Made by a program: the position numbers and the translations under genes. A model generated the notes under the pieces. The model saw nothing but the letters and a program-made list of their open reading frames with translations, ran no database searches and was not told where the DNA came from. This document shows, one piece after another, positions 1-39,412 of a stretch of 39,412 bases of DNA; positions within the stretch are counted from its first letter, which is position 1, and the number at the start of each line of letters is the position of its first letter. Source of the DNA: a virus; IMG/VR virus record IMGVR_UViG_3300038313_000213, positions 1-39,412 of that record. The stretch is one strand, 5' to 3'.

Positions 1-13
1 TTATAGACGATAT

Positions 14-97
14 GTGATAAGAAACAAAATAAACCCGATGTGTATATTTTTCATGTCATCTCCTCCCGTTCAGTCGCTTGAATTTGTCATTAAAACA
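14..97 (+). repeat. 84-bp direct repeat, copy 1 (identical to 39329..39412); circular overlap or junction
   Basis: GTGATAAGAAAC...GTCATTAAAACA is identical at both window ends; not tRNA-like. Confidence 0.95.
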
Positions 98-252
98 TCC
101 GTTCCGTGTACCGCCTCGCCGGTTTCATCGAAGTAATGCCATTTTCTTATAGTGGATTCTTTGCCGCATTTCGTACATGTGCCACGCTCTGTATTCGTTT
201 CTAGGCTTTCGCCGCTTGTGTATGCTCCGCATATCGGACATTTGAATACCAT
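70..252 (-). CDS. CPxCG-type zinc-finger microprotein
   Basis: CPICG and CTKCG pairs; GGGGGA RBS upstream; directly follows the integrase. Confidence 0.7.
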   Translation of the reverse strand: MVFKCPICGAYTSGESLETNTERGTCTKCGKESTIRKWHYFDETGEAVHGTDVLMTNSSD

Positions 253-264
253 TTCATTTCCCCC

Positions 265-930
265 TTACCAAAACTTTACATTCAAATTCTCAAACATTGC
301 TCTTTCCTGCTTTGCGTCCATCCTTGCGTATGTCTTCAATGTAATTGCAGTCGAACTGTGTGCTAAGTGGTAAGCGATTAATTCCGCGGGTACTCCCTGG
401 CTCTGCAAGTGCATGGCAATTCCGTGTCTGAACATGTGGGGATGGATGTGCCTCGTTCCTGCAAGCTCTGTAAGCCCGTTGAGAAGTTTATTGATTGCCT
501 GCCTTGTAATTGCCTTATTCGATCCACGCAATGAAGGAAAGAGCAACCCTTTAATTTCCCATGTCTGCACATAGTCCATTATCATAGTTAACGTGTCCAT
601 GTCAATTCCAATGGTGTGCCAGAATTCTCCGCCCGTTTTAACTTTCTTGCTTTTTCTCTTGTGGACCAGAAAGGTTACTGTCTTTTCTCTGTAATTTATT
701 TTTGTGGTGTTTATCTCCGTGACGTCTGATACCCGTGCACCAGTCGCCCACATAAGCTGTAGGAAAAGTTTATTTTTGTCTCTGATCCATTTATAGTTCT
801 CCGTCTGCTTGCTTCGTTCGTACGCAATGTCACACGCCCGTTTAAGCGTTTCTACTTCGTGAAGTTCTATATGGTCAACCTGCTCTTTTAAGAGTAAGTC
901 GCCTCCTCCGAATGGTACAAGTGAGTTCAT
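265..930 (-). CDS. Tyrosine recombinase/integrase (short, mostly catalytic domain)
   Basis: ATGAR(VSD) Arg, HPHMFRH (HxxR), LAH and KTYA Tyr: full catalytic set in 221 aa. Confidence 0.92.
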   Translation of the reverse strand: MNSLVPFGGGDLLLKEQVDHIELHEVETLKRACDIAYERSKQTENYKWIRDKNKLFLQLMWATGARVSDVTEINTTKINYREKTVTFLVHKRKSKKVKTGGEFWHTIGIDMDTLTMIMDYVQTWEIKGLLFPSLRGSNKAITRQAINKLLNGLTELAGTRHIHPHMFRHGIAMHLQSQGVPAELIAYHLAHSSTAITLKTYARMDAKQERAMFENLNVKFW

Positions 931-1104
931 TTCATCCTCTTTTGTGTATTACCACTCAATGTAAAAATCATCCCATGTTTTTATTCGTCTTGCTTCAGAT
1001 TCCATCCATGATGTTTCTTCGTCTTTTCGATAGTTTTTCCTCTCTTTCTCTGGTACGTACTTCATAATGAAACATCCTCCAAAAATTAATTTTAGAAAGT
1101 TTGC

Positions 1105-1368
1105 TTACGCCTTCTTATTTTGCTTTTTGTGTTCAGCCATTAACTTTTTAACGTATGCTGCGTCGGTTTTAAATTTGTCTGCCCATACAGTGTATTTTGT
1201 AGACGCATTGAACGCTGGTTTAGGTGCTTTTCTGGCGTCGTTCATCCTGTAAATGAGTGTTTTGTATAACCCTTCCCCTATCCCTGCATCGACCATCTTT
1301 TTTATAGCTTCCTGTCTCGTTTCTTTTGAATCATCCACACTGTATCCAAAGTCGCTGAGTTTTGCCAT
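1105..1368 (-). CDS. Hypothetical basic protein
   Basis: 87-aa ORF, GGTGA RBS, upstream TATA-like TTAAATA near 1420. Confidence 0.7.
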   Translation of the reverse strand: MAKLSDFGYSVDDSKETRQEAIKKMVDAGIGEGLYKTLIYRMNDARKAPKPAFNASTKYTVWADKFKTDAAYVKKLMAEHKKQNKKA

Positions 1369-1661
1369 GTTGTATCACCAAGAATCTTTCAGTTACAAGT
1401 ATATTGTTCTGTCAACTATTTAAGACTTTCGTTAAATTTTCTGCCCTAAAACTATCAATATCCAGGCAAAAATCAGTAAAAACGAAAAATCGAGTTTACA
1501 AAATTACTAGTTATGTAAACTAACCGGTTATACAAAAAAGTCGGACATTTCGAGTAAATTTTCTGGAATATGTTAAAAAGGGAAAGTTTGAAATTGCCAA
1601 GTATACGGGGAAGCGGTCAAAAAGAAAAAAAGAAATGAGCGAGGTCAAAACGTTGACGCAA

Positions 1662-1850
1662 TCACTTTCGTATATAAACGGTGTGTGCCCACCCGAAACT
1701 CCCGCCTTTTACAACACGCGCGTTGATTCCCTTTGCTCTCATCCTCTTTGCATATGCTTCCGCGTCTGCCTTTCTCGGGAGTTCGGTTTCCCACGTGTAT
1801 GTTACACCATTGAACTTTTTAAATTTTGGTAAAAATTTTCCAGTTGCCAT
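1662..1850 (-). CDS. Small basic protein, paralogue of 2293..2493
   Basis: GGAGTGA RBS; shares P.FK...G..Y, K.DA, RVV and VY with 2293..2493. Confidence 0.75.
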   Translation of the reverse strand: MATGKFLPKFKKFNGVTYTWETELPRKADAEAYAKRMRAKGINARVVKGGSFGWAHTVYIRK

Positions 1851-1927
1851 CTAATCACTCCATGTTGTCTTTTTACTGATACATCGTTATATAATAATTA
1901 GCTCTCAACATATAAAAAATATTGCTT

Positions 1928-2224
1928 TCAATTCTTCGGGTTATACAGCCTGCAACTTTTCAACCCATTTGTGTAATGTGGCCTTGTCTTGCTCGGGTAA
2001 ATTGCATGGACACAAACGTACTTTCCAAGCCTCTCTTTTCCTGCAGGAACATTTGCACTATACCGGCAAGTCGCGCATAGTTCATCATTTGCGTGAATCA
2101 AAACCGTCATAAATGTTTTGCAATGGCTACACGATGTGATTTCCTTGTTCTTTCTGAGGCACTTACACACGTTCGGTTCATTTGTGCGGATTAAGTGCTT
2201 ACAGTCTCCGTAGAAGGTTAGCAT
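1928..2224 (-). CDS. Cys-rich, probably Zn-binding protein
   Basis: Several CxxC/CxH motifs; start uncertain. Confidence 0.55.
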   Translation of the reverse strand: MLTFYGDCKHLIRTNEPNVCKCLRKNKEITSCSHCKTFMTVLIHANDELCATCRYSANVPAGKERLGKYVCVHAIYPSKTRPHYTNGLKSCRLYNPKN

Positions 2225-2292
2225 TAAAAAGAGAATGTGTTAATTATATTTAAATCATTTGTTAAAAAGAGAAAAATAAAAAAATAAGTTGG

Positions 2293-2493
2293 TTATCTCG
2301 AATCGTGTTTGTATACCGCGTATTTCCCTTTTTTAACTTCCACGACTCTTATAGACACGTCGTATCCCTTGTAATGATTTCTATACAGTCCGGCTTCGAC
2401 ATTTGCATCCGGTTTAGATTGCAAATGTCTTGAAACCGAACGATATTTTTTTCCAGATATTGTTTTAAAATCCGGTACATCTGAACCACATAT
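2293..2493 (-). CDS. Small basic protein (ATA start or frameshifted), paralogue of 1662..1850; not in the ORF track
   Basis: Open frame ICGSDVPDFKTISGKKY...KPDANVEA...RVVEVKKGKYAVYKHDSR*; GGGGGA RBS 7 nt before ATA; in-frame TAA just upstream. Confidence 0.6.
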   Translation of the reverse strand: MCGSDVPDFKTISGKKYRSVSRHLQSKPDANVEAGLYRNHYKGYDVSIRVVEVKKGKYAVYKHDSR

Positions 2494-2639
2494 GAGTTAA
2501 TCCCCCTAAAATAATTATTTTGTATAGTTATTAGTTTCAATGTTTATAAGTGTTACTGTTTTTCAATAAGCAAAGTTTTAAATACATTGTTGACTATCTT
2601 AAAATAATTAATTTACTAAGTAATGGGGGAAATAAACAA

Positions 2640-2888
2640 ATGACAGACGAACTGAAACTTGCACTTTTCCAGAAAGCGCTTGAAACGATTGACGCTGAAA
2701 TTGAAAAGACAGAATGTGAACTTGCAAGTGGTGTATATAATAAGTTATACGGACTAACCGAACGGCTATTAAACCAGCTTGAAATGTATGACAAAGCGAG
2801 AGAACGGATAGTTAACCGCGTGTGTAGACTCGAAAACGAACCAGCCACGTCCACGAACTTCGGACAGTGGAGGAATCCGAATGATTGA
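2640..2888 (+). CDS. Coiled-coil hypothetical protein, paralogue of 3049..3324
   Basis: ATG after GGGGGAAATAAACAA leader; shares LF..AL, E..LA, NKL and Y..AR with the next ORF. Confidence 0.75.
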   Translation: MTDELKLALFQKALETIDAEIEKTECELASGVYNKLYGLTERLLNQLEMYDKARERIVNRVCRLENEPATSTNFGQWRNPND

Positions 2889-3048
2889 CTTCATTCTTTC
2901 CTTTTTCGAGGCAATTTCAAAGGCAATCGTTGATATTGCCATGATCACTGCGAAATGTGTTAGATTACAATGATCTTTCTAAGTTAATTTTTTATAGGAT
3001 GTTGTACATATTATAACTACTCACTATATACAGGGGGAATAACAAACA

Positions 3049-3324
3049 ATGGCTGATAAACTACCGATTGATTGCTTTTACAACCGCCCGCGTTTCGTGT
3101 TGTTTATGGACGCACTCGATGTATTGAATAAAAAAATATACTCGAAAGAGGCAACGTTAGCGAACGCATGTAAATTGAATAAACTCTCGGACATTGGAAG
3201 TATCACGCGCGAATTAAGCGTTTATTATGAAGCACGTAAGATACTACAAGACGACGTAGATAAACAAATGCACACACTTGACACCTTCCGAGGTTGTTAT
3301 ACCACACCGGAGGAAAAAGAATGA
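3049..3324 (+). CDS. Coiled-coil hypothetical protein
   Basis: GGGGGA RBS, upstream TTTATA box, stop overlaps the nrdD start. Confidence 0.75.
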   Translation: MADKLPIDCFYNRPRFVLFMDALDVLNKKIYSKEATLANACKLNKLSDIGSITRELSVYYEARKILQDDVDKQMHTLDTFRGCYTTPEEKE

Positions 3325-5597
3325 TCGACGTGACCGGCACCGAAGGCGTAAGTTCTTCTATGGCAATTACAGAGGCTTTACCCGCAGTTAGAAACACCGA
3401 CGGATTCAAGACAGAGTGGAACAGAACAAAGATCATAAACATGATCGTGAAAGAAACGAAACTATGTGAGATATTCTATAGCAAACCTGCCGCGACATAC
3501 GAAGAAGCGGAGGCAATTGCAAGAGAAACCGAAAACATAGTCCTGAAAATGCGGAGAGATTTTCTTTCAGGCCCGCTTATCCGTGAAATTGTCAACACTG
3601 TACTTATTGAACGCGGTCATCCAGAATGGAGAAATTGCATGACCAGAGTAGGCGTTTCAGTCCATGACGCGTTCCAGATTGATTCAGGATATGGATTTGA
3701 GGCGAAGGACAACGCGAACCAGCTTGATAACGCGGAGACAAGCCACAAGAGGAAGGCAGACAAGCTAAGTAAAGAGCAGAACCTTTTACTTATACCAAAT
3801 GAAGTTTCAGAATTACATCTCAGTGGAGAGCTCCACATTCACGATTTAGAGTACTTCGGTACAAGGCCATTTTGCCAAGACTGGGACTTAAGGTATTTCC
3901 TCTATTACGGCCTTATGCCAGACGGAGTAGGGAAACAGTCAAGCATAGCAGGACCAGCAAAGAAAGCCGAAGTAGCTTTTCTTCACGCAGTAAAAGCAAT
4001 GGGAAGCGCACAGACTAACTTTGCAGGTGGACAGGGATTCTATAACTTCCTTACGTTCATGGCTCCTTACCTTGTGGGAAAGACAGAAGAAGAGATTGAA
4101 CAGCTTATGCAGATGTTTGTTTATGAAATGATGCAAATGATGTGTGCAAGAGGGGGCCAGACCGTTTTCAGTTCTGTACAGCTTTCGCCAGGAGTCCCTA
4201 AGTTGTGGAGAGACAAACCAATTGTAGCAAAGGGGCATATTTACGACGGTGACAATTACCACGTAGAATGTACTTACGGGAAGCTCGAAAGGGAAGTGAG
4301 GCTGGCATTCAAAGCTTTAATGACAGTCATGCTTAAAGGGGACCACGAAGGAAAGCCTTTCTTTTTCCCGAAACCCGAAATAAGCATAGAACCTGATTTC
4401 ATGCAGGAAGATGAACTATTCAATGCAATGAATCCAGATGTGCCGACTTACAGAGAGCTGTACAGAATGGCGTTTGCGCTTGCTGCAAAGTTTGGAACAC
4501 CTTACTTTGATAATCAACTCCCTGCTTATCGTGGCGCGGGGGATGGGATTTCATGCTATCAGTGCTGCGCGTATCAGTTTTCGGCAAATCCAACCGATGA
4601 CATGGAATTTGACGATAAGTTATATTTCAGAAACGGAAAGCATTTCTCTATGGGGTCTTGGATGGTAATGAGTTTAAACTGTCCGAGGGCTGCATACAAA
4701 GCAGAGCATGACGACAAGAAACTCTTTGAAGAATTAAAATCTCTGATGTGTAGCGCAATCGTGGTATTCCGAACGAAGCGCGAATGGATGGAAAGGCTTA
4801 TAGCTGCAAATAGAATTCCTTTCGCAAGTCAACGACCCAAAGACCCGAATACCGGAAAGCTGGGAGAAACGGCGGTTGATTTCGATGCGCTGGTATATAC
4901 TATCGGGATTATCGGAATAAATGAAATGGTACAGTATCATACCGGATACCAGATACACGAATCCGACGACGCTTACAAGCTTGCGATCAGGGCAATGCTT
5001 GAAATGAAAATGTACGCCAAGGAATTGTCGCACAAATATAACATGGAAATTGCACTTGCCCGAACACCTGCAGAAACGACGGCTCAGAGGTTTGCAGTAT
5101 CTGACTTAATGCATGATGAGTATAGAGAGAAGGCAATGCAAGTGATAAAAGGAGATGTTGACAAAGCACTTGAACACATAAGCGAAACAAAAGACCTACC
5201 GGTTTACTACACGAACGGAACGCACTTAGCACCCGGAGCGAGTGTGACAATTACAGAGAGAATCCAGAAAGAACAAATATTTTTCCCGATTGTAGATGGT
5301 GGAAATATAATGCATATCTGGATGAATGAAAAAGTACCGGATGTAGATGGATTAATGGATTTCGGTATGAGAATTGCAAAGAATACGCAGGTTGGGTACT
5401 TTGCATTTACGAGAGATATGACAATGTGTCTCGACGAGGGGTACATGTCGAACGGGCTGCAGGAAAAATGTCCTAAGTGTGGATCTGGAAACGTTCAGCA
5501 CCTTTCAAGAATTACGGGATACCTGCAGAATGTAGAAGGCTGGAACGAAGGAAAAAAGCAGGAATTGAAAGATAGAGCGAGGTATGACGTGGCATGA
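3321..5597 (+). CDS. nrdD: Anaerobic (class III) ribonucleoside-triphosphate reductase with N-terminal ATP cone
   Basis: ATP cone (WNRTKI...GPLIREIV), HIHDL, FCQD, YQCCAY, RTPAE, C-terminal C..C/CPKCG Zn site and SRITGYL glycyl-radical motif; start moved to ATG 3321 (ATGA overlap). Confidence 0.97.
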   Translation: MIDVTGTEGVSSSMAITEALPAVRNTDGFKTEWNRTKIINMIVKETKLCEIFYSKPAATYEEAEAIARETENIVLKMRRDFLSGPLIREIVNTVLIERGHPEWRNCMTRVGVSVHDAFQIDSGYGFEAKDNANQLDNAETSHKRKADKLSKEQNLLLIPNEVSELHLSGELHIHDLEYFGTRPFCQDWDLRYFLYYGLMPDGVGKQSSIAGPAKKAEVAFLHAVKAMGSAQTNFAGGQGFYNFLTFMAPYLVGKTEEEIEQLMQMFVYEMMQMMCARGGQTVFSSVQLSPGVPKLWRDKPIVAKGHIYDGDNYHVECTYGKLEREVRLAFKALMTVMLKGDHEGKPFFFPKPEISIEPDFMQEDELFNAMNPDVPTYRELYRMAFALAAKFGTPYFDNQLPAYRGAGDGISCYQCCAYQFSANPTDDMEFDDKLYFRNGKHFSMGSWMVMSLNCPRAAYKAEHDDKKLFEELKSLMCSAIVVFRTKREWMERLIAANRIPFASQRPKDPNTGKLGETAVDFDALVYTIGIIGINEMVQYHTGYQIHESDDAYKLAIRAMLEMKMYAKELSHKYNMEIALARTPAETTAQRFAVSDLMHDEYREKAMQVIKGDVDKALEHISETKDLPVYYTNGTHLAPGASVTITERIQKEQIFFPIVDGGNIMHIWMNEKVPDVDGLMDFGMRIAKNTQVGYFAFTRDMTMCLDEGYMSNGLQEKCPKCGSGNVQHLSRITGYLQNVEGWNEGKKQELKDRARYDVA

Positions 5598-5734
5598 CGT
5601 ATAAGGATATTAGGTGTATGGGGCAATTTCTCAATGATCGAACGTGTGACTTGTGTAAATATAGCAATTTGCGGGGGGATTGTGGGGTTTATGTGTCTTG
5701 CTCTCCTTCGTTATGTCAATCTAAAATTAAATGA
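5594..5734 (+). CDS. Cys-rich microprotein (46 aa)
   Basis: ATGA-coupled to the nrdD stop; CxxC and further Cys; fills the nrdD-nrdG gap. Confidence 0.45.
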   Translation: MTYKDIRCMGQFLNDRTCDLCKYSNLRGDCGVYVSCSPSLCQSKIK

Positions 5735-5749
5735 AATGGTGGGTGAACC

Positions 5750-6478
5750 ATGCTAATTAATTTTGGTGGGAGTGTTGCAATTTCAACCGTGGATTATCCC
5801 GGGAAATCTGCAATAGTTCTTTTTTTGCGTGGCTGCCCTCTCCGGTGTCCATACTGCCATAACCATAAGTTGTGGAGTGGCAATAACTATGTTGAAATTG
5901 ACCACGTAAAAAATCTTATCCGCGAATCCATGCCCTTCATAAGTGCCGTGGTAATTTCTGGCGGTGAGCCTCTGATGCAAGAGAGAATCTTTGAAATTGC
6001 CAGCTTCGCTAAGTCTGAAGGTCTTTCGGTAGGAATTGAAACGAGCGGGTATTATCCCGAAGTTGCAGAAAGATTGATAAAAAAGAACATGGTTGATAAA
6101 TTCTTTGTAGATGTCAAGGCAAATCCTGAGAAATATGAGGAAATCACGAAAAATAAGTATGCTTTTTCAAGACTCGAAAGATTTTTAAAAATCGTCAAAA
6201 ATAACAACGTTCAATTTGAGCTTAGAACAACGATTGTTAAAGGGTTGATAGGAACACTGCCTGAATGTGATAAAATCGCTCGGTGGGCTTCTATGTGGCT
6301 TACAGTGGATAATACATGGACAATTCAACAAGGTATACCCGAAAACGGCAATTTTGAGCATTTCGACGGAATTCGTATGTATTCAAGGGAAGAAATACTT
6401 GAAATTGCCATGGGAATTAAGCGAATCGTCAAAAATGTAAAAATCAAGACAGTTGAACGAGGGGAAGAAACGTGTTAA
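5750..6478 (+). CDS. nrdG: Anaerobic RNR activating enzyme (radical SAM)
   Basis: STVDYPG, GCPLRCPYCHN (CxxxCxxC), SGGEP, ETSG; downstream of nrdD. Confidence 0.95.
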   Translation: MLINFGGSVAISTVDYPGKSAIVLFLRGCPLRCPYCHNHKLWSGNNYVEIDHVKNLIRESMPFISAVVISGGEPLMQERIFEIASFAKSEGLSVGIETSGYYPEVAERLIKKNMVDKFFVDVKANPEKYEEITKNKYAFSRLERFLKIVKNNNVQFELRTTIVKGLIGTLPECDKIARWASMWLTVDNTWTIQQGIPENGNFEHFDGIRMYSREEILEIAMGIKRIVKNVKIKTVERGEETC

Positions 6479-6735
6479 ACAGAAAAACTTGGTTATTGGG
6501 GTATATGCTACCGTGGACATTTGTACTTTCTGTTCACATAATTATTGTATATATCGCGTGCAGTTATTCCGAAACGTTTAGAATTGCGTTCTCCGAGATA
6601 TTTCTAAATAAAATAGCAATATCAGAACTGATATTCATTTAAAAAGAAAGACGCGGATAAGCCAGCATACGAATTTAAGCGAATTCAAAAAATATACATT
6701 CCATTTGTAAAAATCATATACGGGGGACAAACACA

Positions 6736-6984
6736 ATGATAAAAGTATTTTCAACAACATCATGCTCGAAATGCAACCGATTGAAAACGTTTCTTGAGAA
6801 CAATGGAATTGCGTTTGATCGTGTAAATATGGATACCGCCGAAGGACTTACGGAACTATTCGCGCTTGGAATTGTCACATTCAATGCTCCGGTGCTTGTG
6901 TGTGGCAATAACGCGCTTTACAGCAGTGATTTGTTTAAAGGAACTGAAATTCAGGAGGAAAAGATTTTAAGCTTCATTGCTTAA
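6736..6984 (+). CDS. nrdH: Glutaredoxin-like NrdH-type redoxin
   Basis: CSKC active site, cis-Pro motif (APVL), 82 aa, next to nrdDG. Confidence 0.8.
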   Translation: MIKVFSTTSCSKCNRLKTFLENNGIAFDRVNMDTAEGLTELFALGIVTFNAPVLVCGNNALYSSDLFKGTEIQEEKILSFIA

Positions 6985-7272
6985 TCTTTTTTATGGGGGA
7001 AAGTGGATGGAATGCGAAGAATGCGGAAACAAAGATAAACAAGTTTCTTGGATTAAATTAAATATATACGAAATTCAATTTTGTATATATCTTTTTTAAT
7101 TCAGGAAATGTTTATAATAAGATCTAAAATGAATTTAATATCGTATATATATAATATATTTAATTCGTAATAGTATAGTATAGTAGTAAAATAGAACGGT
7201 CAATTAATCATATATTTAATTTGAATTTCATATATAATAAATTCTACTGATAATGATTTTGAGGGTTTAATC

Positions 7273-7524
7273 ATGGAAAACACTATATCCAAATACATAG
7301 ACGTGGAAATAGAACTTTACAAAGAAGATTTTGACTATCTGAAAAAACATAACATAGACTTATCTGAGTTCGTAAGAGACGAAATAAACAAGCTCATGGA
7401 TGGATCCCCCATCTCAGAGCTTAGACTCGAAGCAATGAAGCTCCGACAGTGTATAGAAGAATGCGAGGGACGCTTAGAGGATATTGAGAAGGAGATAGGG
7501 GAACTTCAAAAGAGTTCTGTTTAA
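7273..7524 (+). CDS. Ribbon-helix-helix (CcdA/VapB-like) regulator with coiled-coil tail
   Basis: KKHNIDLSEFVRDEI motif typical of archaeal RHH/antitoxin-like proteins. Confidence 0.6.
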   Translation: MENTISKYIDVEIELYKEDFDYLKKHNIDLSEFVRDEINKLMDGSPISELRLEAMKLRQCIEECEGRLEDIEKEIGELQKSSV

Positions 7525-7581
7525 TTCTCTTGATTCTCTTTTTTTCTTTTTATCAAGATCCGGCTTTTGAGAGGGTAATTA

Positions 7582-7710
7582 ATGCCCTCTAATATTCAAA
7601 CCTGCTGGAAATGCGGGCAAAACAAACCCTGCCACTCTTACCCATCCGAGCGCGAAGAGGGAAAAGTGTATTTCGTTTGCGAGGAGTGCGAGGAAGAGTT
7701 GCAGATGTGA
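7582..7710 (+). CDS. Zinc-finger microprotein (42 aa); not in the ORF track
   Basis: CWKCG...CEEC; GAGGGT RBS. Confidence 0.6.
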   Translation: MPSNIQTCWKCGQNKPCHSYPSEREEGKVYFVCEECEEELQM

Positions 7711-7732
7711 GAGAAAATAGAGGTGAGTAGAC

Positions 7733-7939
7733 ATGAACAATGAAAAAAGTATAATATCCAGAATAAAATCACATTTCTTTGATAAAATTTCATTATATGT
7801 ATATGCTTACATAATATCAATATACATCGCCATATCACTAACTCAAAACGTTTACATTCATGCTACAGTGATATTGTTTTTTGCTTTAATTCCGATCATG
7901 ATCGTGTATAAAGATATAAAAGAGCACATGAAAAAATGA
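7733..7939 (+). CDS. Small membrane protein
   Basis: Two hydrophobic segments; GAGGTGA RBS. Confidence 0.6.
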   Translation: MNNEKSIISRIKSHFFDKISLYVYAYIISIYIAISLTQNVYIHATVILFFALIPIMIVYKDIKEHMKK

Positions 7940-8130
7940 AGAAAAGGAGATTAATATAATTCATTTTTTAATTTTATCTCTGGGAGCGCGGAGGCACAGC
8001 GAGAAGACCCCTTCCTTTAGGGAGGGGATGAAAGCGAAGCCTCGCACATTAGTAAACTATAACTTTTCTAATCATTAATTCTCTTTTGGTTGTACCAATT
8101 TTTAGCTAACCAATAACAAGTTTTAAATAG

Positions 8131-8164
8131 TAATTGGTTGTATTACTTATTATACAACCAATTA
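8131..8164. promoter_or_regulatory. Operator-like 13-bp perfect inverted repeat just downstream of a TATA box
   Basis: TAATTGGTTGTAT-N8-ATACAACCAATTA; TTTTAAATA at about 8120; extra half-sites near 8086 and 8108. Confidence 0.6.
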
Positions 8165-8207
8165 AGAAAAACAGCTAAACAATACAACAATATAAGGAGA
8201 AACCAAA

Positions 8208-8363
8208 ATGACTGGTAACAATGTTCAAGACAATATTTGGAGAGTTTCATGGGATCTAGGAGATAAAACAAGATACAGGGATTTCAAACACATAATGTAC
8301 GCTGAAAACTTTGAAGAAGATATGAAAAAACAATGTGATGATGTTAAACTGTTTCGGATTTAA
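8208..8363 (+). CDS. Microprotein (51 aa)
   Basis: AAGGAG RBS; first of three closely spaced ORFs before tnpA. Confidence 0.55.
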   Translation: MTGNNVQDNIWRVSWDLGDKTRYRDFKHIMYAENFEEDMKKQCDDVKLFRI

Positions 8364-8376
8364 GGAGTGGGTGGAG

Positions 8377-8526
8377 ATGAATGATGCAATTACTAGGCTA
8401 ATAAGCCTAGTTAAAGATAAAAAATTTCTCAAAGAATGCTCGGATATAGAAATTGATGCATTGGAGACTCAAGCAAATCTAATACTGATAGCTGTTAATA
8501 AAGAGAAAAATAAAAGAGGGATTTAA
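8377..8526 (+). CDS. Microprotein (49 aa)
   Basis: GGAG RBS before ATG 8377; track ORF 8335..8526. Confidence 0.55.
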   Translation: MNDAITRLISLVKDKKFLKECSDIEIDALETQANLILIAVNKEKNKRGI

Positions 8527-8527
8527 A

Positions 8528-8734
8528 ATGTTTAAATTAACACCGGAAGAAATCAAAGAAATGGAAACAAGTATTGACTACTTTGAAAAAGATACACTGA
8601 AATGTGAATCACTTACTGAATCTGGATGTTTTGTAAGGGATCTGTTCATAAACGGTCATGATTGTAGGATATGTTTCATAATTTCGATGGTTGAAGAAGA
8701 CGAAGATGATGGAGAAGACACCGAAGAGGAGTAA
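8528..8734 (+). CDS. Small acidic Cys-containing protein
   Basis: GAGGG RBS, CxxC, acidic tail; abuts tnpA. Confidence 0.6.
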   Translation: MFKLTPEEIKEMETSIDYFEKDTLKCESLTESGCFVRDLFINGHDCRICFIISMVEEDEDDGEDTEEE

Positions 8735-8735
8735 A

Positions 8736-9194
8736 ATGTCAGTATACGAACTTGATAAGGGTAGACATTCTGTCTATACCCTTCACTATCATTTGATCTT
8801 AGTAGTGAAGTACAGAAGGAAAGCCTTATACAACGAAATAATACGGGAAAGGCTCAAAGAAATAATCTATGACCTTGAAAGGAAATGGCAAAATGACCCT
8901 AAAATGAAAATAGAAATTGTTGCTCAAGAGCCTGGAGATGATCACCATCACATTCTTTTTAAAGCCACTCCACAAACTGATTTAGTCAAGGTTATAAACA
9001 GTATCAAGGGGGTAACAGCAAGATACCTCAGACAAGAGTTTCCAGATACTAAAAAATTCCTTTGGGGTGATGCTTTCTGGACTCCTTCATACTTCCTTGC
9101 TACGACAGGGCAAGTTTCTCTTGATGTTTTGAAAGCATATGTAGAATCACAGGAAAGGAAAATATCAGAGCGTATTTCAGAAAACATCGAATAA
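8736..9194 (+). CDS. tnpA: IS200/IS605-family HUH (Y1) transposase
   Basis: HSVYTLHYHLILVVKYRRK, DHHHILF (HUH), FWTPSYF, YVESQ; GAGGAG RBS before ATG 8736. Confidence 0.95.
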   Translation: MSVYELDKGRHSVYTLHYHLILVVKYRRKALYNEIIRERLKEIIYDLERKWQNDPKMKIEIVAQEPGDDHHHILFKATPQTDLVKVINSIKGVTARYLRQEFPDTKKFLWGDAFWTPSYFLATTGQVSLDVLKAYVESQERKISERISENIE

Positions 9195-9287
9195 TACAAG
9201 GATTGATAAAAATGTCGTATATCGTGTACGGATTATTATATGACAGTGAATATCAGCGTTATATAAAATCAAGGGGGAAATAAACAA

Positions 9288-9497
9288 ATGGATAACAAAC
9301 TCATTTCCGTAATATTAGTGATGCTCGGAGCATCAATTCAAATCGGGTCATCAAATTGTTTTATGACAGCATGTGGAAATACACACCACCCGATTTTGTG
9401 GGTGATTGGAATGATTACCGGTGCATGTGTAATGTTTGTCGGGATTCAGATGAGAGATGGGAGATCTTTCCGCAATCTTTTTAAACAAGGGGAATAA
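9288..9497 (+). CDS. Small two-TM membrane protein
   Basis: Two hydrophobic segments; GGGGGAAATAAACAA leader. Confidence 0.65.
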   Translation: MDNKLISVILVMLGASIQIGSSNCFMTACGNTHHPILWVIGMITGACVMFVGIQMRDGRSFRNLFKQGE

Positions 9498-9763
9498 ACT
9501 AATGTACGGACTTGTAAAATTCGGATTCTGCTTTGTAATTGTCACTGAACTTTCACTTCTTTTTTACTGTGCAATTGCATGAAGGTGTGTAACATGGACT
9601 TCATTAAAGCTTGGTTTGTGTCAGTAATAACATTTGGAATTGCAATAACAAGTACATTGGCAGTGATACCATGAAAGAACAGATAATTGCCTTTATTACA
9701 TTTCTAATTTTTGCAATGGTAAACAGTTGTTAAAAAAAAGAAGTTTTCGGGACAATTCCCGAT

Positions 9764-12337
9764 TCATCTTGTTTTTGATTTCCGTTTTGTAGTTCGTTTT
9801 CTAGGTGCTTTTCTTTTTGTAGTTGTTTTTCTCTTCTGTGAGACAGTTTCGCCAAAGAAACTATCCATGTTTCCGAGAACGTTGTGTATAGTGCGTTTCA
9901 TTCTATACATGTCGCGTTCGTTTTCAAGTGTTTCTTCGTTCTTCTTTTTCTTCGATGTTTTTATAATCGGGTTCCGTTCGTTTACCCGGATGATCGGTTC
10001 ATTTCCTCCTGCTTTTGATTCTTTCGGATTCACAACGCGCGTACTTCTTCCTATCGTTGGTTTACTCACATTCGGCTTGCTCGTTGTTTCCATGCTCTTG
10101 CTATTCGTTCCTTTACTGGTTGTGCTCTTACTGGTTGTGCTCTTACTGGTTGTGCTCTTACTTGATGCGCTCTTACTTGATGTGCTCTTGCTCGGTGATG
10201 CCCTGCTCGCGCTCTTACTGCCATAAGACGGCTTGCTGAACGTCCCTTTACTTCCACCTTCAGCAATCTTACTACTTTCCATTTTACTTACTTCATTAAC
10301 AATCAATTCCTTCGATGCACTTGGCACGTAAGCCGTCTTAGACCGCTCAGAAATGCCCCTCGAGATTGCCTTAGACACATTAACCTTATCTGACGAGAAT
10401 ATCAGTTCAAGGTCTTTTGCGGTGCTTGCTCCACGAACCACAGTATTCATTTTCGCAGAATCAATACTACCCGTCATTTTTACGATTTCAGCTTTTCCTG
10501 GCAACTTGCCATTTTCCACTATATATTTAACTATAGGAGATTCCAGTATTGAAGGGTTCTTTTGAGCTCCGATTTTAGCATATGCAATTATATCGTCTGC
10601 AATTCCAAGTTTACCGGTCACTTCATACGCCGTGCCTATTTCTATCAAGTCCCTAACGTCCTTTACACGGCCACCGTGCATGAGCTCAATCTTTCCGTCT
10701 TTAAGTGTTGTGCCACCTGCAAACTTCCTGGCGGCCTGCTCCTGCAGCTTCATCATTTTTACTTTACCGGCTTTTATGGATTTTTTGCCTTTGAACCCGT
10801 AAGCAATACCAGATTCCGACCTATAACCAACACCAACTTCGTTTTCAATTGAAACTTTCGATTGCTTGTTTTTCGAGAAAACCTCAACTCCCTTTTCCCA
10901 TACACCATTCATTTTAAATTCGATTTTCGGCGCGCTTGCTTCTCCGGTTATCTGATAATCAATGCCTTCTTTGTATCCTGCCTTATTCGCGTTCTTCCTG
11001 AAATTCGAAACGAATTTATTTGTATTGCTTACAGACAATTCAATGTCTTTCGGGGATCTGGTAAAGAATCCTTTCATTTGCAATTTTTGGGGTACGGATC
11101 CATAAACCTGTATATCCCCTGTTTTCAGCAACCCACTATAACCGGTTATTGTGTCCTTTACAACACCTTTCATATTTTGTGGTATATGCTCGCTCAGGAT
11201 ATCAAGCGATTTCGGCTTTGTAATTGCCTTACGCTGTTTATACGCGGTTTCAGCAATTGTTTTTCCAGACTTAAAATATGTCTGTTCTGTCGGGTTCATT
11301 TGCTTCATTGTCTCTTCAAATGCCCGTGTGTCAGATTTCCGGAATGCCTGTACCTGCTTGCCTTCGATTGCTTCTTTAGACGCTCCAACTGCACCACGTT
11401 TTATTTTACCGGTTTCCTTCGAATATGATATCAAAGGTCTTTCTTTTACATTCAAAGAATACCCCAGTTTAATGTCCCGTACTGCAGCCGCTTCTCCCGG
11501 TGTAACCTCTTGCAATTTCACGGACTTAACTTTAACCGGTGATGATTTAACCCCAGCTTTCGCAACACGTCCAAGCCCCTCCATTGCAACTAGACTTGTT
11601 ACAAACCGCACTGGATCAGTTTCAAATGACTGAACGACCATACCAGCACCTACCGGTATAGACGGCGCAATTATTCGCGGAGACTGTGCGTACCTTTCCG
11701 CTCCATATGCAATGTGTCCGGCAGCGTTCCCGATGTCCGTAACATCGTACAGCCCCTTCACAACTGACCCGACGACTGGTATATTTTCCGTCGCTTGAGT
11801 TGCTTCAACTGCATATGTTTTCTTTTTCAACCACGTTGAAAGGTCTTTTCCGGAATGATTAATTTCTTTAGCAATGTTCGAGTGCTTGAACTCCTTGGTA
11901 GTGCTAAATCTTTCAACTGCTTCCTTTTGTTTATTTGTAAGTTCTCTTCCTGCAGCAATTGACTTTCCAGCACCGTATAGGTTTTTAGCGTAAGAAGCAA
12001 GGCTTTGTTTATTGTTTTTGGTATTGCCAAAATTCTTTACCTGACTTATAATGCTCCGTGGTTGTCCCACGCTTGCACCCGTAGCAGCAATAGTTACGTT
12101 GCCTGCAGAATCACGCGAAAAGAAATTAGTAGTCTGTCTTTTCGCTTCTTCAATCTTCCTGCTTTGCTCTACTGCAGCAGCGCGTTTCGCTTCCTGCTCC
12201 CTTGCGTATCTGGACCCTGTAGATCCACCTACTATATCTCCTCTTGCGTCCCTGGAAGCTGTGTGTTTCGCGGCGTATCCACTAGCGGCATCAGATACAC
12301 TTACGTGAGTTTTCCCGCTACCATCGACATACGCCAT
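9764..12337 (-). CDS. 857-aa basic protein with a central AbiEii/MenT-like nucleotidyltransferase domain and S/T/K-rich tail; last gene of the structural operon
   Basis: VYGS...RSPKDIE, KGVEVF, EQAARKF and RVKDVRDL motifs; K/R-rich C terminus; coupled to 12342..12584. CDS is certain, domain call is inference. Confidence 0.7.
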   Translation of the reverse strand: MAYVDGSGKTHVSVSDAASGYAAKHTASRDARGDIVGGSTGSRYAREQEAKRAAAVEQSRKIEEAKRQTTNFFSRDSAGNVTIAATGASVGQPRSIISQVKNFGNTKNNKQSLASYAKNLYGAGKSIAAGRELTNKQKEAVERFSTTKEFKHSNIAKEINHSGKDLSTWLKKKTYAVEATQATENIPVVGSVVKGLYDVTDIGNAAGHIAYGAERYAQSPRIIAPSIPVGAGMVVQSFETDPVRFVTSLVAMEGLGRVAKAGVKSSPVKVKSVKLQEVTPGEAAAVRDIKLGYSLNVKERPLISYSKETGKIKRGAVGASKEAIEGKQVQAFRKSDTRAFEETMKQMNPTEQTYFKSGKTIAETAYKQRKAITKPKSLDILSEHIPQNMKGVVKDTITGYSGLLKTGDIQVYGSVPQKLQMKGFFTRSPKDIELSVSNTNKFVSNFRKNANKAGYKEGIDYQITGEASAPKIEFKMNGVWEKGVEVFSKNKQSKVSIENEVGVGYRSESGIAYGFKGKKSIKAGKVKMMKLQEQAARKFAGGTTLKDGKIELMHGGRVKDVRDLIEIGTAYEVTGKLGIADDIIAYAKIGAQKNPSILESPIVKYIVENGKLPGKAEIVKMTGSIDSAKMNTVVRGASTAKDLELIFSSDKVNVSKAISRGISERSKTAYVPSASKELIVNEVSKMESSKIAEGGSKGTFSKPSYGSKSASRASPSKSTSSKSASSKSTTSKSTTSKSTTSKGTNSKSMETTSKPNVSKPTIGRSTRVVNPKESKAGGNEPIIRVNERNPIIKTSKKKKNEETLENERDMYRMKRTIHNVLGNMDSFFGETVSQKRKTTTKRKAPRKRTTKRKSKTR
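10113..10187. repeat. Five tandem 15-bp repeats encoding KS(T/A)(T/S)S pentapeptides
   Basis: TTACTGGTTGTGCTC x3, TTACTTGATGCGCTC, TTACTTGATGTGCTC. Confidence 0.9.
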
Positions 12338-12341
12338 ACTC

Positions 12342-12584
12342 TCACCTTTTCGATACGCTTATTCTTGCCGACGGTGCGTTTTCTTTTATGAGTTTTACGG
12401 CTTTTGCTTTAGTTGCGGCATCCTTCGCGGAATATTTCAGTGAACCAGTGAAACCATATCCACTGCCTCGCTTTGTAATTGCCCCAAGTGTAGCATTGCT
12501 GACCTTTATTCTTTTCTTTGCAATTACAGCGTCCCGTTTTGTTGCTAACGGGCCATAGTTAAACCTTACGGTAATCAGATACAT
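12342..12584 (-). CDS. Small very basic protein, possible virion DNA-binding protein
   Basis: 80 aa, K/R-rich, GGAGG RBS, own TATA-like box near 12630. Confidence 0.7.
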   Translation of the reverse strand: MYLITVRFNYGPLATKRDAVIAKKRIKVSNATLGAITKRGSGYGFTGSLKYSAKDAATKAKAVKLIKENAPSARISVSKR

Positions 12585-12677
12585 TTTCTATAACCTCCAA
12601 AAAACGTTTATACTATAATAATATTAGGCAGTTAAACTATAAAAAAGTAACTTCGTACAAAAAATAAAAAGAAGAAG

Positions 12678-13286
12678 TTAGAACTGGCCTAAAGCCATTT
12701 CAACATCTTCGGTAAAGTCTGGTTCGTCGTCGTCTTTCGTAAAGAACGTGTTTTCTCTCTGCGCCATTATCGGGAAAAACATGTACAGCAGCGATGTAAT
12801 CCACGCGGGGAACATCAACACGTAATAAAATATCTTTACATAGAACGACCGGTCGCTTGACGCGTCCCACGTTTCGCCCACGTTCGTCAAGGTCGTAGCG
12901 TCCAACGCTCCGGTTATCGCATCCATGGCTATTCCATACCCGTTTACTAGGAATATCGAAAACACTGTCCCGATCACCATCATGAACAGATATTCGAAAT
13001 ACGTCTGTGCTGGAATCATTGTCCCCTTCGACCGCTCAAACAGGTATATTATCAGCCCAATTACAACGAAAAACGGAAACGCCTTCCATATACCAAGCGT
13101 CATTTCATAAGTGTCTTTCGTGTCCACCGTAACCATGTCGTCATTTATCATATCGTTAAAAATTTGTATGGGGGTATTGAACGACGCGGAAAACACAATG
13201 TATATTAACCCGAATACAAAAATTGAAGCACCGAGTACGAGTATAGACATCGACCCGGCGCGCTCATCATGTATTAAATTCTTCAT
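12678..13286 (-). CDS. Four-TM virion protein with class III (pilin-like) signal peptide; possible tandem spindle-capsid fold
   Basis: DERAG-SMSILVL N terminus; two hydrophobic helix pairs, each ending in a FP-type motif. Confidence 0.65.
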   Translation of the reverse strand: MKNLIHDERAGSMSILVLGASIFVFGLIYIVFSASFNTPIQIFNDMINDDMVTVDTKDTYEMTLGIWKAFPFFVVIGLIIYLFERSKGTMIPAQTYFEYLFMMVIGTVFSIFLVNGYGIAMDAITGALDATTLTNVGETWDASSDRSFYVKIFYYVLMFPAWITSLLYMFFPIMAQRENTFFTKDDDEPDFTEDVEMALGQF

Positions 13287-13301
13287 ATGTTTACCACTCC
13301 C

Positions 13302-13937
13302 TTAATATCTGTCCCTTCCTAGCATATATAAATTCACTGCAAATGATAATATTATCATCAATATTATAAACGTTTTATACTGTTCCGGAATGAACCCGAT
13401 AACGATGCACCCGATGGTCATCGACACTACCACTGGAATTGTCATGGATTCCTGTCTCTTCCACATCAGCCCAAACGGTAGCAGGAAGAGAATAAGATAT
13501 ATGGATTTGCCCATCAAATTTTCGAATGGCGACACGCTGTTTCCGAGTAACCCTTGCCAATCACCATTTTCTATATTCTCCGTCAGATTTTCAAACTCCT
13601 CTTCCGCAAACTGCCCAACTGTCGTATTTGCAAGCACTCTCGGGACAGTCCCACGCATAAATAATGTTGAACTGTTCCCCGTGGGACTTTCGACAAATAC
13701 CGATACATTGAAATATTCGCCCCCCCCCGGCATAGTGTACGTGTAATAACTATTCGAAGTCGTGCTTTCTACCCCGTCTAAAAAGAAGTGGGCCGTAGTA
13801 AACGCATCGTCCGATGTAAACGAGAAATTGCACGACTGTTCAGCTAATATAGTTCTGTCATTTGCTGTAAGTGTTGGAGCTCCTTGCGCAATTCCAACGA
13901 AACACAGCAAAGCAATTATACAAATTATTTTTTTCAT
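13302..13937 (-). CDS. Secreted, membrane-anchored virion glycoprotein
   Basis: Start reassigned to ATG 13937 (MKKIICIIALLCFVGIAQG signal peptide); N-glycosylation sequons; three C-terminal hydrophobic segments. Confidence 0.75.
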   Translation of the reverse strand: MKKIICIIALLCFVGIAQGAPTLTANDRTILAEQSCNFSFTSDDAFTTAHFFLDGVESTTSNSYYTYTMPGGGEYFNVSVFVESPTGNSSTLFMRGTVPRVLANTTVGQFAEEEFENLTENIENGDWQGLLGNSVSPFENLMGKSIYLILFLLPFGLMWKRQESMTIPVVVSMTIGCIVIGFIPEQYKTFIILMIILSFAVNLYMLGRDRY

Positions 13938-14320
13938 CAGTCCATCCCCTTTGTGCTTCTGCCGGACATGAATTGTATTACTCCCCATATCACTGTAAGG
14001 TTTGCAATTACCTGGATCGCCAGCGCAAAGCTTTCGTTTACTCCAATGTCGGTTAAGTAATTGTAAGGTATTACAAGCACGCCTAGTACGGTTGTAAATA
14101 GTCCAATCGTCTTGAATACCATTGACCAACCATCGAAATCGCTTTGCAAGTCGTCCTCGGCAAGTGTGCCGTCAATTTCAGTTACACCACTTGAAAACTC
14201 ACTGTCGATCTCTTCAATCTCATAAACTTGAATGGGGTTAAATATCCCCGCCTCGTTAATAACCGCACCTGCCAGAGCAAACGCAATTACAAAGAATGCC
14301 AGCTTTTGTGCATTCATCAA
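13937..14320 (-). CDS. Two-TM virion membrane protein
   Basis: Hydrophobic N- and C-terminal segments with an acidic linker; coupled to both neighbours. Confidence 0.75.
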   Translation of the reverse strand: MMNAQKLAFFVIAFALAGAVINEAGIFNPIQVYEIEEIDSEFSSGVTEIDGTLAEDDLQSDFDGWSMVFKTIGLFTTVLGVLVIPYNYLTDIGVNESFALAIQVIANLTVIWGVIQFMSGRSTKGMD

Positions 14321-16716
14321 ATCCCCCCTTCATCTCGCTTCTTATTTATCATGCTCAACACCGCATATACAGTCGCCAGACCCAACCCAACGCCAATCAC
14401 CACGTTTGTAGCATCTCCCATGCTCTCGAATATGTCAAGGTAATAGAACCACCACCCAAGCCCACATATCAGGACCGCGCCCATATGTGCGTCTGCTTTT
14501 CCCCATTGCATTGCAACAACAAAGAAAATCAATACCACAAGCGCAACCATCATATTACCGGTAAATGGTAATGCACTACCAGGGAAATTTATACCATAAT
14601 GCTTTTCAACATCTCCGAAACTGTCATGGTCAATTACCGCTTTTATTATGTAATCCTCGCCGACATAATCCTGCACAGTGAATACATAAGTCATATTTCC
14701 TGCGCCAACTGAGCTAGTTTCCATCACATTCAATGTATTATTATTTGAGTATGTTTGCCCAAGCTCAAAGTATACCGAATTAGTTCCGGTTCCGGTGTCA
14801 TTGTACGTCGCTGTAATTGTCGCATGTGACGAGTTTACCTCACTTTTCACTATCGTTATGTTGCAGATCTCATAAAACTGCGAGTCTGGCAATAACGAAG
14901 TCCCTGTCGCGTCTAAGACGATGAAATAACTGTTTTCAGTCGGGAATATATAATCTGTCTGGTTTATACTTCCATATACTGTATTTATAGCGTATCTTAT
15001 ATTTTCCATCATTTGGAAGCCACATGCCCCATCTGTACCGGTTGTCTGCATTGTAGTGGTTACGTTAGTCCCTGAAATTGTCACATTCGCGCCGTAATAA
15101 CGCTCGAATAAATATTTATCAGTGACAATAAACCGGACATAATGCGGAGAGTAATAAATACCCGAACCATCCGAAGCAATCGGGTCCAGGTAAATGTCCT
15201 TCCGACTTGTCAACGACGGCGACGTGGTGAACGAATAACTATCTGATTTTGTATATCCAGATCTGGCCGCCGACACTGTGTAAGTTTCATTTACAGCAAT
15301 TCCGGACGTATAATAATAATATCCGTTTTCATCTGTCGACAGTGTACCGCTCGTCGTGTCGTTTGCAATTGTCACGACTGCACCATGAATGCCGTCATTT
15401 GTTGATAAATCGCGCACATACCCATAAACACCAGGTTTAGTTAGATCCGGCGTGAAACTAAATATGTGAATCGTGTAATTACTCCAATCTGTAATATTGT
15501 AATCATACGTCATACCGTCCGTCGTCCCGATGCTTGATCCATCAAGCGACACACTGTAATAATTTGATAGACTCGAAAACGTAACCGGTGTTGCATTCAC
15601 ATATTCATTGCCATACAATGATGATATTGTCGCCGTAAACGCATACGGTGTATTAACAAGTGAGTAACTGACATTATACAACCCTCCTCCTGTATCAGTC
15701 ATTATGTACGCAGGTGTACCCGCGTATTTTAAACCACCGTTCATCCCTCCATCGTATATATTCATATTAACGTTTGAAATTGCAGTAAACAGCGCATCTG
15801 GATACTCTATTGGGTCAGTTGATAGTGAATACACAAATATATCATAGTCAAGTTGTGTACTATCCATGTTTAGTTCAACCATGTAAAGCCCATAGTTTTC
15901 ACCGAGAAGTGTTGGGATGCTCCATGTAATGAAATTGGCATAAGTCGAATTTGATAACGTAGTCGTGTTTATTATCCCAGCGTTTGCTGCAGTGAGAGAC
16001 ACCAAGCTTATGGTGTAATCATGATCTGGATGCTGTGCAAGACCCTGTATTCGATACGAACATTCCAACGTTGATTGGAATTCATTCCAAGATGGGTTGA
16101 TGCCTACACATGATTCTGTGCTAATGTCATCTATTATTACATAACATGTAGTCGAGGATAGCCCGGTATTGCCTCTGAAGCCAAACTGTAATTTATATTG
16201 CTCATTGCTGCTGTACAGCGCGTTATTTATTGGTCCTAATGATACCCCATCCTGATATAAGTATACGTCTTCTCCTACTGATACAATCTCAAACACGGTT
16301 TGCCCGATGCTAGTACCTGAATGTGTAAATTCTTTTGTTGCCACTATGTTACCCGCACCATCTACAAGCGACATTGCAAAGGATAGGGTTACCCTGTTAG
16401 CGTACCTGTTGCGAACATTGAAACTTACATAATTCTCATATACAAAGTCGTTCGTTGTGAGTGATTTTATACCGTATTCCTTATCTAATCGGGCATATGC
16501 CCGTAATGAGTGAGATGATGGATAGGCGGTTGGATATTGAATTACACTTATCACCCATTCTGAAGACCCTGAAGCTGTCCAGTAATCAGTATAAACACCA
16601 TTCGGGTATTTTTCTACAGTATCTTTAAACTCGGGAATTGCCAGCGCAGGTGACACAAGACAAACCACACTAATCATCACAGCTAGCATACAAGCTAGTA
16701 TAGAAACATTCTTCAT
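14317..16716 (-). CDS. 799-aa adhesin/receptor-binding protein (functionally analogous to SSV1 VP4/C792)
   Basis: Signal peptide, S/T/Y/N-rich beta domains, carboxypeptidase-regulatory-like repeat (GYVRD...GAVVTI...TDENGYY...YTVSAARSGY), many N-x-S/T, C-terminal TMs. Confidence 0.8.
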   Translation of the reverse strand: MKNVSILACMLAVMISVVCLVSPALAIPEFKDTVEKYPNGVYTDYWTASGSSEWVISVIQYPTAYPSSHSLRAYARLDKEYGIKSLTTNDFVYENYVSFNVRNRYANRVTLSFAMSLVDGAGNIVATKEFTHSGTSIGQTVFEIVSVGEDVYLYQDGVSLGPINNALYSSNEQYKLQFGFRGNTGLSSTTCYVIIDDISTESCVGINPSWNEFQSTLECSYRIQGLAQHPDHDYTISLVSLTAANAGIINTTTLSNSTYANFITWSIPTLLGENYGLYMVELNMDSTQLDYDIFVYSLSTDPIEYPDALFTAISNVNMNIYDGGMNGGLKYAGTPAYIMTDTGGGLYNVSYSLVNTPYAFTATISSLYGNEYVNATPVTFSSLSNYYSVSLDGSSIGTTDGMTYDYNITDWSNYTIHIFSFTPDLTKPGVYGYVRDLSTNDGIHGAVVTIANDTTSGTLSTDENGYYYYTSGIAVNETYTVSAARSGYTKSDSYSFTTSPSLTSRKDIYLDPIASDGSGIYYSPHYVRFIVTDKYLFERYYGANVTISGTNVTTTMQTTGTDGACGFQMMENIRYAINTVYGSINQTDYIFPTENSYFIVLDATGTSLLPDSQFYEICNITIVKSEVNSSHATITATYNDTGTGTNSVYFELGQTYSNNNTLNVMETSSVGAGNMTYVFTVQDYVGEDYIIKAVIDHDSFGDVEKHYGINFPGSALPFTGNMMVALVVLIFFVVAMQWGKADAHMGAVLICGLGWWFYYLDIFESMGDATNVVIGVGLGLATVYAVLSMINKKRDEGGI

Positions 16717-16717
16717 T

Positions 16718-16858
16718 CTAAAGCCTCCTGAACATCAGCCCATCTTTACACTCAGACCAAATTACTTCGGTCCCTTCCTTGATCTTGTGCTTCCTGATTA
16801 AACTCTTTGGAATTGTCACGAGAAACGTTCCGTTACCGTTTGTAAAAACTTTTCCCAA
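16718..16858 (-). CDS. AbrB/MazE/SpoVT-family regulator (46 aa, TTG start); not in the ORF track
   Basis: GKVFTNGNGTFLVTIPKSLIRKHKIKEGTEVIWSECKDGLMFRRL; GGGGTGA RBS. Confidence 0.75.
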   Translation of the reverse strand: MGKVFTNGNGTFLVTIPKSLIRKHKIKEGTEVIWSECKDGLMFRRL

Positions 16859-17063
16859 AAAATCACCCCATGTAATTATATGAAATGTCAATATCACTAT
16901 GTATATTGTTTTCTGAGGATAAATAATTATCTACAGTTGAAAAGAATTTACCGCACATCGTCAGAAAAACAGAATAAAAAGAGTATAATCAAGAAATTAA
17001 CGATTAAAATTTGTTCACACCGTTAACTTCTAAAATTCTTCAAATCGCCTTTTAGATAAATAG

Positions 17064-17990
17064 TTAATAACTCGCGTCACCTGTCCGTTTCCTCTTCGAT
17101 GATTTGGGCAAAGGCAAGTTTGATTGTTCTGCGTGCTTCCGATACGTTTTTGGGTCCAACTCGAACATCGCACATGCTTCTTTCTGTGTATACCCAAGCG
17201 CGATTTGTTCAGCTACGGCAAACACTTTGTCTGAAATCTGCTTGCTCTGTGAAGTTCCCCCCCCTTTCCCTTTACTTTCCTCATCTGCGTTTTCGTATTC
17301 CTCTATTGATCTCTGCCTCATTTCCTCTTCAATGTCATGCCTTCTTTTTTCATATTCACTTCTTAACCATTCCGGCGCGAGCCCGAAATACGTGTAATTG
17401 TAAACGACGCCCTTGTGCCGCACGTATGGGAATATATTTTTCCCGTCATCTTTGTTATACATCTTTCTGACAGTGGACAGTCTACCAAGTGTTATACCTC
17501 TACTGAACCATTTCTGAGCCATGACGATCTTATAATGAAGCAAGTTCCTGGCGATTTTATCCACAAATCCCCTATCCGGCACAGTCATAATTAATAAATT
17601 TTCCTTTGTTCTGAATGTCTGCAGGATCTTAGTCATGACTTCGTTGATATCACTCTGCCAGTTCCTTGCGCTTAACCCCTCTGCTCCAACGTCGTCCAGT
17701 ATGTAAATACCATGCTGTTTTATGCCCTTCGCTATTCTCATTACCTCGTCGCCTGTAAGTATTGCAATATTTTCAATGGTGAAGTAATCTTCCGGCTTAC
17801 CCCCGAGTCTTTCAGCCATAAGCAGAGAAGTACTATGAGACAGATCTAAAGCCGCGTTGCTCTTTCCATCCCCCGTCTTTCCCTCAATTATCATCATGAC
17901 GTGCTGATTGTGGCCGGAGCATATCTTATCACATATCACCTCTGCAAGTGACAATACCCTAGTATCTTTATCAGATTTCAGAGAATGCAT
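17064..17990 (-). CDS. P-loop ATPase with C-terminal HTH (morphogenesis/egress ATPase candidate)
   Basis: Walker A GKTGDGKS, Walker B YILDD, HTH-like LGYTQKEACAMFELDPKTY. Confidence 0.85.
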   Translation of the reverse strand: MHSLKSDKDTRVLSLAEVICDKICSGHNQHVMMIIEGKTGDGKSNAALDLSHSTSLLMAERLGGKPEDYFTIENIAILTGDEVMRIAKGIKQHGIYILDDVGAEGLSARNWQSDINEVMTKILQTFRTKENLLIMTVPDRGFVDKIARNLLHYKIVMAQKWFSRGITLGRLSTVRKMYNKDDGKNIFPYVRHKGVVYNYTYFGLAPEWLRSEYEKRRHDIEEEMRQRSIEEYENADEESKGKGGGTSQSKQISDKVFAVAEQIALGYTQKEACAMFELDPKTYRKHAEQSNLPLPKSSKRKRTGDASY

Positions 17991-18477
17991 TTTCTATTTC
18001 CTCCGACACGTTCTCTTTTCTTTTCGGCTTTCCATCTGCACCATAGAACTTTTCTTCAAGCTCTTTCTTCTTGTCTGCTGGCAACATCGGCATTACATAT
18101 TGTCTTTCGACAATTGCCAGGAAGTCATCACATAGCGTCATGACTTCACCGATTATATCAGTGTTGACATCAAGAACCAAATCGTTGTATTCATCAACGT
18201 CGATGTTTCCGTTATTCTTTTGTTTTTTGAGCTCTGTAATTGCACTAGCCCGCATCTCTTTAAGTCTCACACGTTCGTCTGGATTCGGGATAAAGTTGAT
18301 AATCAATTTAGCCAGGAATTCAACTTTCTTTTGTATATACTCGGGTGCAATTTCCGAGCTCCCGCATACATCAGCGCATTTGTAAAAGGTTTGAAAAAGT
18401 AAATTAGTATACTGAACCTTTGGCGCGACCTTTGCCGCAGGTGTCTGTAAATTAAACGTTGAATCTTCGTCGCCCAT
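17971..18477 (-). CDS. Hypothetical protein
   Basis: 168-aa ORF, GAGGTGA RBS, in operon. Confidence 0.75.
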   Translation of the reverse strand: MGDEDSTFNLQTPAAKVAPKVQYTNLLFQTFYKCADVCGSSEIAPEYIQKKVEFLAKLIINFIPNPDERVRLKEMRASAITELKKQKNNGNIDVDEYNDLVLDVNTDIIGEVMTLCDDFLAIVERQYVMPMLPADKKKELEEKFYGADGKPKRKENVSEEIENAFSEI

Positions 18478-18486
18478 GCCGTCACC

Positions 18487-18831
18487 TCACAATATTCTTT
18501 CACTCACAAGATCTTTCGATAGGTCTTCGTACAACTCGATAGCTTCCCAGCACATCGGAACTAAATTTTTTGAATTGCTTTTGCTCTTCCTTTTCTTCCA
18601 AATATCTATTTTCTTTATTATACGCTTCTCACGCATACCCTTTTCAAGCCGTACCAAATAATACAGCGCGATTAAACACCCTCTGAATTTCGAATACGTG
18701 TCTCTTAAGCTGTCATACTCCCTGTAATTCATTTCCAATATCATTTTAGTACACAGTTCGCACAATGTCAAATTTATATCAACGGCTTCGGTGATCTGAG
18801 GGGTTTTTGGGGGAGTTACAATATCTCCCAT
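18487..18831 (-). CDS. Hypothetical protein
   Basis: 114-aa ORF, coupled in operon. Confidence 0.7.
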   Translation of the reverse strand: MGDIVTPPKTPQITEAVDINLTLCELCTKMILEMNYREYDSLRDTYSKFRGCLIALYYLVRLEKGMREKRIIKKIDIWKKRKSKSNSKNLVPMCWEAIELYEDLSKDLVSERIL

Positions 18832-18832
18832 T

Positions 18833-19201
18833 TTAACCGCCCTTGTTCATGACCATGTAATACACAAGCGGGACCATTAAAATTATGAGCCCGACAACGA
18901 CTTTCATCCAATGCTTATCCATCCAGTCAACCTGTTCTTTCTTGTCTCCTATCTCCTGCAGAGTCAAAACATTTTGAACCATGTTACCAGTTGCCCCGAC
19001 TGTACACAATTCCGCAGCTTCAGTGAGGTAAAGAGGTTCGCATTTTATCGGTGTGCAATCAATTTCTTTCCGGAAAGCGATGATCTCTTCCATCAATCTT
19101 TTAGCAGCGAATTCAATTTCATCCTCATTGACTTCGCGAACAACGGGAATTTTATTCTTCTGTCTCGTCCTCATCCTCTTCTTCCTCCTCGTCTTCCTCA
19201 A
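18833..19201 (-). CDS. C-terminally anchored membrane protein
   Basis: C-terminal TM (VVVGLIILMVPLVYY); true start probably downstream of 19201. Confidence 0.65.
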   Translation of the reverse strand: MRKTRRKKRMRTRQKNKIPVVREVNEDEIEFAAKRLMEEIIAFRKEIDCTPIKCEPLYLTEAAELCTVGATGNMVQNVLTLQEIGDKKEQVDWMDKHWMKVVVGLIILMVPLVYYMVMNKGG

Positions 19202-19799
19202 GTTCCTCTTCGTCTTCTAATTCTTCCTCTTCCTCTTCTTCCTCGGGTTCTGTCATAAGACTGATCGGTATTTCATCGCCAAACTTGAGATTGCTTTCAA
19301 TTACAGTTTTGCAGTCTTCGAATAATGTTTCTGTCCCGTTAAACAGCAACGCAAGAATGGTTATTTCACTCGGTATCCAATTTAACATTGGGTTTGCTCG
19401 TATTTTTTTAGCAGTCTGTACAAGTGCCGCGCTCTCCGTAAATCCAAACGGGAAGAAGTGCGGCAACAGATAATAGAGCATTTCAGACCCGAATAATTTT
19501 GACCTGGCAGACGGTTTCGCAAGGTCAGGATTCACAAGCGTATAGTTATTGTGATTCAGCAGCCCCTTGTTTTTCGGGTTCTGCTCGCATATGAAAGGAG
19601 CCTGTTTCCCTGCCCGATCCACGATAACGCCAATTGGACGATTACCAGCTTCTTCTAATATCATTGACAATCTCGCATATTTTTTTAATCTGTCAAGTTT
19701 CATGTAAAGATAAATTGCGACTACAGAGCTTACTATAGTCACCCCGAACAGCGCAATATCAATCCACGAAAACGCTGTGCTGGTTGGAACGATTGCCAT
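19152..19799 (-). CDS. N-terminally anchored membrane protein with poly-acidic tail
   Basis: TM at about aa 10-32; E/D-rich C terminus. Confidence 0.75.
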   Translation of the reverse strand: MAIVPTSTAFSWIDIALFGVTIVSSVVAIYLYMKLDRLKKYARLSMILEEAGNRPIGVIVDRAGKQAPFICEQNPKNKGLLNHNNYTLVNPDLAKPSARSKLFGSEMLYYLLPHFFPFGFTESAALVQTAKKIRANPMLNWIPSEITILALLFNGTETLFEDCKTVIESNLKFGDEIPISLMTEPEEEEEEEELEDEEELEEDEEEEEDEDETEE

Positions 19800-19964
19800 T
19801 TAATTGCCCCCGATACTCCGCTCCAACGTGCCCACCATTCTGCCAAGTACTTCAAGAATCATCATCAGTACTGCGATTATGACAAACAGATGATCATTAC
19901 ACACAAACGCTGCAAGCATCGACATAAACGCTGCAAGAAATATAAGTTTACTAAGTGAATTCAT
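19800..19964 (-). CDS. Small two-TM protein (54 aa), paralogue of 19983..20144
   Basis: MNSLSKLIFLAAF...DHLFVIIAVLMMILEVL; GGAGG RBS; not in the track. Confidence 0.6.
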   Translation of the reverse strand: MNSLSKLIFLAAFMSMLAAFVCNDHLFVIIAVLMMILEVLGRMVGTLERSIGGN

Positions 19965-19982
19965 TTTATTTCCCTCCAAACT

Positions 19983-20144
19983 TTAAGAATCCCCGTATAT
20001 CACACGGTCTCTACACTCGGTCAACGTCTCTGCAATTACCAGAAGTACCGCAATTACAGTATACACCGGATCACCAAGCGAAACGAACTCGTATAAACTC
20101 AGTAGTCCAGCAATTAACAACACCACTCGAACAAACTTACCCAC
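19983..20144 (-). CDS. Small two-TM protein (53 aa, GTG start)
   Basis: GKFVRVVLLIAGLL...DPVYTVIAVLLVIAETL; GGAGG RBS; not in the track. Confidence 0.6.
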   Translation of the reverse strand: MGKFVRVVLLIAGLLSLYEFVSLGDPVYTVIAVLLVIAETLTECRDRVIYGDS

Positions 20145-20145
20145 G

Positions 20146-20742
20146 TTATTTCCCTCCGAATTTCAGAAATCCCCATCTCGATCTTTGTTCTTTTACACTC
20201 GCCTGCGCCGGTCTAAGAATCTCCTGTTGCGTCACGCTTCGGGTGCCAATTTCATTATTGATCAGTCTTTCTCTCTTATCTCCGTAAGTCCTGCTAATAT
20301 AAGCAGTGTAAACATCCAGAATATATTTATTCATCCCGGCAATATCGCATACCAATAGGTCGAATTTCGACGCATTGCAGCACAGCGCAAGTTCAATGTT
20401 ACGTTGCGCGAATACCTCTCTCTTCGACAACCGATCTTCTTTCGAGAACCTACCAGTGACACGTGGATTATTATTTGCAAGCACCTGCTCCTCTGTAAAT
20501 AGCGTATAAATACAGTGATACAGCGCGCTTTTGTACCTTGCCGTGAGTGGCAATTCCCTAACGTAATTAATCACATCTTCCCTGTACGGACTTCTCTTAA
20601 GCGTATTCGCGTACTTTAAACTTTCATCCGAGAAAGACGGTCTTTCAAGACTTGACGCGCCCAACCCAGCATAATCCGGTTCTTCGTCATAGTCATATTG
20701 CCCTGATCCATCGTCCTCTTCGTAATTGTCGTCCAACGTCAT
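20146..20742 (-). CDS. Hypothetical protein with acidic N terminus
   Basis: Start reassigned to ATG 20742 (AGGAGG RBS; overlaps the stop of the AbrB paralogue). Confidence 0.75.
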   Translation of the reverse strand: MTLDDNYEEDDGSGQYDYDEEPDYAGLGASSLERPSFSDESLKYANTLKRSPYREDVINYVRELPLTARYKSALYHCIYTLFTEEQVLANNNPRVTGRFSKEDRLSKREVFAQRNIELALCCNASKFDLLVCDIAGMNKYILDVYTAYISRTYGDKRERLINNEIGTRSVTQQEILRPAQASVKEQRSRWGFLKFGGK

Positions 20743-20876
20743 AACCTCCTTAATACCAAGCCTTGCGGCGACTCCTCCCAAATTACCTTAGTGTCTTGAT
20801 AGTATCCGTGTTTATCCGCTAAGTCCTTTGGAATTGTCACCGTCCGGCTTCCGTTCCCATTTTCGTGTACATGCAC
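20739..20876 (-). CDS. AbrB/MazE/SpoVT-family regulator (45 aa, GTG start), paralogue of 16718..16858
   Basis: HVHENGNGSRTVTIPKDLADKHGYYQDTKVIWEESPQGLVLRRL. Confidence 0.75.
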   Translation of the reverse strand: MHVHENGNGSRTVTIPKDLADKHGYYQDTKVIWEESPQGLVLRRL

Positions 20877-21060
20877 GCTCGCTCCCTCGGTTTTTATCAC
20901 ATATTATCGCGTTTAATCGTAATTTATCGTATATTTTATTGAGTAAGTTAATCCGCTTATGAAAACAATTCTAAAAAACACTTTTAATTTTATTTTTTTT
21001 TAAACTGATATAATAGGTAATCTTTATATACATCCTAAACGTATTAAAAGATAGAAGTGA

Positions 21061-21092
21061 GGAGGGGGTTGCCCCCCGAAGTCAAAAAAGAG
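21061..21092 (-). terminator. Terminator-like T-run plus GC hairpin after the capsid gene
   Basis: Minus strand: TAA-CTCTTTTTT-GACTTC-GGGGGG-CAA-CCCCCTCC. Confidence 0.55.
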
Positions 21093-21362
21093 TTATTCCT
21101 GCTTCTTGAGTTTGAACAGGGCTCCAATTGCAACACCAATAAAGACCACAATGATAACGACCTTCATAAGAGTTGCGCCGGATGTCCACACTTCAGCACC
21201 GGTAGGCGCGGTTGCAAAATCACCGGATGCGTTAATTGGTAAAGCAGTTGATACCTCTTCACCCATCCCAGGTGCCAAATAGAAGATCACGACTACAATA
21301 AGAAGTCCAACAGCGAGTCCTATCACTTTCTGCATATCATCTTCCTGTACCATAAAAACCAC
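21093..21362 (-). CDS. Putative major capsid protein of a spindle-shaped virus (SSV1 VP1/His1-like two-helix hairpin)
   Basis: Two long hydrophobic helices, NAS sequon in the turn, basic C terminus (FKLKKQE), own promoter and terminator. Confidence 0.75.
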   Translation of the reverse strand: MVFMVQEDDMQKVIGLAVGLLIVVVIFYLAPGMGEEVSTALPINASGDFATAPTGAEVWTSGATLMKVVIIVVFIGVAIGALFKLKKQE

Positions 21363-21467
21363 TACTCCTTTTATTATTTTCTTTTACAAGTTAGCTAATC
21401 CGTTTTCGTTTGTTCAGTACCATAGCTAACTGGAGGTTTATTCCTAATACTATATTGGTTTTCTTAG

Positions 21468-21488
21468 TATTTAATACTATCGACTTCC
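21468..21488 (-). promoter_or_regulatory. Archaeal TATA/BRE-like promoter of the capsid gene
   Basis: Minus strand GGAAGTCGATAG-TATTAAATA, about 110 nt upstream of the capsid start. Confidence 0.5.
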
Positions 21489-21534
21489 TACAAAAATTTT
21501 CTTTAAAATGTCAAAAAAGAAAAAAGGAAAATTA

Positions 21535-21792
21535 CTAATTGCGCCTGCCTTTCTGTCTCAAAAACATTAGTGCAAAAATCACTAATACAACACCGAGAAT
21601 CATTGCAACCGGCGACATTAAGCTTAACGTCGCGTTCTGGACTCGCACATTTGATTCGTGCGTTTCCTCGTATCCCGTACCGGTTACATTTATCTGGTCG
21701 TCGTTTTCTGACAATATCCCCGATGTATACCCCATGAAAATTGACATAACCGCTATCAGGGCAATTATAGGAATTATCTGTTTCGTGCTCAT
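21535..21792 (-). CDS. Putative minor capsid protein (SSV1 VP3-like paralogue)
   Basis: Two hydrophobic helices, NVT/NAT sequons, NATLSLMSP..ILGVVLVIF, basic tail. Confidence 0.65.
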   Translation of the reverse strand: MSTKQIIPIIALIAVMSIFMGYTSGILSENDDQINVTGTGYEETHESNVRVQNATLSLMSPVAMILGVVLVIFALMFLRQKGRRN

Positions 21793-22043
21793 TTTTGTTT
21801 CTCCGACTTTTCAAAATTCTTTTTCATTCTATCGTTCCAAAGCAAAGTAAGATTTTCCTCAAGTTCGCCAGGACATGCCATTTTATACACATTATAACTG
21901 TCGTAGCAATACCAACCAATGTAAAGTGCCGCAACCAGAACGCAGCAAAACTGCAACATCGGCGGAATGCTTGACATTTTTGCTGCAATTACAGAGAATA
22001 TACAGAGCAAGAACGTCCAAGACTTCCAATTTAAAGTTATCAA
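21789..22043 (-). CDS. Small two-TM membrane protein
   Basis: Hydrophobic N-terminal half; ATGA overlaps. Confidence 0.7.
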   Translation of the reverse strand: MITLNWKSWTFLLCIFSVIAAKMSSIPPMLQFCCVLVAALYIGWYCYDSYNVYKMACPGELEENLTLLWNDRMKKNFEKSEKQK

Positions 22044-22390
22044 TCTAATGCCTCCTCAACTCTCGTTTCTTTGATAAATTGGTACACCTGCAGCAACGTA
22101 AGTACAACGAATACAATTGCGAGCAGTTCAAACACCCCACTCGCCGCACTGTTCCGTATTACCTCAGTATTTTTGACAATTTCAGATCCAACCACTAGAT
22201 TTTCTGTTTTCGTCAGTGTCCCGTCAATGAAAATGTCAGATATCTTGAAGGACAGTAACGCTGAAATTGCCATACTCACTACAGAACATACATTCACCGG
22301 CCCGATATACGTCAACAGCATCGAAACGACGAAAAACAACGCCATTAATGCTATCATGACGTACAGCAGCCATATTTCAGTTGTTAGCAT
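22040..22390 (-). CDS. Three-TM membrane protein
   Basis: Three hydrophobic segments; GGTGA RBS. Confidence 0.75.
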   Translation of the reverse strand: MLTTEIWLLYVMIALMALFFVVSMLLTYIGPVNVCSVVSMAISALLSFKISDIFIDGTLTKTENLVVGSEIVKNTEVIRNSAASGVFELLAIVFVVLTLLQVYQFIKETRVEEALD

Positions 22391-22474
22391 ATTTTATCAC
22401 CTGTTATTATATACGTTCTTAAAGTATTTAATTTAAACTGTATTCGAGTGCATTTTTTATACATAAAATTTTAT

Positions 22475-22798
22475 TTACCATTTTCCACCCCAGATAGTGT
22501 TTATTATCCAACATATATTGTTTATACACAACGCGAATCCAACAAGTGTCGGAATACCGACATAAACTCTAAACCATCCTTCTGTACTTCCTCTGTATAA
22601 AAAGTACAGAGCGACGAGTACAAGGCATTTGGACAGTATAAAAACAATCGTCTGACTTACAAGAAACTGCAACATTGGATTAGTCTCACATAATCCTGGC
22701 AATTGCAAAGCGTACAGCGTTGTAGCAACATCACCAATGATGAAAAATGCAATAACTGGCAAAACCTTCTTTATGAAATCCATTTCAAATTCCCCCAA
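22475..22798 (-). CDS. DUF5658-like membrane protein
   Basis: GDVATTLYAL...ETNP motif plus three TMs. Confidence 0.6.
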   Translation of the reverse strand: MGEFEMDFIKKVLPVIAFFIIGDVATTLYALQLPGLCETNPMLQFLVSQTIVFILSKCLVLVALYFLYRGSTEGWFRVYVGIPTLVGFALCINNICWIINTIWGGKW

Positions 22799-23388
22799 TT
22801 GAATGAATGAAACTCTTTGTATTTAATTATTTCGCAAAGAGGGAAAAAAATAACCCTCATCTGCTTTGGGTGCCTTTGATTGGTTGTATCAGGCGTGATA
22901 CCGCGCTCCCACTCCCTAGTACACAGGCTTCAGGGTGTGTCGATGATTTTGCGGATGTTTATTTTAAGTCGCCTCGCGCTTACGACTGCACACTTGCAAA
23001 ACTAATATTGTTTTCAAAGTAGATAAAGCTTTCTAGCAAAAATAAGATACAATACACGTTGCAATTACAGAGGTTTCAGAAATCGTTTTTGGGGGAAAGT
23101 GGGACGCATAATGAAAACAGTTTAAACAAGTGTAGACGTCGCCCCACACATGACACGGTTTATCTGTCACTATGTAAGTATATGGCATTTATCATATAAA
23201 AAACTTTCGTTTGTTACAACAATACCATTTTTTCCGCATTTCGTACAATTCCCTTCTTGACAATACATTGAGAATATCACCACCTTGATTTAGTCGCTAG
23301 TATCTCACCAGAGGCACGGAGAACGCGCAGGTTCAACGTTTAGAATAAGTTAAGGCGTTTGTACCTAACTTATCTATACGACGTTAAA

Positions 23389-25002
23389 TTACGCGCACAT
23401 TCTAGGTATTGGGTAGTTTTTCCCTGGATATGAGACAACTATCAGGTTTTTCATAGTCCTTGTAATTGCAACATACCAAACATACGCTTCATTTGCCCGG
23501 CCCTCTGTCGTAAGAGTTCCCTGTTTTACAATCGGAGGGACTGCAGCATGTAAAAATACATGTGTTGCCTCAAGTCCTTTTGCGCCATGGATAGTAAGAA
23601 TCTGAATCCGGTTTATCCTGCTTTCGTCGATTGCCGCAACATTGTTCTTTAACATTCCATTGATTTTTAATTTCAGCATCGAATCTGCGCTAGTTAATCT
23701 CTCTCCGGGATTCCCGGCCCGAACTGCCTGAACAAATGAGTTCGATAAATACCAATTATTCAGCGCGTTTACATTCTGTATATTGTTTTCGAAGAATGTT
23801 TTTAGTTCTTCCTTTGTTCCAGAGTACTGCAGATCGGTCTTTTTTACATGGTCAACTAATTTTTTGTACTCGGTTACTGTTGGTGTCCTGCCTTCCCTTA
23901 TCTTTGCAATTGCATGGTAAAGTTGTATTTCGTCATGTGTCCAGCCACAAATACCACCGAAAGGAGTGCCAATTCCTGCGAGAATTGCAGCAATCGCAGC
24001 CCCTTGATAATTAGTCCTGACAAGGTGAAAAACCGTGTGGTCTGCGGTTGAGTAATTTTTGAAATCGTTTGTTAGATGGCGCAATAACTTTTTATTGTCG
24101 ATTGTAAGCAGTTTTCCAACTTCGTTTTTTGTCTTTATGTCTGGTGCCGCGTATTCGTTCCGCATTGTTACCATGTCTGAAGCAAGCTTCCATATATTGC
24201 CTGGCAACCTGTGGCTCTCTGGCAACACGACAAGCTCGCCATCGGTTCCCATCAGGTGTTTAGGACTTGCCCCGAGAAACGGGTATAATGTCTGAAGAGG
24301 ATCCCCAGCATAATACACGGTTTCCGCGTCGTCGCTCCACATCTTCGAGAGTTCGTACATTATCGGGGTCATGTCCTGTGCCTCATCGTACATTTGAACA
24401 GTACAGTCTGTCATAATCCCGTTTTCAAGTGTCAGGTTAAGCATATCTGACCAGTCGATTTTGCCTACCTCTTGCTTGTACTCTTCGTAATTGCTGAAGA
24501 ATTCTCGCATGTAATCCAATGGAATTATTTCTTTTCCACCGCATTGTTTCGCTCCTTCAGTCGGTGTAAGCAGGTTGTTTTTTGCGTAAGCGTAGTAGGA
24601 CAATAACTGAGCGGTTTTGTTTGTTTCTAACTCGGTTTTATCGAAATTGTCAGTTCCCAGCTTGCAGGTAAAAGCCCCGTACCCGTATTTTTTGTTAAAG
24701 TCCTTCATTTCGGCTGATCCCATTAGATACCCGTCTTCCTTTCGCACGTCTATTATTCCGGCACGCATAAGCAGAGAAAGACATTCTCCGTGAAAAGTTC
24801 TTACGTTCGGAAGCCGGTTTTCTGGAATCCCGCTTGCTGCAGAAACAATCTGTTTTGCGTCGCTTGCTGCTTCCTTCCGAAACTGTGTGAATAAAATATT
24901 TTCAGGAGGAACCCCAGCACTCAGCGCGTCCTTAAAGTCATTTGTCAATTTCCAAGTTTTACCGGTTCCTGGTGCTCCGTCATACTTTGTAATTGTCGCC
25001 AT
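23389..25002 (-). CDS. Superfamily 1 UvrD/Rep-like helicase
   Basis: GAPGTGKT, TFHG, DEAQD, GDPLQ, SHRLP, TIHGAKGLE, YVAITR. Confidence 0.95.
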   Translation of the reverse strand: MATITKYDGAPGTGKTWKLTNDFKDALSAGVPPENILFTQFRKEAASDAKQIVSAASGIPENRLPNVRTFHGECLSLLMRAGIIDVRKEDGYLMGSAEMKDFNKKYGYGAFTCKLGTDNFDKTELETNKTAQLLSYYAYAKNNLLTPTEGAKQCGGKEIIPLDYMREFFSNYEEYKQEVGKIDWSDMLNLTLENGIMTDCTVQMYDEAQDMTPIMYELSKMWSDDAETVYYAGDPLQTLYPFLGASPKHLMGTDGELVVLPESHRLPGNIWKLASDMVTMRNEYAAPDIKTKNEVGKLLTIDNKKLLRHLTNDFKNYSTADHTVFHLVRTNYQGAAIAAILAGIGTPFGGICGWTHDEIQLYHAIAKIREGRTPTVTEYKKLVDHVKKTDLQYSGTKEELKTFFENNIQNVNALNNWYLSNSFVQAVRAGNPGERLTSADSMLKLKINGMLKNNVAAIDESRINRIQILTIHGAKGLEATHVFLHAAVPPIVKQGTLTTEGRANEAYVWYVAITRTMKNLIVVSYPGKNYPIPRMCA

Positions 25003-25076
25003 CCGTCTTTTCTCCTATTGCAATTTCAAAGCCGTTCGTTTTAATCTCTGTGATTGCCACACTCATCCCCCCTATA

Positions 25077-25290
25077 ATCGCGCGCGTGGGAACTGAAAAC
25101 GGTTTTTGTGTGTTCCGTGCGCGTTGTTCAAAAATTCTGTCTCGGGTGTCTCAATTTTTTTCTCCCAAAATGAGACAGAAAATCGATACCAGTATGTACC
25201 GTGTCTCAATGTCTTGGTTGTCTCGGGGGTTTCTGAAAATTTTTTTTTGTTCCCACGCGCGCGATATATGAGACAAACGAGACAGAATTA
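25077..25290. promoter_or_regulatory. Candidate replication origin: iterons plus inverted repeats
   Basis: Seven TGTCTC/GAGACA hexamers; perfect 17-bp inverted repeat 25077..25093 and 25249..25265. Confidence 0.6.
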
Positions 25291-26016
25291 TTCTTTGTCT
25301 TCTATCTCGTCAATGCTACAAGCTGGCATAACGCTGTCAAGTGCAGTTGTTGTAAACCACCAAGCGCGTTCTTTCTTCTCTCCGATCCTGACTTGTGGGT
25401 TTCCTTTCTTTTTCATGTTCCTTGTGTTTAGGATATCTCCGACTCTTCCGATAGCAATTTTTATACCAATGTCTTTCATCAGAGTGGCTATACAGTCTGA
25501 TTTAACACAATAGAACATGTCACCCATTGAATCTGCGGTTTTCAGCAAGCACCTATCAGACATTGTAGTGTCATACCAAATCTTCTTATCTTCGGTGACG
25601 TTGAACTTTGCAAGATTTTCAATCAATCTGTCTGTCTCGATCCATTCTGTCGATTCTTCTGGCTCAACTACCGTACAGACGTTCTCTATTGCAAGCTGGA
25701 ACTTAATCCAGAGGTTAGGTTCTCCTTTCTCCGGCTTCTTTGTCAGGTCGTGCGGCAAGAAGATCCCGAAGCGCGACTTAAACAGGTTGTTGAACGTGCC
25801 TGGCCCCATCATTAGTTTGTCGTTTGCAATTTCAATGATGCCATGTGTACGGCGGTAAAACATTTCGAAACGCCATACTGCCCCGTCCGAAGGCGTGAAC
25901 CCGAGGAGCTTCTCTACGTTCTGTATTCCTCGATAAAATAAAGGAAGGTCTAATTCAAGTTCTTCTTCCGGCGTTGCTTGTTTTGGTGCTCCGTGCTTTT
26001 CTTCGTTAAAATCTAT
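25288..26016 (-). CDS. Putative origin-binding/replication protein (242 aa if ATA start)
   Basis: Track ORF 25288..25863 stays open upstream to a GGGGGA RBS plus ATA at 26016; flanks the iteron array; function is inference. Confidence 0.6.
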   Translation of the reverse strand: MDFNEEKHGAPKQATPEEELELDLPLFYRGIQNVEKLLGFTPSDGAVWRFEMFYRRTHGIIEIANDKLMMGPGTFNNLFKSRFGIFLPHDLTKKPEKGEPNLWIKFQLAIENVCTVVEPEESTEWIETDRLIENLAKFNVTEDKKIWYDTTMSDRCLLKTADSMGDMFYCVKSDCIATLMKDIGIKIAIGRVGDILNTRNMKKKGNPQVRIGEKKERAWWFTTTALDSVMPACSIDEIEDKE

Positions 26017-26122
26017 ATTTATTCCCCCTTCGTTATGCTCGTCGTTCTTGGTTTCAGTAGAAAGTTATTTATGTATAAACTTTTCTACTTCATAAAATAA
26101 TTATTTTAAAGAGTGAATTAAT

Positions 26123-26506
26123 TCACCCTTCAATTGCCTTAAGAATCTCGTTTGCTCTTTTCCTGTTCTCAGTTCGTATCGTATTTTCGGCGTAACATTC
26201 CAGCGCAAGTGTAATTATTGAAAGAACCTCCTCTGGAACTTCGTTAATCCATTCGTTGTCCTGCTCTTCTGCGGCAATTACAGAGCTCCTATACTTCTTT
26301 TCAATCTCTCTTATCTCATCCTCTGTAATTGTCCCACTTGCCAACATCATTGCCTTAGAATGCATGTAAATTTTTTTAGTCCTCGCTGCGGCATCCGGCT
26401 TAAACCTAGATTCTGCGAGAGCTTCAATCGTGTTCCTGGCCGCCTCCTTCGCTTTCTTTGAGTTCGTGAAATCTTCAATTTTCTTTCTCATGTATCCCAT
26501 ATTCAA
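26123..26506 (-). CDS. Hypothetical protein
   Basis: 127-aa ORF, GGAGTGA RBS. Confidence 0.7.
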   Translation of the reverse strand: MNMGYMRKKIEDFTNSKKAKEAARNTIEALAESRFKPDAAARTKKIYMHSKAMMLASGTITEDEIREIEKKYRSSVIAAEEQDNEWINEVPEEVLSIITLALECYAENTIRTENRKRANEILKAIEG

Positions 26507-26638
26507 TCACTCCTTGCTTCTAAACTTCTGTTCAAGCATCGCGCCACATCTCTTACAAGAGACGGTCGTGACAATATTAGAAGGGAATTCGTACTCCATT
26601 ACATGTATTTTATCGCATCCACATATATCGCATTTCAT
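26507..26638 (-). CDS. Zinc-ribbon microprotein (43 aa)
   Basis: MKCDICG...CKRCG; GGAGG RBS; not in the track. Confidence 0.65.
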   Translation of the reverse strand: MKCDICGCDKIHVMEYEFPSNIVTTVSCKRCGAMLEQKFRSKE

Positions 26639-26877
26639 GTTTTATTCCTCCTTAAAAACTGGAATTGGTATACTCGCGTCTGGCATTCCACGCGGTAGAT
26701 TGTGCATCATTCGATTGAAAAACATTTGATCGACGTTCAGTGCAAACATTGGTTCTCCTGCCCTCGTGTCTCCGTCCTCCATGGCATCAACGAACGACGC
26801 CATTTGTTCAGGTGTCTTGAAAAAAAATTGTTATGTTAGGGCAATTACAAAGCTTATTGTATCTCTCGTTTGCCATG

Positions 26878-27060
26878 TTACCAGTCCTTTTTGTATTCTT
26901 TTATTTCCCGCCTATTAAACTGCCTCCATATCCCACAGTATGATTTATCGCAATCCTGTGTACATATGTAACTGAATTCATCGTAACAGTCACACACCGC
27001 TTTGTTTTCACATACAACTTTACTTGAAAAAATGTTCTTAATTGCACTCCCCATGCTCAT
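26878..27060 (-). CDS. Cys-rich microprotein
   Basis: Six Cys; GGGGGA RBS. Confidence 0.6.
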   Translation of the reverse strand: MSMGSAIKNIFSSKVVCENKAVCDCYDEFSYICTQDCDKSYCGIWRQFNRREIKEYKKDW

Positions 27061-27080
27061 GTATTATCCCCCGTTTGATT

Positions 27081-27344
27081 TTATTTTCTCTTCGTCCTTC
27101 TTTCTTTCTTTGGTTTTTCTTCTCCCTCAATCGGTTCAAGCATGTTCTTAATGGCCTTTCTTTCCTTTCGTGCCCTTGCTTTTGCGGCAACTGGATCAAG
27201 TACATCCTGTATTTGTTCGTCTGTGACAATTCCAAGGTGCTTCACTGCGCACCTGATCCCAAACGCCATTGATCGCTGTCCATCGTTCACTTTTTCGGCG
27301 TATAATTCAAGCAGACTTGCAATTTTTGTTTCGTCTATCTCCAT
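27081..27344 (-). CDS. Hypothetical protein with basic tail
   Basis: First gene of the leftward operon from the 27350-27750 divergent region. Confidence 0.7.
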   Translation of the reverse strand: MEIDETKIASLLELYAEKVNDGQRSMAFGIRCAVKHLGIVTDEQIQDVLDPVAAKARARKERKAIKNMLEPIEGEEKPKKERRTKRK

Positions 27345-27750
27345 GTTTAATCCTTCATGATTGTTTATTGTTCATGATCATTCTGTTTTTTAGTCCGTCA
27401 CTTATCATGTGTACGGGTTTTCACGTCCGTACAAATGTATAGTTACGTACCATGAGATTTCAAAGAGTTAACCTGCACTCTAAAATTTGTTTTTTGTACT
27501 GTTGGTAGATCAACTCTTAGAAATTTATCTGGTAATGACTAATACAAGATTCGTATTTGTAGTATATAAATTTTGTCTGTTAAGCGGAAAATTTGGTAAA
27601 AAACGCAATCGGTTAAACTTATTAAAACACAAATCAAATATATAATTTTAGGAAGTCCGAAAGCTATTTATACGGGTGAGTGTATATTCATGTTTGCTAA
27701 GTTTCGGATGTTAACCGGACGAAGCACGAGTAAAATTTGAGAGGTTCGTT

Positions 27751-27984
27751 ATGGAACTTGCAAAAGAAAAGAAACCGTTGTTTCCTGTGTTTTACGATAT
27801 TTCGCGTGACGCATTGGAAGAAGCAAGCGAATCACTTGAGAAAAAAGCTAGAAATGTCCTGATGAACTTTATTAATGCATGTTGTCAGGGAAAAGTAGAC
27901 GAAGCGAACACGTTTAAAAGAATATACGACGATTGTGAAAGTCACTTAAATTTCATAGAAACAATAATGGAGAAGATGGAATGA
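27751..27984 (+). CDS. Helical hypothetical protein
   Basis: GAGGT RBS; first gene of the rightward operon. Confidence 0.7.
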   Translation: MELAKEKKPLFPVFYDISRDALEEASESLEKKARNVLMNFINACCQGKVDEANTFKRIYDDCESHLNFIETIMEKME

Positions 27985-28364
27985 GCGCAGAAGACATGAC
28001 AGAAAATACAAACGAAATGACAAATGAAGAACTCGACGAGGAAGAAATCGAGGAAGGAATATCAGATCTTGAAGCATTCCTCGAAGGAGAAGACAACGAC
28101 GAAGACGATGAAGAATACGAAGATGAAGAAGAGGACGATGTGCCAATTTCAAAGGTAATCACTGAGATTGCACAGCCTATTAAAATCACAACCAGTGTGG
28201 GCGCAGAGATTGACAGTAAGGGACAGTTAAAACCAAACTGCAAGTTCACAATTGAAAGAAATATTACACAGGACGACGACGAATTTGAAATCATGGAAAA
28301 CGATTTCGATGCACCGATTGAAAAGGTGAAGATGACAATTGCAGAGCTTAAGGGGGGAAACTAA
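27981..28364 (+). CDS. Highly acidic protein
   Basis: E/D-dominated N-terminal half. Confidence 0.75.
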   Translation: MSAEDMTENTNEMTNEELDEEEIEEGISDLEAFLEGEDNDEDDEEYEDEEEDDVPISKVITEIAQPIKITTSVGAEIDSKGQLKPNCKFTIERNITQDDDEFEIMENDFDAPIEKVKMTIAELKGGN

Positions 28365-29114
28365 ATGGCAAAGATCAGACTTGAACCAGGTAAGAGGTTC
28401 AGAAGAGACGAATCATTCACAGAGCAGGTAGTCGATTACTACCTTGAAGAGAACGATTTTACCGAGGACGTTGGACTGGTAATTGCAACAACCGAAGAGC
28501 CTGTCCTTAAGATTCCTCTCAAGTATAAGGATTGGGTAGATTACGACGGTGAAAAATCTCCGAAATTCGGAAGCAATGCTTACAGATTCTTCGAATCCCT
28601 GATGAATGCAGGAGTGATGATAGATCTTGATGTTGAAACAATGGATGTTAAGTTTGATCCGGATCTTCGCGGGCAGACTGTAAGCTTCGACGTTGAACAT
28701 AAATCATTCGCAAGCAAGACAGATACAGAACTGGTAAACGTGAACGGGCAGCTTGTAAAGCAGCCGAGGATAATTTCTTTCGATGTCTGGACGGTTGCAA
28801 GTGTGGGCGGATCGAAGGCGACAATTACAGAGGTTAAGGCACCAGCTCCGAAGGTCGAAGAAGTACCAATTAATGAGGATGATATCAAAGCCGGATATAT
28901 CGAGGCATTAACACCGTTTGGTTATGAGCCTTTCACTCTGCCAAACACCATCAAAGTGACAAACGACTATGCTAAATCAATTGGGTCAGAGAGCATTAAA
29001 GCACAATACACGGTAATGAAGAACAAGACAAAATATCTTGAAGCTCTTGTGCTGGACGGGGTTCTCGAAAAGAGTCCGGACGGAAAGTACAAATTTGTTG
29101 ACGGGGTTCTCTAA
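28365..29114 (+). CDS. Hypothetical protein, possibly an ssDNA-binding partner of the Sak4-like ATPase
   Basis: 249 aa, beta-rich; function inferred from position only. Confidence 0.6.
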   Translation: MAKIRLEPGKRFRRDESFTEQVVDYYLEENDFTEDVGLVIATTEEPVLKIPLKYKDWVDYDGEKSPKFGSNAYRFFESLMNAGVMIDLDVETMDVKFDPDLRGQTVSFDVEHKSFASKTDTELVNVNGQLVKQPRIISFDVWTVASVGGSKATITEVKAPAPKVEEVPINEDDIKAGYIEALTPFGYEPFTLPNTIKVTNDYAKSIGSESIKAQYTVMKNKTKYLEALVLDGVLEKSPDGKYKFVDGVL

Positions 29115-29147
29115 ACACCCCAAAATAAATGTTTTTAGGGGGAAAGA

Positions 29148-29918
29148 ATGAAGCTTACAAATTCTATTTCTATATCAGGAACAACCGGCACAGGTAAAAC
29201 ATACGGGGTCTGCAAGTTGGTCAATGATCTTGGACTTAAAGCCATGGTGCTTGATTTCGAAAACAAGACCGAAAAAACCGTAAAACTTCTTTTTCCCGAA
29301 GCTGCGGACAGATTTGAAATTGCAAACGTAATGCTCAGAAAGGAAGAACCGAAGACCGACGTAACAAAAGTAGGAAAGATAACTTCAAGAGATATGAGAA
29401 TTGTACTTAAGAACGCTCCGGATTATCTCAAGAGCTTCCTTAACCTGAAAGACAACTTGATAAATAATATTCTTGAGCGAAGTGATTTCGACGTTTTGGT
29501 GTATGACGGTGCAACCCCGATACTTCGCAACCAAATGGGCTTAGAGTATTGGAGAATGTTGCACCCTGATAGAGATAACCCAATGCCGGAAGAATGGGGA
29601 GCAATGAACGACATTGAACGCGCTTTCATTGAAGGTGGGATTGGCTGGGCAGAGGAAAACAACGGGCTCTTTATCGTAACTGGTCAGATGAAAGACCTTT
29701 ACCGTGGAGATAAGATAATCGGTGAAGTTCCGGCAATTTCAACGAAAGTACAGCATACAATTGATGTGACTCTGCAGGTAGAAAAGAAGATCGGGATTAA
29801 GACAGATTACGTTTGCACCTGCCTTGACTCGATAAAAGGGCAGTGGATTGAAAATCTCACATTTGACAGACATATAATTGATGTGCTAATTGAAAAGGAG
29901 CTGATTGGTTATGATTAA
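29148..29918 (+). CDS. P-loop ATPase, AAA_24/Sak4-like recombination protein
   Basis: ISGTTGTGKT, VLDFEN, VLVYDG, ..VTGQ.. RecA-like layout. Confidence 0.7.
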   Translation: MKLTNSISISGTTGTGKTYGVCKLVNDLGLKAMVLDFENKTEKTVKLLFPEAADRFEIANVMLRKEEPKTDVTKVGKITSRDMRIVLKNAPDYLKSFLNLKDNLINNILERSDFDVLVYDGATPILRNQMGLEYWRMLHPDRDNPMPEEWGAMNDIERAFIEGGIGWAEENNGLFIVTGQMKDLYRGDKIIGEVPAISTKVQHTIDVTLQVEKKIGIKTDYVCTCLDSIKGQWIENLTFDRHIIDVLIEKELIGYD

Positions 29919-30258
29919 CGAGGGAGTAACTGGACCATTCGACATTAAATTTTTAGCTGCGCCTGATCAGTTCTCGGATTTCGATAATGTTGCATACGTG
30001 TGTAGAAATTTGAATTTGCATATTGATATTGATTCAGGGCAATGTGCTGTAAAACTTGTATGTTGCGAATGTGGGGATTTCGTGACGTACTGGTGTTATG
30101 ACTCGGTTGAAACCGCGTTATGGGCAACGTCTGAAAGAGAAGAACAGCTATGTCAAGAATGTTGGGAAAAGGAATACGGTGACTCGATAGACGAATACGA
30201 AGACGGTGATTTCGATGAACCCGCGGGATATCTATGCAGTCTCGGCGGTGGAAAGTAA
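29905..30258 (+). CDS. Zn-binding acidic hypothetical protein
   Basis: CCECG and CQEC motifs. Confidence 0.65.
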   Translation: MVMINEGVTGPFDIKFLAAPDQFSDFDNVAYVCRNLNLHIDIDSGQCAVKLVCCECGDFVTYWCYDSVETALWATSEREEQLCQECWEKEYGDSIDEYEDGDFDEPAGYLCSLGGGK

Positions 30259-30897
30259 ATGTCTCACCGTGTTTTTTCAGCGTCTGAAAACAGAATCGTA
30301 GCTAAAAGCATAACAGACGCAAGAGAAAAAATTGTAAGAGTGATTTGGAACAACGGGGCAAGACTAATTGACCAGAGGGGAGAAGCAACAAGGGAAATAA
30401 TCGGGCTTGAAGTAATTGTCATGAATGGCAATCTCGAAGCTGGACAGACCATAATGCTGCAGGCAGAAGACTTTGCAACTGGATTACTGAACGATTACAT
30501 TGCAATGAAAAAAGGAGAAGAATTCGATTACGCATACGGTGAGAGGTTAAGGAGAGCAAAACAACTTGATAGAGTAATTGAGCTCTTAAAGACCGATCCG
30601 AGTACAAGACGGGGATATCTGCCAATCTTCCAACCGTGCGACAATTTCAGCGATGTTGAAAAGCCATGTTGGGCTTCTCTTCAGTTCATAATTCGGAATG
30701 GGAGACTGGACATGATTGATTATTTCCGGTCAAATGAATGTTGTATAGCAATCCCGTCAGACATGTACGGAGCTTACAAACTGCTCGAATATGTGGCTGA
30801 AAAAGTAGGAGTAATGCCCGGGTGGATTTATCATTATATTGCTTGTGCTCATCTGAGAGAATCAGATTATGATACAATAAAAACTTTATTGGGGTGA
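30259..30897 (+). CDS. Archaeal-type thymidylate synthase homologue with Asp at the substrate-specificity position (possible dCMP methylase/hydroxymethylase)
   Basis: FDYAYGERL, DPSTRR, KPC (Cys137), FRSNE (Arg157), IPSD (Asp168), AHL; spacing matches E. coli C146/R166/N177. Confidence 0.85.
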   Translation: MSHRVFSASENRIVAKSITDAREKIVRVIWNNGARLIDQRGEATREIIGLEVIVMNGNLEAGQTIMLQAEDFATGLLNDYIAMKKGEEFDYAYGERLRRAKQLDRVIELLKTDPSTRRGYLPIFQPCDNFSDVEKPCWASLQFIIRNGRLDMIDYFRSNECCIAIPSDMYGAYKLLEYVAEKVGVMPGWIYHYIACAHLRESDYDTIKTLLG

Positions 30898-31094
30898 TTA
30901 TATGGTAAGTGCCTTAATTGCTGAGATTGGGAAGTATATGAAAGGATGCAAGTTGACGAATTTGAAAGGCTTAACGATGCTGGCAACACACCGAAAACGT
31001 TCTTGGAATTGCTGGAAACGATAAAAGAACATGATGAAATGTTTAAAAATTTAGTTCGGGAATCATTGAAAAAATAATTAATTGTGGGGGTAAC

Positions 31095-31334
31095 ATGTGC
31101 GAAGTAGTTGAATGTCAAAACACAATTGAATGTCGAAATTGTGACTATTGGTATAGGATTGGTGGACGCTCATATGAGGGAAAATGTAGACGGACTGGAA
31201 ACAAGGACATGAAAGAAACACTGTTTAATTTCTCATGCGATAATGGGATTCATGTTAAGTCGAGTTTAACTTTTCAGGGGGTAAACGTATCGTCTATAAA
31301 AACGATAACAATTGTATCAAATATAATTATATGA
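31095..31334 (+). pseudogene. Cys-rich ORF interrupted by IS607
   Basis: The track C terminus reads into the IS end; removing the IS joins it in frame to GHLNCGNHAKR* (33237..33272). Confidence 0.55.
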
Positions 31335-31384
31335 TATTATCAGATAGTAAACTATAAATAGAAAGACAACCATATATAATTATT

Positions 31385-31972
31385 GTGAAAGCTGGAGATG
31401 TATTGAAAGTCTTGCACATCTCAAGACCTACATTGTATAGATATGCTGAAGCTGGTTACATCAAAAGAAATAAGCTCCCTAATGGGAAGTACGACTATGT
31501 TGATGAATCCGTGTATGCATTTCTAAATAAAGATGTTAAACGCAAACATGTAATTTATTGCAGGGTTTCGACTTCAAAACAGAAAGCAGATTTGGAAAAT
31601 CAGGTTGAGTTTCTCAAAAGCTGGTCTTTCAACTCAGGCATAAAAATTGATGCAGTCTACAAAGATGTTGCATCTGGCATTTCATTTGAGAAAAGAAAAG
31701 AATTCTTTGAAATGCTTGATGAGATACTTGATTTCAAGGTTGAAACTGTAATAATTGCATACAAAGACCGATTAAGCAGAATAGGGTTTGAGTTGTTTTC
31801 AAACTTGTTTGCTAAGTTCGGGACAAAAATAATAGTTGTTTCAGAAGCAGGAAATAAGAAATTAGATTCAGAAGAAATCTTTGAGGAAATAATTTCTTTG
31901 TTGCACTGCTACAGCATGAAGCACTACAGCAAACGAAAAACCCCAAAATCATTGGAAATCGAGGTGGAATAA
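31385..31972 (+). CDS. tnpA: IS607-family serine transposase
   Basis: N-terminal HTH, IYCRVST (catalytic Ser), DVASG, YKDRLSR. Confidence 0.95.
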   Translation: MKAGDVLKVLHISRPTLYRYAEAGYIKRNKLPNGKYDYVDESVYAFLNKDVKRKHVIYCRVSTSKQKADLENQVEFLKSWSFNSGIKIDAVYKDVASGISFEKRKEFFEMLDEILDFKVETVIIAYKDRLSRIGFELFSNLFAKFGTKIIVVSEAGNKKLDSEEIFEEIISLLHCYSMKHYSKRKTPKSLEIEVE

Positions 31973-31973
31973 C

Positions 31974-33209
31974 ATGGCACTTGTGACTAGAACTGAACAA
32001 ATTCAATTTAAATCTGAAACTATTTCAGCTCTAGCTCACGCTTCCAAAAACCTATACAATGCAGGAAACTACCTAATGAGACAAAGATTCTTTGAGAATG
32101 ATAGGATCTACAAGGAGACAGGAAAGAAAGGTGAAGGAATTTGGTACAAGCAGCTTTACCCAATGTTGAAAGACACAGAGGACTACAAAGCTTTACCAGC
32201 TCAAACCTCACAGCAGGTTTTAAAGCTACTGGAGAAGAGCTGGAAAGCCTTCTTCATGGCTTCCAAAGCCTTTGCTAAGTCACCTGAGAAATTCTTAGGA
32301 AAACCAAAGCCTCCAAAATATAAAAACAAAGATGGGGAACACATCTTGATTTTCACTAACCAACAGTGCAAAATCAAAGACGGTATCTTGAAGTTTCCGA
32401 AGATTGCAGATCTTGAATTAAAAACAAGACTCAAAGACATTGATCTTAGAGAAGTTAGAATAATTCCAAATGCAAATAAGTACACCTGTGAAATTGTCTA
32501 CAATAAGACAGTCACTGATAATGAAATCAACTCTAACAGAGTTCTAGGCATTGATCTCGGTGTTCGTAACATTGTAACTATTGCAAACAACTTTGGAGCA
32601 AAACCAATTGTTGTTAAGGGCAACACTGCAAACAGCATGAATCAGTACTACAACAAAATAAGAGCTGAATTACAGAGTAAATACGATTTGCAGGGAATTA
32701 GAACAGGTAGCAAGAAAACAAAACTAGATTGGAAGCGTAACAATAAGGTTAAAGATTATTTCCACAAGCTAAGTAAACGAATTGTTGACTATGCAGCAGC
32801 TAACAACGTAAAAACCATAATCATTGGTAAAAATGAGAACTGGAAACAAGAAGTTAATATAGGTAAGAAGCTTAATCAGAAATTCGTAATGCTTCCATTT
32901 GCAAAGCTCATAGAAATGATTCAGTACAAGGCACAGGAAAAGAGCATAGAAGTAATACTTCAGGAAGAAAGTCATACTTCAAAGTGCAGCTTCTTAGATC
33001 TTGAACCAATTGAGCACAGAGAGAAATACATAGGAAAGAGGATCAAAAGAGGAATTTTCAGAAGTGGTAAAGGAATTCTGATTAATGCAGACGTAAACGG
33101 AGCATTGAACATAATCAGGAAAGCAACTCCAAAAGCATTTGCAGACGGAGTAGAGGGTGTAGGGTTACACCCAAAGAGATGTTTAATAGCATCTTTTGAA
33201 TATATTTGA
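31974..33209 (+). CDS. tnpB: TnpB RNA-guided nuclease (IS607-associated)
   Basis: LGIDLG, EESHTSK, NADVNGALNI RuvC motifs; lacks a full Zn finger. Confidence 0.93.
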   Translation: MALVTRTEQIQFKSETISALAHASKNLYNAGNYLMRQRFFENDRIYKETGKKGEGIWYKQLYPMLKDTEDYKALPAQTSQQVLKLLEKSWKAFFMASKAFAKSPEKFLGKPKPPKYKNKDGEHILIFTNQQCKIKDGILKFPKIADLELKTRLKDIDLREVRIIPNANKYTCEIVYNKTVTDNEINSNRVLGIDLGVRNIVTIANNFGAKPIVVKGNTANSMNQYYNKIRAELQSKYDLQGIRTGSKKTKLDWKRNNKVKDYFHKLSKRIVDYAAANNVKTIIIGKNENWKQEVNIGKKLNQKFVMLPFAKLIEMIQYKAQEKSIEVILQEESHTSKCSFLDLEPIEHREKYIGKRIKRGIFRSGKGILINADVNGALNIIRKATPKAFADGVEGVGLHPKRCLIASFEYI

Positions 33210-33276
33210 TCATGTTTTGATCATTTATAATAACCTGGACATCTGAACTGTGGTAATCATGCGAAAAGGTGATCTT

Positions 33277-33507
33277 ATGAGTGAACGCTTTTATGATGAA
33301 TCATACGAAGAGATGGCAGAAAGGAAAGTAAAAGAGAGGGACGCAATACCAAAGAAAATTATAGCAATTGCGGGGGCAGGTGTGGTATACGCGGTATTGT
33401 GTGCGGTGGGTGGAGCTCCGGTTTATCTTCCTGCGCTCGCGGTACCGTTTGTGTTTCTGGCTCTTTATATTCTGGTTCGCAGATATAGAGAGCTTGAAAC
33501 ATTTTAA
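33277..33507 (+). CDS. Two-TM membrane protein
   Basis: AGGTGA RBS before ATG 33277; hydrophobic C-terminal half. Confidence 0.65.
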   Translation: MSERFYDESYEEMAERKVKERDAIPKKIIAIAGAGVVYAVLCAVGGAPVYLPALAVPFVFLALYILVRRYRELETF

Positions 33508-33516
33508 ATTTATTTT

Positions 33517-33870
33517 TTGGGGGAAAGAAACGTGAAGACTATTGGGGAAATCATAATCGCAAACGATAAAATAGTAACCGTGAATGTCCCGGTCTATGGG
33601 ATTGTAGAATGTATAACCGACGAGCCTGAGATTGTTTTTAACACACTAGTAAACAGCGAGCGTAGGGTGTACGGTGTAATTGAGATTCTGGAATGTGAGG
33701 CTTATTTCCTTCATTTCCTTGACAGAAAAGATGTCAGTCTTGCGGTGAAAAACAACGACTCGATGAATATATGTGACTTCTGCAATCGAAATTGCATTAC
33801 AAATAAAAATTGTCTGTTCGAGTGGAACGGGCTTTTTGATTTGAATGAGGGAATTAAGGGGTACTGCTAA
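33517..33870 (+). CDS. Hypothetical protein with Cys cluster
   Basis: CDFC...C...C; start uncertain. Confidence 0.55.
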   Translation: MGERNVKTIGEIIIANDKIVTVNVPVYGIVECITDEPEIVFNTLVNSERRVYGVIEILECEAYFLHFLDRKDVSLAVKNNDSMNICDFCNRNCITNKNCLFEWNGLFDLNEGIKGYC

Positions 33871-33948
33871 GAACTTTTATATAGTATTGGGGTGTACATA
33901 GTAAATAAATTAAATTAAAAACGTTCAATGTTTTTTGGGGGAAAATCA

Positions 33949-34398
33949 ATGAACGAAATAGACGTGAACAAATCAAAAGAATTTTTGTTGTCTTTCAGGA
34001 TAGGAACGCCATTAAGCAAGGTGAAAGCGCATTATAACAACTACATTAAAAACAGATCCGAAAAAGATACACTCGAATGCAATTACAGAAACAGCCGCAC
34101 GAAAAAATACACTAAAGAAATCCGCACGGTAATGAAGAAGCGCATTGCATATATTTTTGGGGGAGAATGTGCTATATGTGGCAATCCCGAGAATTTGGAG
34201 ATTCATCACATAATACCCCGCGCAAGTGGGGGCACAAATGATATTGCGAATCTTATACCACTTTGCCATGAGTGCCATTGCAGCATTCATAAAATGGCAG
34301 AGATACGCGGCAAAAAGACATATGAAGAGAAGTTCAATCAGGTTCTAAATCAGAATGTAGAATTTTGTAATTGCCTAGTGGGTGGGGAATGTGCTTAA
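33949..34398 (+). CDS. HNH endonuclease
   Basis: CAICG...EIHHIIP..GGTN...NL..LCHECH; GGGGGA RBS before ATG 33949. Confidence 0.9.
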   Translation: MNEIDVNKSKEFLLSFRIGTPLSKVKAHYNNYIKNRSEKDTLECNYRNSRTKKYTKEIRTVMKKRIAYIFGGECAICGNPENLEIHHIIPRASGGTNDIANLIPLCHECHCSIHKMAEIRGKKTYEEKFNQVLNQNVEFCNCLVGGECA

Positions 34399-35809
34399 TC
34401 AGAAAGACATAAGAGAACACTATAAACGTCCTGAAATTGTCGAGGCAATTACAAGGATTTCAGCTGATGGTAATTTCAGCAGGGCCGGAATGAAATTTAC
34501 TCCTTGTGCTTATGTAGACAGGGAAACAGGAGAGCTCAAAGATTCAATGGACTGGTATAATCTCAGACCTGGCAACAGAAGAACGAAGAAAAAAATTGAT
34601 ATGTCAAAGACCAAAGATTACATTAATGCGGTGACCGAGTGCAGGACTTTGTATTGGACATTGAATGTCTTTGGAAAGGAAATATACGATGTCGATTATA
34701 GACAAGTTGACAAAGCAGAAGGGCCGATGTTAAGCAGGGTCCACACAGTCGGGTACACTCTTGGAATTGACATAGACAAAGAGCATGGTTGCGATATTCA
34801 TTCTCCTGCAGTAAAAGAAGCCGTGGAAGATATGGCACAATACTTTACAAACATTCTTCGTGAACACTTACCGAATTCCGTTTACGTTCTGTATTCAGGC
34901 GGTGGGATATATGTAATGTTGCACCATAAAGCATTTGAAAAGTATTTCGACAGGTTCAGAGATTCAGAAGAATGGGATATGATGTTACTTACCTTCTTAG
35001 ATGCCTTTGATTGTCTCATAGGAGACATGCGAGAGTCTTTCTTTAAGGAGTTTCCACAACATAAAGGTAAAGTTAAGCCTGACCAACTGAACGGCTCTCA
35101 GAGAGTCTTTAAGACGCTTTACAGTGTGCATAAGAGTTTAGATTATGCGGTAGTTCCTTTGGATGTGGACAATATCAAGGTAGACTTTAATGCGGCTACA
35201 ATTCCATTGTCAAGCTCTGTAATTGCTATGGGAAATGAGTGGTATTCAAAATGGGACGATGGGACAGAATTTCTTAACAAAGTGTTTAAGCCTTATCTCG
35301 AAAATTCATACAAAAATAGAAGATCTGCAATAAGCAGAATGGATGGAAGAGAAGTTGAGATATCCGAAACTCCGATCGGTTATGAAAATTGGGCTCCTTG
35401 CATGAAAAACTTGTTTGAGTTGGAAGATTGCGGAGAAGGGGCAACCCGTGCACTAGCTGTATTCTGTTCATACTTAGGGCAAATGGGGATAGAAGAGGAA
35501 GAAGCTTATCAGTGGTTTAACCTGCTTGCGGATAGATGGAACGCAAGAAAAAGTAATTTATTCGAAAGTTATTATAGAAGTATGAAGGTTCCGACATGCG
35601 AACGTTTGAACGCCATTGACAACGTGGGATTCCCGAAAGGCGTTTCTTTGCGGAGTCTTTGCGTTTGTGAACCGGATGACAGATGTCTTAAAGTGCCGTC
35701 TCCGTTGTATTATTCCGATGCAGTTGCAGAGAAAAAACGACAGGAAAGTAAAGCAGAAAGGAAAATTGACTATAAACCAGTAATCAACATTCGAAAGAAA
35801 AATAATTGA
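34382..35809 (+). CDS. Archaeo-eukaryotic primase, PriS catalytic domain fused to a PriL-like Fe-S domain
   Basis: GIDID, YSGGGI, QRVFK..YS.H; C-terminal APCM...PTC...C.C...C Cys set; alternative GTG start at 34391. Confidence 0.8.
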   Translation: MGNVLNQKDIREHYKRPEIVEAITRISADGNFSRAGMKFTPCAYVDRETGELKDSMDWYNLRPGNRRTKKKIDMSKTKDYINAVTECRTLYWTLNVFGKEIYDVDYRQVDKAEGPMLSRVHTVGYTLGIDIDKEHGCDIHSPAVKEAVEDMAQYFTNILREHLPNSVYVLYSGGGIYVMLHHKAFEKYFDRFRDSEEWDMMLLTFLDAFDCLIGDMRESFFKEFPQHKGKVKPDQLNGSQRVFKTLYSVHKSLDYAVVPLDVDNIKVDFNAATIPLSSSVIAMGNEWYSKWDDGTEFLNKVFKPYLENSYKNRRSAISRMDGREVEISETPIGYENWAPCMKNLFELEDCGEGATRALAVFCSYLGQMGIEEEEAYQWFNLLADRWNARKSNLFESYYRSMKVPTCERLNAIDNVGFPKGVSLRSLCVCEPDDRCLKVPSPLYYSDAVAEKKRQESKAERKIDYKPVINIRKKNN

Positions 35810-35818
35810 GGTTGTAGT

Positions 35819-36106
35819 GTGGCAATAACACAGAAAGAAATACACGAAAACGCCGTAAACCATGGGTGGTGGGATACCAACGTACGGATACCAGAGATCC
35901 TTTGCCTGGTTCACGCGGAGGTATCCGAGGCACTGGAAGCATACCGGAAGTACGAAGATGAACACATGGCAGAAGAACTGGCGGACGTTGTAATAAGAGT
36001 AATGGATTTATGCGAAGCTCATGGAATTGACCTTGAAGCAGAGATTGAAAAGAAGCATGAAATAAACAAAGGAAGACCTTACAGACATGGAAACAAAAGG
36101 TGCTGA
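35819..36106 (+). CDS. MazG-like nucleotide pyrophosphohydrolase
   Basis: HAEVSEALE...EELADVVI...K...N..R. Confidence 0.88.
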   Translation: MAITQKEIHENAVNHGWWDTNVRIPEILCLVHAEVSEALEAYRKYEDEHMAEELADVVIRVMDLCEAHGIDLEAEIEKKHEINKGRPYRHGNKRC

Positions 36107-36175
36107 ACATGAGCAAAGATAAAAATAGCGAATGTTTTTCATGGAGCAGGAAACGAGGAAAAGAATTTGTGAGGA

Positions 36176-36484
36176 ATGAACTTGACAATTACAGAGAGCA
36201 GAGAGCAACAAACAACAACGCGGCAAATAAATCTTGTATGTAAAAGCCTTGCTAAATTCCTGCACGTAAAGGATAGCAGATATGGAAGTTCTATATCTGA
36301 TCCTATACACGTTTTCGCAAAAGGGACAGCAGACGACTTGCTTTATGCAAGGATTGACGATAAAATAAACAGAATACGAAACAGTGAAGAACTAAGAAAA
36401 AATGATGTAGTCGATTTAATGGGTTACTTAGTGTGGGTTTGTATTAAAAAAGGTTGGTTAAGTTTCAGGGATTTGATAGATTGA
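36176..36484 (+). CDS. Nucleotide-modification-associated domain 1 (Nmad1/DUF1599-like) protein
   Basis: K...YGSS...P...F...RIDDK..R...DLMGY. Confidence 0.7.
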   Translation: MNLTITESREQQTTTRQINLVCKSLAKFLHVKDSRYGSSISDPIHVFAKGTADDLLYARIDDKINRIRNSEELRKNDVVDLMGYLVWVCIKKGWLSFRDLID

Positions 36485-36807
36485 AGCAATTTCATGTAGA
36501 TTCTGGTCATTCAGGTCTTTTTCCCATTTCTGCAAAGCGTCTCTACATTCTCTTATTTTTACTCTGAGCTGTTTCTTTTCTTCGTTGAGTTTGTCGTGCA
36601 TTTCTTTGAGGCTTGTTACTTGTTCCATGTGTGGTTTTCCCCGTAATTGTGTTGTTTCTAACTAAAAAGGTTGAAGTTGTATAAAGCATTTACTATTTAA
36701 TTAAATTTGTTGTAAATGTGCATTGGTTATCTTCGTACACAAGCTTTAAATACTTTGACTGCGTAGAGGATATCAAGGTAAAATTAGTAAATTGGAGATG
36801 AAAAGAA

Positions 36808-36978
36808 ATGGACACACTGAAAGCCGCTTTAGAAATGATTTCGATTATGAACTCTGGAATTTCGAATGCATTACACGTGAGTAAATACCCGAACGACCAC
36901 AACAACGAAAGACTGAAGGCACACATTATCGGGATTGTTGATAGACTGAACGCGCTGCTTGAAGAAATGGAGGAATAA
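36808..36978 (+). CDS. Microprotein (56 aa)
   Basis: MDTLKAALEMIS...LLEEMEE*; leads into the 36981 ORF; not in the track. Confidence 0.55.
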   Translation: MDTLKAALEMISIMNSGISNALHVSKYPNDHNNERLKAHIIGIVDRLNALLEEMEE

Positions 36979-36980
36979 AC

Positions 36981-37169
36981 ATGTGCGAAGTAACTGTTTA
37001 CAAAGATGGAATGAAACATACCATTTTAAAAGACAAGAAAATAATCGAGAAAATTGCATGTGGTAGGACAGTTCCATGTGTGGAATACTTACACAGACTG
37101 TTTCCGGCAAAGATTACAGACTTGGAATTGCCAGACTTCGTAGAAACAGAGGTTGCAATATTCATTTGA
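36981..37169 (+). CDS. Hypothetical microprotein
   Basis: GGAGG RBS. Confidence 0.6.
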   Translation: MCEVTVYKDGMKHTILKDKKIIEKIACGRTVPCVEYLHRLFPAKITDLELPDFVETEVAIFI

Positions 37170-37179
37170 GGTGGTTGGC

Positions 37180-37374
37180 ATGGTAGAAACTGAAATTGTC
37201 AATGTAATTGCAAGGGCAAACAAGGAATTCGTTTACAACTTGGTTGAAGGTAGGGCAATATCAAAGGAAGACGTTAAAGAAACAATTGCCGAAATGCTGG
37301 AAACCTGCAGTAAAGAAGAATGTGATTACATCATGCAGAGAATTTCTGCTTGGCTAACGTATGCTAAAAGGTGA
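37180..37374 (+). CDS. Hypothetical microprotein
   Basis: GAGGTG RBS before ATG 37180. Confidence 0.6.
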   Translation: MVETEIVNVIARANKEFVYNLVEGRAISKEDVKETIAEMLETCSKEECDYIMQRISAWLTYAKR

Positions 37375-37380
37375 ATTGAA

Positions 37381-37695
37381 ATGCCTTTCAAACAATCCGA
37401 AACAAGACCACAACAGGGCAGAGGGCAAAAAACAAAAACGAAATGCCCTTGCTGTGGAACTTACATTCAGTCCGTATACATGAAAATTGACGGGAAGCTT
37501 GTAAGCGTGGGGGAAGAGTGCCCGAACTGCATTGAAGAGAAAATGAAGAACGAGTTTAACAAGGATGAATTAGAAGTGATCTGTGACGCTGTGACAACGA
37601 TTGGTATACAAACATCAAAACCAAAAGACTACAGCTTCTTGAAGATTATAGAGAGCATTTACGCGAAGTCTGAGAATAAGTTAAAGTACAAATAA
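37381..37695 (+). CDS. Zinc-ribbon protein
   Basis: CPCCG...CPNC; AGGTGA RBS. Confidence 0.7.
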   Translation: MPFKQSETRPQQGRGQKTKTKCPCCGTYIQSVYMKIDGKLVSVGEECPNCIEEKMKNEFNKDELEVICDAVTTIGIQTSKPKDYSFLKIIESIYAKSENKLKYK

Positions 37696-37729
37696 CTTTT
37701 TTTAAAAAACGGTTTTAAGGGGAATCCCC

Positions 37730-37915
37730 TTACATATATTCAATTGAATCCGTTGGATGATAACAAAATGACTTCTTTTCTCCGTCCAGCTTTATCTTAA
37801 GGTAAGCTCCGGTAGCTCCGGTTATCCGGCCTTCTTTTCCTTTGTACTTTACCCGTCCTCCGACTTTAGCGGGAACGTTGTAATATTTCCTTATGTAATC
37901 TATGCTGTTATACAT
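37730..37915 (-). CDS. Small SH3/KOW-like virus protein
   Basis: YIRKYYNVPAKVGGRV...G.ITGA.GAYL.I.LDG...HPT resembles a family I recall from phages; GGAG RBS. Confidence 0.65.
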   Translation of the reverse strand: MYNSIDYIRKYYNVPAKVGGRVKYKGKEGRITGATGAYLKIKLDGEKKSFCYHPTDSIEYM

Positions 37916-38066
37916 GTTTCAACTCCGTTGTTTTTCTAAAGGCAATTACAGCGTTGCTTATGTGTTTAACCACTCTTACGACGACTTCAATTAATCGGGT
38001 ATAGATAAACCAATTAATAACATTCCCATAGTAGTGTATGAAGTCATAAGACATTTCATGTAGTGT

Positions 38067-38230
38067 TTCTATATCGATGATGTCTTGTCAACTACCCCAC
38101 GCTAAAGCTGTGGGGCTTGCGTTTCTATGTCTTAGTTTCCTAAGCAGAACACAATAGGCTGATTGACGACAGCCCTAGAAGCTATATTTTTAGCCGCATT
38201 GAAATCAGCATTTTCCGTATGTCCACATTC
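38067..38230 (-). ncRNA. Predicted TnpB reRNA with flank-derived guide AAGACATCATCGATAT...
   Basis: Established TnpB biology: the reRNA spans the tnpB 3' end and right end and takes its guide from the flank; 5' boundary is approximate. Confidence 0.5.
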
Positions 38231-39328
38231 AAGGCAAACGAAAGATGCCTGATTCTTTCTGTTCTTTTTGTCGATATAACCACAAACAGAACACTCTCTT
38301 GAAGTATTTCGAGGATCAATAGGTATTACAGGAACTCCTAACAATTTTGCTTTGTATTCTATGAAGTTCCTTAATTCAAGAAAAGCCCACTTTCCAATTG
38401 ATTCTCTAACAGCTTTTGAAACCGTTACACTCTCTCTAATGCCTGAAAGATCTTCCAGAGCAATAGCTCGATTTGTGTCTTTAGCTGTTTGTACTATTTT
38501 CTTAGAAATACAATGATTAGTATCTTTTTTGAATCTTCTTTCTTTTCCACTAATTTTTCTCAGATGTTTCTTTGCGGACTTTGTACCTACTGATTGCAGG
38601 ACAGATTTTACTTTCGCGTATTTCTGCCTGACTTTGGTACATTTTTCACCGGAATAATTTTCACCATCTGATGTTGTAGCCAGATTAACAATACCCAAGT
38701 CCACACCTAATACACCATCTGGGAGGATTGGTTCTGCATCTGGAAGATCTACTACTATCATTAGATAGAAAGTTCCATTTTTGTAGATAAGATCAGCCTG
38801 CCCTCTGACTCTATTAGCTTCCAGCTTTCGGTATTCACCGTATTGGATACCAACCTCTATTCTACCATCTAATGTAAGGATAGATATTACATCGGCTGAC
38901 CTATATGACAGAATTCTCTGATCATAGACAATAGCACCATGTGGATCAAATTCATGAAGTGTGTTTCTGTCTACTTTATAGGATTCAGCAACTTTACCGA
39001 CTGCTCTAACTGTCATTTGAGCAGATAATCCGTATTTTTCTCTTATTTCATAATAGAGTTCTTTCTGAATTCCAACCTTACCGAATAACTTTTTCTTGAA
39101 AGCAAAAACAGAAATAAAATTACATGCTTCATTGAATTTTTCCATAGTCTTTAATAACTTATCATGTTGCTCTTTATCAGTTATCAGTTTAGACTTTACG
39201 GTTAGAAGCATGTTATACACCTTTGCTATAGAGTATATGATTCTATAGTATTTATACATTTGTGCCTTGTGTTAAGTTGACGGAATTCCTCCCTGTGCTA
39301 AAGCATCAGGGCTTCCTTCCTTCTGACC
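38087..39328 (-). mobile_element. tnpB-only IS200/IS605-family element (IS1341 type), inserted 3' of TCAC
   Basis: LE hairpin 39291..39311 with guide GAAG matches TCAC at 39332..39329; RE hairpin 38095..38115 with guide CAAG matches terminal TGAC at 38087, following IS608 guide-pairing rules. Confidence 0.9.
38132..39211 (-). CDS. tnpB: TnpB RNA-guided nuclease, apparently intact
   Basis: LGVDLG, IALEDL, NADFNAAKNI, CSVCG/CLECG Zn finger; start probably ATG 39211 (track gives 39259). Confidence 0.95.
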   Translation of the reverse strand: MLLTVKSKLITDKEQHDKLLKTMEKFNEACNFISVFAFKKKLFGKVGIQKELYYEIREKYGLSAQMTVRAVGKVAESYKVDRNTLHEFDPHGAIVYDQRILSYRSADVISILTLDGRIEVGIQYGEYRKLEANRVRGQADLIYKNGTFYLMIVVDLPDAEPILPDGVLGVDLGIVNLATTSDGENYSGEKCTKVRQKYAKVKSVLQSVGTKSAKKHLRKISGKERRFKKDTNHCISKKIVQTAKDTNRAIALEDLSGIRESVTVSKAVRESIGKWAFLELRNFIEYKAKLLGVPVIPIDPRNTSRECSVCGYIDKKNRKNQASFVCLECGHTENADFNAAKNIASRAVVNQPIVFCLGN

Positions 39329-39412
39329 GTGATAAGAAACAAAATAAACCCGATGTGTATATTTTTCATGTCATCTCCTCCCGTTCAGTCGCTTGAATTT
39401 GTCATTAAAACA
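39329..39412 (+). repeat. 84-bp direct repeat, copy 2
   Basis: Identical to 14..97. Confidence 0.95.

Follow-up and report, generated by a model that had tools for sequence, protein, structure and literature searches.

The window analysed here is the whole stretch of 39,412 nucleotides, the complete genome of a virus of methane-producing archaea (Methanosarcina virus). The virus encodes an integrase, a UvrD-like helicase and a 475-aa protein whose nearest language-model neighbours are archaeal primase families (PriX, DNA_primase_S), which is taken as a lead only. Also present is a nucleotide-modification-type gene block, with a thymidylate-synthase-like enzyme, MazG, a weak dNMP-kinase match and an HNH endonuclease; a methyltransferase domain was not found in this genome. 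Dispersed over the genome is a short word, the copies of which are listed in the table together with the genes of four candidate DNA-binding proteins.

The dispersed word and its copies

In its strict 12-bp form, the word occurs 29 times in 39.4 kb, whereas dinucleotide shuffles lead one to expect 0.25 copies and never exceed 3. The 24 copies listed in the original prediction are all exact in position and strand, including the six occurrences of GCAATTACAGAG, the most repeated 12-mer. That count was nevertheless too low, as five more copies fit the pattern (15070-, 22259-, 24985-, 29733+ and 30641+), and the 12-mer, although its excess is real, was drawn too narrowly. The full word has 13 bp, K-R-CAATT-N-CA-R-N-G (for example, the duplex form GGCAATTACAGAG), with an unconstrained central base, and the 12-mer is its strict form. 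The flank preferences of the 13-bp word are seen when sense, antisense and intergenic copies are each taken alone, and match those found in the independent genomes L041 and L063. The core of the word, CAATTNCA, is present 83 times, about 5-fold over an order-3 Markov expectation; its single-mismatch variants stay at about 1-fold, without depletion of the one-mismatch neighbours.

About three quarters of the strict copies are intragenic, those in sense orientation sharing, with one exception, the frame A/T-I-T/S around an Ile codon, and several are intergenic, as first noted. The copies are randomly spaced along the genome. No excess was detected near gene starts, and neither this genome nor its 61-kb relative, both complete, displays strand or replication polarity of the word; with a proposed origin near 25.1 kb, the polarity test gives 22 of 29 copies here and 15 of 25 in the relative, figures that are confounded with gene direction. 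Taken together, random spacing and the lack of polarity and of gene-start excess fit a need for a certain density of sites and not for particular positions. The longest gap without the motif is formed by an island of low GC content with an IS200 tnpA in it, and the strict form is absent from the IS and tnpB units of this genome, as had been remarked for their genes.

Table. Copies of the word and genes of candidate readers. Rows with a 12-bp sequence are strict copies; "kept" refers to the equivalent site in the genomes named.
Feature	Position	Strand	Context and state in relatives
GCAATTACAAGG	502..513	-	integrase gene, sense A-I-T-R; motif kept in 61-kb relative
GCAATTTCAAAG	2911..2922	+	intergenic; kept in 61-kb relative
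GCAATTACAGAG	3363..3374	+	nrdD codons 2-5 (M-A-I-T-E); motif-compatible GCAATTACAAAG in 61-kb relative
ACAATTACAGAG	5247..5258	+	nrdD, sense T-I-T-E; absent in 61-kb relative
GCAATTTCAAAG	5989..6000	-	nrdG, antisense
ACAATTACAAAG	9531..9542	-	at the start of small ORF 9351-9545, where two gene blocks converge; lost in 61-kb relative but kept in L041 and L042
GCAATTACAAAG	11216..11227	-	gene of 857-aa basic protein, sense A-I-T-K
GCAATTACAAAG	12471..12482	-	gene of 80-aa basic protein (P0051), sense; motif kept in 4/4 genomes
GCAATTACAGCG	12520..12531	+	P0051 gene, antisense; inverted partner of 12471; kept in L041 and L042
GCAATTACAAAG	14283..14294	+	intergenic; kept in L041
ACAATTACAGCG	14809..14820	-	799-aa gene, sense; motif kept in 61-kb relative and L041
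ACAATTTCAGGG	15070..15081	-	799-aa gene, sense; one-base variants in relatives
GCAATTACAGAG	18232..18243	-	168-aa gene, sense A-I-T-E; identical in 7/7 genomes, flanks differing
GCAATTACAGAG	21985..21996	+	ORF 21789-22043, antisense; motif kept in 61-kb relative
GCAATTTCAGCG	22259..22270	-	ORF 22040-22390, sense
GCAATTACAGAG	23061..23072	+	intergenic
GCAATTACAAGG	23458..23469	-	UvrD-like helicase gene, sense; synonymous ATT to ATC in 61-kb relative
ACAATTACAAAG	24985..24996	-	UvrD-like helicase codons 3-6; kept in 61-kb relative
GCAATTTCAAAG	25020..25031	+	upstream of UvrD-like helicase; inverted partner of 24985
GCAATTACAGAG	26274..26285	+	ORF 26123-26506, antisense
ACAATTACAGAG	26321..26332	-	ORF 26123-26506, sense; inverted partner of 26274
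GCAATTACAAAG	26841..26852	+	intergenic
ACAATTACAGAG	28821..28832	+	249-aa gene, sense
GCAATTTCAACG	29733..29744	+	256-aa gene, sense
ACAATTTCAGCG	30641..30652	+	thymidylate-synthase-like gene; sole sense copy in another frame
GCAATTACAAGG	34445..34456	+	475-aa gene, sense; kept in 61-kb relative
GCAATTACAGAG	35215..35226	-	475-aa gene, antisense
ACAATTACAGAG	36185..36196	+	ORF 36176-36484, codons 4-7
GCAATTACAGCG	37942..37953	+	intergenic
13-bp copy, central C (K-R-CAATT-C-CA-R-N-G)	13431..13443	-	
13-bp copy, central C	16805..16817	-	
13-bp copy, central C	20826..20838	-	
13-bp copy, central G	22698..22710	+	
13-bp copy, central G	23902..23914	-	within palindrome TGCAATTGCA
13-bp copy, central T; last variable position T	25825..25837	+	
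13-bp copy, central C	27225..27237	+	
13-bp copy, central G	28334..28346	+	
857-aa protein	9764-12337		very basic tail
P0051, 80 aa	12342-12584		ferredoxin-like, pI 10.8
AbrB-like paralogue	16718-16897		
AbrB-like paralogue	20739-20900		

Selection on duplex DNA and restriction to one virus lineage

Selection for the word operates on the DNA itself, whichever way a copy faces. This is seen from shuffles of the coding bodies (300 of each kind), which enclose 22 of the 29 strict copies and leave 7 outside, with strict copies counted over the whole genome. Synonymous-codon shuffles retain a mean of 8.4 copies (maximum 13) and codon-order shuffles 7.2 (maximum 9), and even dicodon shuffles, the check suggested at the outset, give only 11.3 (maximum 16). 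Since the excess survives all three, it is not a codon effect, in agreement with the original prediction that codon use would be insufficient. In the two main frames, 63 positions are synonymously accessible in sense and 71 in antisense; the core occupies 28 and 31 of them, respectively, where about 4 and 5 are expected. Overall occupancy is 44% against an expected 6-7%; relatives reach 24-30%, sister viruses 14% and a stretch of host DNA 9%. The equal occupancy in both orientations points to duplex DNA, rather than RNA, as the form that is read. Across the genome, 39 cores are in sense and 44 in antisense orientation, with a weak lean toward the sense strand for the strict copies (19:10) and for the 13-bp form (24:11, p = 0.04).

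The 13-base word is genome-wide and lineage-specific in this group of related viruses. The core reaches 1.3-3.3 copies per kb in this virus, its 61-kb relative, L039, L041, L042, L043, L044, L063 and L064, so that, beside this virus, the motif-bearing set has at least seven members among related metagenomic genomes or fragments. Background density (0.3-0.6 per kb) is found in a sister virus (36.5 kb examined), L038, L045-L050, L065, three Methanosarcinaceae proviruses and a M. mazei remnant, and no comparable dispersed word was found in the examined DNA of sister temperate viruses. Among hosts, five Methanosarcina and Methanolobus genomes contain 27-48 strict copies per 2.9-4.6 Mb, and 177 Methanosarcinaceae genomes contain 0-38 copies of the 13-mer each, which corresponds to a density some 60-100 times lower than in the motif-bearing viruses. 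A mild 2-4-fold excess over controls is observed in both host and sister genomes.

Within the motif-bearing lineage, the core density is 2.0-2.6 per kb in the shared backbone, 1.5-1.7 in accessory DNA and 0.49 in the IS607-type unit, which is 96.6% identical between this virus and the 61-kb relative. This is a residence-time effect: recently acquired IS DNA stays at background for the word, and acquired DNA gradually reaches motif density. Between the same two genomes, 45% of the core sites are kept, compared with 24% of other 8-mer windows (p = 3e-4) and 35% of non-motif windows containing AATT, the latter difference not being significant (p = 0.11). Sites 12471, 12520 and 14809 are kept in three to four genomes. 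Differences between genomes at word sites are point substitutions, often synonymous; the copies arose through such substitutions, and the comparison points to partial purifying selection on the sites, with modest per-site conservation and high turnover.

Known systems and rival explanations

Among known systems, the stoperators of Cluster A mycobacteriophages (L5 gp71, Bxb1) number 20-30 sites, most of which face one way with respect to transcription and most of which lie in noncoding DNA (PMC6550527). They share with the present case an asymmetric 13-bp word, dispersed in tens of copies over a temperate genome of 40-60 kb and with a consensus confined to a narrow lineage; stoperators are read by a virus-encoded protein, and such reading is presumed here. 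The word could, by analogy, be a genome-wide silencing site at which the repressor of a temperate virus blocks elongation over the prophage or episome in the manner of the L5 repressor, and both the integrase and the weak sense lean would be consistent with it. This explanation is nonetheless unlikely: unlike stoperators, the core is present in 83-107 copies, free in orientation and mostly in frame within genes, with no link to gene boundaries or gene starts, no known repressor and an archaeal host. Furthermore, about 2 cores per kb and 44% of the accessible codon positions lie far above what roadblocking needs, and the sister temperate viruses have no comparable word in the DNA examined.

The uptake sequences of Neisseria (DUS) and of Pasteurellaceae (USS) are short asymmetric words found about once per kb on both strands, placed in genes in the least costly frames and kept by selection or drive that acts on how many there are and not on where they lie; imported DNA acquires them slowly. 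All of these traits recur here, and the density, length and preferred-frame placement would speak for a host-directed signal common to virus and host, whether an uptake sequence, a Chi-like signal or a KOPS-like translocase guide. DUS and USS, however, are features of a competent cell's own chromosome, and the uptake machinery of that cell is the reader, whereas the present word is a property of a virus lineage, with only background numbers in the host family (all 5 and 177 genomes searched); IS elements from such hosts do not carry it, nor do sister viruses whose host genus is the same. The uptake tag put forward in the original prediction is excluded on these grounds, a host at background being what the prediction itself had named as refuting. 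Chi, KOPS and SRS are likewise over-represented words dispersed over a replicon and read by DNA-processing machines, but they have 5-8 nt and are strongly skewed with the direction of replication; the absence of polarity, which had already been noted and was confirmed in both complete genomes, excludes the Chi-like option that was proposed alongside, and a KOPS-like signal with it. A host-directed signal of any kind is thus highly improbable and largely refuted already.

HIP1 (GCGATCGC), reportedly treated together with other highly iterated palindromes of cyanobacteria by Elhai in 2015, provides another parallel. It is a palindrome spread chromosome-wide in cells, in the frame A-I-A, and resembles the present word as a hyper-abundant short word in a fixed frame around an Ile codon (A/T-I-T/S here), with conservation beyond expectation and a putative reader; unlike HIP1, the word here is asymmetric and restricted to viruses.

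Some primase-polymerases, such as pRN1 ORF904 and that of phage NrS-1, require a specific template sequence. The word may accordingly be imagined as the place where the replication proteins of the virus itself, namely the 475-aa primase-like protein, the UvrD-like helicase and an SSB-like protein, recognise the template or initiate, with synthesis by strand displacement starting at many points on one strand or the other. The primase neighbours of the 475-aa protein, its pairing with the UvrD-like helicase in the motif-bearing clade, where the sister virus has a D5-type primase-helicase, and a spacing of about 1 core per kb per strand, on the order of a priming interval, are in its favor. What a primase reads is single-stranded, and with a fixed origin one would therefore expect the strand polarity that is missing from both genomes; moreover, the 475-aa family (50-60% identity) also occurs in motif-free elements such as L065, which has a UvrD-like helicase as well, and known primase recognition sites have 3-8 nt rather than 13 bp. 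Taken together, this makes a replication site quite unlikely.

Hardly better placed is a target of a DNA-modifying or nicking enzyme (methyltransferase, base-hypermodification enzyme or HNH endonuclease), whose dense marks would be useful as protection or as a self-mark. Some type IIG and type III enzymes have specificities resembling asymmetric words of such length, the nucleotide-modification-type block is suggestive, and clade member L063 encodes an MT-A70 methyltransferase. That enzyme is, however, absent from this virus and reduced to a 94-aa remnant in the 61-kb relative, while the thymidylate-synthase-like and HNH genes are shared with the motif-free sister virus. Being a target gives in itself no reason for selecting more targets, and 80-100 nick sites over both strands would fragment the genome. 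Equally doubtful is a by-product of lineage-specific molecular drive, without reader-dependent function, arising from biased mismatch or short-patch repair or from biased gene conversion in frequent recombination of co-infecting genomes. The weak per-site conservation, the high turnover and the slow filling of acquired DNA would agree with drive, for which the mild excess in host and sister genomes is a possible seed. With known repair biases, very-short-patch repair among them, word frequencies shift by less than two-fold, too little for the 5- to 100-fold change seen here; a 13-bp specificity would still require a sequence-specific protein, the one-mismatch neighbours are not depleted, and some sites are kept in 4-7 genomes despite flank divergence.

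A putative reader in the virion gene block

It is probable that some lineage-specific protein reads the duplex word. More specifically, we infer from the pattern of sites that K-R-CAATT-N-CA-R-N-G would be the recognition site of a sequence-specific dsDNA-binding reader of the virus lineage, with selection acting on site number and density rather than on exact places, so that the entire viral chromosome is marked as viral. The likeliest use would be nucleating condensation and selective uptake of viral DNA into the spindle-shaped particle, a virion type for which we know of no terminase or pac system. A packaging role for the word in particular is a suggestion reached by reasoning, and to a reader site with this use, the reader being putative, we assign a probability of about 0.4. 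Among the options in the original prediction, binding sites of a genome-organising or packaging protein are the best supported, taking into account that the word acts at the duplex level, is orientation-free, randomly spread, selected for density and confined to one lineage.

In ssRNA viruses (MS2, STNV and others), dispersed RNA stem-loop packaging signals are bound by the coat protein, and the coat machinery thereby recognises and condenses its own genome. With many degenerate copies of one element running through coding sequence, these signals offer the functional analogy that we favor, although the element here is a linear duplex-DNA word and its binding is presumed.

The reader may be a basic protein from the virion gene block, candidates being P0051, the 857-aa protein and the two AbrB-like proteins. 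Among genes with a recognised domain for sequence-specific DNA binding, none was found to be peculiar to the motif-bearing clade. Motif-free proviruses have homologues of P0051 and of one of the AbrB-like proteins, at 38-43% identity, which indicates that particles of this kind are built by sister lineages that lack the word. The structural model of P0051 shows only a ferredoxin-like fold of a generic kind, and no known structure matches it significantly; the protein is 89-95% identical across the clade, and its gene contains a conserved inverted pair of word sites within its own coding sequence.

An asymmetric 13-bp word under constraint as duplex DNA

The original prediction listed 24 copies of a 12-bp motif dispersed on both strands; every one of them is exact, and five further copies match the pattern. 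The 29 strict copies in the window (0.74 per kb) compare with 0.25 expected. This strict pattern is the narrow tip of a broader word. The 8-bp core CAATTNCA occurs 83 times (2.1 per kb), about five times its order-3 Markov expectation, and each of its single-mismatch neighbours lies near expectation under the same model. Around the core, preferences for K and R at the two bases on the left and for R, N and G at the three bases on the right recur independently in sense, antisense and intergenic copies. Taken together, core and flank preferences define the unit as an asymmetric 13-bp word, K-R-CAATT-N-CA-R-N-G, present in its full form in 35 copies. Symmetry is confined to the central AATT and is shared by neither flank, G-R-C or N-C-A-R-N-G.

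Coding bodies contain 22 of the 29 strict copies. An artefact of codon or peptide usage is nevertheless ruled out by three coding-aware shuffles together with an occupancy analysis. The genome-wide maxima in 300 trials each, which include the seven strict copies from DNA left unshuffled, were 13 for synonymous-codon shuffles within genes, 16 for dicodon shuffles (third positions permuted with dinucleotides preserved) and 9 for codon-order shuffles, against 29 observed. The excess thus persists under dicodon shuffling, the check proposed with the original prediction. Of the genic cores, 88% are framed xxA-ATT at the central AATT, with ATT as a codon; this frame lock reflects opportunity, since those frames let common small-Ile-small tripeptides spell the word. 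The core is spelled at 28 of 63 synonymously accessible positions in the main sense frame (about 4 expected from codon usage) and at 31 of 71 in the main antisense frame (about 5 expected), with a similar several-fold excess in the rarer frames. The equal occupancy in both orientations indicates a constraint on duplex DNA rather than on mRNA or protein, and rules out a signal at the RNA level.

The cores are distributed 40 plus to 43 minus by strand and 39 sense to 44 antisense relative to genes (19:10 for strict copies, 24:11 for the 13-bp form), and their gaps match random placement. For any pair of breakpoints, scores for replication or strand polarity stay within shuffles in both complete genomes, the window and its 61-kb relative IMGVR_UViG_3300029825_000423. 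An apparent polarity around a proposed origin or iteron region near 25.1 kb (22 of 29 in the window, only 15 of 25 in the relative) was discounted, as it is confounded with gene direction and unreproduced in the relative. A promoter- or start-associated element was rejected as well: copies follow the starts of nrdD, the helicase gene and ORF 36176, and overall there is no excess near starts. The three inverted pairs found 35-49 bp apart do not significantly exceed the one or so expected.

The virus, its lineage and the turnover of sites

The main features of this complete virus record (39,412 bases) and of the related loci are collected in the table below. Assignment of the host is based on TnpB, which shares 91%, 84% and 81% identity with copies from a Methanosarcinales MAG and from two Methanosarcina genomes, and on ATPase homologues located in proviruses of Methanosarcina genomes. 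Judged from these relationships, the window is a temperate virus of a Methanosarcina-type methanogen, probably spindle-shaped. A family for such a virus has recently been established (PMC12451623). A provirus of the motif-bearing clade was not found in 177 Methanosarcinaceae genomes, nor was a tRNA or Rfam family found in the window, or a near-identical phage or plasmid record for it. The literature search found no paper detailing this virus group or genome, or describing the 13-bp word.

Features of the window and of related loci
Feature	Record	Position	Remark
Tyrosine integrase	window	265-930	
Anaerobic ribonucleotide reductase nrdD/nrdG and glutaredoxin	window		
Low-GC island	window	6868-9533	33.9% GC; longest core-free gap
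857-aa basic protein	window	9764-12337	end of virion block; pI 10
80-aa basic protein (P0051)	window	12342-12584	end of virion block
SpoVT/AbrB-like paralogue	window	16718-16897	morphogenetic block
SSV-type AAA+ ATPase	window	17064-17990	morphogenetic block
SpoVT/AbrB-like paralogue	window	20739-20900	morphogenetic block
Small coat-like protein, two helices	window	21093-21362	morphogenetic block
UvrD-like helicase	window	23389-25002	
249-aa protein	window	28365-29114	conserved in all motif-bearing genomes
256-aa protein	window	29148-29918	91% identical in 61-kb relative
Nucleotide-metabolism block: thymidylate-synthase-like, HNH, MazG	window		
Three IS-type units: IS200 tnpA; IS607-type recombinase and tnpB; solo tnpB	window		
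IS607-type unit (serine recombinase and tnpB)	window	31287-33242	
Same IS607-type unit	61-kb relative	58213-60168	different location
475-aa protein	window	34382-35809	
564-aa MT-A70 family methyltransferase	clade member L063	2987-4681	
PCNA_N-domain protein	clade member L063	7541-8248	at the position of the 256-aa protein
Short provirus remnant (L036)	M. mazei CP009509.1	2344857-2365765	within complete chromosome
Iteron array (L055/L056)	G013:C37	15285-15677	motif-free provirus
Iteron array (L057)	G069:C51	~83.1-83.5 kb	motif-free provirus
Iteron array (L059)	G053:C11	~225.1 kb	motif-free provirus

The 61-kb relative (61,329 bp) aligns collinearly to the window, with 70-90% of nucleotides identical, and carries 25 strict and 107 core copies, with 0 for the reversed-pattern control. 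Other contigs of the clade, whose ATPase is at least 79% identical (L039, L041-L044) or whose 475-aa protein is at least 80% identical (L063, L064), show 1.3-3.3 cores per kb with identical flank preferences, and no fewer than eight independent metagenomic assemblies contain the word. The more distant relatives comprise the sister virus contig (ATPase 73% identical; 36.5 kb examined), L038, L045-L050, L065, proviruses in three Methanosarcinaceae genomes and the M. mazei remnant; they show 0.3-0.6 cores per kb and at most one strict copy each, except for three in the provirus stretch of G069. Occupancy of accessible codon positions is 44% in the two main frames of this virus and, over all six frames, 24-30% in clade members, 14% in sister viruses and 9% in a host stretch. 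The view that every lineage has its own word was rejected, because the over-represented 8-mers of outgroup viruses belong to clustered iterons, to a tandem coding repeat or to an RBS-start cassette and are not dispersed tags.

Five host-type genomes contain 27-48 strict copies per 2.9-4.6 Mb, and the 13-mer occurs 0-38 times in each of 177 Methanosarcinaceae species genomes; on these counts the density in hosts is about 60-100 times below that in the virus, with a mild 2-4-fold excess of the word over the reversed control. The counts exclude a host uptake sequence and do not support the uptake-sequence-like tag offered by the original prediction as one shared with the host.

Between the window and the 61-kb relative, the strict motif is kept at 8 of 21 alignable strict sites, and divergence is 16% in motif columns versus 24% in flanks. 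Retention is 45% for core sites and 24% for the remaining 8-mer windows (p = 3e-4); for AATT windows outside the motif it is 35%, which the core sites do not exceed significantly (p = 0.11). The site at 18232 is identical in seven genomes with differing flanks, and the inverted pair 12471/12520 inside the 80-aa gene is kept in three or four. Changes at sites between genomes are point substitutions, often synonymous (ATT/ATC, ACA/ACT). Core density depends on the residence time of the DNA: it is 2.0-2.6 per kb in the shared backbone, 1.5-1.7 per kb in unshared accessory DNA and 0.49 per kb, equal to background, in the IS607-type unit, which is 96.6% identical in both viruses. Taken together, retention, point substitutions and residence-time density point to a chromosome-wide force in this lineage, one that favours many copies, tolerates turnover and slowly converts imported DNA.

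Several further observations concern the same comparison. The identity of the IS607-type unit at different locations indicates that it was recently mobile among these viruses. The low-GC island carries small ORFs and an IS200-type tnpA and is not shared with the 61-kb relative. The nrdD gene most likely starts at ATG 3360 (M-A-I-T-E) and not at the upstream TTG 3294 (window 3294-3374); nucleotide similarity with the relative begins at 3357, by this ATG.

Known systems and possible functions

Dispersed recognition words as such are already known from bacteria and phages. The stoperators of Cluster A mycobacteriophages are 13-bp asymmetric sites in tens of dispersed copies, predominantly in one orientation with respect to transcription and mostly in non-coding DNA or at gene boundaries, where they are bound by the cognate immunity repressor (PMC6550527). 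Among the viral systems described, such a repressor network comes closest, and the word resembles it in length, asymmetry and dispersed full and core copies. It lacks the two traits on which stoperator action depends, since its orientation is not uniform and most strict copies lie within coding bodies, and it shows no excess near gene starts. The DNA uptake sequences DUS and USS are similar in having about one copy per kb, on both strands and in preferred gene reading frames; they are, however, enriched in the chromosome of the DNA-taking cell, whereas the hosts of this word are at background.

Unlike Chi, KOPS and SRS, which are polar with respect to replication, the word has no polarity; Chi- or KOPS-type signals are therefore excluded, including the Chi-like signal of the original prediction. 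Highly iterated palindromes of the HIP1 type differ in that the word is not palindromic. Origin iterons and ORB elements cluster at the origin, whereas the present copies are dispersed and spaced as at random, which excludes them. A mobile mini-repeat of the MITE or REP-like kind is also excluded, because copies arise by substitution: their flanks are unrelated beyond 13 bp, and orthologous sites differ by substitution rather than insertion. To our knowledge, euryarchaeal ORB boxes, crRNA 5' tags and IHF or Fis sites bear no convincing likeness to the word. The dispersed word is thus a genuine and strong signal, and nothing described for archaeal viruses accounts for it.

These exclusions leave a putative duplex-DNA reader with sequence specificity, one that would bring more benefit as site density rises. 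The favoured role is that this reader would mark the viral chromosome so that it is condensed and selectively encapsidated, as suggested by the basic proteins ending the virion block, by the conservation of P0051 and by the fact that we know of no terminase or pac site in this particle type. In its wider form, a virus-encoded reader of a word present about twice per kb would distinguish viral from host DNA, either for condensation and loading into the terminase-less, spindle-shaped particle or for protection; this proposal is tentative, with a probability of roughly 0.3. The reader candidates themselves temper the favoured role, as P0051 and one of the AbrB-like proteins also have homologues in motif-free proviruses. 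Genome-wide silencing through the word is one alternative, for which the stoperators would be the model despite the differences in orientation and placement. Another is that the word would serve as an initiation site for the primase-like 475-aa protein, whose nearest language-model neighbours are archaeal primase families (PriX, DNA_primase_S) and not a nucleotide-modification domain. The word may alternatively be a target of modification, or the product of a reader-dependent molecular drive without further function.

If marking of viral DNA by its own reader is correct, the word would be to double-stranded DNA what dispersed packaging signals are to RNA viruses, and to viruses what uptake sequences are to bacteria. 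We know of no mechanism for DNA selection and condensation in spindle-shaped or other terminase-less archaeal viruses. A word filling almost half of its silent opportunities offers a strong and testable handle on a protein-DNA recognition system, and the 13-bp duplex (as in GGCAATTACAGAG) can serve as bait to fish out the reader protein. The word can also be used as a signature by which metagenomic contigs of this virus lineage are recognised, and its density as a clock for dating DNA acquired within it.

Candidate readers and related elements

Within the clade no protein is better conserved than P0051 (89-95% identity); its model is confident, but the ferredoxin-like fold that it shows is generic and has no significant structural match. 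The 857-aa protein has a Ser/Thr/Lys low-complexity stretch at about residues 700-760 and a very basic, histone-tail-like C-terminus, and is possibly an internal or DNA-condensing virion protein. Both small SpoVT/AbrB-like paralogues are conserved across the clade; the ORF at 16718-16897 probably starts at an internal codon, since the relative has stops upstream. For the 249-aa protein, a low-confidence model gives a beta-rich N-terminal domain and a C-terminal winged helix, and the structural matches, which are only weak, are SSB, PrgE, RPA and winged-helix proteins; this protein may be the viral single-strand-binding protein. ORFs 27081-27344, 31095-31334, 36176-36484 and 37381-37695 and the integrase also count among the candidates. 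Contrasting gene content for a clade-specific reader leaves a long list, as the sister virus differs by whole modules.

Members of the 475-aa family occur widely among Methanosarcina viruses and elements, and no homologue has a recorded Pfam domain. The 256-aa protein has only a weak dNMP-kinase match. The MT-A70 methyltransferase of L063 is not found in the window, and in the 61-kb relative it is reduced to a remnant of 94 aa. Clustered iteron arrays occur in related motif-free proviruses (CTGTTACCA in 11 copies; ATTTCTCACGT; a 28-bp tandem repeat in 6 copies), which are probably origins and look different from the dispersed word. The replication and accessory genes of the sister virus contig JBINOF010002556.1 (L061/L062) are of another kind, with a D5-type primase-helicase, an SNF2 helicase and a PAPS-reductase/ParB-like pair; the contig also contains about 10 copies of an RBS-start cassette, AGGTGATTAAATG. 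The M. mazei remnant consists of an integrase, three small ORFs and an ATPase homologue with 58% identity.

Follow-up and report, generated by a model that had tools for sequence, protein, structure and literature searches.

The whole stretch of DNA analysed here (39,412 nt, hereafter the window) probably represents an entire genome, a circularly permuted dsDNA molecule of about 39.3 kb, from a temperate virus with spindle-shaped particles that infects Methanosarcina or a close relative within the Methanosarcinaceae. We infer the shape of the particle (spindle or lemon) from the genes. Two hairpin proteins, a B251-type ATPase, an anchored beta-rich glycoprotein and small membrane proteins form a conserved module at 9764-22798 on the minus strand. 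An earlier note had taken this span for a complete-looking genome; completeness holds for the window as a whole, and the span itself is the morphogenesis module only. The same note had recognized a spindle-virus architecture, of which a VP1/VP21-type two-helix protein (weak in each match), a solidly assigned B251-type ATPase and a protein resembling His1 ORF13 were all detected. It also stands that no family match to a terminase, portal, tail, HK97 capsid or DNA polymerase was obtained among approximately 50 ORFs in Pfam, PHROGs and NCBIfam. Every major gene of the window is common to its two relatives in IMG/VR (G002, 43 kb; G001, 61 kb). Genome size counts against the spindle reading, as the window and these relatives span 39-61 kb, compared with 13-25 kb for the five spindle-virus genomes fetched.

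The two small two-helix proteins noticed earlier (21093..21362 and 21535..21792, both minus strand) each have two predicted transmembrane (TM) helices and a basic C-terminus, with one and two N-x-S/T sequons, respectively. For the first, the candidate major capsid protein 1 (MCP1), the ATG at 21353 is the more likely start, which agrees with the database protein P0001 and with the MADDMQK start of the homologues. The gene so predicted (21093..21353) has its own RBS, encodes an 86-aa helical hairpin with one sequon in the loop, and has an oligo-T run and hairpin at its 3' side. The second, candidate capsid protein 2 (21535..21792, 85 aa), is a diverged paralogue of MCP1 with 16% pairwise identity, and profile-profile comparison of the two gave a probability of 98.3% (E 2.5e-14, 83 columns). 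Its gene adjoins that of MCP1 in G001 and in a provirus of a Methanosarcinaceae chromosome (G077:C33), and lies about 2.7 kb away in G002. At E<=1e-3 the hairpin family numbers 48 representatives, of which some carry an N-terminal extension resembling that of the SSV1 VP1 precursor, and the AF2 model of MCP1 is a two-helix hairpin (pLDDT 88).

The comparison with the SSV1 and His1 capsids suggested in the earlier note was made with hhalign, in which the family aligned with SSV1 VP1/VP3 and His1 VP21 (with BLv25) collinearly across both helices and the N-x-S/T...W loop, at a probability of 66-69% and E of approximately 5e-5. Among 660 small ORFs from His1, SSV1, BLv25, PAV1, LSV-48N and HRPV-1, the hairpin profile ranked the BLv25 MCP first, His1 VP21 second and SSV1 VP1 fourth, each single match being weak, and hmmsearch agreed with this ranking. 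The Atlas clusters with a Pfam label nearest to MCP1 were VP1_VP3 (0.85) and His1_capsid (0.83); the Pfam models VP1_VP3 and His1_capsid gave no significant match to the candidates, and a PDB sequence search with them returned no SSV19 or SMV1 chain. In the structure search, SMV1 (7ro2_A, Z 6.0) stood at rank 50 amid hundreds of unrelated hairpins, and a helical hairpin cannot be discriminated in this way. Taken together, a VP1/VP21-type two-helix capsid protein appears to be detectable in the window, weakly in each match and specifically in the ranking.

The P-loop ATPase claimed earlier is present at 17064..17990 (minus strand), as a DnaA-like AAA+ protein of 308 aa with a C-terminal HTH-like tail, which matched phrog_5484 over its full length (2e-10). 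It shares 23% identity with SSV1 B251 over about 200 aa (E 5e-4), with Walker A and B aligned, and 28% with CDS0023 of LSV-48N (1e-9), the sole match in 50,697 phage and archaeal-virus records. The HMM of its family found LSV-48N (6e-23), SSV1 B251 (4e-9) and BLv25 ORF1 (5e-5), and no match to HRPV-1 VP8 or PAV1. At the level of sequence, the B251-type ATPase is a solid spindle-virus hallmark gene, and we regard its product as the candidate morphogenesis or extrusion ATPase.

Also as noted before, the product of 14317..16716 (minus strand) is an anchored protein of 799 aa, with an N-terminal signal-like helix, 17 sequons and C-terminal hydrophobic TM helices; a CarboxypepD_reg domain was detected in it (3.5e-7). 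Its AF2 model is an all-beta multidomain structure with a helical C-terminal anchor (pLDDT 65), and its Foldseek matches were all of a generic kind: Ig/FN3 ectodomains, adhesins, SlaB and the lambda tail tip. Among its homologues, the C-terminal half is kept and the N-terminal half is swapped between relatives, and we regard this glycoprotein as a candidate adhesin that would bind the receptor from the pointed end. The module closes with a gene (9764..12337, minus strand) for an 857-aa protein with a Ser/Thr/Lys-rich repeat region, a very basic C-terminal tail and no TM segment. It is kept in G002, while in G001 conservation is limited to its ends, and its middle part is 40% identical in another provirus (G126), beside a capsid gene. 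No family, PDB or Atlas match was found for it; a virion-internal or DNA-associated role is our guess. Comparison of these two large proteins with SSV1 C792, His1 VP27 and the large proteins of LSV-48N revealed no detectable similarity. A 30-aa match between the 857-aa protein and LSV-48N CDS0019 was seen at E 0.004-0.008.

The many small membrane proteins of the earlier note were likewise recovered: the span 9764-22798 holds 21 ORFs, and 13 of these have at least one predicted TM segment. Four conserved small genes (12342..14320, minus strand), all kept in G001 and G002, encode an 80-aa soluble protein (12342-12584), which also adjoins the capsid gene in Methanosarcina sp. UBA293, a 4-TM protein (12678-13286), a glycoprotein with a signal peptide and three TM segments (probably 13302-13937) and a 3-TM protein (13937-14320). 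A block of eight genes (17971..20900, minus strand; 168, 114, 122, 215, 59, 53, 211 and 53 aa), of which several products have a single TM segment, gave no family matches and is conserved and collinear in both IMG/VR relatives and in the integrated G077 element. The module opens with three small predicted membrane proteins (21789..22798, minus strand; 84, 116 and 107 aa), of which the 107-aa protein belongs to DUF5658 (Pfam, 7e-8) and matched His1 4404-4676 (ORF13) in tblastn (31.5% over 92 aa, E 1e-5).

If the virus instead had another enveloped or pleomorphic form, pleolipovirus-like or of a new shape, the hairpins would belong to its envelope or matrix and the 799-aa glycoprotein would act as a fusion spike. 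Pleolipoviruses have a similar general layout of small membrane proteins, an anchored glycoprotein, an NTPase and no known icosahedral-type capsid, unclassified pleolipovirus-related viruses of methanogens are mentioned in an ICTV summary (PMC12451623), and the hairpin link to VP1/VP21 is below conventional significance. Against this, ranks 1, 2 and 4 of the hairpin profile are known spindle-virus MCPs, with HRPV-1 VP3 outside the top 25, and the ATPase HMM reaches SSV1 B251, LSV-48N and BLv25 and not HRPV-1 VP8. Pleolipovirus matrix proteins had been named in the earlier note as possible best matches of the capsid candidates; no match to VP3, VP4 or VP8 of HRPV-1, the sole pleolipovirus compared, was found, and in tblastn no window protein matched this virus. 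We consider such a particle unlikely. Even less probable, and in our judgment a marginal case, is an integrative plasmid or vesicle-borne element with the hairpins as pilins or membrane components (Ced/Ted- or VirB2-like) and the glycoprotein as a cell-contact adhesin. Conjugative pilins are also two-helix hydrophobic proteins of similar size, from which the structure search cannot separate the hairpin proteins, and the integrase, helicase, primase-like gene and IS elements are cargo of many plasmids as well. However, no VirB4/TraC/CedB-like large ATPase, VirB6-like protein or relaxase was matched among the approximately 50 ORFs scanned, and the sole morphogenesis ATPase is the 308-aa B251 type, with no match in 72,556 plasmid records compared with matches in three spindle- or lemon-shaped viruses. 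The window and its relatives are also filed as viral in IMG/VR.

The terminal overlap reported earlier is real, as bases 14-97 equal 39329-39412 (84 nt, 100%), but it is not strictly terminal, since bases 1-13 differ and do not fit a simple circle. The overlap shows where the contig closes into a circle, and its interruption by bases 1-13 is the reason that the record is listed as linear in IMG/VR. There is a small chance that the contig is instead a fragment of a virus of about 60 kb, or an excised provirus in which the 84-nt repeats are attL/attR. The record is rated 66% complete (CheckV estimate), the nearest relative, G001, has 61,329 bp (99-nt terminal repeat, rated 100% complete), and a distance of 170 nt separates the integrase from the left repeat. 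On the other side, the 66% value merely reflects how the window compares in size with G001 (39.4/61.3), and the gene order across the junction (the gene at 37381, integrase, nrdD) is unbroken, exactly as in the circular G001. The right repeat stops exactly at the contig end and host genes are found nowhere in the window, which is rare for a provirus cut. The break also coincides with a TnpB gene of an IS200/605-type element adjoining the junction (38132..39259, minus strand; Pfam Cas12f1-like_TNB 2e-22, OrfB_IS605 1e-9), for which G001 and G002 have no close counterpart at the same place. IS insertions commonly cause assembly breaks, and this one is the likely reason for the break here.

Outside the module, the integrase expected from the earlier note is a small tyrosine integrase of 221 aa (265..930, minus strand; Pfam Phage_integrase 8e-23), 92% identical in G001 and 80% in G002. 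The richness in nucleotide-metabolism genes was also borne out. A three-gene class III anaerobic ribonucleotide reductase cassette (3294..6984, plus strand) encodes NrdD (3294-5597; Pfam NRDD 1e-154), the radical-SAM activase NrdG (5750-6478; Radical_SAM 2e-21) and a glutaredoxin-like redoxin (6736-6984; Glutaredoxin 5e-6). A replication and nucleotide module (27751..37695, plus strand), kept in G001 and G002, contains by Pfam a P-loop protein (29148-29918), a thymidylate-synthase-like protein (30259-30897), an HNH protein (33928-34398) and MazG (35819-36106), together with an inserted IS607-type element (serine recombinase 31385-31972, TnpB 31974-33209). Two tailed viruses of Methanosarcinales, BK063672 and BK063673, encode counterparts of its primase-like protein of 475 aa (34382-35809), with 29-33% identity across 90% of the latter (lowest E 2e-54), and the BK063672 counterpart is annotated 'DNA primase'. 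A UvrD-like helicase of the replication/repair module (23389..25002, minus strand; UvrD-helicase 3e-22, UvrD_C 1e-11) is kept in both relatives. The IS elements of the circle are two with tnpB (the IS607-type pair and a tnpB-only unit) and a lone IS200-type tnpA.

A Methanosarcinales host, proposed in the earlier note, is supported by integrated relatives in Methanosarcinaceae genomes and by nrdD, whose DNA is 66-71% identical to the chromosomal gene in 175 of 177 such genomes; sequence evidence places the host in the Methanosarcinaceae. The primase-like protein common to the window and the tailed viruses counts toward this host. In the G077:C33 provirus the genes of the virion module keep their order and are accompanied by a small tyrosine integrase of the same type, and in Methanosarcina sp. 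UBA293 a 77%-identical capsid gene sits in an island with housekeeping genes on both sides. Of the 177 genomes, 13 have homologues of the ATPase and eight have homologues of the integrase, in one of these beside the same virion module. The integrated copies found are relatives with 33-58% identity, and none is the exact window virus.

By analogy with SSV1, His1 and the wyrdviruses (bioRxiv 10.1101/2021.07.29.453957), a plausible life cycle can be proposed. The two hairpin proteins would enter the host membrane, acquire N-glycans and build a spindle shell around the circular DNA, and the ATPase would power this assembly, or extrusion, at the membrane. One pointed end would carry the 799-aa glycoprotein, whose exchangeable N-terminal half would contact the host. 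Release of virions would be by budding without lysis, the integrase would enable lysogeny, and the virus might secure its own dNTP supply under anoxic conditions.

Most likely, the virus joins a known group as a new member and does not represent a new kind of virus, and its novelty needs tempering because a family of Methanosarcina spindle-shaped viruses, Eurekaviridae, was already established in 2025 (PMC12451623). [quoted passage not shown] Compared by description only, the two may represent the same species, the same family or separate lineages. Contig C1697 from anaerobic digestion microcosms, a Methanosarcina-associated predicted spindle-shaped virus with an SSV1-like MCP (Ngo et al., 2022; PMC9796341), was also compared by description only; the window differs from it in its primase-like gene and helicase and in being circular.

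SSV1 (Fuselloviridae) resembles the window in its circular dsDNA, tyrosine integrase, temperate nature and B251-type ATPase, and in two adjacent paralogous two-helix capsid proteins of about 80 aa with a glycosylation sequon in the loop; VP1 and VP3 of fuselloviruses are paralogous, as are the two hairpin genes. Its end protein C792 (roughly 790 aa) is similar in size to the 799-aa glycoprotein. Homology is detectable in the ATPase and, weakly, the MCP, with no other SSV1 gene matched. In contrast to SSV1, the window has a genome 2.5-4 times larger, an integrase of only 221 aa and a mesophilic methanogen host, and carries NrdDG, a TS-like enzyme, MazG and tnpA/tnpB IS elements. The Haloferax virus LSV-48N (PP151251), whose lemon shape was demonstrated by EM (PMC12714723), shares the ATPase, circular genome and integrase and has two proteins of more than 800 aa; it differs in its halophilic host, GC content of 61% and size of 25 kb, with no clear gene match beyond the ATPase. 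His1 (Halspiviridae) has a linear genome and a protein-primed family B polymerase, whereas the window is circular with no polymerase match; His1 and Halorubrum virus BLv25 also have a single MCP gene in genomes of 13-14 kb, compared with two MCP genes in the much larger window. Nevertheless, His1 VP21 and BLv25 ORF2 are the two best matches of the hairpin profile and share with the window hairpins the pattern helix - N-x-S/T - S-x-W ... W - helix, His1 ORF13 resembles the DUF5658 protein, and BLv25 ORF1 matches the ATPase profile.

Family scans and the ORF listing placed a small tyrosine integrase on the minus strand at 265-930 of the window, and family scans identified the anaerobic ribonucleotide reductase NrdD (3294-5597), its radical-SAM activase (5750-6478), a glutaredoxin-like protein (6736-6984) and a lone IS200-type TnpA (8691-9194). 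These are followed by a long minus-strand block that constitutes the virion module (9764-22798, from the ORF listing) and by a UvrD-like helicase on the same strand (23389-25002). The plus-strand block opens with a P-loop protein and includes a thymidylate-synthase-like protein (30259-30897), an IS607-type pair of serine recombinase and TnpB (31385-33209), an HNH protein located between this pair and the gene for a 475-aa protein (34382-35809, from the ORF listing), and MazG (35819-36106); a lone TnpB gene (38132-39259) lies shortly before the window end. The GC content is about 40%, and tRNA genes were found neither in the window nor in the provirus loci scanned. The richness in nucleotide-metabolism genes first inferred from the sequence was supported by the presence of NrdD, activase, redoxin, thymidylate-synthase-like enzyme and MazG. 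Likewise, the Pfam, PHROGs and NCBIfam scans of about 50 ORFs returned neither a DNA polymerase family nor any terminase, portal, tail or HK97 capsid family, and the earlier observation that terminase, portal, tail and DNA polymerase genes are absent still holds.

Bases 14-97 are identical to 39329-39412, giving an 84-nt end overlap in which the first 13 bases of the window are the sole mismatching stretch. Two relatives were retrieved from IMG/VR via the capsid candidate, G001 (61,329 bp, with a 99-nt direct terminal repeat and rated 100% complete) and G002 (42,909 bp, rated linear), and for nearly all window genes each of them has a homologue, with protein identities of 40-98%. Circular G001 has, after its homologue of 37381-37695, a stretch of about 1.5 kb, then the integrase and nrdD, and joining the right end of the window to its left end reproduces this order. 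Beside the contig break lies a TnpB element with no close counterpart at that position in G001 or G002. Because of the end overlap, the G001-like order over the junction and the break adjoining the TnpB element, the window can be read as a complete circle of about 39.3 kb whose assembly broke at a polymorphic IS. The window is an entire IMG/VR record of 39,412 bases, classed there as linear, with a CheckV completeness of 66%, which is a mere length ratio of the window to G001; an incomplete or provirus-derived contig is disfavoured, since the synteny with G001 runs across the window junction. The earlier note had taken 9764-22798 for a complete-looking genome. Completeness applies to the whole window, and the flagged span is the virion module only.

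The candidate major capsid proteins (MCPs) of the module, MCP1 (21093-21362) and MCP2 (21535-21792), both on the minus strand, each have two predicted TM helices, sequons in the loop and a basic C-terminus. The start of MCP1 is probably the ATG at 21353, preceded by an AAGGAG box and yielding 86 aa, and oligo-T runs lie 3' of both genes, so that MCP1 looks like a separately expressed unit. The AF2 model of the hairpin (H2-31/H46-79, pLDDT 88) has the architecture of a spindle-virus MCP. Close homologues of MCP1 with 72-91% identity are present on metagenome contigs, and a HMMER scan of 1.84 billion representatives gathered a hairpin family of 48 members at E<=1e-3, several of which carry N-terminal extensions, as in the SSV1 VP1 precursor. 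MCP1 and MCP2 are only 16% identical in pairwise comparison, and their sub-family profiles match with a probability of 98.3% (E 2.5e-14, 83 columns); by this profile match they are diverged paralogues, as are VP1 and VP3 in fuselloviruses.

Direct searches gave no significant link between the hairpins and a known capsid family. Pfam VP1_VP3 (PF06281) and His1_capsid (PF25665) gave no significant match to the hairpin proteins, Pfam and PHROG scans of the proteins returned noise-level TM families only, and a Pfam scan of 51 family members met His1_capsid in just three, at E>=0.18. Nothing was found by tblastn of MCP1 against the phage collection, even at E 10, the PDB sequence search with both family profiles returned unrelated TM helices only, and a second word-index search with a diverse alignment gave no match bearing a Pfam label. 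Structure was uninformative, as one helical hairpin could not be distinguished from another by Foldseek (PDB, BFVD) and VIA-align; the SMV1 MCP matched the hairpin model at Z 6.0 and rank 50, among unrelated hairpins.

Profile comparison was more telling. When the hairpin family was aligned by hhalign with an alignment of SSV1 VP1, SSV1 VP3 and His1 VP21, with or without the BLv25 MCP, the probability was 66-69% (E ~5e-5) and the match was collinear through helix 1, a loop containing N-x-S/T and Trp, and helix 2. The family was also ranked against all small ORFs of His1, SSV1, BLv25, PAV1, LSV-48N and HRPV-1 (660 in hhalign, 714 in hmmsearch). Among the 660 ORFs the BLv25 MCP came first, His1 VP21 second, PAV1 ORF109 third and SSV1 VP1 fourth, and hmmsearch gave nearly the same ranking. 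The clusters with Pfam labels nearest in the Atlas, a protein language model, were VP1_VP3 (0.85) and His1_capsid (0.83), which serve as leads only. Of the capsids with which the earlier note had proposed a comparison, those of SSV1 and His1 gave weak profile matches, known spindle-virus MCPs taking ranks 1, 2 and 4, and the fold match to SMV1 was non-discriminating. Each single link of the hairpins to known capsid proteins is weak; profile comparison, ranking and Atlas together provide good, not conclusive, evidence that they belong to the spindle-virus MCP family.

Some 200 residues of the 308-aa ATPase (17064-17990, minus strand) can be aligned with SSV1 B251, Walker A, Walker B and a C-terminal EY..RR motif among them, and the TM scan detected no TM segment in the protein, as in a B251-type AAA+ ATPase without TM domain. 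An MCP, an end adhesin and such an ATPase make up the morphogenetic module of spindle viruses (bioRxiv 10.1101/2021.07.29.453957). Over its full length the protein matches PHROG 5484, annotated 'DnaA-like replication initiation protein' (2e-10), and its only match among 50,697 phage and archaeal-virus records was the ATPase of LSV-48N, a Haloferax virus with a lemon shape by EM (PMC12714723). The family HMM, built from the window protein and seven relatives, found LSV-48N at 6e-23, SSV1 B251 at 4e-9, BLv25 ORF1 at 5e-5 and His1 ORF16 at only 0.12, with no match to HRPV-1 VP8 or PAV1; His1 ORF16 was set aside as a counterpart after pairwise BLAST gave no match. At the head of the module, a 107-aa DUF5658 protein resembles His1 ORF13 (E 1e-5).

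The 799-aa protein (14317-16716, minus strand) has a signal-like N-terminus, 17 sequons, a CarboxypepD_reg domain and hydrophobic C-terminal helices, and its AF2 model (pLDDT 65) is a chain of beta-sandwich domains with a helical anchor. The likeness of this model is limited to generic Ig/FN3 ectodomains, bacterial adhesins, the archaeal S-layer stalk SlaB and the lambda tail tip, and the structure search gave no link to spindle-virus tail proteins. In its homologues (P0083-P0094) the C-terminal half retains 75-78% identity, and the N-terminal half is either unrelated to the one here or longer (up to 1,220 aa, including a DUF2341 domain). Such a pattern would be expected of a receptor-binding head and suggests that the presumed head is exchanged as a module. 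At least one TM segment was predicted in 13 of the 21 ORFs of the block. The anchored adhesin, the many small membrane proteins and the two small two-helix hydrophobic proteins with sequons and basic tails, all listed in the earlier note, were recovered by the TM scan, the sequence features and the model. The basic 857-aa protein gave no lead in Pfam, PHROG, NCBIfam, PDB or Atlas, and reading it as AbiEii/MenT-like gained no support from Pfam at E<=0.1; a 30-aa match to LSV-48N CDS0019 (E 0.004-0.008) was discarded as too short and too hydrophobic. Long Glu/Asp-rich tails, which appear as the triplet-like repeats D1 and I17, are present in a 215-aa module protein (window 19152-19250) and in the 127-aa protein at 27981-28364 (window 27981-28200).

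Small hydrophobic hairpins might also be encoded by a virus that is pleomorphic or enveloped, or by a plasmid whose membrane proteins are pilin-like, and the structural results are compatible with either. Both readings are disfavoured by the kinship of the ATPase with those of spindle viruses and by the ranking test, which favours known spindle-virus MCPs. Pleolipoviridae and Trapavirae are distinguished by a VP4-type spike or fusion protein, a VP3 matrix protein and a VP8 NTPase, none of which was matched in a sequence comparison with one pleolipovirus, HRPV-1, whose sequence also gave no tblastn match to the window proteins. A best match of the capsid candidates to a pleolipovirus matrix protein, which had been named earlier as speaking against a spindle-shaped virus, was not seen, VP3 of this one pleolipovirus falling outside the top 25 of the hairpin profile in hhalign. 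The VirB4/CedB-class ATPase and VirB6-like channel of conjugative and Ced-Ted elements were not matched among about 50 ORFs scanned, and the ATPase had no match in 72,556 plasmid records. The spindle-shaped virus proposed from the sequence thus gains from the B251-type ATPase and the likeness of the DUF5658 protein to His1 ORF13, with MCP links that are weak singly and a particle shape that we infer by analogy.

The evidence from integrated relatives, nrdD and the primase-like protein points to a Methanosarcinaceae host and a temperate lineage. Methanosarcina sp. UBA293 (DALS01000060) carries a 77%-identical MCP gene on a 108-kb contig, within an island of about 9 kb (5169-13423 of the locus), together with an ATPase of 39% identity, an 80-aa homologue and two genes of the integrase family. 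Housekeeping genes border the island, aldehyde dehydrogenase at one end, NAPRTase and Cys/Met PLP-enzyme genes at the other. ATPase homologues were found in 13 of 177 Methanosarcinaceae genomes, on contigs of 175-411 kb. One of these genomes, G077, has an integrated module on contig 33 (about 153.8-172.4 kb) that keeps the gene order of the window, running through the 116-aa homologue, MCP2, MCP1, four module genes, the ATPase, the adhesin C-terminal half and the 211-aa homologue, and terminates with a homologue of the small integrase. Another integrated relative lies on contig 21 of G126 (about 192-200 kb). The window nrdD (3436-5576) shares 66-71% DNA identity with the chromosomal nrdD of 175 of the 177 genomes, which points to capture of the viral gene from a Methanosarcinaceae host. 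An integrated copy of exactly this virus was not found in the Methanosarcinaceae genomes. These results, together with a primase-like protein common to Methanosarcinales tailed viruses, uphold the Methanosarcinales host suggested previously.

The UBA293 island contains an integrase, a 527-aa wHTH protein, the capsid gene, the 80-aa gene, a small integrase and the ATPase, without a large adhesin gene. It may represent a provirus that has undergone reduction, or else an element resembling a satellite. A 9-kb contig binned as 'Clostridia' has homologues of this gene set whose match statistics against the window proteins are identical, and a 3-kb contig binned as 'Chlamydiales' has a capsid gene of 49% identity. 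In both cases a contig of an archaeal virus has probably been mis-binned.

Searches of Pfam, PHROG, NCBIfam and PDB gave no match to the 475-aa protein, yet across 90% of its length it shares 29-33% identity with proteins of the Methanosarcinales tailed viruses BK063673 and BK063672, one of them annotated 'DNA primase'. On this identity, a replication gene would be shared by viruses of different realms that infect the same host order. The gap separating the helicase gene from the following gene holds two nested inverted repeats (25077-25106 with 25236-25265, and 25130-25153 with 25269-25292), which may mark an origin of replication or a region of regulation. The two strands of the window together carry 29 copies of the 12-bp motif RCAATTWCARVG, where 0.25 would be expected, at sites from 502 to 37953 (for example, 3363-3374, 21985-21996 and 26274-26285). 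There are 25 copies in G001, seven in G002 and three in the UBA293 locus; the eight Methanosarcinaceae stretches around the proviruses of G126 and G132 have no more than one each (0-1 per 20 kb), and LSV-48N, His1 and SSV1 have none. As guesses, the motif could be recognised by a viral protein that binds or packages DNA, or could act as a regulatory box.

The IS607 pair, the lone IS200 TnpA and the lone TnpB form three transposon-type units in a 39-kb genome. The IS607 pair is 97-98% identical to a pair at a different genomic position in G001, which suggests recent mobility. The end overlap ends precisely at the start of the TnpB element (window 1-97 and 37900-39412). Bases 1-13 resemble an IS-free allele but have their only exact match at 1-13 and do not recur beyond the IS right end. 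A GC-rich hairpin at about 38095-38125 is typical of IS605 right ends.

Considering these results, a plausible course of infection can be outlined. By analogy with SSV1, His1 and wyrdviruses, the hairpin proteins would be inserted into the membrane, glycosylated and assembled into a spindle shell around the circular genome. The ATPase may power assembly or extrusion, as ATPase-driven extrusion or budding has been proposed for spindle viruses (bioRxiv 10.1101/2021.07.29.453957), the 799-aa glycoprotein may form the end fibre, and virions would leave by budding without lysis, all by the same kind of analogy, which also suggests lysogeny via the integrase. The primase-like protein and the helicase would replicate the DNA, and NrdDG with the redoxin, the thymidylate-synthase-like enzyme and MazG would shape the dNTP pool. 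Such a chronic, budding-type virus would bring along its own means of supplying dNTPs under anaerobic conditions, and perhaps genes for DNA modification.

Only a very small number of viruses are known for Methanosarcina, a key producer of methane in digesters, sediments and soils. A complete temperate genome with integrated relatives offers a route to an inducible, cultivable model system, and the small integrase and exchangeable adhesin head are candidate tools. The module with B251-type ATPase and VP1-type MCP, which unites spindle viruses across archaeal phyla, would gain a mesophilic methanogen branch. Features that stand out are the genome size of 39-61 kb, the load of nucleotide-metabolism genes, the IS/TnpB elements and the scattered 12-bp motif. 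Less likely than not, the window could form a family-level spindle lineage separate from Eurekaviridae together with its relatives of 43 and 61 kb in IMG/VR and the proviruses of Methanosarcinaceae, with genomes among the largest of the VP1/VP21 type and unusually self-sufficient, in that they would combine anaerobic ribonucleotide reductase and redoxin, a thymidylate-synthase-like base-modifying enzyme, MazG, TnpB-carrying IS elements and the 29-fold 12-bp motif.

Compared with known systems, the window showed none of the hallmark genes of Caudoviricetes in the Pfam, PHROGs and NCBIfam scans and has only the primase-like gene in common with Methanosarcinales tailed viruses. The core of Fuselloviridae beyond MCP and ATPase was not found either, as tblastn of the window proteins against SSV1 gave nothing else credible, B251 being recovered by HMM and BLASTP. 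It also differs from Halspiviridae, with a direct end overlap, circular synteny and no polymerase family on any ORF. A prediction of spindle-shaped Methanosarcina viruses dates from 2022 (PMC9796341), and the kind is no longer new (ICTV 2025). The eurekavirid exemplar PQ167755, from anaerobic digesters, has a circular genome and two MCP copies (PMC12451623), and by description, on which alone the two were set side by side, the window shares with Eurekaviridae the Methanosarcina host, the circular genome and the two MCP copies.

Follow-up and report, generated by a model that had tools for sequence, protein, structure and literature searches.

A giant basic protein encoded among the structural genes of a probable spindle-shaped archaeal virus carries an exchangeable module with a predicted Pol-beta nucleotidyltransferase fold

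Enzymes of the DUF1814/MenT type are known as bacterial toxins and as anti-phage abortive-infection effectors. A first-pass annotation of the 39,412-nt stretch of viral DNA analysed here (the window) had proposed an AbiEii/MenT-like domain inside a giant protein encoded by the virus itself, raising the question of whether this protein does contain such an enzyme, how it is related to the cellular toxins, and what a virus might do with it.

Layout of the protein and exchange of its middle part

The ORF at 9764..12337, like all features of the protein on the minus strand, is open throughout and codes for 857 aa with a strongly basic composition (154 K+R versus 83 D+E). It is the final gene of the minus-strand block and follows an 80-aa gene at a distance of 4 nt, in agreement with its earlier placement at the close of the virion operon. 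The protein can be read in three parts, namely a constant N-terminal region (aa 1–250), an exchangeable middle, in which a globular enzyme module of 375 aa precedes a disordered Ser/Thr/Lys linker, and a constant C-terminus. The N-terminal region (aa 1–260, 11558..12337) gave a poor structure model, chiefly helical or of low confidence, and a language-model search with it returned only sub-threshold leads. Its first ~60 aa (12152–12337) form a tag that is common to 18 proteins without the enzyme core. The hydrophobic segment reported in the first pass is present as a Gly/Ala/Val-rich, moderately hydrophobic stretch at aa 186–262 (11552..11782), most of which is modelled with pLDDT <50 (aa 186–239 and 253–261); it is not a clear membrane helix, since the Kyte-Doolittle mean stays below 1.6 throughout when taken over 19 residues.

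The globular core (aa 265–640, 10418..11545) is composed of a beta-rich subdomain, a helical subdomain and a two-lobed nucleotidyltransferase, the last of these delimited by structure matches to aa ~379–614 (10496..11203). A disordered Ser/Thr/Lys-rich linker (aa 690–775, 10013..10270) contains SKSTT repeats, which had been noticed before as KSTTS and are real, being encoded by 5.1 copies of a 15-nt tandem unit at 10113–10189. The C-terminus is made up of a helix with the conserved motif R-x-I-x-N-x-L-G-x-M-D-S-F-F-G (aa 797–829, 9851..9949), which is also retained by relatives without the enzyme module, and of the Lys/Arg-rich tail already pointed out in the annotation (aa 830–857, 9767..9850), where half of the last 28 residues (14) are K or R.

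Comparison at the DNA and protein level with a closely related, syntenic virus (L008) revealed that aa ~251–818 (9884..11586) represent an exchangeable cassette. The two viral DNAs are collinear with flanks about 80–84% identical, except across this stretch, where no DNA similarity is found and the encoded part is replaced by unrelated sequence in L008 while both protein ends are kept. A census yielded 77 proteins with the core, in addition to the 18 that carry the N-terminal tag but lack the core. The nucleotidyltransferase domain was always embedded in proteins of 570–2600 aa, and no clearly complete stand-alone form of toxin size was seen among the core-bearing proteins. Only one further locus was found by scanning IMG/VR, and a tblastn search against a phage collection gave no relatives.

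The enzyme domain is an exchangeable middle module, and the swap inside the gene between the window and L008 backs the earlier description of the architecture as polymorphic-toxin-like. A constant part combined with an exchangeable enzymatic module is seen both in this swap and in the 18 tag-only proteins; an adjacent immunity gene changing together with the module is not, as the sole tightly linked small gene stays constant. Phage-borne polymorphic toxins and enzyme-carrying virion proteins of the MuF type likewise have constant ends and an exchangeable enzymatic module and are encoded among structural genes. They differ in that the viral module is located mid-protein instead of C-terminally, that no module-specific immunity gene was found in the window virus, and that this virus is probably of the spindle-shaped type and not tailed. 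No sequence relation to them was found either, apart from a sub-threshold hint in the language-model search (a PT-TG-bearing phage cluster, score 0.84).

Fold, catalytic motifs and relation to DUF1814

The core was modelled with high confidence (pLDDT 90.3, pTM 0.89) and shows the alpha-beta-alpha-beta-alpha-beta arrangement of the Pol-beta superfamily. All matches listed by Foldseek against the PDB were proteins of this superfamily, with the best match to 4ok0 (E 1.3e-3), which we take to be the DUF1814 protein JHP933. In an exhaustive VIA search of 48,161 chains most top matches were again superfamily members, and both lobes were covered. The ESM Atlas returned a giant-virus poly(A) polymerase cluster as its first fold match (TM 0.40) and also AbiEii clusters with TM 0.62 and 0.52 (normalised by target). 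We conclude that the domain is a Pol-beta-fold nucleotidyltransferase as a high-confidence prediction; the absence of such a fold would have spoken against the first-pass annotation.

The motifs listed in that annotation were all recovered, together spanning nt 10628–11110. VYGS (aa 411–414) is followed 16 residues on by D431-I-E433, ahead of which lies R427-S-P-K with R427 at position –4 from D431. KGVEVF (aa 482–487) contains E485, and EQAARKF and RVKDVRDL are located at aa 533–539 and 557–564, respectively. Using the motif definition of PMC3985639 and our alignment, IQVYG413S414 and D431-I-E433 with R427 make up motifs I and II (11030..11113), E533, Q534, R537 and K538 motif III, and R557-x-K559-D560-x-x-D563 motif IV (III and IV at 10640..10753), while the strand bearing the third acidic residue, E485, is encoded at 10874..10903. 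In the model D431 and E433 flank and sit on a predicted strand (aa 432–436) and E485 lies on another (aa 479–488), so that all elements of the Pol-beta signature are present, namely hG[GS], [DE]h[DE]h and the third carboxylate carried by an adjacent strand.

Conservation was assessed in an alignment of 42 homologous sequences with identities down to 22%. G413 and S414 are found in 40/40 and R427 and D431 in 41/41 homologues, whereas position 433 (34 E, 7 D) and position 485 (36 E, 6 D) vary but are acidic in every one. E533, R557 and K559 are present in all 42 sequences, and Q534, R537, K538, D560 and D563 in 41 of the 42. The motif residues are thus the most conserved positions across these diverse homologues, as the first-pass reading had required, and this conservation indicates that the motif set is more than a chance occurrence.

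DUF1814/AbiEii proteins are defined by motifs I–IV, a long spacer between motifs I and II, an Arg in motif II and a +DxxD pentad; poly(A) polymerases and the further Pol-beta proteins in the published alignment lack the Arg, and motifs III and IV are described as exclusive to DUF1814 (PMC3985639). The four motifs of the 857-aa protein fit this definition (PMC3985639), with the long spacer, the motif II Arg, the motif III lysine and the motif IV +DxxD all in place. The spacing is nearly equal as well: the distance of 18 residues from G to D is that between G49 and D67 of AbiEii, the Arg at –4 from the first Asp corresponds to AbiEii R63, and the 22 residues from K538 to D560 match K189 to D211 of MenT3. 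Archaeal members within a set of 121 genuine AbiEii proteins have the same motif I–II layout with a spacer shorter by one residue. Against the DhD of DUF1814, motif II reads D-I-E in 34/41 and D-x-D in only 7/41 members of the viral family; D69E inactivated AbiEii (PMC3985639).

Sequence searches did not connect the two groups. PF08843 had no match to the protein, to the 42 homologues or to the six-frame translated window even at E 10. PADLOC, NCBIfam and Pfam were silent for the protein, and the sole match in the family libraries (Pfam, PHROGs, PADLOC, NCBIfam) was a weak local SUI1-like one at aa 522–565 (E 0.0027). Pfam scans revealed no real domains in the 42 core-bearing homologues, where no nucleotidyltransferase family rose above chance, nor in 22 tag-sharing relatives and four giant relatives, and a profile search aimed at longer relatives brought up no bridging protein with a name or a Pfam annotation. 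The PDB sequence search was empty with the protein or a clean domain alignment and returned low-complexity matches only with the 42-homologue alignment. Profile-profile comparison by hhalign of the trimmed core (42 sequences) with the 121 AbiEii proteins gave a probability of 0.3%, the AbiEii profile being narrow (Neff 3), and hmmsearch of the core against the same set found no relation, with weak matches aligning the wrong region. In phmmer searches AbiEii itself fails to find MenT or JHP933.

Because sequence searches are silent and the profile-profile comparison fails, we regard the domain family as new and unannotated, resembling DUF1814 but not belonging to PF08843; of the earlier AbiEii/MenT assignment the motif-level likeness holds and formal membership does not. 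With S. agalactiae AbiEii, M. tuberculosis MenT1-4 and H. pylori JHP933 the viral domain shares the predicted Pol-beta fold, probably with a helical second lobe as in the two-lobed JHP933, MenT3 and MenT4, and the motif set including hG[GS]. It differs in the lack of HMM or profile-level similarity, in the mostly Glu second residue of motif II, in the extra beta-rich and helical subdomains ahead of the enzyme, and in its setting, as the known enzymes are toxins of 200–330 aa beside an antitoxin, whereas the viral domain resides in archaeal-virus proteins of 570–2600 aa and no matching antitoxin was found.

Viral context and the upstream 80-aa gene

Methanosarcina and Methanosarcinaceae genomes carry homologues on long contigs (392 and 436 kb), and others lie on contigs from an Archaeoglobaceae genome and from an uncultured archaeon. 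The gene blocks that hold the domain, in archaeal viruses and proviruses (Methanosarcina, Archaeoglobaceae), abound in small membrane proteins and in large proteins of adhesin type, with two-helix hydrophobic small proteins, multi-pass membrane proteins and an ATPase of ~310 aa among the neighbours. The ATPase matches PHROG 5484 (E 2e-10, DnaA-like ATPase type). The window itself encodes an integrase and two proteins of 85–89 aa with two hydrophobic helices each; no known capsid protein of a spindle virus was matched at the profile level. In a viral structure library only two matches had E <0.001, namely A0A5P9U643 (E 1.6e-6) and A0A514K2U2 (E 1.3e-5), the latter a 1125-aa protein of a Nitrosopumilus spindle-shaped virus. 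Both are large proteins aligned over 467–500 columns, but no similarity in sequence could be detected (a tblastn search of the phage collection was empty), and the global superposition with A0A514K2U2 is poor (TM 0.21). The window is probably a spindle-shaped, temperate virus of Methanosarcina-type archaea, and the ORF sits in its structural gene block. A tape-measure or tailed-phage component was also considered and rejected, with no terminase, portal or tail-gene family in any ORF scanned.

The gene 4 nt ahead of the ORF (12342..12584, minus strand) encodes a very basic protein of 80 aa (18 K+R, 3 D+E), which had been put forward as a possible partner or antitoxin. The tight coupling, and the fact that six loci have a small basic gene of this kind immediately ahead of the giant gene, would suit an abortive-infection or toxin-antitoxin pair with the giant protein as toxin, as AbiEii and MenT toxins sit downstream of their antitoxins. 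The 80-aa gene is, however, 93% identical in L008, whose orthologue of the giant protein lacks the enzyme module, which argues against such a role; moreover, the 80-aa protein matches no antitoxin or PADLOC family, the upstream position in Archaeoglobaceae-type loci is taken by a gene for another protein, predicted to have a single membrane segment, and the absence of a clearly complete stand-alone, toxin-sized domain also speaks against a pair. A complex prediction for the 80-aa protein with aa 1–640 scored 0.26 (mark 0.32), which weighs neither way on binding. The DUF1814 arrangement of a small toxin downstream of its cognate antitoxin is not found here: the giant protein and the 80-aa gene do not form a toxin-antitoxin pair, and we consider that reading of the locus highly improbable.

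Possible activity and significance

Judging from its sequence the nucleotidyltransferase domain is apparently active. G413-S414, D431, E433 and E485 are the predicted metal- and nucleotide-binding set, to which R427, K538 and K559-D560-x-x-D563 would add features of the DUF1814/AbiEii/MenT type. Such an enzyme would bind an NTP with Mg2+ and move NMP to a hydroxyl acceptor in a template-free manner. The likeliest acceptor would be an RNA 3' end: MenT toxins add nucleotides to tRNA in this way, and mRNA is the substrate of viral poly(A) polymerases, which have the other of the two nearest folds. Judging only by the position of its gene, the 857-aa protein may be associated with the virion, and the constant ends might anchor the enzyme to the particle or to the genome. 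The explanation we favour, with some reservation, is thus a modular protein with a Pol-beta nucleotidyltransferase and DUF1814/AbiEii/MenT-type extras, which would act at an early stage inside the infected cell, with RNA of the host or the virus as its target.

Three other readings of the domain were weighed against this one. An enzyme without specific DUF1814 kinship, closest to viral poly(A) polymerases and tailing viral or host transcripts without a block of tRNA, is rather unlikely. It could draw on the first ESM Atlas fold match, on language-model neighbours among phage clusters with PF19244 on 11–22% of their members (score 0.95) and on one homologue that touches PF19244 (E 0.069). The giant-virus and poxvirus enzymes (Megavirus/Mimivirus polyadenylate synthase, vaccinia VP55; PF19244) are also virus-encoded Pol-beta proteins, and RNA 3'-end transfer is predicted here too. 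PF19244 is, however, nowhere in the window even at E 10, the hosts of the window virus are archaea, and the poly(A) polymerase matches extend over the catalytic lobe and the segment ahead of it (model residues 69–322) but leave out the helical C-terminal portion of the second lobe; the motif II Arg and motifs III and IV, with their Lys and +DxxD, set DUF1814 apart (PMC3985639), and we count all of these as invariant here. The same motif III/IV residues, being part of the DUF1814 definition (PMC3985639), disfavour nucleotidylylation of a protein or small molecule, for example a host surface or defence component, in the way of LnuA, ANT(2'') and related minimal transferases; such small proteins align with no more than a part of the domain (130–151 residues), and the strongly basic protein suits a nucleic-acid partner, so we think this unlikely. 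Yet less probable is a purely structural protein, for instance genome-condensing or setting particle length, with the transferase fold as an idle scaffold. The gene's place in the structural block, the extreme basic charge, the long disordered regions and K/R tail, and a related virus that does without the module would all agree with it, but catalytic residues are normally lost once an enzyme fold has become idle, and here these are invariant or conservatively replaced in homologues down to 22% identity.

Returning to the favoured RNA-directed enzyme, a more specific version is that spindle-shaped viruses of methanogens and Archaeoglobi package a MenT-like RNA 3'-end transferase, with the basic tail as genome tether, and deliver it on entry to transiently disable host tRNAs or defence RNAs, while relatives swap the cargo. 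We regard this as speculative and on balance doubtful; if true, non-tailed archaeal viruses would have their first described enzymatic virion effector system, with a toxin fold that cells otherwise deploy against viruses. Archaeal viruses themselves make use of a protein that looks like DUF1814/MenT and has kept its catalytic set, as part of a giant protein encoded among the structural genes and as a cassette that can be swapped, and motifs together with fold can bring to light enzymes of this kind that every HMM library misses. If active, the domain would represent a nucleotidyltransferase family of about 80 members that is new and unannotated, and a first handle on how spindle-shaped methanogen viruses manipulate host RNA or translation, and the viruses of the window type and the L008 type would offer a natural pair with and without the module in which its role may be probed.

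Motif conservation and predicted fold

The open reading frame at 9764-12337 on the minus strand encodes a giant protein of 857 aa, in which the first-pass annotation had recognized a nucleotidyltransferase of the AbiEii/DUF1814/MenT type. All motifs it had named lie where they were claimed: motif I, V411-Y-G413-S414, is followed sixteen residues after S414 by D431-I-E433 with R427-S-P-K just before D431, then by a third acidic residue (E485) within KGVEVF, by E533-QAARKF and by R557-V-K559-D560-V-R-D563-L. When 1.84 billion representative proteins were searched exhaustively with phmmer, 86 relatives emerged, none of them with an explanatory name. In an alignment of 42 relatives with identity down to 22% the best-conserved columns are exactly the motif residues, so conservation in homologues was borne out: G413 and S414 are each present in 40/40 sequences, R427 and D431 in 41/41, E533, R557 and K559 in 42/42, and Q534, R537, K538, D560 and D563 each in 41/42, while positions 433 (34 E, 7 D) and 485 (36 E, 6 D) are always acidic.

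A Pol-beta-like fold, as proposed earlier, is indeed predicted. The AlphaFold2 model of aa 260-640, built with a homologue alignment, reached a pLDDT of 90.3 and a pTM of 0.89, and the Foldseek matches listed from the PDB were all Pol-beta-superfamily proteins, headed by the putative H. pylori nucleotidyltransferase 4ok0 (E 1.3e-3). Exhaustive VIA structural alignment (48,161 chains) gave scores of 6.2 with MenT1, 5.9-6.5 with MenT3 over about 180 residues and 5.5 with MenT4. In the ESM Atlas two AbiEii clusters were found with target-normalised TM of 0.62 and 0.52; a cluster of giant-virus poly(A) polymerases reached 0.40. Only two matches in the viral structure library had E < 0.001, one an unnamed entry, the other a protein of 1125 aa from Nitrosopumilus spindle-shaped virus.

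The full-length model contains one globular module (aa ~265-640, the core), with a partly helical, poorly modelled region on its N-terminal side; the C-terminal third is disordered apart from a single conserved helix (aa 799-813). The KSTTS repeats described earlier are encoded by 5.1 tandem copies of a 15-nt unit (SKSTT, window 10113-10189), and the K/R tail corresponds to 14 K/R among the final 28 residues. The supposed hydrophobic segment is present as a Gly/Ala/Val-rich stretch (aa 186-262), which is only moderately hydrophobic and shows no clear membrane helix. Window 10640-10774 (aa 522-565, RKFAGGTTLKDGKIELMHGGRVKDV) runs from a helix through a beta-hairpin into the following helix and has a weak likeness to the SUI1/YciH translation factors (TIGR01158, E 0.0027); JGI names one homologue eIF-1/SUI1. 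The stretch also resembles a segment of ribosomal uS12 (GGRVKDL); both likenesses are probably local convergence.

Relation to DUF1814 enzymes and poly(A) polymerases

The DUF1814/AbiEii family is defined by four motifs (Dy et al. 2014, PMC3985639), with hG[GS] as motif I, a longer than usual spacer to DhD and an Arg inside motif II; the motif III lysine and the +DxxD pentad of motif IV were called family-exclusive. All four are present in the giant protein. Its G-to-D spacing of 18 residues equals that from G49 to D67 in AbiEii, its Arg at -4 corresponds to AbiEii R63, and the 22 residues from K538 to D560 match K189 to D211 in MenT3. Genuine AbiEii proteins retrieved from Methanosarcinaceae genomes carry the same local motif pattern. 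In contrast to the expected DhD, however, the second residue of motif II is mostly Glu in the giant-protein family. Also against family membership, the HMM libraries searched recognise neither the giant protein nor any relative, and local hhalign of the core against 121 AbiEii sequences found no profile-profile link (probability 0.3%). These results are tempered by the strong divergence of DUF1814 itself, as phmmer with the AbiEii query P0097 retrieves only an AbiGII structure and finds neither MenT nor JHP933. Because motifs and spacing are shared, yet any HMM or profile link is absent and motif II carries Glu, we consider the core a new family, outside PF08843, that is predicted from motifs and model to act like DUF1814 enzymes. 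The main alternative, that the core is related to viral poly(A) polymerases, is suggested by the fold scores and by language-model neighbours, but the poly(A) polymerase family PF19244 has no match in the window.

An exchangeable cassette and its upstream neighbour

The closely related virus L008 shares the gene order of the window (ATPase, adhesin, 126-, 211-, 202- and 80-aa genes, giant gene, glutaredoxin, NrdD). The giant protein of L008, P0012 (709 aa), matches the window protein in just two places, aa 1-~260 and the last ~40 aa. The DNA of the two viruses remains collinear, with about 80% identity, as far as nt 11587 (aa 250); collinearity resumes at nt 9883 (aa 819), and the stretch between these points cannot be aligned. 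Among all relatives, 77 have the core behind various N-termini, and 18 have the initial 60 residues but no core. Collinear flanks, unalignable middle and these counts establish the enzyme as exchangeable cargo between constant ends, in agreement with the polymorphic-toxin-like N-terminal region noticed at first.

The very basic 80-aa gene (12342-12584, minus strand), 4 nt upstream of the giant gene, had been proposed as partner or antitoxin, and six loci have a comparable small basic gene ahead of the giant gene. The product of the 80-aa gene is 93% identical in L008, which has no enzyme module; it thus shows no co-variation with the enzyme and is unlikely to be a dedicated antitoxin. Instead, it may pair with the constant part of the giant protein or bind nucleic acid. 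The protein consists of two similar halves (FNYGP..TKRDA / GYGF..LKYSAKDA), has no family match and calls to mind the small DNA-binding proteins in spindle-virus particles.

Gene context and proposed role

The window, a 39.4-kb IMG/VR virus record, encodes an integrase, anaerobic ribonucleotide reductase genes, a thymidylate-synthase-like gene, a UvrD-type helicase and several IS200/IS605/IS607 elements. The minus-strand block ending with the giant gene comprises two proteins of 85-89 aa with two hydrophobic helices apiece, several multi-pass membrane proteins, a 308-aa ATPase (match to PHROG 5484) and a 799-aa protein with a CarboxypepD_reg domain, one N-terminal and two C-terminal hydrophobic segments. 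Judged by its predicted products this block is compatible with a spindle-shaped virus of a methanogen; known capsid proteins of spindle viruses gave no profile match. Core homologues occur in genomes of Methanosarcina sp. UBA289, a Methanosarcinaceae archaeon, an Archaeoglobaceae archaeon and an uncultured archaeon, always among small two-helix, membrane and large adhesin-like proteins. Among the genes named in the legend of Figure 5 of a methanogen-virus paper (PMC9796341), whose maps include predicted spindle-shaped virus contigs, is a 'NT, tRNA nucleotidyltransferase', a possible homologue.

The UBA289 provirus (L004 6611-12574) encodes a 1987-aa version of the giant protein with the core at aa ~1125-1491 and a long N-terminal extension without family match. 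In the Methanosarcinaceae genome (L006 6820-12635) the giant-gene homologue is broken up into no fewer than six successive ORFs on one strand (563, 344, 321, 188, 303 and 169 aa), which could reflect a decaying provirus or assembly errors. A related 15-kb contig carries a second giant, very basic protein (L003 1852-4641, 929 aa, 190 K+R, Pfam DUF3560) ~1.6 kb (three short ORFs) upstream of the gene with the enzyme core; no counterpart exists in the window. Three transposable elements lie within the 39-kb window: an IS200-type Y1 transposase just downstream of the giant gene (8691-9194, plus), an IS607-like resolvase and TnpB pair (31385-33209, plus) and a further TnpB (38132-39259, minus). In the related locus L001 an IS200/TnpB pair sits elsewhere, between ATPase and adhesin. 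At 33928-35809 (plus) an HNH endonuclease gene runs into the beginning of a 475-aa ORF without Pfam or PHROG family match. Such a pairing often signals a terminase in tailed phages, which would fit poorly with the spindle-virus reading.

The initial observation is confirmed, and its interpretation is partly supported, for the predicted enzyme fold, the motifs and the polymorphic architecture, not for antitoxin pairing or PF08843 membership. By its sequence the Pol-beta catalytic set is complete and conserved, with DUF1814-type accessory residues; it sits inside the predicted globular module, and the surrounding archaeal virus genes encode many membrane and adhesin-like proteins. The enzyme would catalyse Mg2+-dependent, template-independent NMP transfer to a hydroxyl acceptor, most likely an RNA 3' end, because MenT toxins and viral poly(A) polymerases, the nearest structural neighbours, both act on one. 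The constant ends and the K/R tail may tether the enzyme to the particle or genome, whereby it would act early in infection.

Follow-up and report, generated by a model that had tools for sequence, protein, structure and literature searches.

The window analysed here, the whole stretch of 39,412 nucleotides, comes from a small circular archaeal virus of anaerobic digesters and encodes a short thymidylate-synthase homologue, which we call ThyD, that carries aspartate where canonical ThyA carries the base-reading asparagine. The aspartate is found throughout a so far undescribed, virus-borne clade that is built on the scaffold of short archaeal ThyAs. From the pattern of conserved residues, we give an even chance to the view that ThyD is a dCMP C5 one-carbon transferase, which would produce 5-hydroxymethyl-dCMP or 5-methyl-dCMP instead of thymidylate, and we infer that modified cytosine may thereby enter the viral DNA. 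The genome is a closed circle with an A+T content of 60%; it encodes an integrase, and neither a viral DNA polymerase nor host-DNA-degrading functions were found in it. The label 'spindle-shaped', which a sequence-only reading of this DNA had attached to the virus, received no support from the profile search.

Active-site residues of ThyD

ThyD (212 aa; positions 30,259 to 30,897, plus strand) is a member of the thymidylate synthase superfamily, scoring 59.9 bits against Pfam PF00303 (cut-off 24.3; E 2.8e-16). Its best NCBIfam match is the methanogen-type ThyA family TIGR03283, which aligns end to end (positions 3-200 of 201) with 117.9 bits and thus stays below the cut-off of 174.55. ThyD has the length and architecture of this family, which forms its sister clade in our tree; the two differ at the base-reading site (Asn in TIGR03283, Asp in ThyD), at the position of Tyr209 (Tyr versus Arg) and in their occurrence, on cellular genomes as opposed to viral contigs.

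We mapped residues by aligning ThyD with E. coli ThyA and T4 gp42, whose sequences came from annotated records, and the spacing of Cys137, Arg157 and Asp168 noticed in the sequence-only reading, together with the glutamate at the Asp169 site, was borne out. Cys137 (EKPCWAS) corresponds to C146, the catalytic cysteine in its Pro-Cys motif, while R157, S158 and H198 correspond to R166, S167 and H207. The phosphate-binding set comprises Arg117/118 (the Arg126/Arg127 pair), Arg157 and Ser158; the equivalent of Arg21 is ambiguous, with the invariant Arg40 sitting one column off. Asp168 (IPSDMYG) falls on Asn177 of E. coli ThyA and on Asp179 of T4 gp42, Glu160 on Asp169, Glu134 on Leu143 and Arg200 on Tyr209. 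ThyD therefore lacks the asparagine that defines a canonical ThyA at position 177. In ThyA, Asn177 reads O4 and N3 of uracil, and the substitutions N177D or N229D turn the enzyme toward dCMP. Aspartate at this position is also the residue most strongly tied to cytosine-modified DNA in metaviromes (PMC8670742), and every natural Asp-type enzyme tested in another study was active on dCMP (PMC13326640).

Which product might such an enzyme make? T4 gp42 and related phage 5-hydroxymethyl-dCMP synthases share with ThyD the superfamily, the aspartate at 177, acidic residues at the 143 and 169 sites, the catalytic cysteine and the Arg-Ser pair. The combination of Asp at 177 with an acid at the Leu143 site (D168 and E134 in ThyD) is typical of gp42-type enzymes; of 51 Asn-type archaeal ThyAs, however, 35 also have Glu or Asp at the latter site, which on the short scaffold therefore does not discriminate between products. 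ThyD differs from the gp42 type in its low identity (about 25-29%), in its shortness, with folate-side inserts and the C-terminal part missing, and in the exchange of Tyr209 for Arg. A second group, the 5-hydroxy-dCMP synthases (RB69 gp48 and DLP3 gp80, whose motif is also found in the structures 9iqu and 9iqc), is likewise Asp-type at 177 and includes the best PDB matches of ThyD. These enzymes are recognised by the exchange D169N (PMC13326640), whereas ThyD has Glu160 there and its clade 16 Asp and 14 Glu but not a single Asn. The retained acid argues that ThyD is not of this type. Moreover, 18O2 labelling has shown that the hydroxyl oxygen of their product derives from O2 (PMC13326640), and a host living in an anaerobic digester is unlikely to provide it.

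A virus-borne clade with invariant aspartate

Phylogenetic analysis placed ThyD in a clade of 30 short sequences, all with aspartate at the 177 site and with Arg, Ile or Lys at the 209 site, which all come from metagenomic or viral contigs and have genes for MCM, AEP primase and NrdD/NrdG as neighbours. Its sister clade of short archaeal ThyAs, some of them cellular, has asparagine in 51 of 51 members and nearly always tyrosine at 209. SH-aLRT support is 99 for the Asp clade and 95 for the Asn clade, and the tree of 166 rows requires just four changes between Asp and Asn. Asparagine is also present in all 14 short ThyAs that were read from genomes of archaeal cells, in the ThyA of Methanothermobacter virus PhiF1 and in further representatives from Mb-scale contigs and Asgard MAGs. 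The idea that close archaeal ThyAs routinely carry aspartate, which would have stripped the residue of its meaning, is contradicted by the neighbouring clade.

Among the best 150 library matches, 116 of the 161 sequences in the alignment, which counted the query, were Asp-type; dCMP hydroxymethylases are among the best annotated phage matches of ThyD, and in the PDB it matched best to 9iqu and 9iqc, structures of a phage enzyme of Asp type, and to MilA, which hydroxymethylates CMP. Although the Asp clade diverges to about 30% identity, its catalytic and phosphate-binding residues are invariant: C137, Y93 (Tyr94), H198, R117/R118 and R157-S158. Such constancy, judged by sequence, is what one expects of an active enzyme, and a degenerate or non-catalytic homologue, for example a nucleotide-binding regulator, is thus very improbable despite the sub-threshold TIGR03283 score and the uncommon residues at sites 147, 169 and 209. 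The comparison supports the view that enzymes with Asp in place of Asn177 are specific for cytosine, and the invariance of this residue across a virus-borne clade strengthens the core idea.

Neighbouring genes and a possible pathway

ThyD, a MazG-like protein and a conserved 102-aa protein had been described as a single rightward block. All three genes indeed lie on the plus strand, and they are syntenic in three relatives (L020, L028 and L029); they are not contiguous, as an IS607-type element, an HNH endonuclease (33,928 to 34,398, plus strand; PF01844, E 8e-12) and a primase-like gene separate ThyD from MazG. The element, detected by profile search (31,385 to 33,209, plus strand), consists of a serine recombinase (31,385-31,972) and TnpB (31,974-33,209). 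It is missing at this place in the same three relatives, an identical copy sits elsewhere in the sister variant L032, and it interrupts the block while being outside the pathway. The 475-aa product of the primase-like gene (34,382 to 35,809, plus strand) has no Pfam or PHROG match; the nearest clusters in a language-model atlas, which carry PF01896 or PF18689, provide a lead that it is probably an archaeo-eukaryotic primase of PriS/PriX-like type. Upstream of ThyD, a P-loop protein (29,148 to 29,918, plus strand) is not a nucleotide kinase; its AF2 model (pLDDT 87.8) has the fold of RecA/Rad51 ATPases (Foldseek to RAD51/RadA/RecA, E 1e-9).

The 95-aa MazG-like protein (35,819 to 36,106, plus strand) belongs to the all-alpha nucleoside triphosphate pyrophosphohydrolases, as had been proposed: it passes the cut-offs of PF12643 (27.2 bits; cut-off 27) and PF03819 (26.5; cut-off 22), and its translation contains the acidic motif EXXE...EEXXD (E34, E37, E52, E53 and D56). 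It also matches PHROG 3301 (pyrophosphatase; E 4.5e-27) and, weakly, small MazG proteins in the PDB. MazG proteins are frequent in viruses with ordinary DNA. It is nevertheless plausible that this one is the candidate enzyme for converting dCTP to dCMP, much as T4 gp56 supplies dCMP to gp42. Indirect support comes from the relative G062, in which a dCMP deaminase gene lies between those for MazG and the 102-aa protein in the same operon, suggesting that the product of MazG is dCMP.

The 102-aa protein (36,176 to 36,484, plus strand) had been assigned to Nmad1/DUF1599, and this assignment failed every profile test. PF07659 gave no match to the protein at E values up to 5, to 21 family members, with 20 homologues scanned singly, at E up to 1, or in a six-frame search of the whole record at E up to 10. 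The sole pointer is a language-model lead, in which the nearest named cluster contains 14% DUF1599 members (score 0.90). The protein and its relatives (23 homologues) share the invariant motif K..YG...R.DDK..RI...R.ND..DL.GYL, so 'Nmad1-like' applies by motif only; its model is made up of three helices, for which the fold search returned no clear match, just MazG/HisE rows at noise level.

How might these proteins act together? The dNTP supply genes noted previously are both present according to Pfam: an anaerobic ribonucleoside-triphosphate reductase with ATP cone, NrdD (3,294 to 5,597, plus strand; PF13597, E 1.2e-154), and its NrdG-type radical-SAM activase (5,750 to 6,478, plus strand; PF04055 and PF13353). 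We envision that NrdD/NrdG would reduce CTP to dCTP, which MazG would hydrolyse to dCMP, a step that would be needed because the reductase works at the triphosphate level and ThyD at the level of dNMP. The Asp-type enzyme, a short archaeal ThyA scaffold retargeted from uracil to cytosine, would then add a one-carbon unit at C5 of dCMP. Host kinases might rephosphorylate the modified nucleotide, which might then be built into viral DNA, perhaps only in part, by a host replisome that would use primers made by the viral primase-like protein.

Competing roles and significance

The main competitor of cytosine modification is thymidylate supply, whereby ThyD would provide dTTP for the 60% A+T genome and the viral DNA would be canonical. 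ThyD might accept dUMP despite its aspartate on such a divergent scaffold (N177D mutants of ThyA retain some dUMP activity), or it might methylate dCMP, with 5-methyl-dCMP being converted to dTMP by a dCMP deaminase that is viral in G062 and otherwise of the host. Consistent with this proposal, ThyD is the sole ThyA/ThyX homologue in the window, and the same holds in three further records, two being complete, that are related or belong to the Asp clade. Classic partners of dUMP/dTMP metabolism occur in relatives, namely the ComEB-like dCMP deaminase of G062 and, in L026 and L027, a dUTP diphosphatase whose gene is the second one downstream from the Asp-clade gene. These usual companions of the clade suit thymidylate supply no less than modification. 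The hydroxymethylase of T4 is likewise accompanied by a dCMP deaminase and a dCTPase/dUTPase, so their presence does not discriminate, and the deaminase is found in just one relative. Further, Dcm-type DNA C5-methyltransferases are encoded by G063 and L019 (ThyD 84% identical in both) and by the distant Asp-clade contig L025. Such enzymes need unmodified cytosine and would be pointless on fully C5-substituted DNA. GGCC reaches 0.49-0.53 of its expected frequency in the window and in G062 and G063, suggesting that the DNA is subject to restriction at GGCC or to site-specific methylation, with no blanket protection. Both features fit unmodified DNA, and together with the deaminase they argue against full replacement of cytosine. 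An altered dCTP pool would also hit host DNA, given the integrase and the apparent lack of host-DNA degradation. Finally, a similar block of dUTPase, ThyX and Nmad1 has been described in the spindle-shaped Asgard wyrdviruses and interpreted as thymidylate synthesis. As in the present case, an archaeal virus of putative spindle shape pairs an enzyme of thymidylate-synthase type with a nucleotide pyrophosphatase and a small protein of Nmad1 type, but the wyrdvirus synthase is the unrelated flavin enzyme ThyX instead of an Asp-type ThyA homologue, and the small protein there is DUF1599 at the Pfam level, a test that our 102-aa protein fails. A plain dTMP role, however, would not fix aspartate in 30 of 30 sequences next to a sister clade with 51 of 51 asparagines, and all natural Asp-type enzymes characterised so far use a cytosine nucleotide. 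We hence consider thymidylate supply rather unlikely, if far from negligible.

Alternatively, ThyD may modify a cytosine nucleotide that is kept out of DNA, for instance CMP as in the case of MilA, and the free nucleotide or nucleoside might perturb host pools, signal or feed another pathway. MilA is among the best PDB matches, and the clade-wide replacement of Tyr209, which in ThyA contacts the 3'-OH of the sugar, by Arg, Ile or Lys hints at an altered sugar-binding site; the split between Arg and Ile speaks against one specific new contact. In line with the earlier remark that no kinase or glycosyltransferase was seen, the window has no match to a Tmk-type thymidylate kinase or a GT2 glycosyltransferase; a search for ThyX or a second ThyA in it also came back empty. 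A kinase that brings the product to the triphosphate is thus missing, and cognate kinases strongly boosted incorporation in published assays (PMC13326640). On the other hand, ThyD resides among replication and deoxynucleotide genes (NrdDG, primase-like and RecA-like), and its neighbourhood lacks genes for a glycosidase or other tailoring enzymes. A product destined for purposes other than DNA therefore seems quite improbable to us.

Cytosine modification by ThyD would set this virus apart from T4: T4 is a lytic myovirus with a cognate dNMP kinase, a glucosyltransferase and a second thymidylate synthase, all of which are absent from this small, circular, integrase-bearing, non-tailed archaeal virus. 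For spindle-shaped viruses of archaea, a full-text literature search brought up no report of a pathway like this. Tentatively, and at somewhat less than an even chance, we propose that the system represents the first pre-replicative cytosine modification in a virus of methanogenic archaea that has no tail and is probably spindle-shaped. It would operate on a separate Asp-type clade (N177D plus Y209R/I/K), the one-carbon donor may be methylene-H4MPT/H4SPT and not folate, and host kinases and the host replisome would place 5-methyl- or 5-hydroxymethyl-cytosine in the viral DNA.

ThyD and its clade

ThyD, the thymidylate synthase homologue of 212 amino acids encoded at 30259-30897 (+), has its start codon immediately after the stop of the preceding ORF and matches the Pfam family Thymidylat_synt (PF00303) at E 2.8e-16. 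Its top family is the methanogen-type thymidylate synthase TIGR03283, which it matches end to end at 117.9 bits, far below the cut-off of 174.55. Alignment with E. coli ThyA, T4 gp42, the ThyA of Methanothermobacter virus PhiF1 and an Acinetobacter phage enzyme, all taken from annotated records, places Cys137 at E. coli Cys146, Tyr93 at Tyr94, Arg117/118 at Arg126/127, Arg157-Ser158 at Arg166-Ser167, His198 at His207, Glu160 at Asp169 and Asp168 at Asn177. This bears out the sequence-only reading, which had matched Cys137, Arg157 and Asp168 to their E. coli counterparts and noted Glu at the position of Asp169. By sequence, ThyD comes closest in the PDB to an Asp-type phage enzyme that bears the D169N motif (9iqu, 9iqc) and to the CMP hydroxymethylase MilA.

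An exhaustive profile search retrieved 4,128 relatives of ThyD, and in the Asn177 column of the aligned best matches plus ThyD itself, 116 of 161 sequences have Asp and the other 45 Asn. Two trees of the same topology, a FastTree of 166 rows and an IQ-TREE of 72 rows, place ThyD in a clade of proteins of about 204-229 amino acids (SH-aLRT 99) with Asp in 30/30 members, beside which the short archaeal ThyAs form a clade of their own (support 95) with Asn in 51/51; only four D/N changes are required over the whole tree. Close archaeal ThyAs thus do not routinely carry Asp; had they done so, this would, by the sequence-only reading's own account, have spoken against its proposal. The Asn clade takes in 14 sequences read from the genomes of cellular archaea, of which six exceed the TIGR03283 cut-off, together with the PhiF1 enzyme and further members that come from Asgard MAGs or lie on contigs as long as 3.6 Mb; a scan of genome contigs gave a single match, archaeal and Asn-type. 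Members of the Asp clade were found only on metagenomic or viral contigs, where their neighbours include MCM, AEP primase, NrdD/NrdG, ParB and similar genes. The two clades also differ at the site of Tyr209, which in ThyA contacts the sugar 3'-OH: Tyr is present in 50 of the 51 Asn-type proteins, whereas the Asp clade has Arg (18), Ile (11) or Lys (1).

Predicted substrate and product

Exchange of Asn177 (L. casei Asn229) for Asp turns ThyA into a dCMP methylase, T4 gp42 uses Asp179, and position 177 shows the strongest residue association with cytosine-modified DNA in metaviromes (PMC8670742, the first two restated there). Given the conservation of Asp throughout the clade and its agreement with every characterised precedent, we consider it likely that ThyD reads cytosine rather than uracil, and we class it, from its sequence, as a putative cytosine-type enzyme of the thymidylate synthase superfamily, built on the archaeal short scaffold.

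What ThyD would make is less readily deduced. In methylating enzymes, a bulky Leu143 keeps water out, hydroxymethylases have Asp or Glu there, and 5-hydroxy-dCMP synthases are marked by D169N (PMC13326640). Because ThyD carries Glu160 at the 169 site, it is not of the 5-hydroxy type, and with Glu134 at the 143 site it would look like a hydroxymethylase if the phage rule for Leu143 applied. This rule is unsafe on the short archaeal scaffold, because the 143 site is also acidic in 35/51 Asn-type archaeal ThyAs. Leu143 and His147 were therefore rejected as methylase/hydroxymethylase signatures: in Asn-type archaeal ThyAs, too, site 143 is acidic and His147 is missing. Among the phage enzymes, the Leu143 position is hydrophobic in methylases and acidic in hydroxymethylases; the short Asn-type archaeal ThyAs (L003-L016, L021) mostly have Glu or Asp there. 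An acidic residue at the water-excluding Leu site raises the question of what these poorly characterised enzymes make, and how.

The virus and its ThyD-MazG block

The window, an IMG/VR virus record of 39,412 bp, closes into a circle of about 39.3 kb and is effectively complete, since bases 14-97 recur exactly at 39329-39412; its ends differ in the first 13 bases only, which adjoin a TnpB element at 38132-39259. The CheckV completeness estimate of 66% probably reflects larger relatives. Two hydrophobic proteins of about 85-89 amino acids with two helices each, an integrase and a DnaA-like ATPase, together with the lack of terminase and portal genes, fit a non-tailed archaeal virus. PHROGs gave no profile support for reading 21093-21362 and 21535-21792 as capsid proteins of the spindle type, no tRNA gene that might hint at the host was found in the window, and megablast of the region found no match among deposited phage genomes.

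Of the accompanying genes proposed to feed a modification pathway, NrdD and NrdG have solid profile matches, and 35819-36106 (+) indeed encodes a MazG-type pyrophosphohydrolase of 95 amino acids with its acidic motif intact. Its substrate could not be read from solved relatives, as small MazG proteins, themselves uncharacterised, and MazZ matched weakly and the top structure-database rows were TAL-effector repeat artefacts without a significant stretch. The assignment of the 102-amino-acid protein at 36176-36484 (+) to Nmad1/DUF1599 did not hold at the profile level, neither for the protein itself nor for any of 20 homologues, and a language-model search provides this link as a lead only. The protein has 23 homologues and a strongly conserved motif; Foldseek of its three-helix model against the PDB returned nothing at E <= 0.001, and the sole full-length VIA-align rows were MazG/HisE pyrophosphatases at Z 5.4-5.5, within the noise range of helical bundles.

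A P-loop protein of 256 amino acids at 29148-29918, two genes upstream of ThyD, conserved in all close relatives and without a Pfam match, was considered as the missing dNMP kinase on the basis of a weak PHROG hit to 'thymidylate kinase' (E 0.0012). Its confident model matches RAD51/RadA/RecA, and by this predicted structure it is an ATPase of the RecA/Rad51 fold rather than a kinase. Searches of the window yielded no thymidylate kinase, GT2 glycosyltransferase, ThyX or second ThyA, in line with the earlier failure to see a kinase or glycosyltransferase. A lead marks a 475-amino-acid protein as probably an archaeal-type primase, and no unassigned ORF large enough for a DNA polymerase is left.

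Three relatives (L020, L028/G062 and L029/G063) encode ThyD proteins 84-91% identical to that of the window and share the gene order RecA-like, ThyD, HNH, primase-like, MazG, 102-amino-acid gene. The rightward block initially described is conserved in its order but interrupted in the window by an IS607-type element (serine recombinase and TnpB, 31385-33209) that is absent from the same site in relatives. An identical copy lies downstream of the 102-amino-acid gene and MazG, not beside ThyD, in the sister variant L032, so that the element appears to be moving within the virus population. The TnpB protein of 375 amino acids encoded at 38132-39259 (-) is identical to one on contigs (L036-L040) of a tailed virus from the same kind of fermentation or digester samples, in which the gene for the large terminase lies three called genes further downstream. 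Unrelated viruses thus seem to exchange IS elements, perhaps by way of a host that they share; proteins identical to the window's IS proteins come from fermentation or digester metagenome contigs. The relative L019 (ThyD 84% identical) encodes a DNA polymerase of family A, a D5-type primase-helicase and a Dcm-type methyltransferase; the primase-like gene is mostly missing there, and a BLAST search with the window's MazG gave no homologue, implying that the replication module is swapped among close kin. Its NrdD has 1,115 amino acids, the extra length being intein-sized.

Fate of the product and implications

Does the product of ThyD reach viral DNA? A Dcm-type DNA cytosine-5 methyltransferase, which requires unmodified cytosine in DNA, is encoded in L019 and in the complete 61-kb genome G063, and the distant Asp-clade contig L025 has a PF00145 C5-methyltransferase. 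Moreover, GGCC is depleted in the window, G062 and G063 (O/E 0.51, 0.49 and 0.53; z -3.1 to -4.1), the only palindromic tetramer clearly avoided in the three, and blanket C5 substitution would take away the selection that usually underlies such avoidance. Together these observations argue against complete replacement of cytosine; partial or stage-specific incorporation is compatible with them. GGCC could not be linked to the relatives' Dcm, whose catalytic domain resembles M.HhaI and whose target-recognition part aligns to nothing. CGCG is over-represented in the same three genomes (O/E 1.2-1.45).

Of the proposal that the virus makes a modified dCMP to protect its DNA, the reading of cytosine by ThyD is well supported. 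We give a pathway that places modified cytosine in viral DNA an even chance, its last step being one that we infer against real counter-indications. Alternatively, ThyD may serve thymidylate supply, which we regard as possible though less probable. In G062, a ComEB-like dCMP deaminase (L042:1480-1923) lies within the operon, between MazG and the 102-amino-acid gene, its stop overlapping the start of the latter. Its position suggests that MazG yields dCMP, and its presence also fits a route from dCMP via dUMP to dTMP or one in which 5-methyl-dCMP is deaminated to dTMP. Two genes downstream of a more distant member of the Asp clade lies a bona fide dUTPase. A modified cytosine nucleotide with a fate other than DNA seems improbable, and a non-catalytic ThyD more improbable still.

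Much work has gone into the non-canonical bases that tailed bacteriophages make at the nucleotide level and that shield them from restriction and CRISPR nucleases. To our knowledge, little is known of such bases in archaeal viruses. A haloarchaeal phage is described in an old report as having fully 5-methylcytosine DNA. One account mentions 7-deazaguanines in the DNA of phage and archaeal viruses (PMC6884629). Full-text literature searches found no Asp-type ThyA homologue or cytosine-modification pathway described for archaeal non-tailed viruses, in line with the sequence-only reading, which knew of no such pathway in spindle-shaped archaeal viruses; what comes nearest in the literature is the dUTPase-ThyX-Nmad1 block of Asgard wyrdviruses, interpreted there as thymidylate synthesis.

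The interest of ThyD rests mainly on direct testability: a conserved cytosine-type clade restricted to contigs of archaeal viruses offers a concrete and cheap target in the form of an expressible, assayable enzyme of 212 amino acids. Should ThyD prove to make thymidylate, the Asn/Asp specificity rule by which modified DNA is predicted from sequence would have a natural exception. Activity on dCMP would widen the modified-cytosine strategy to include viruses of methanogens, and a virus without its own polymerase or kinase, and would bear on how methanogen defence systems perceive such DNA.
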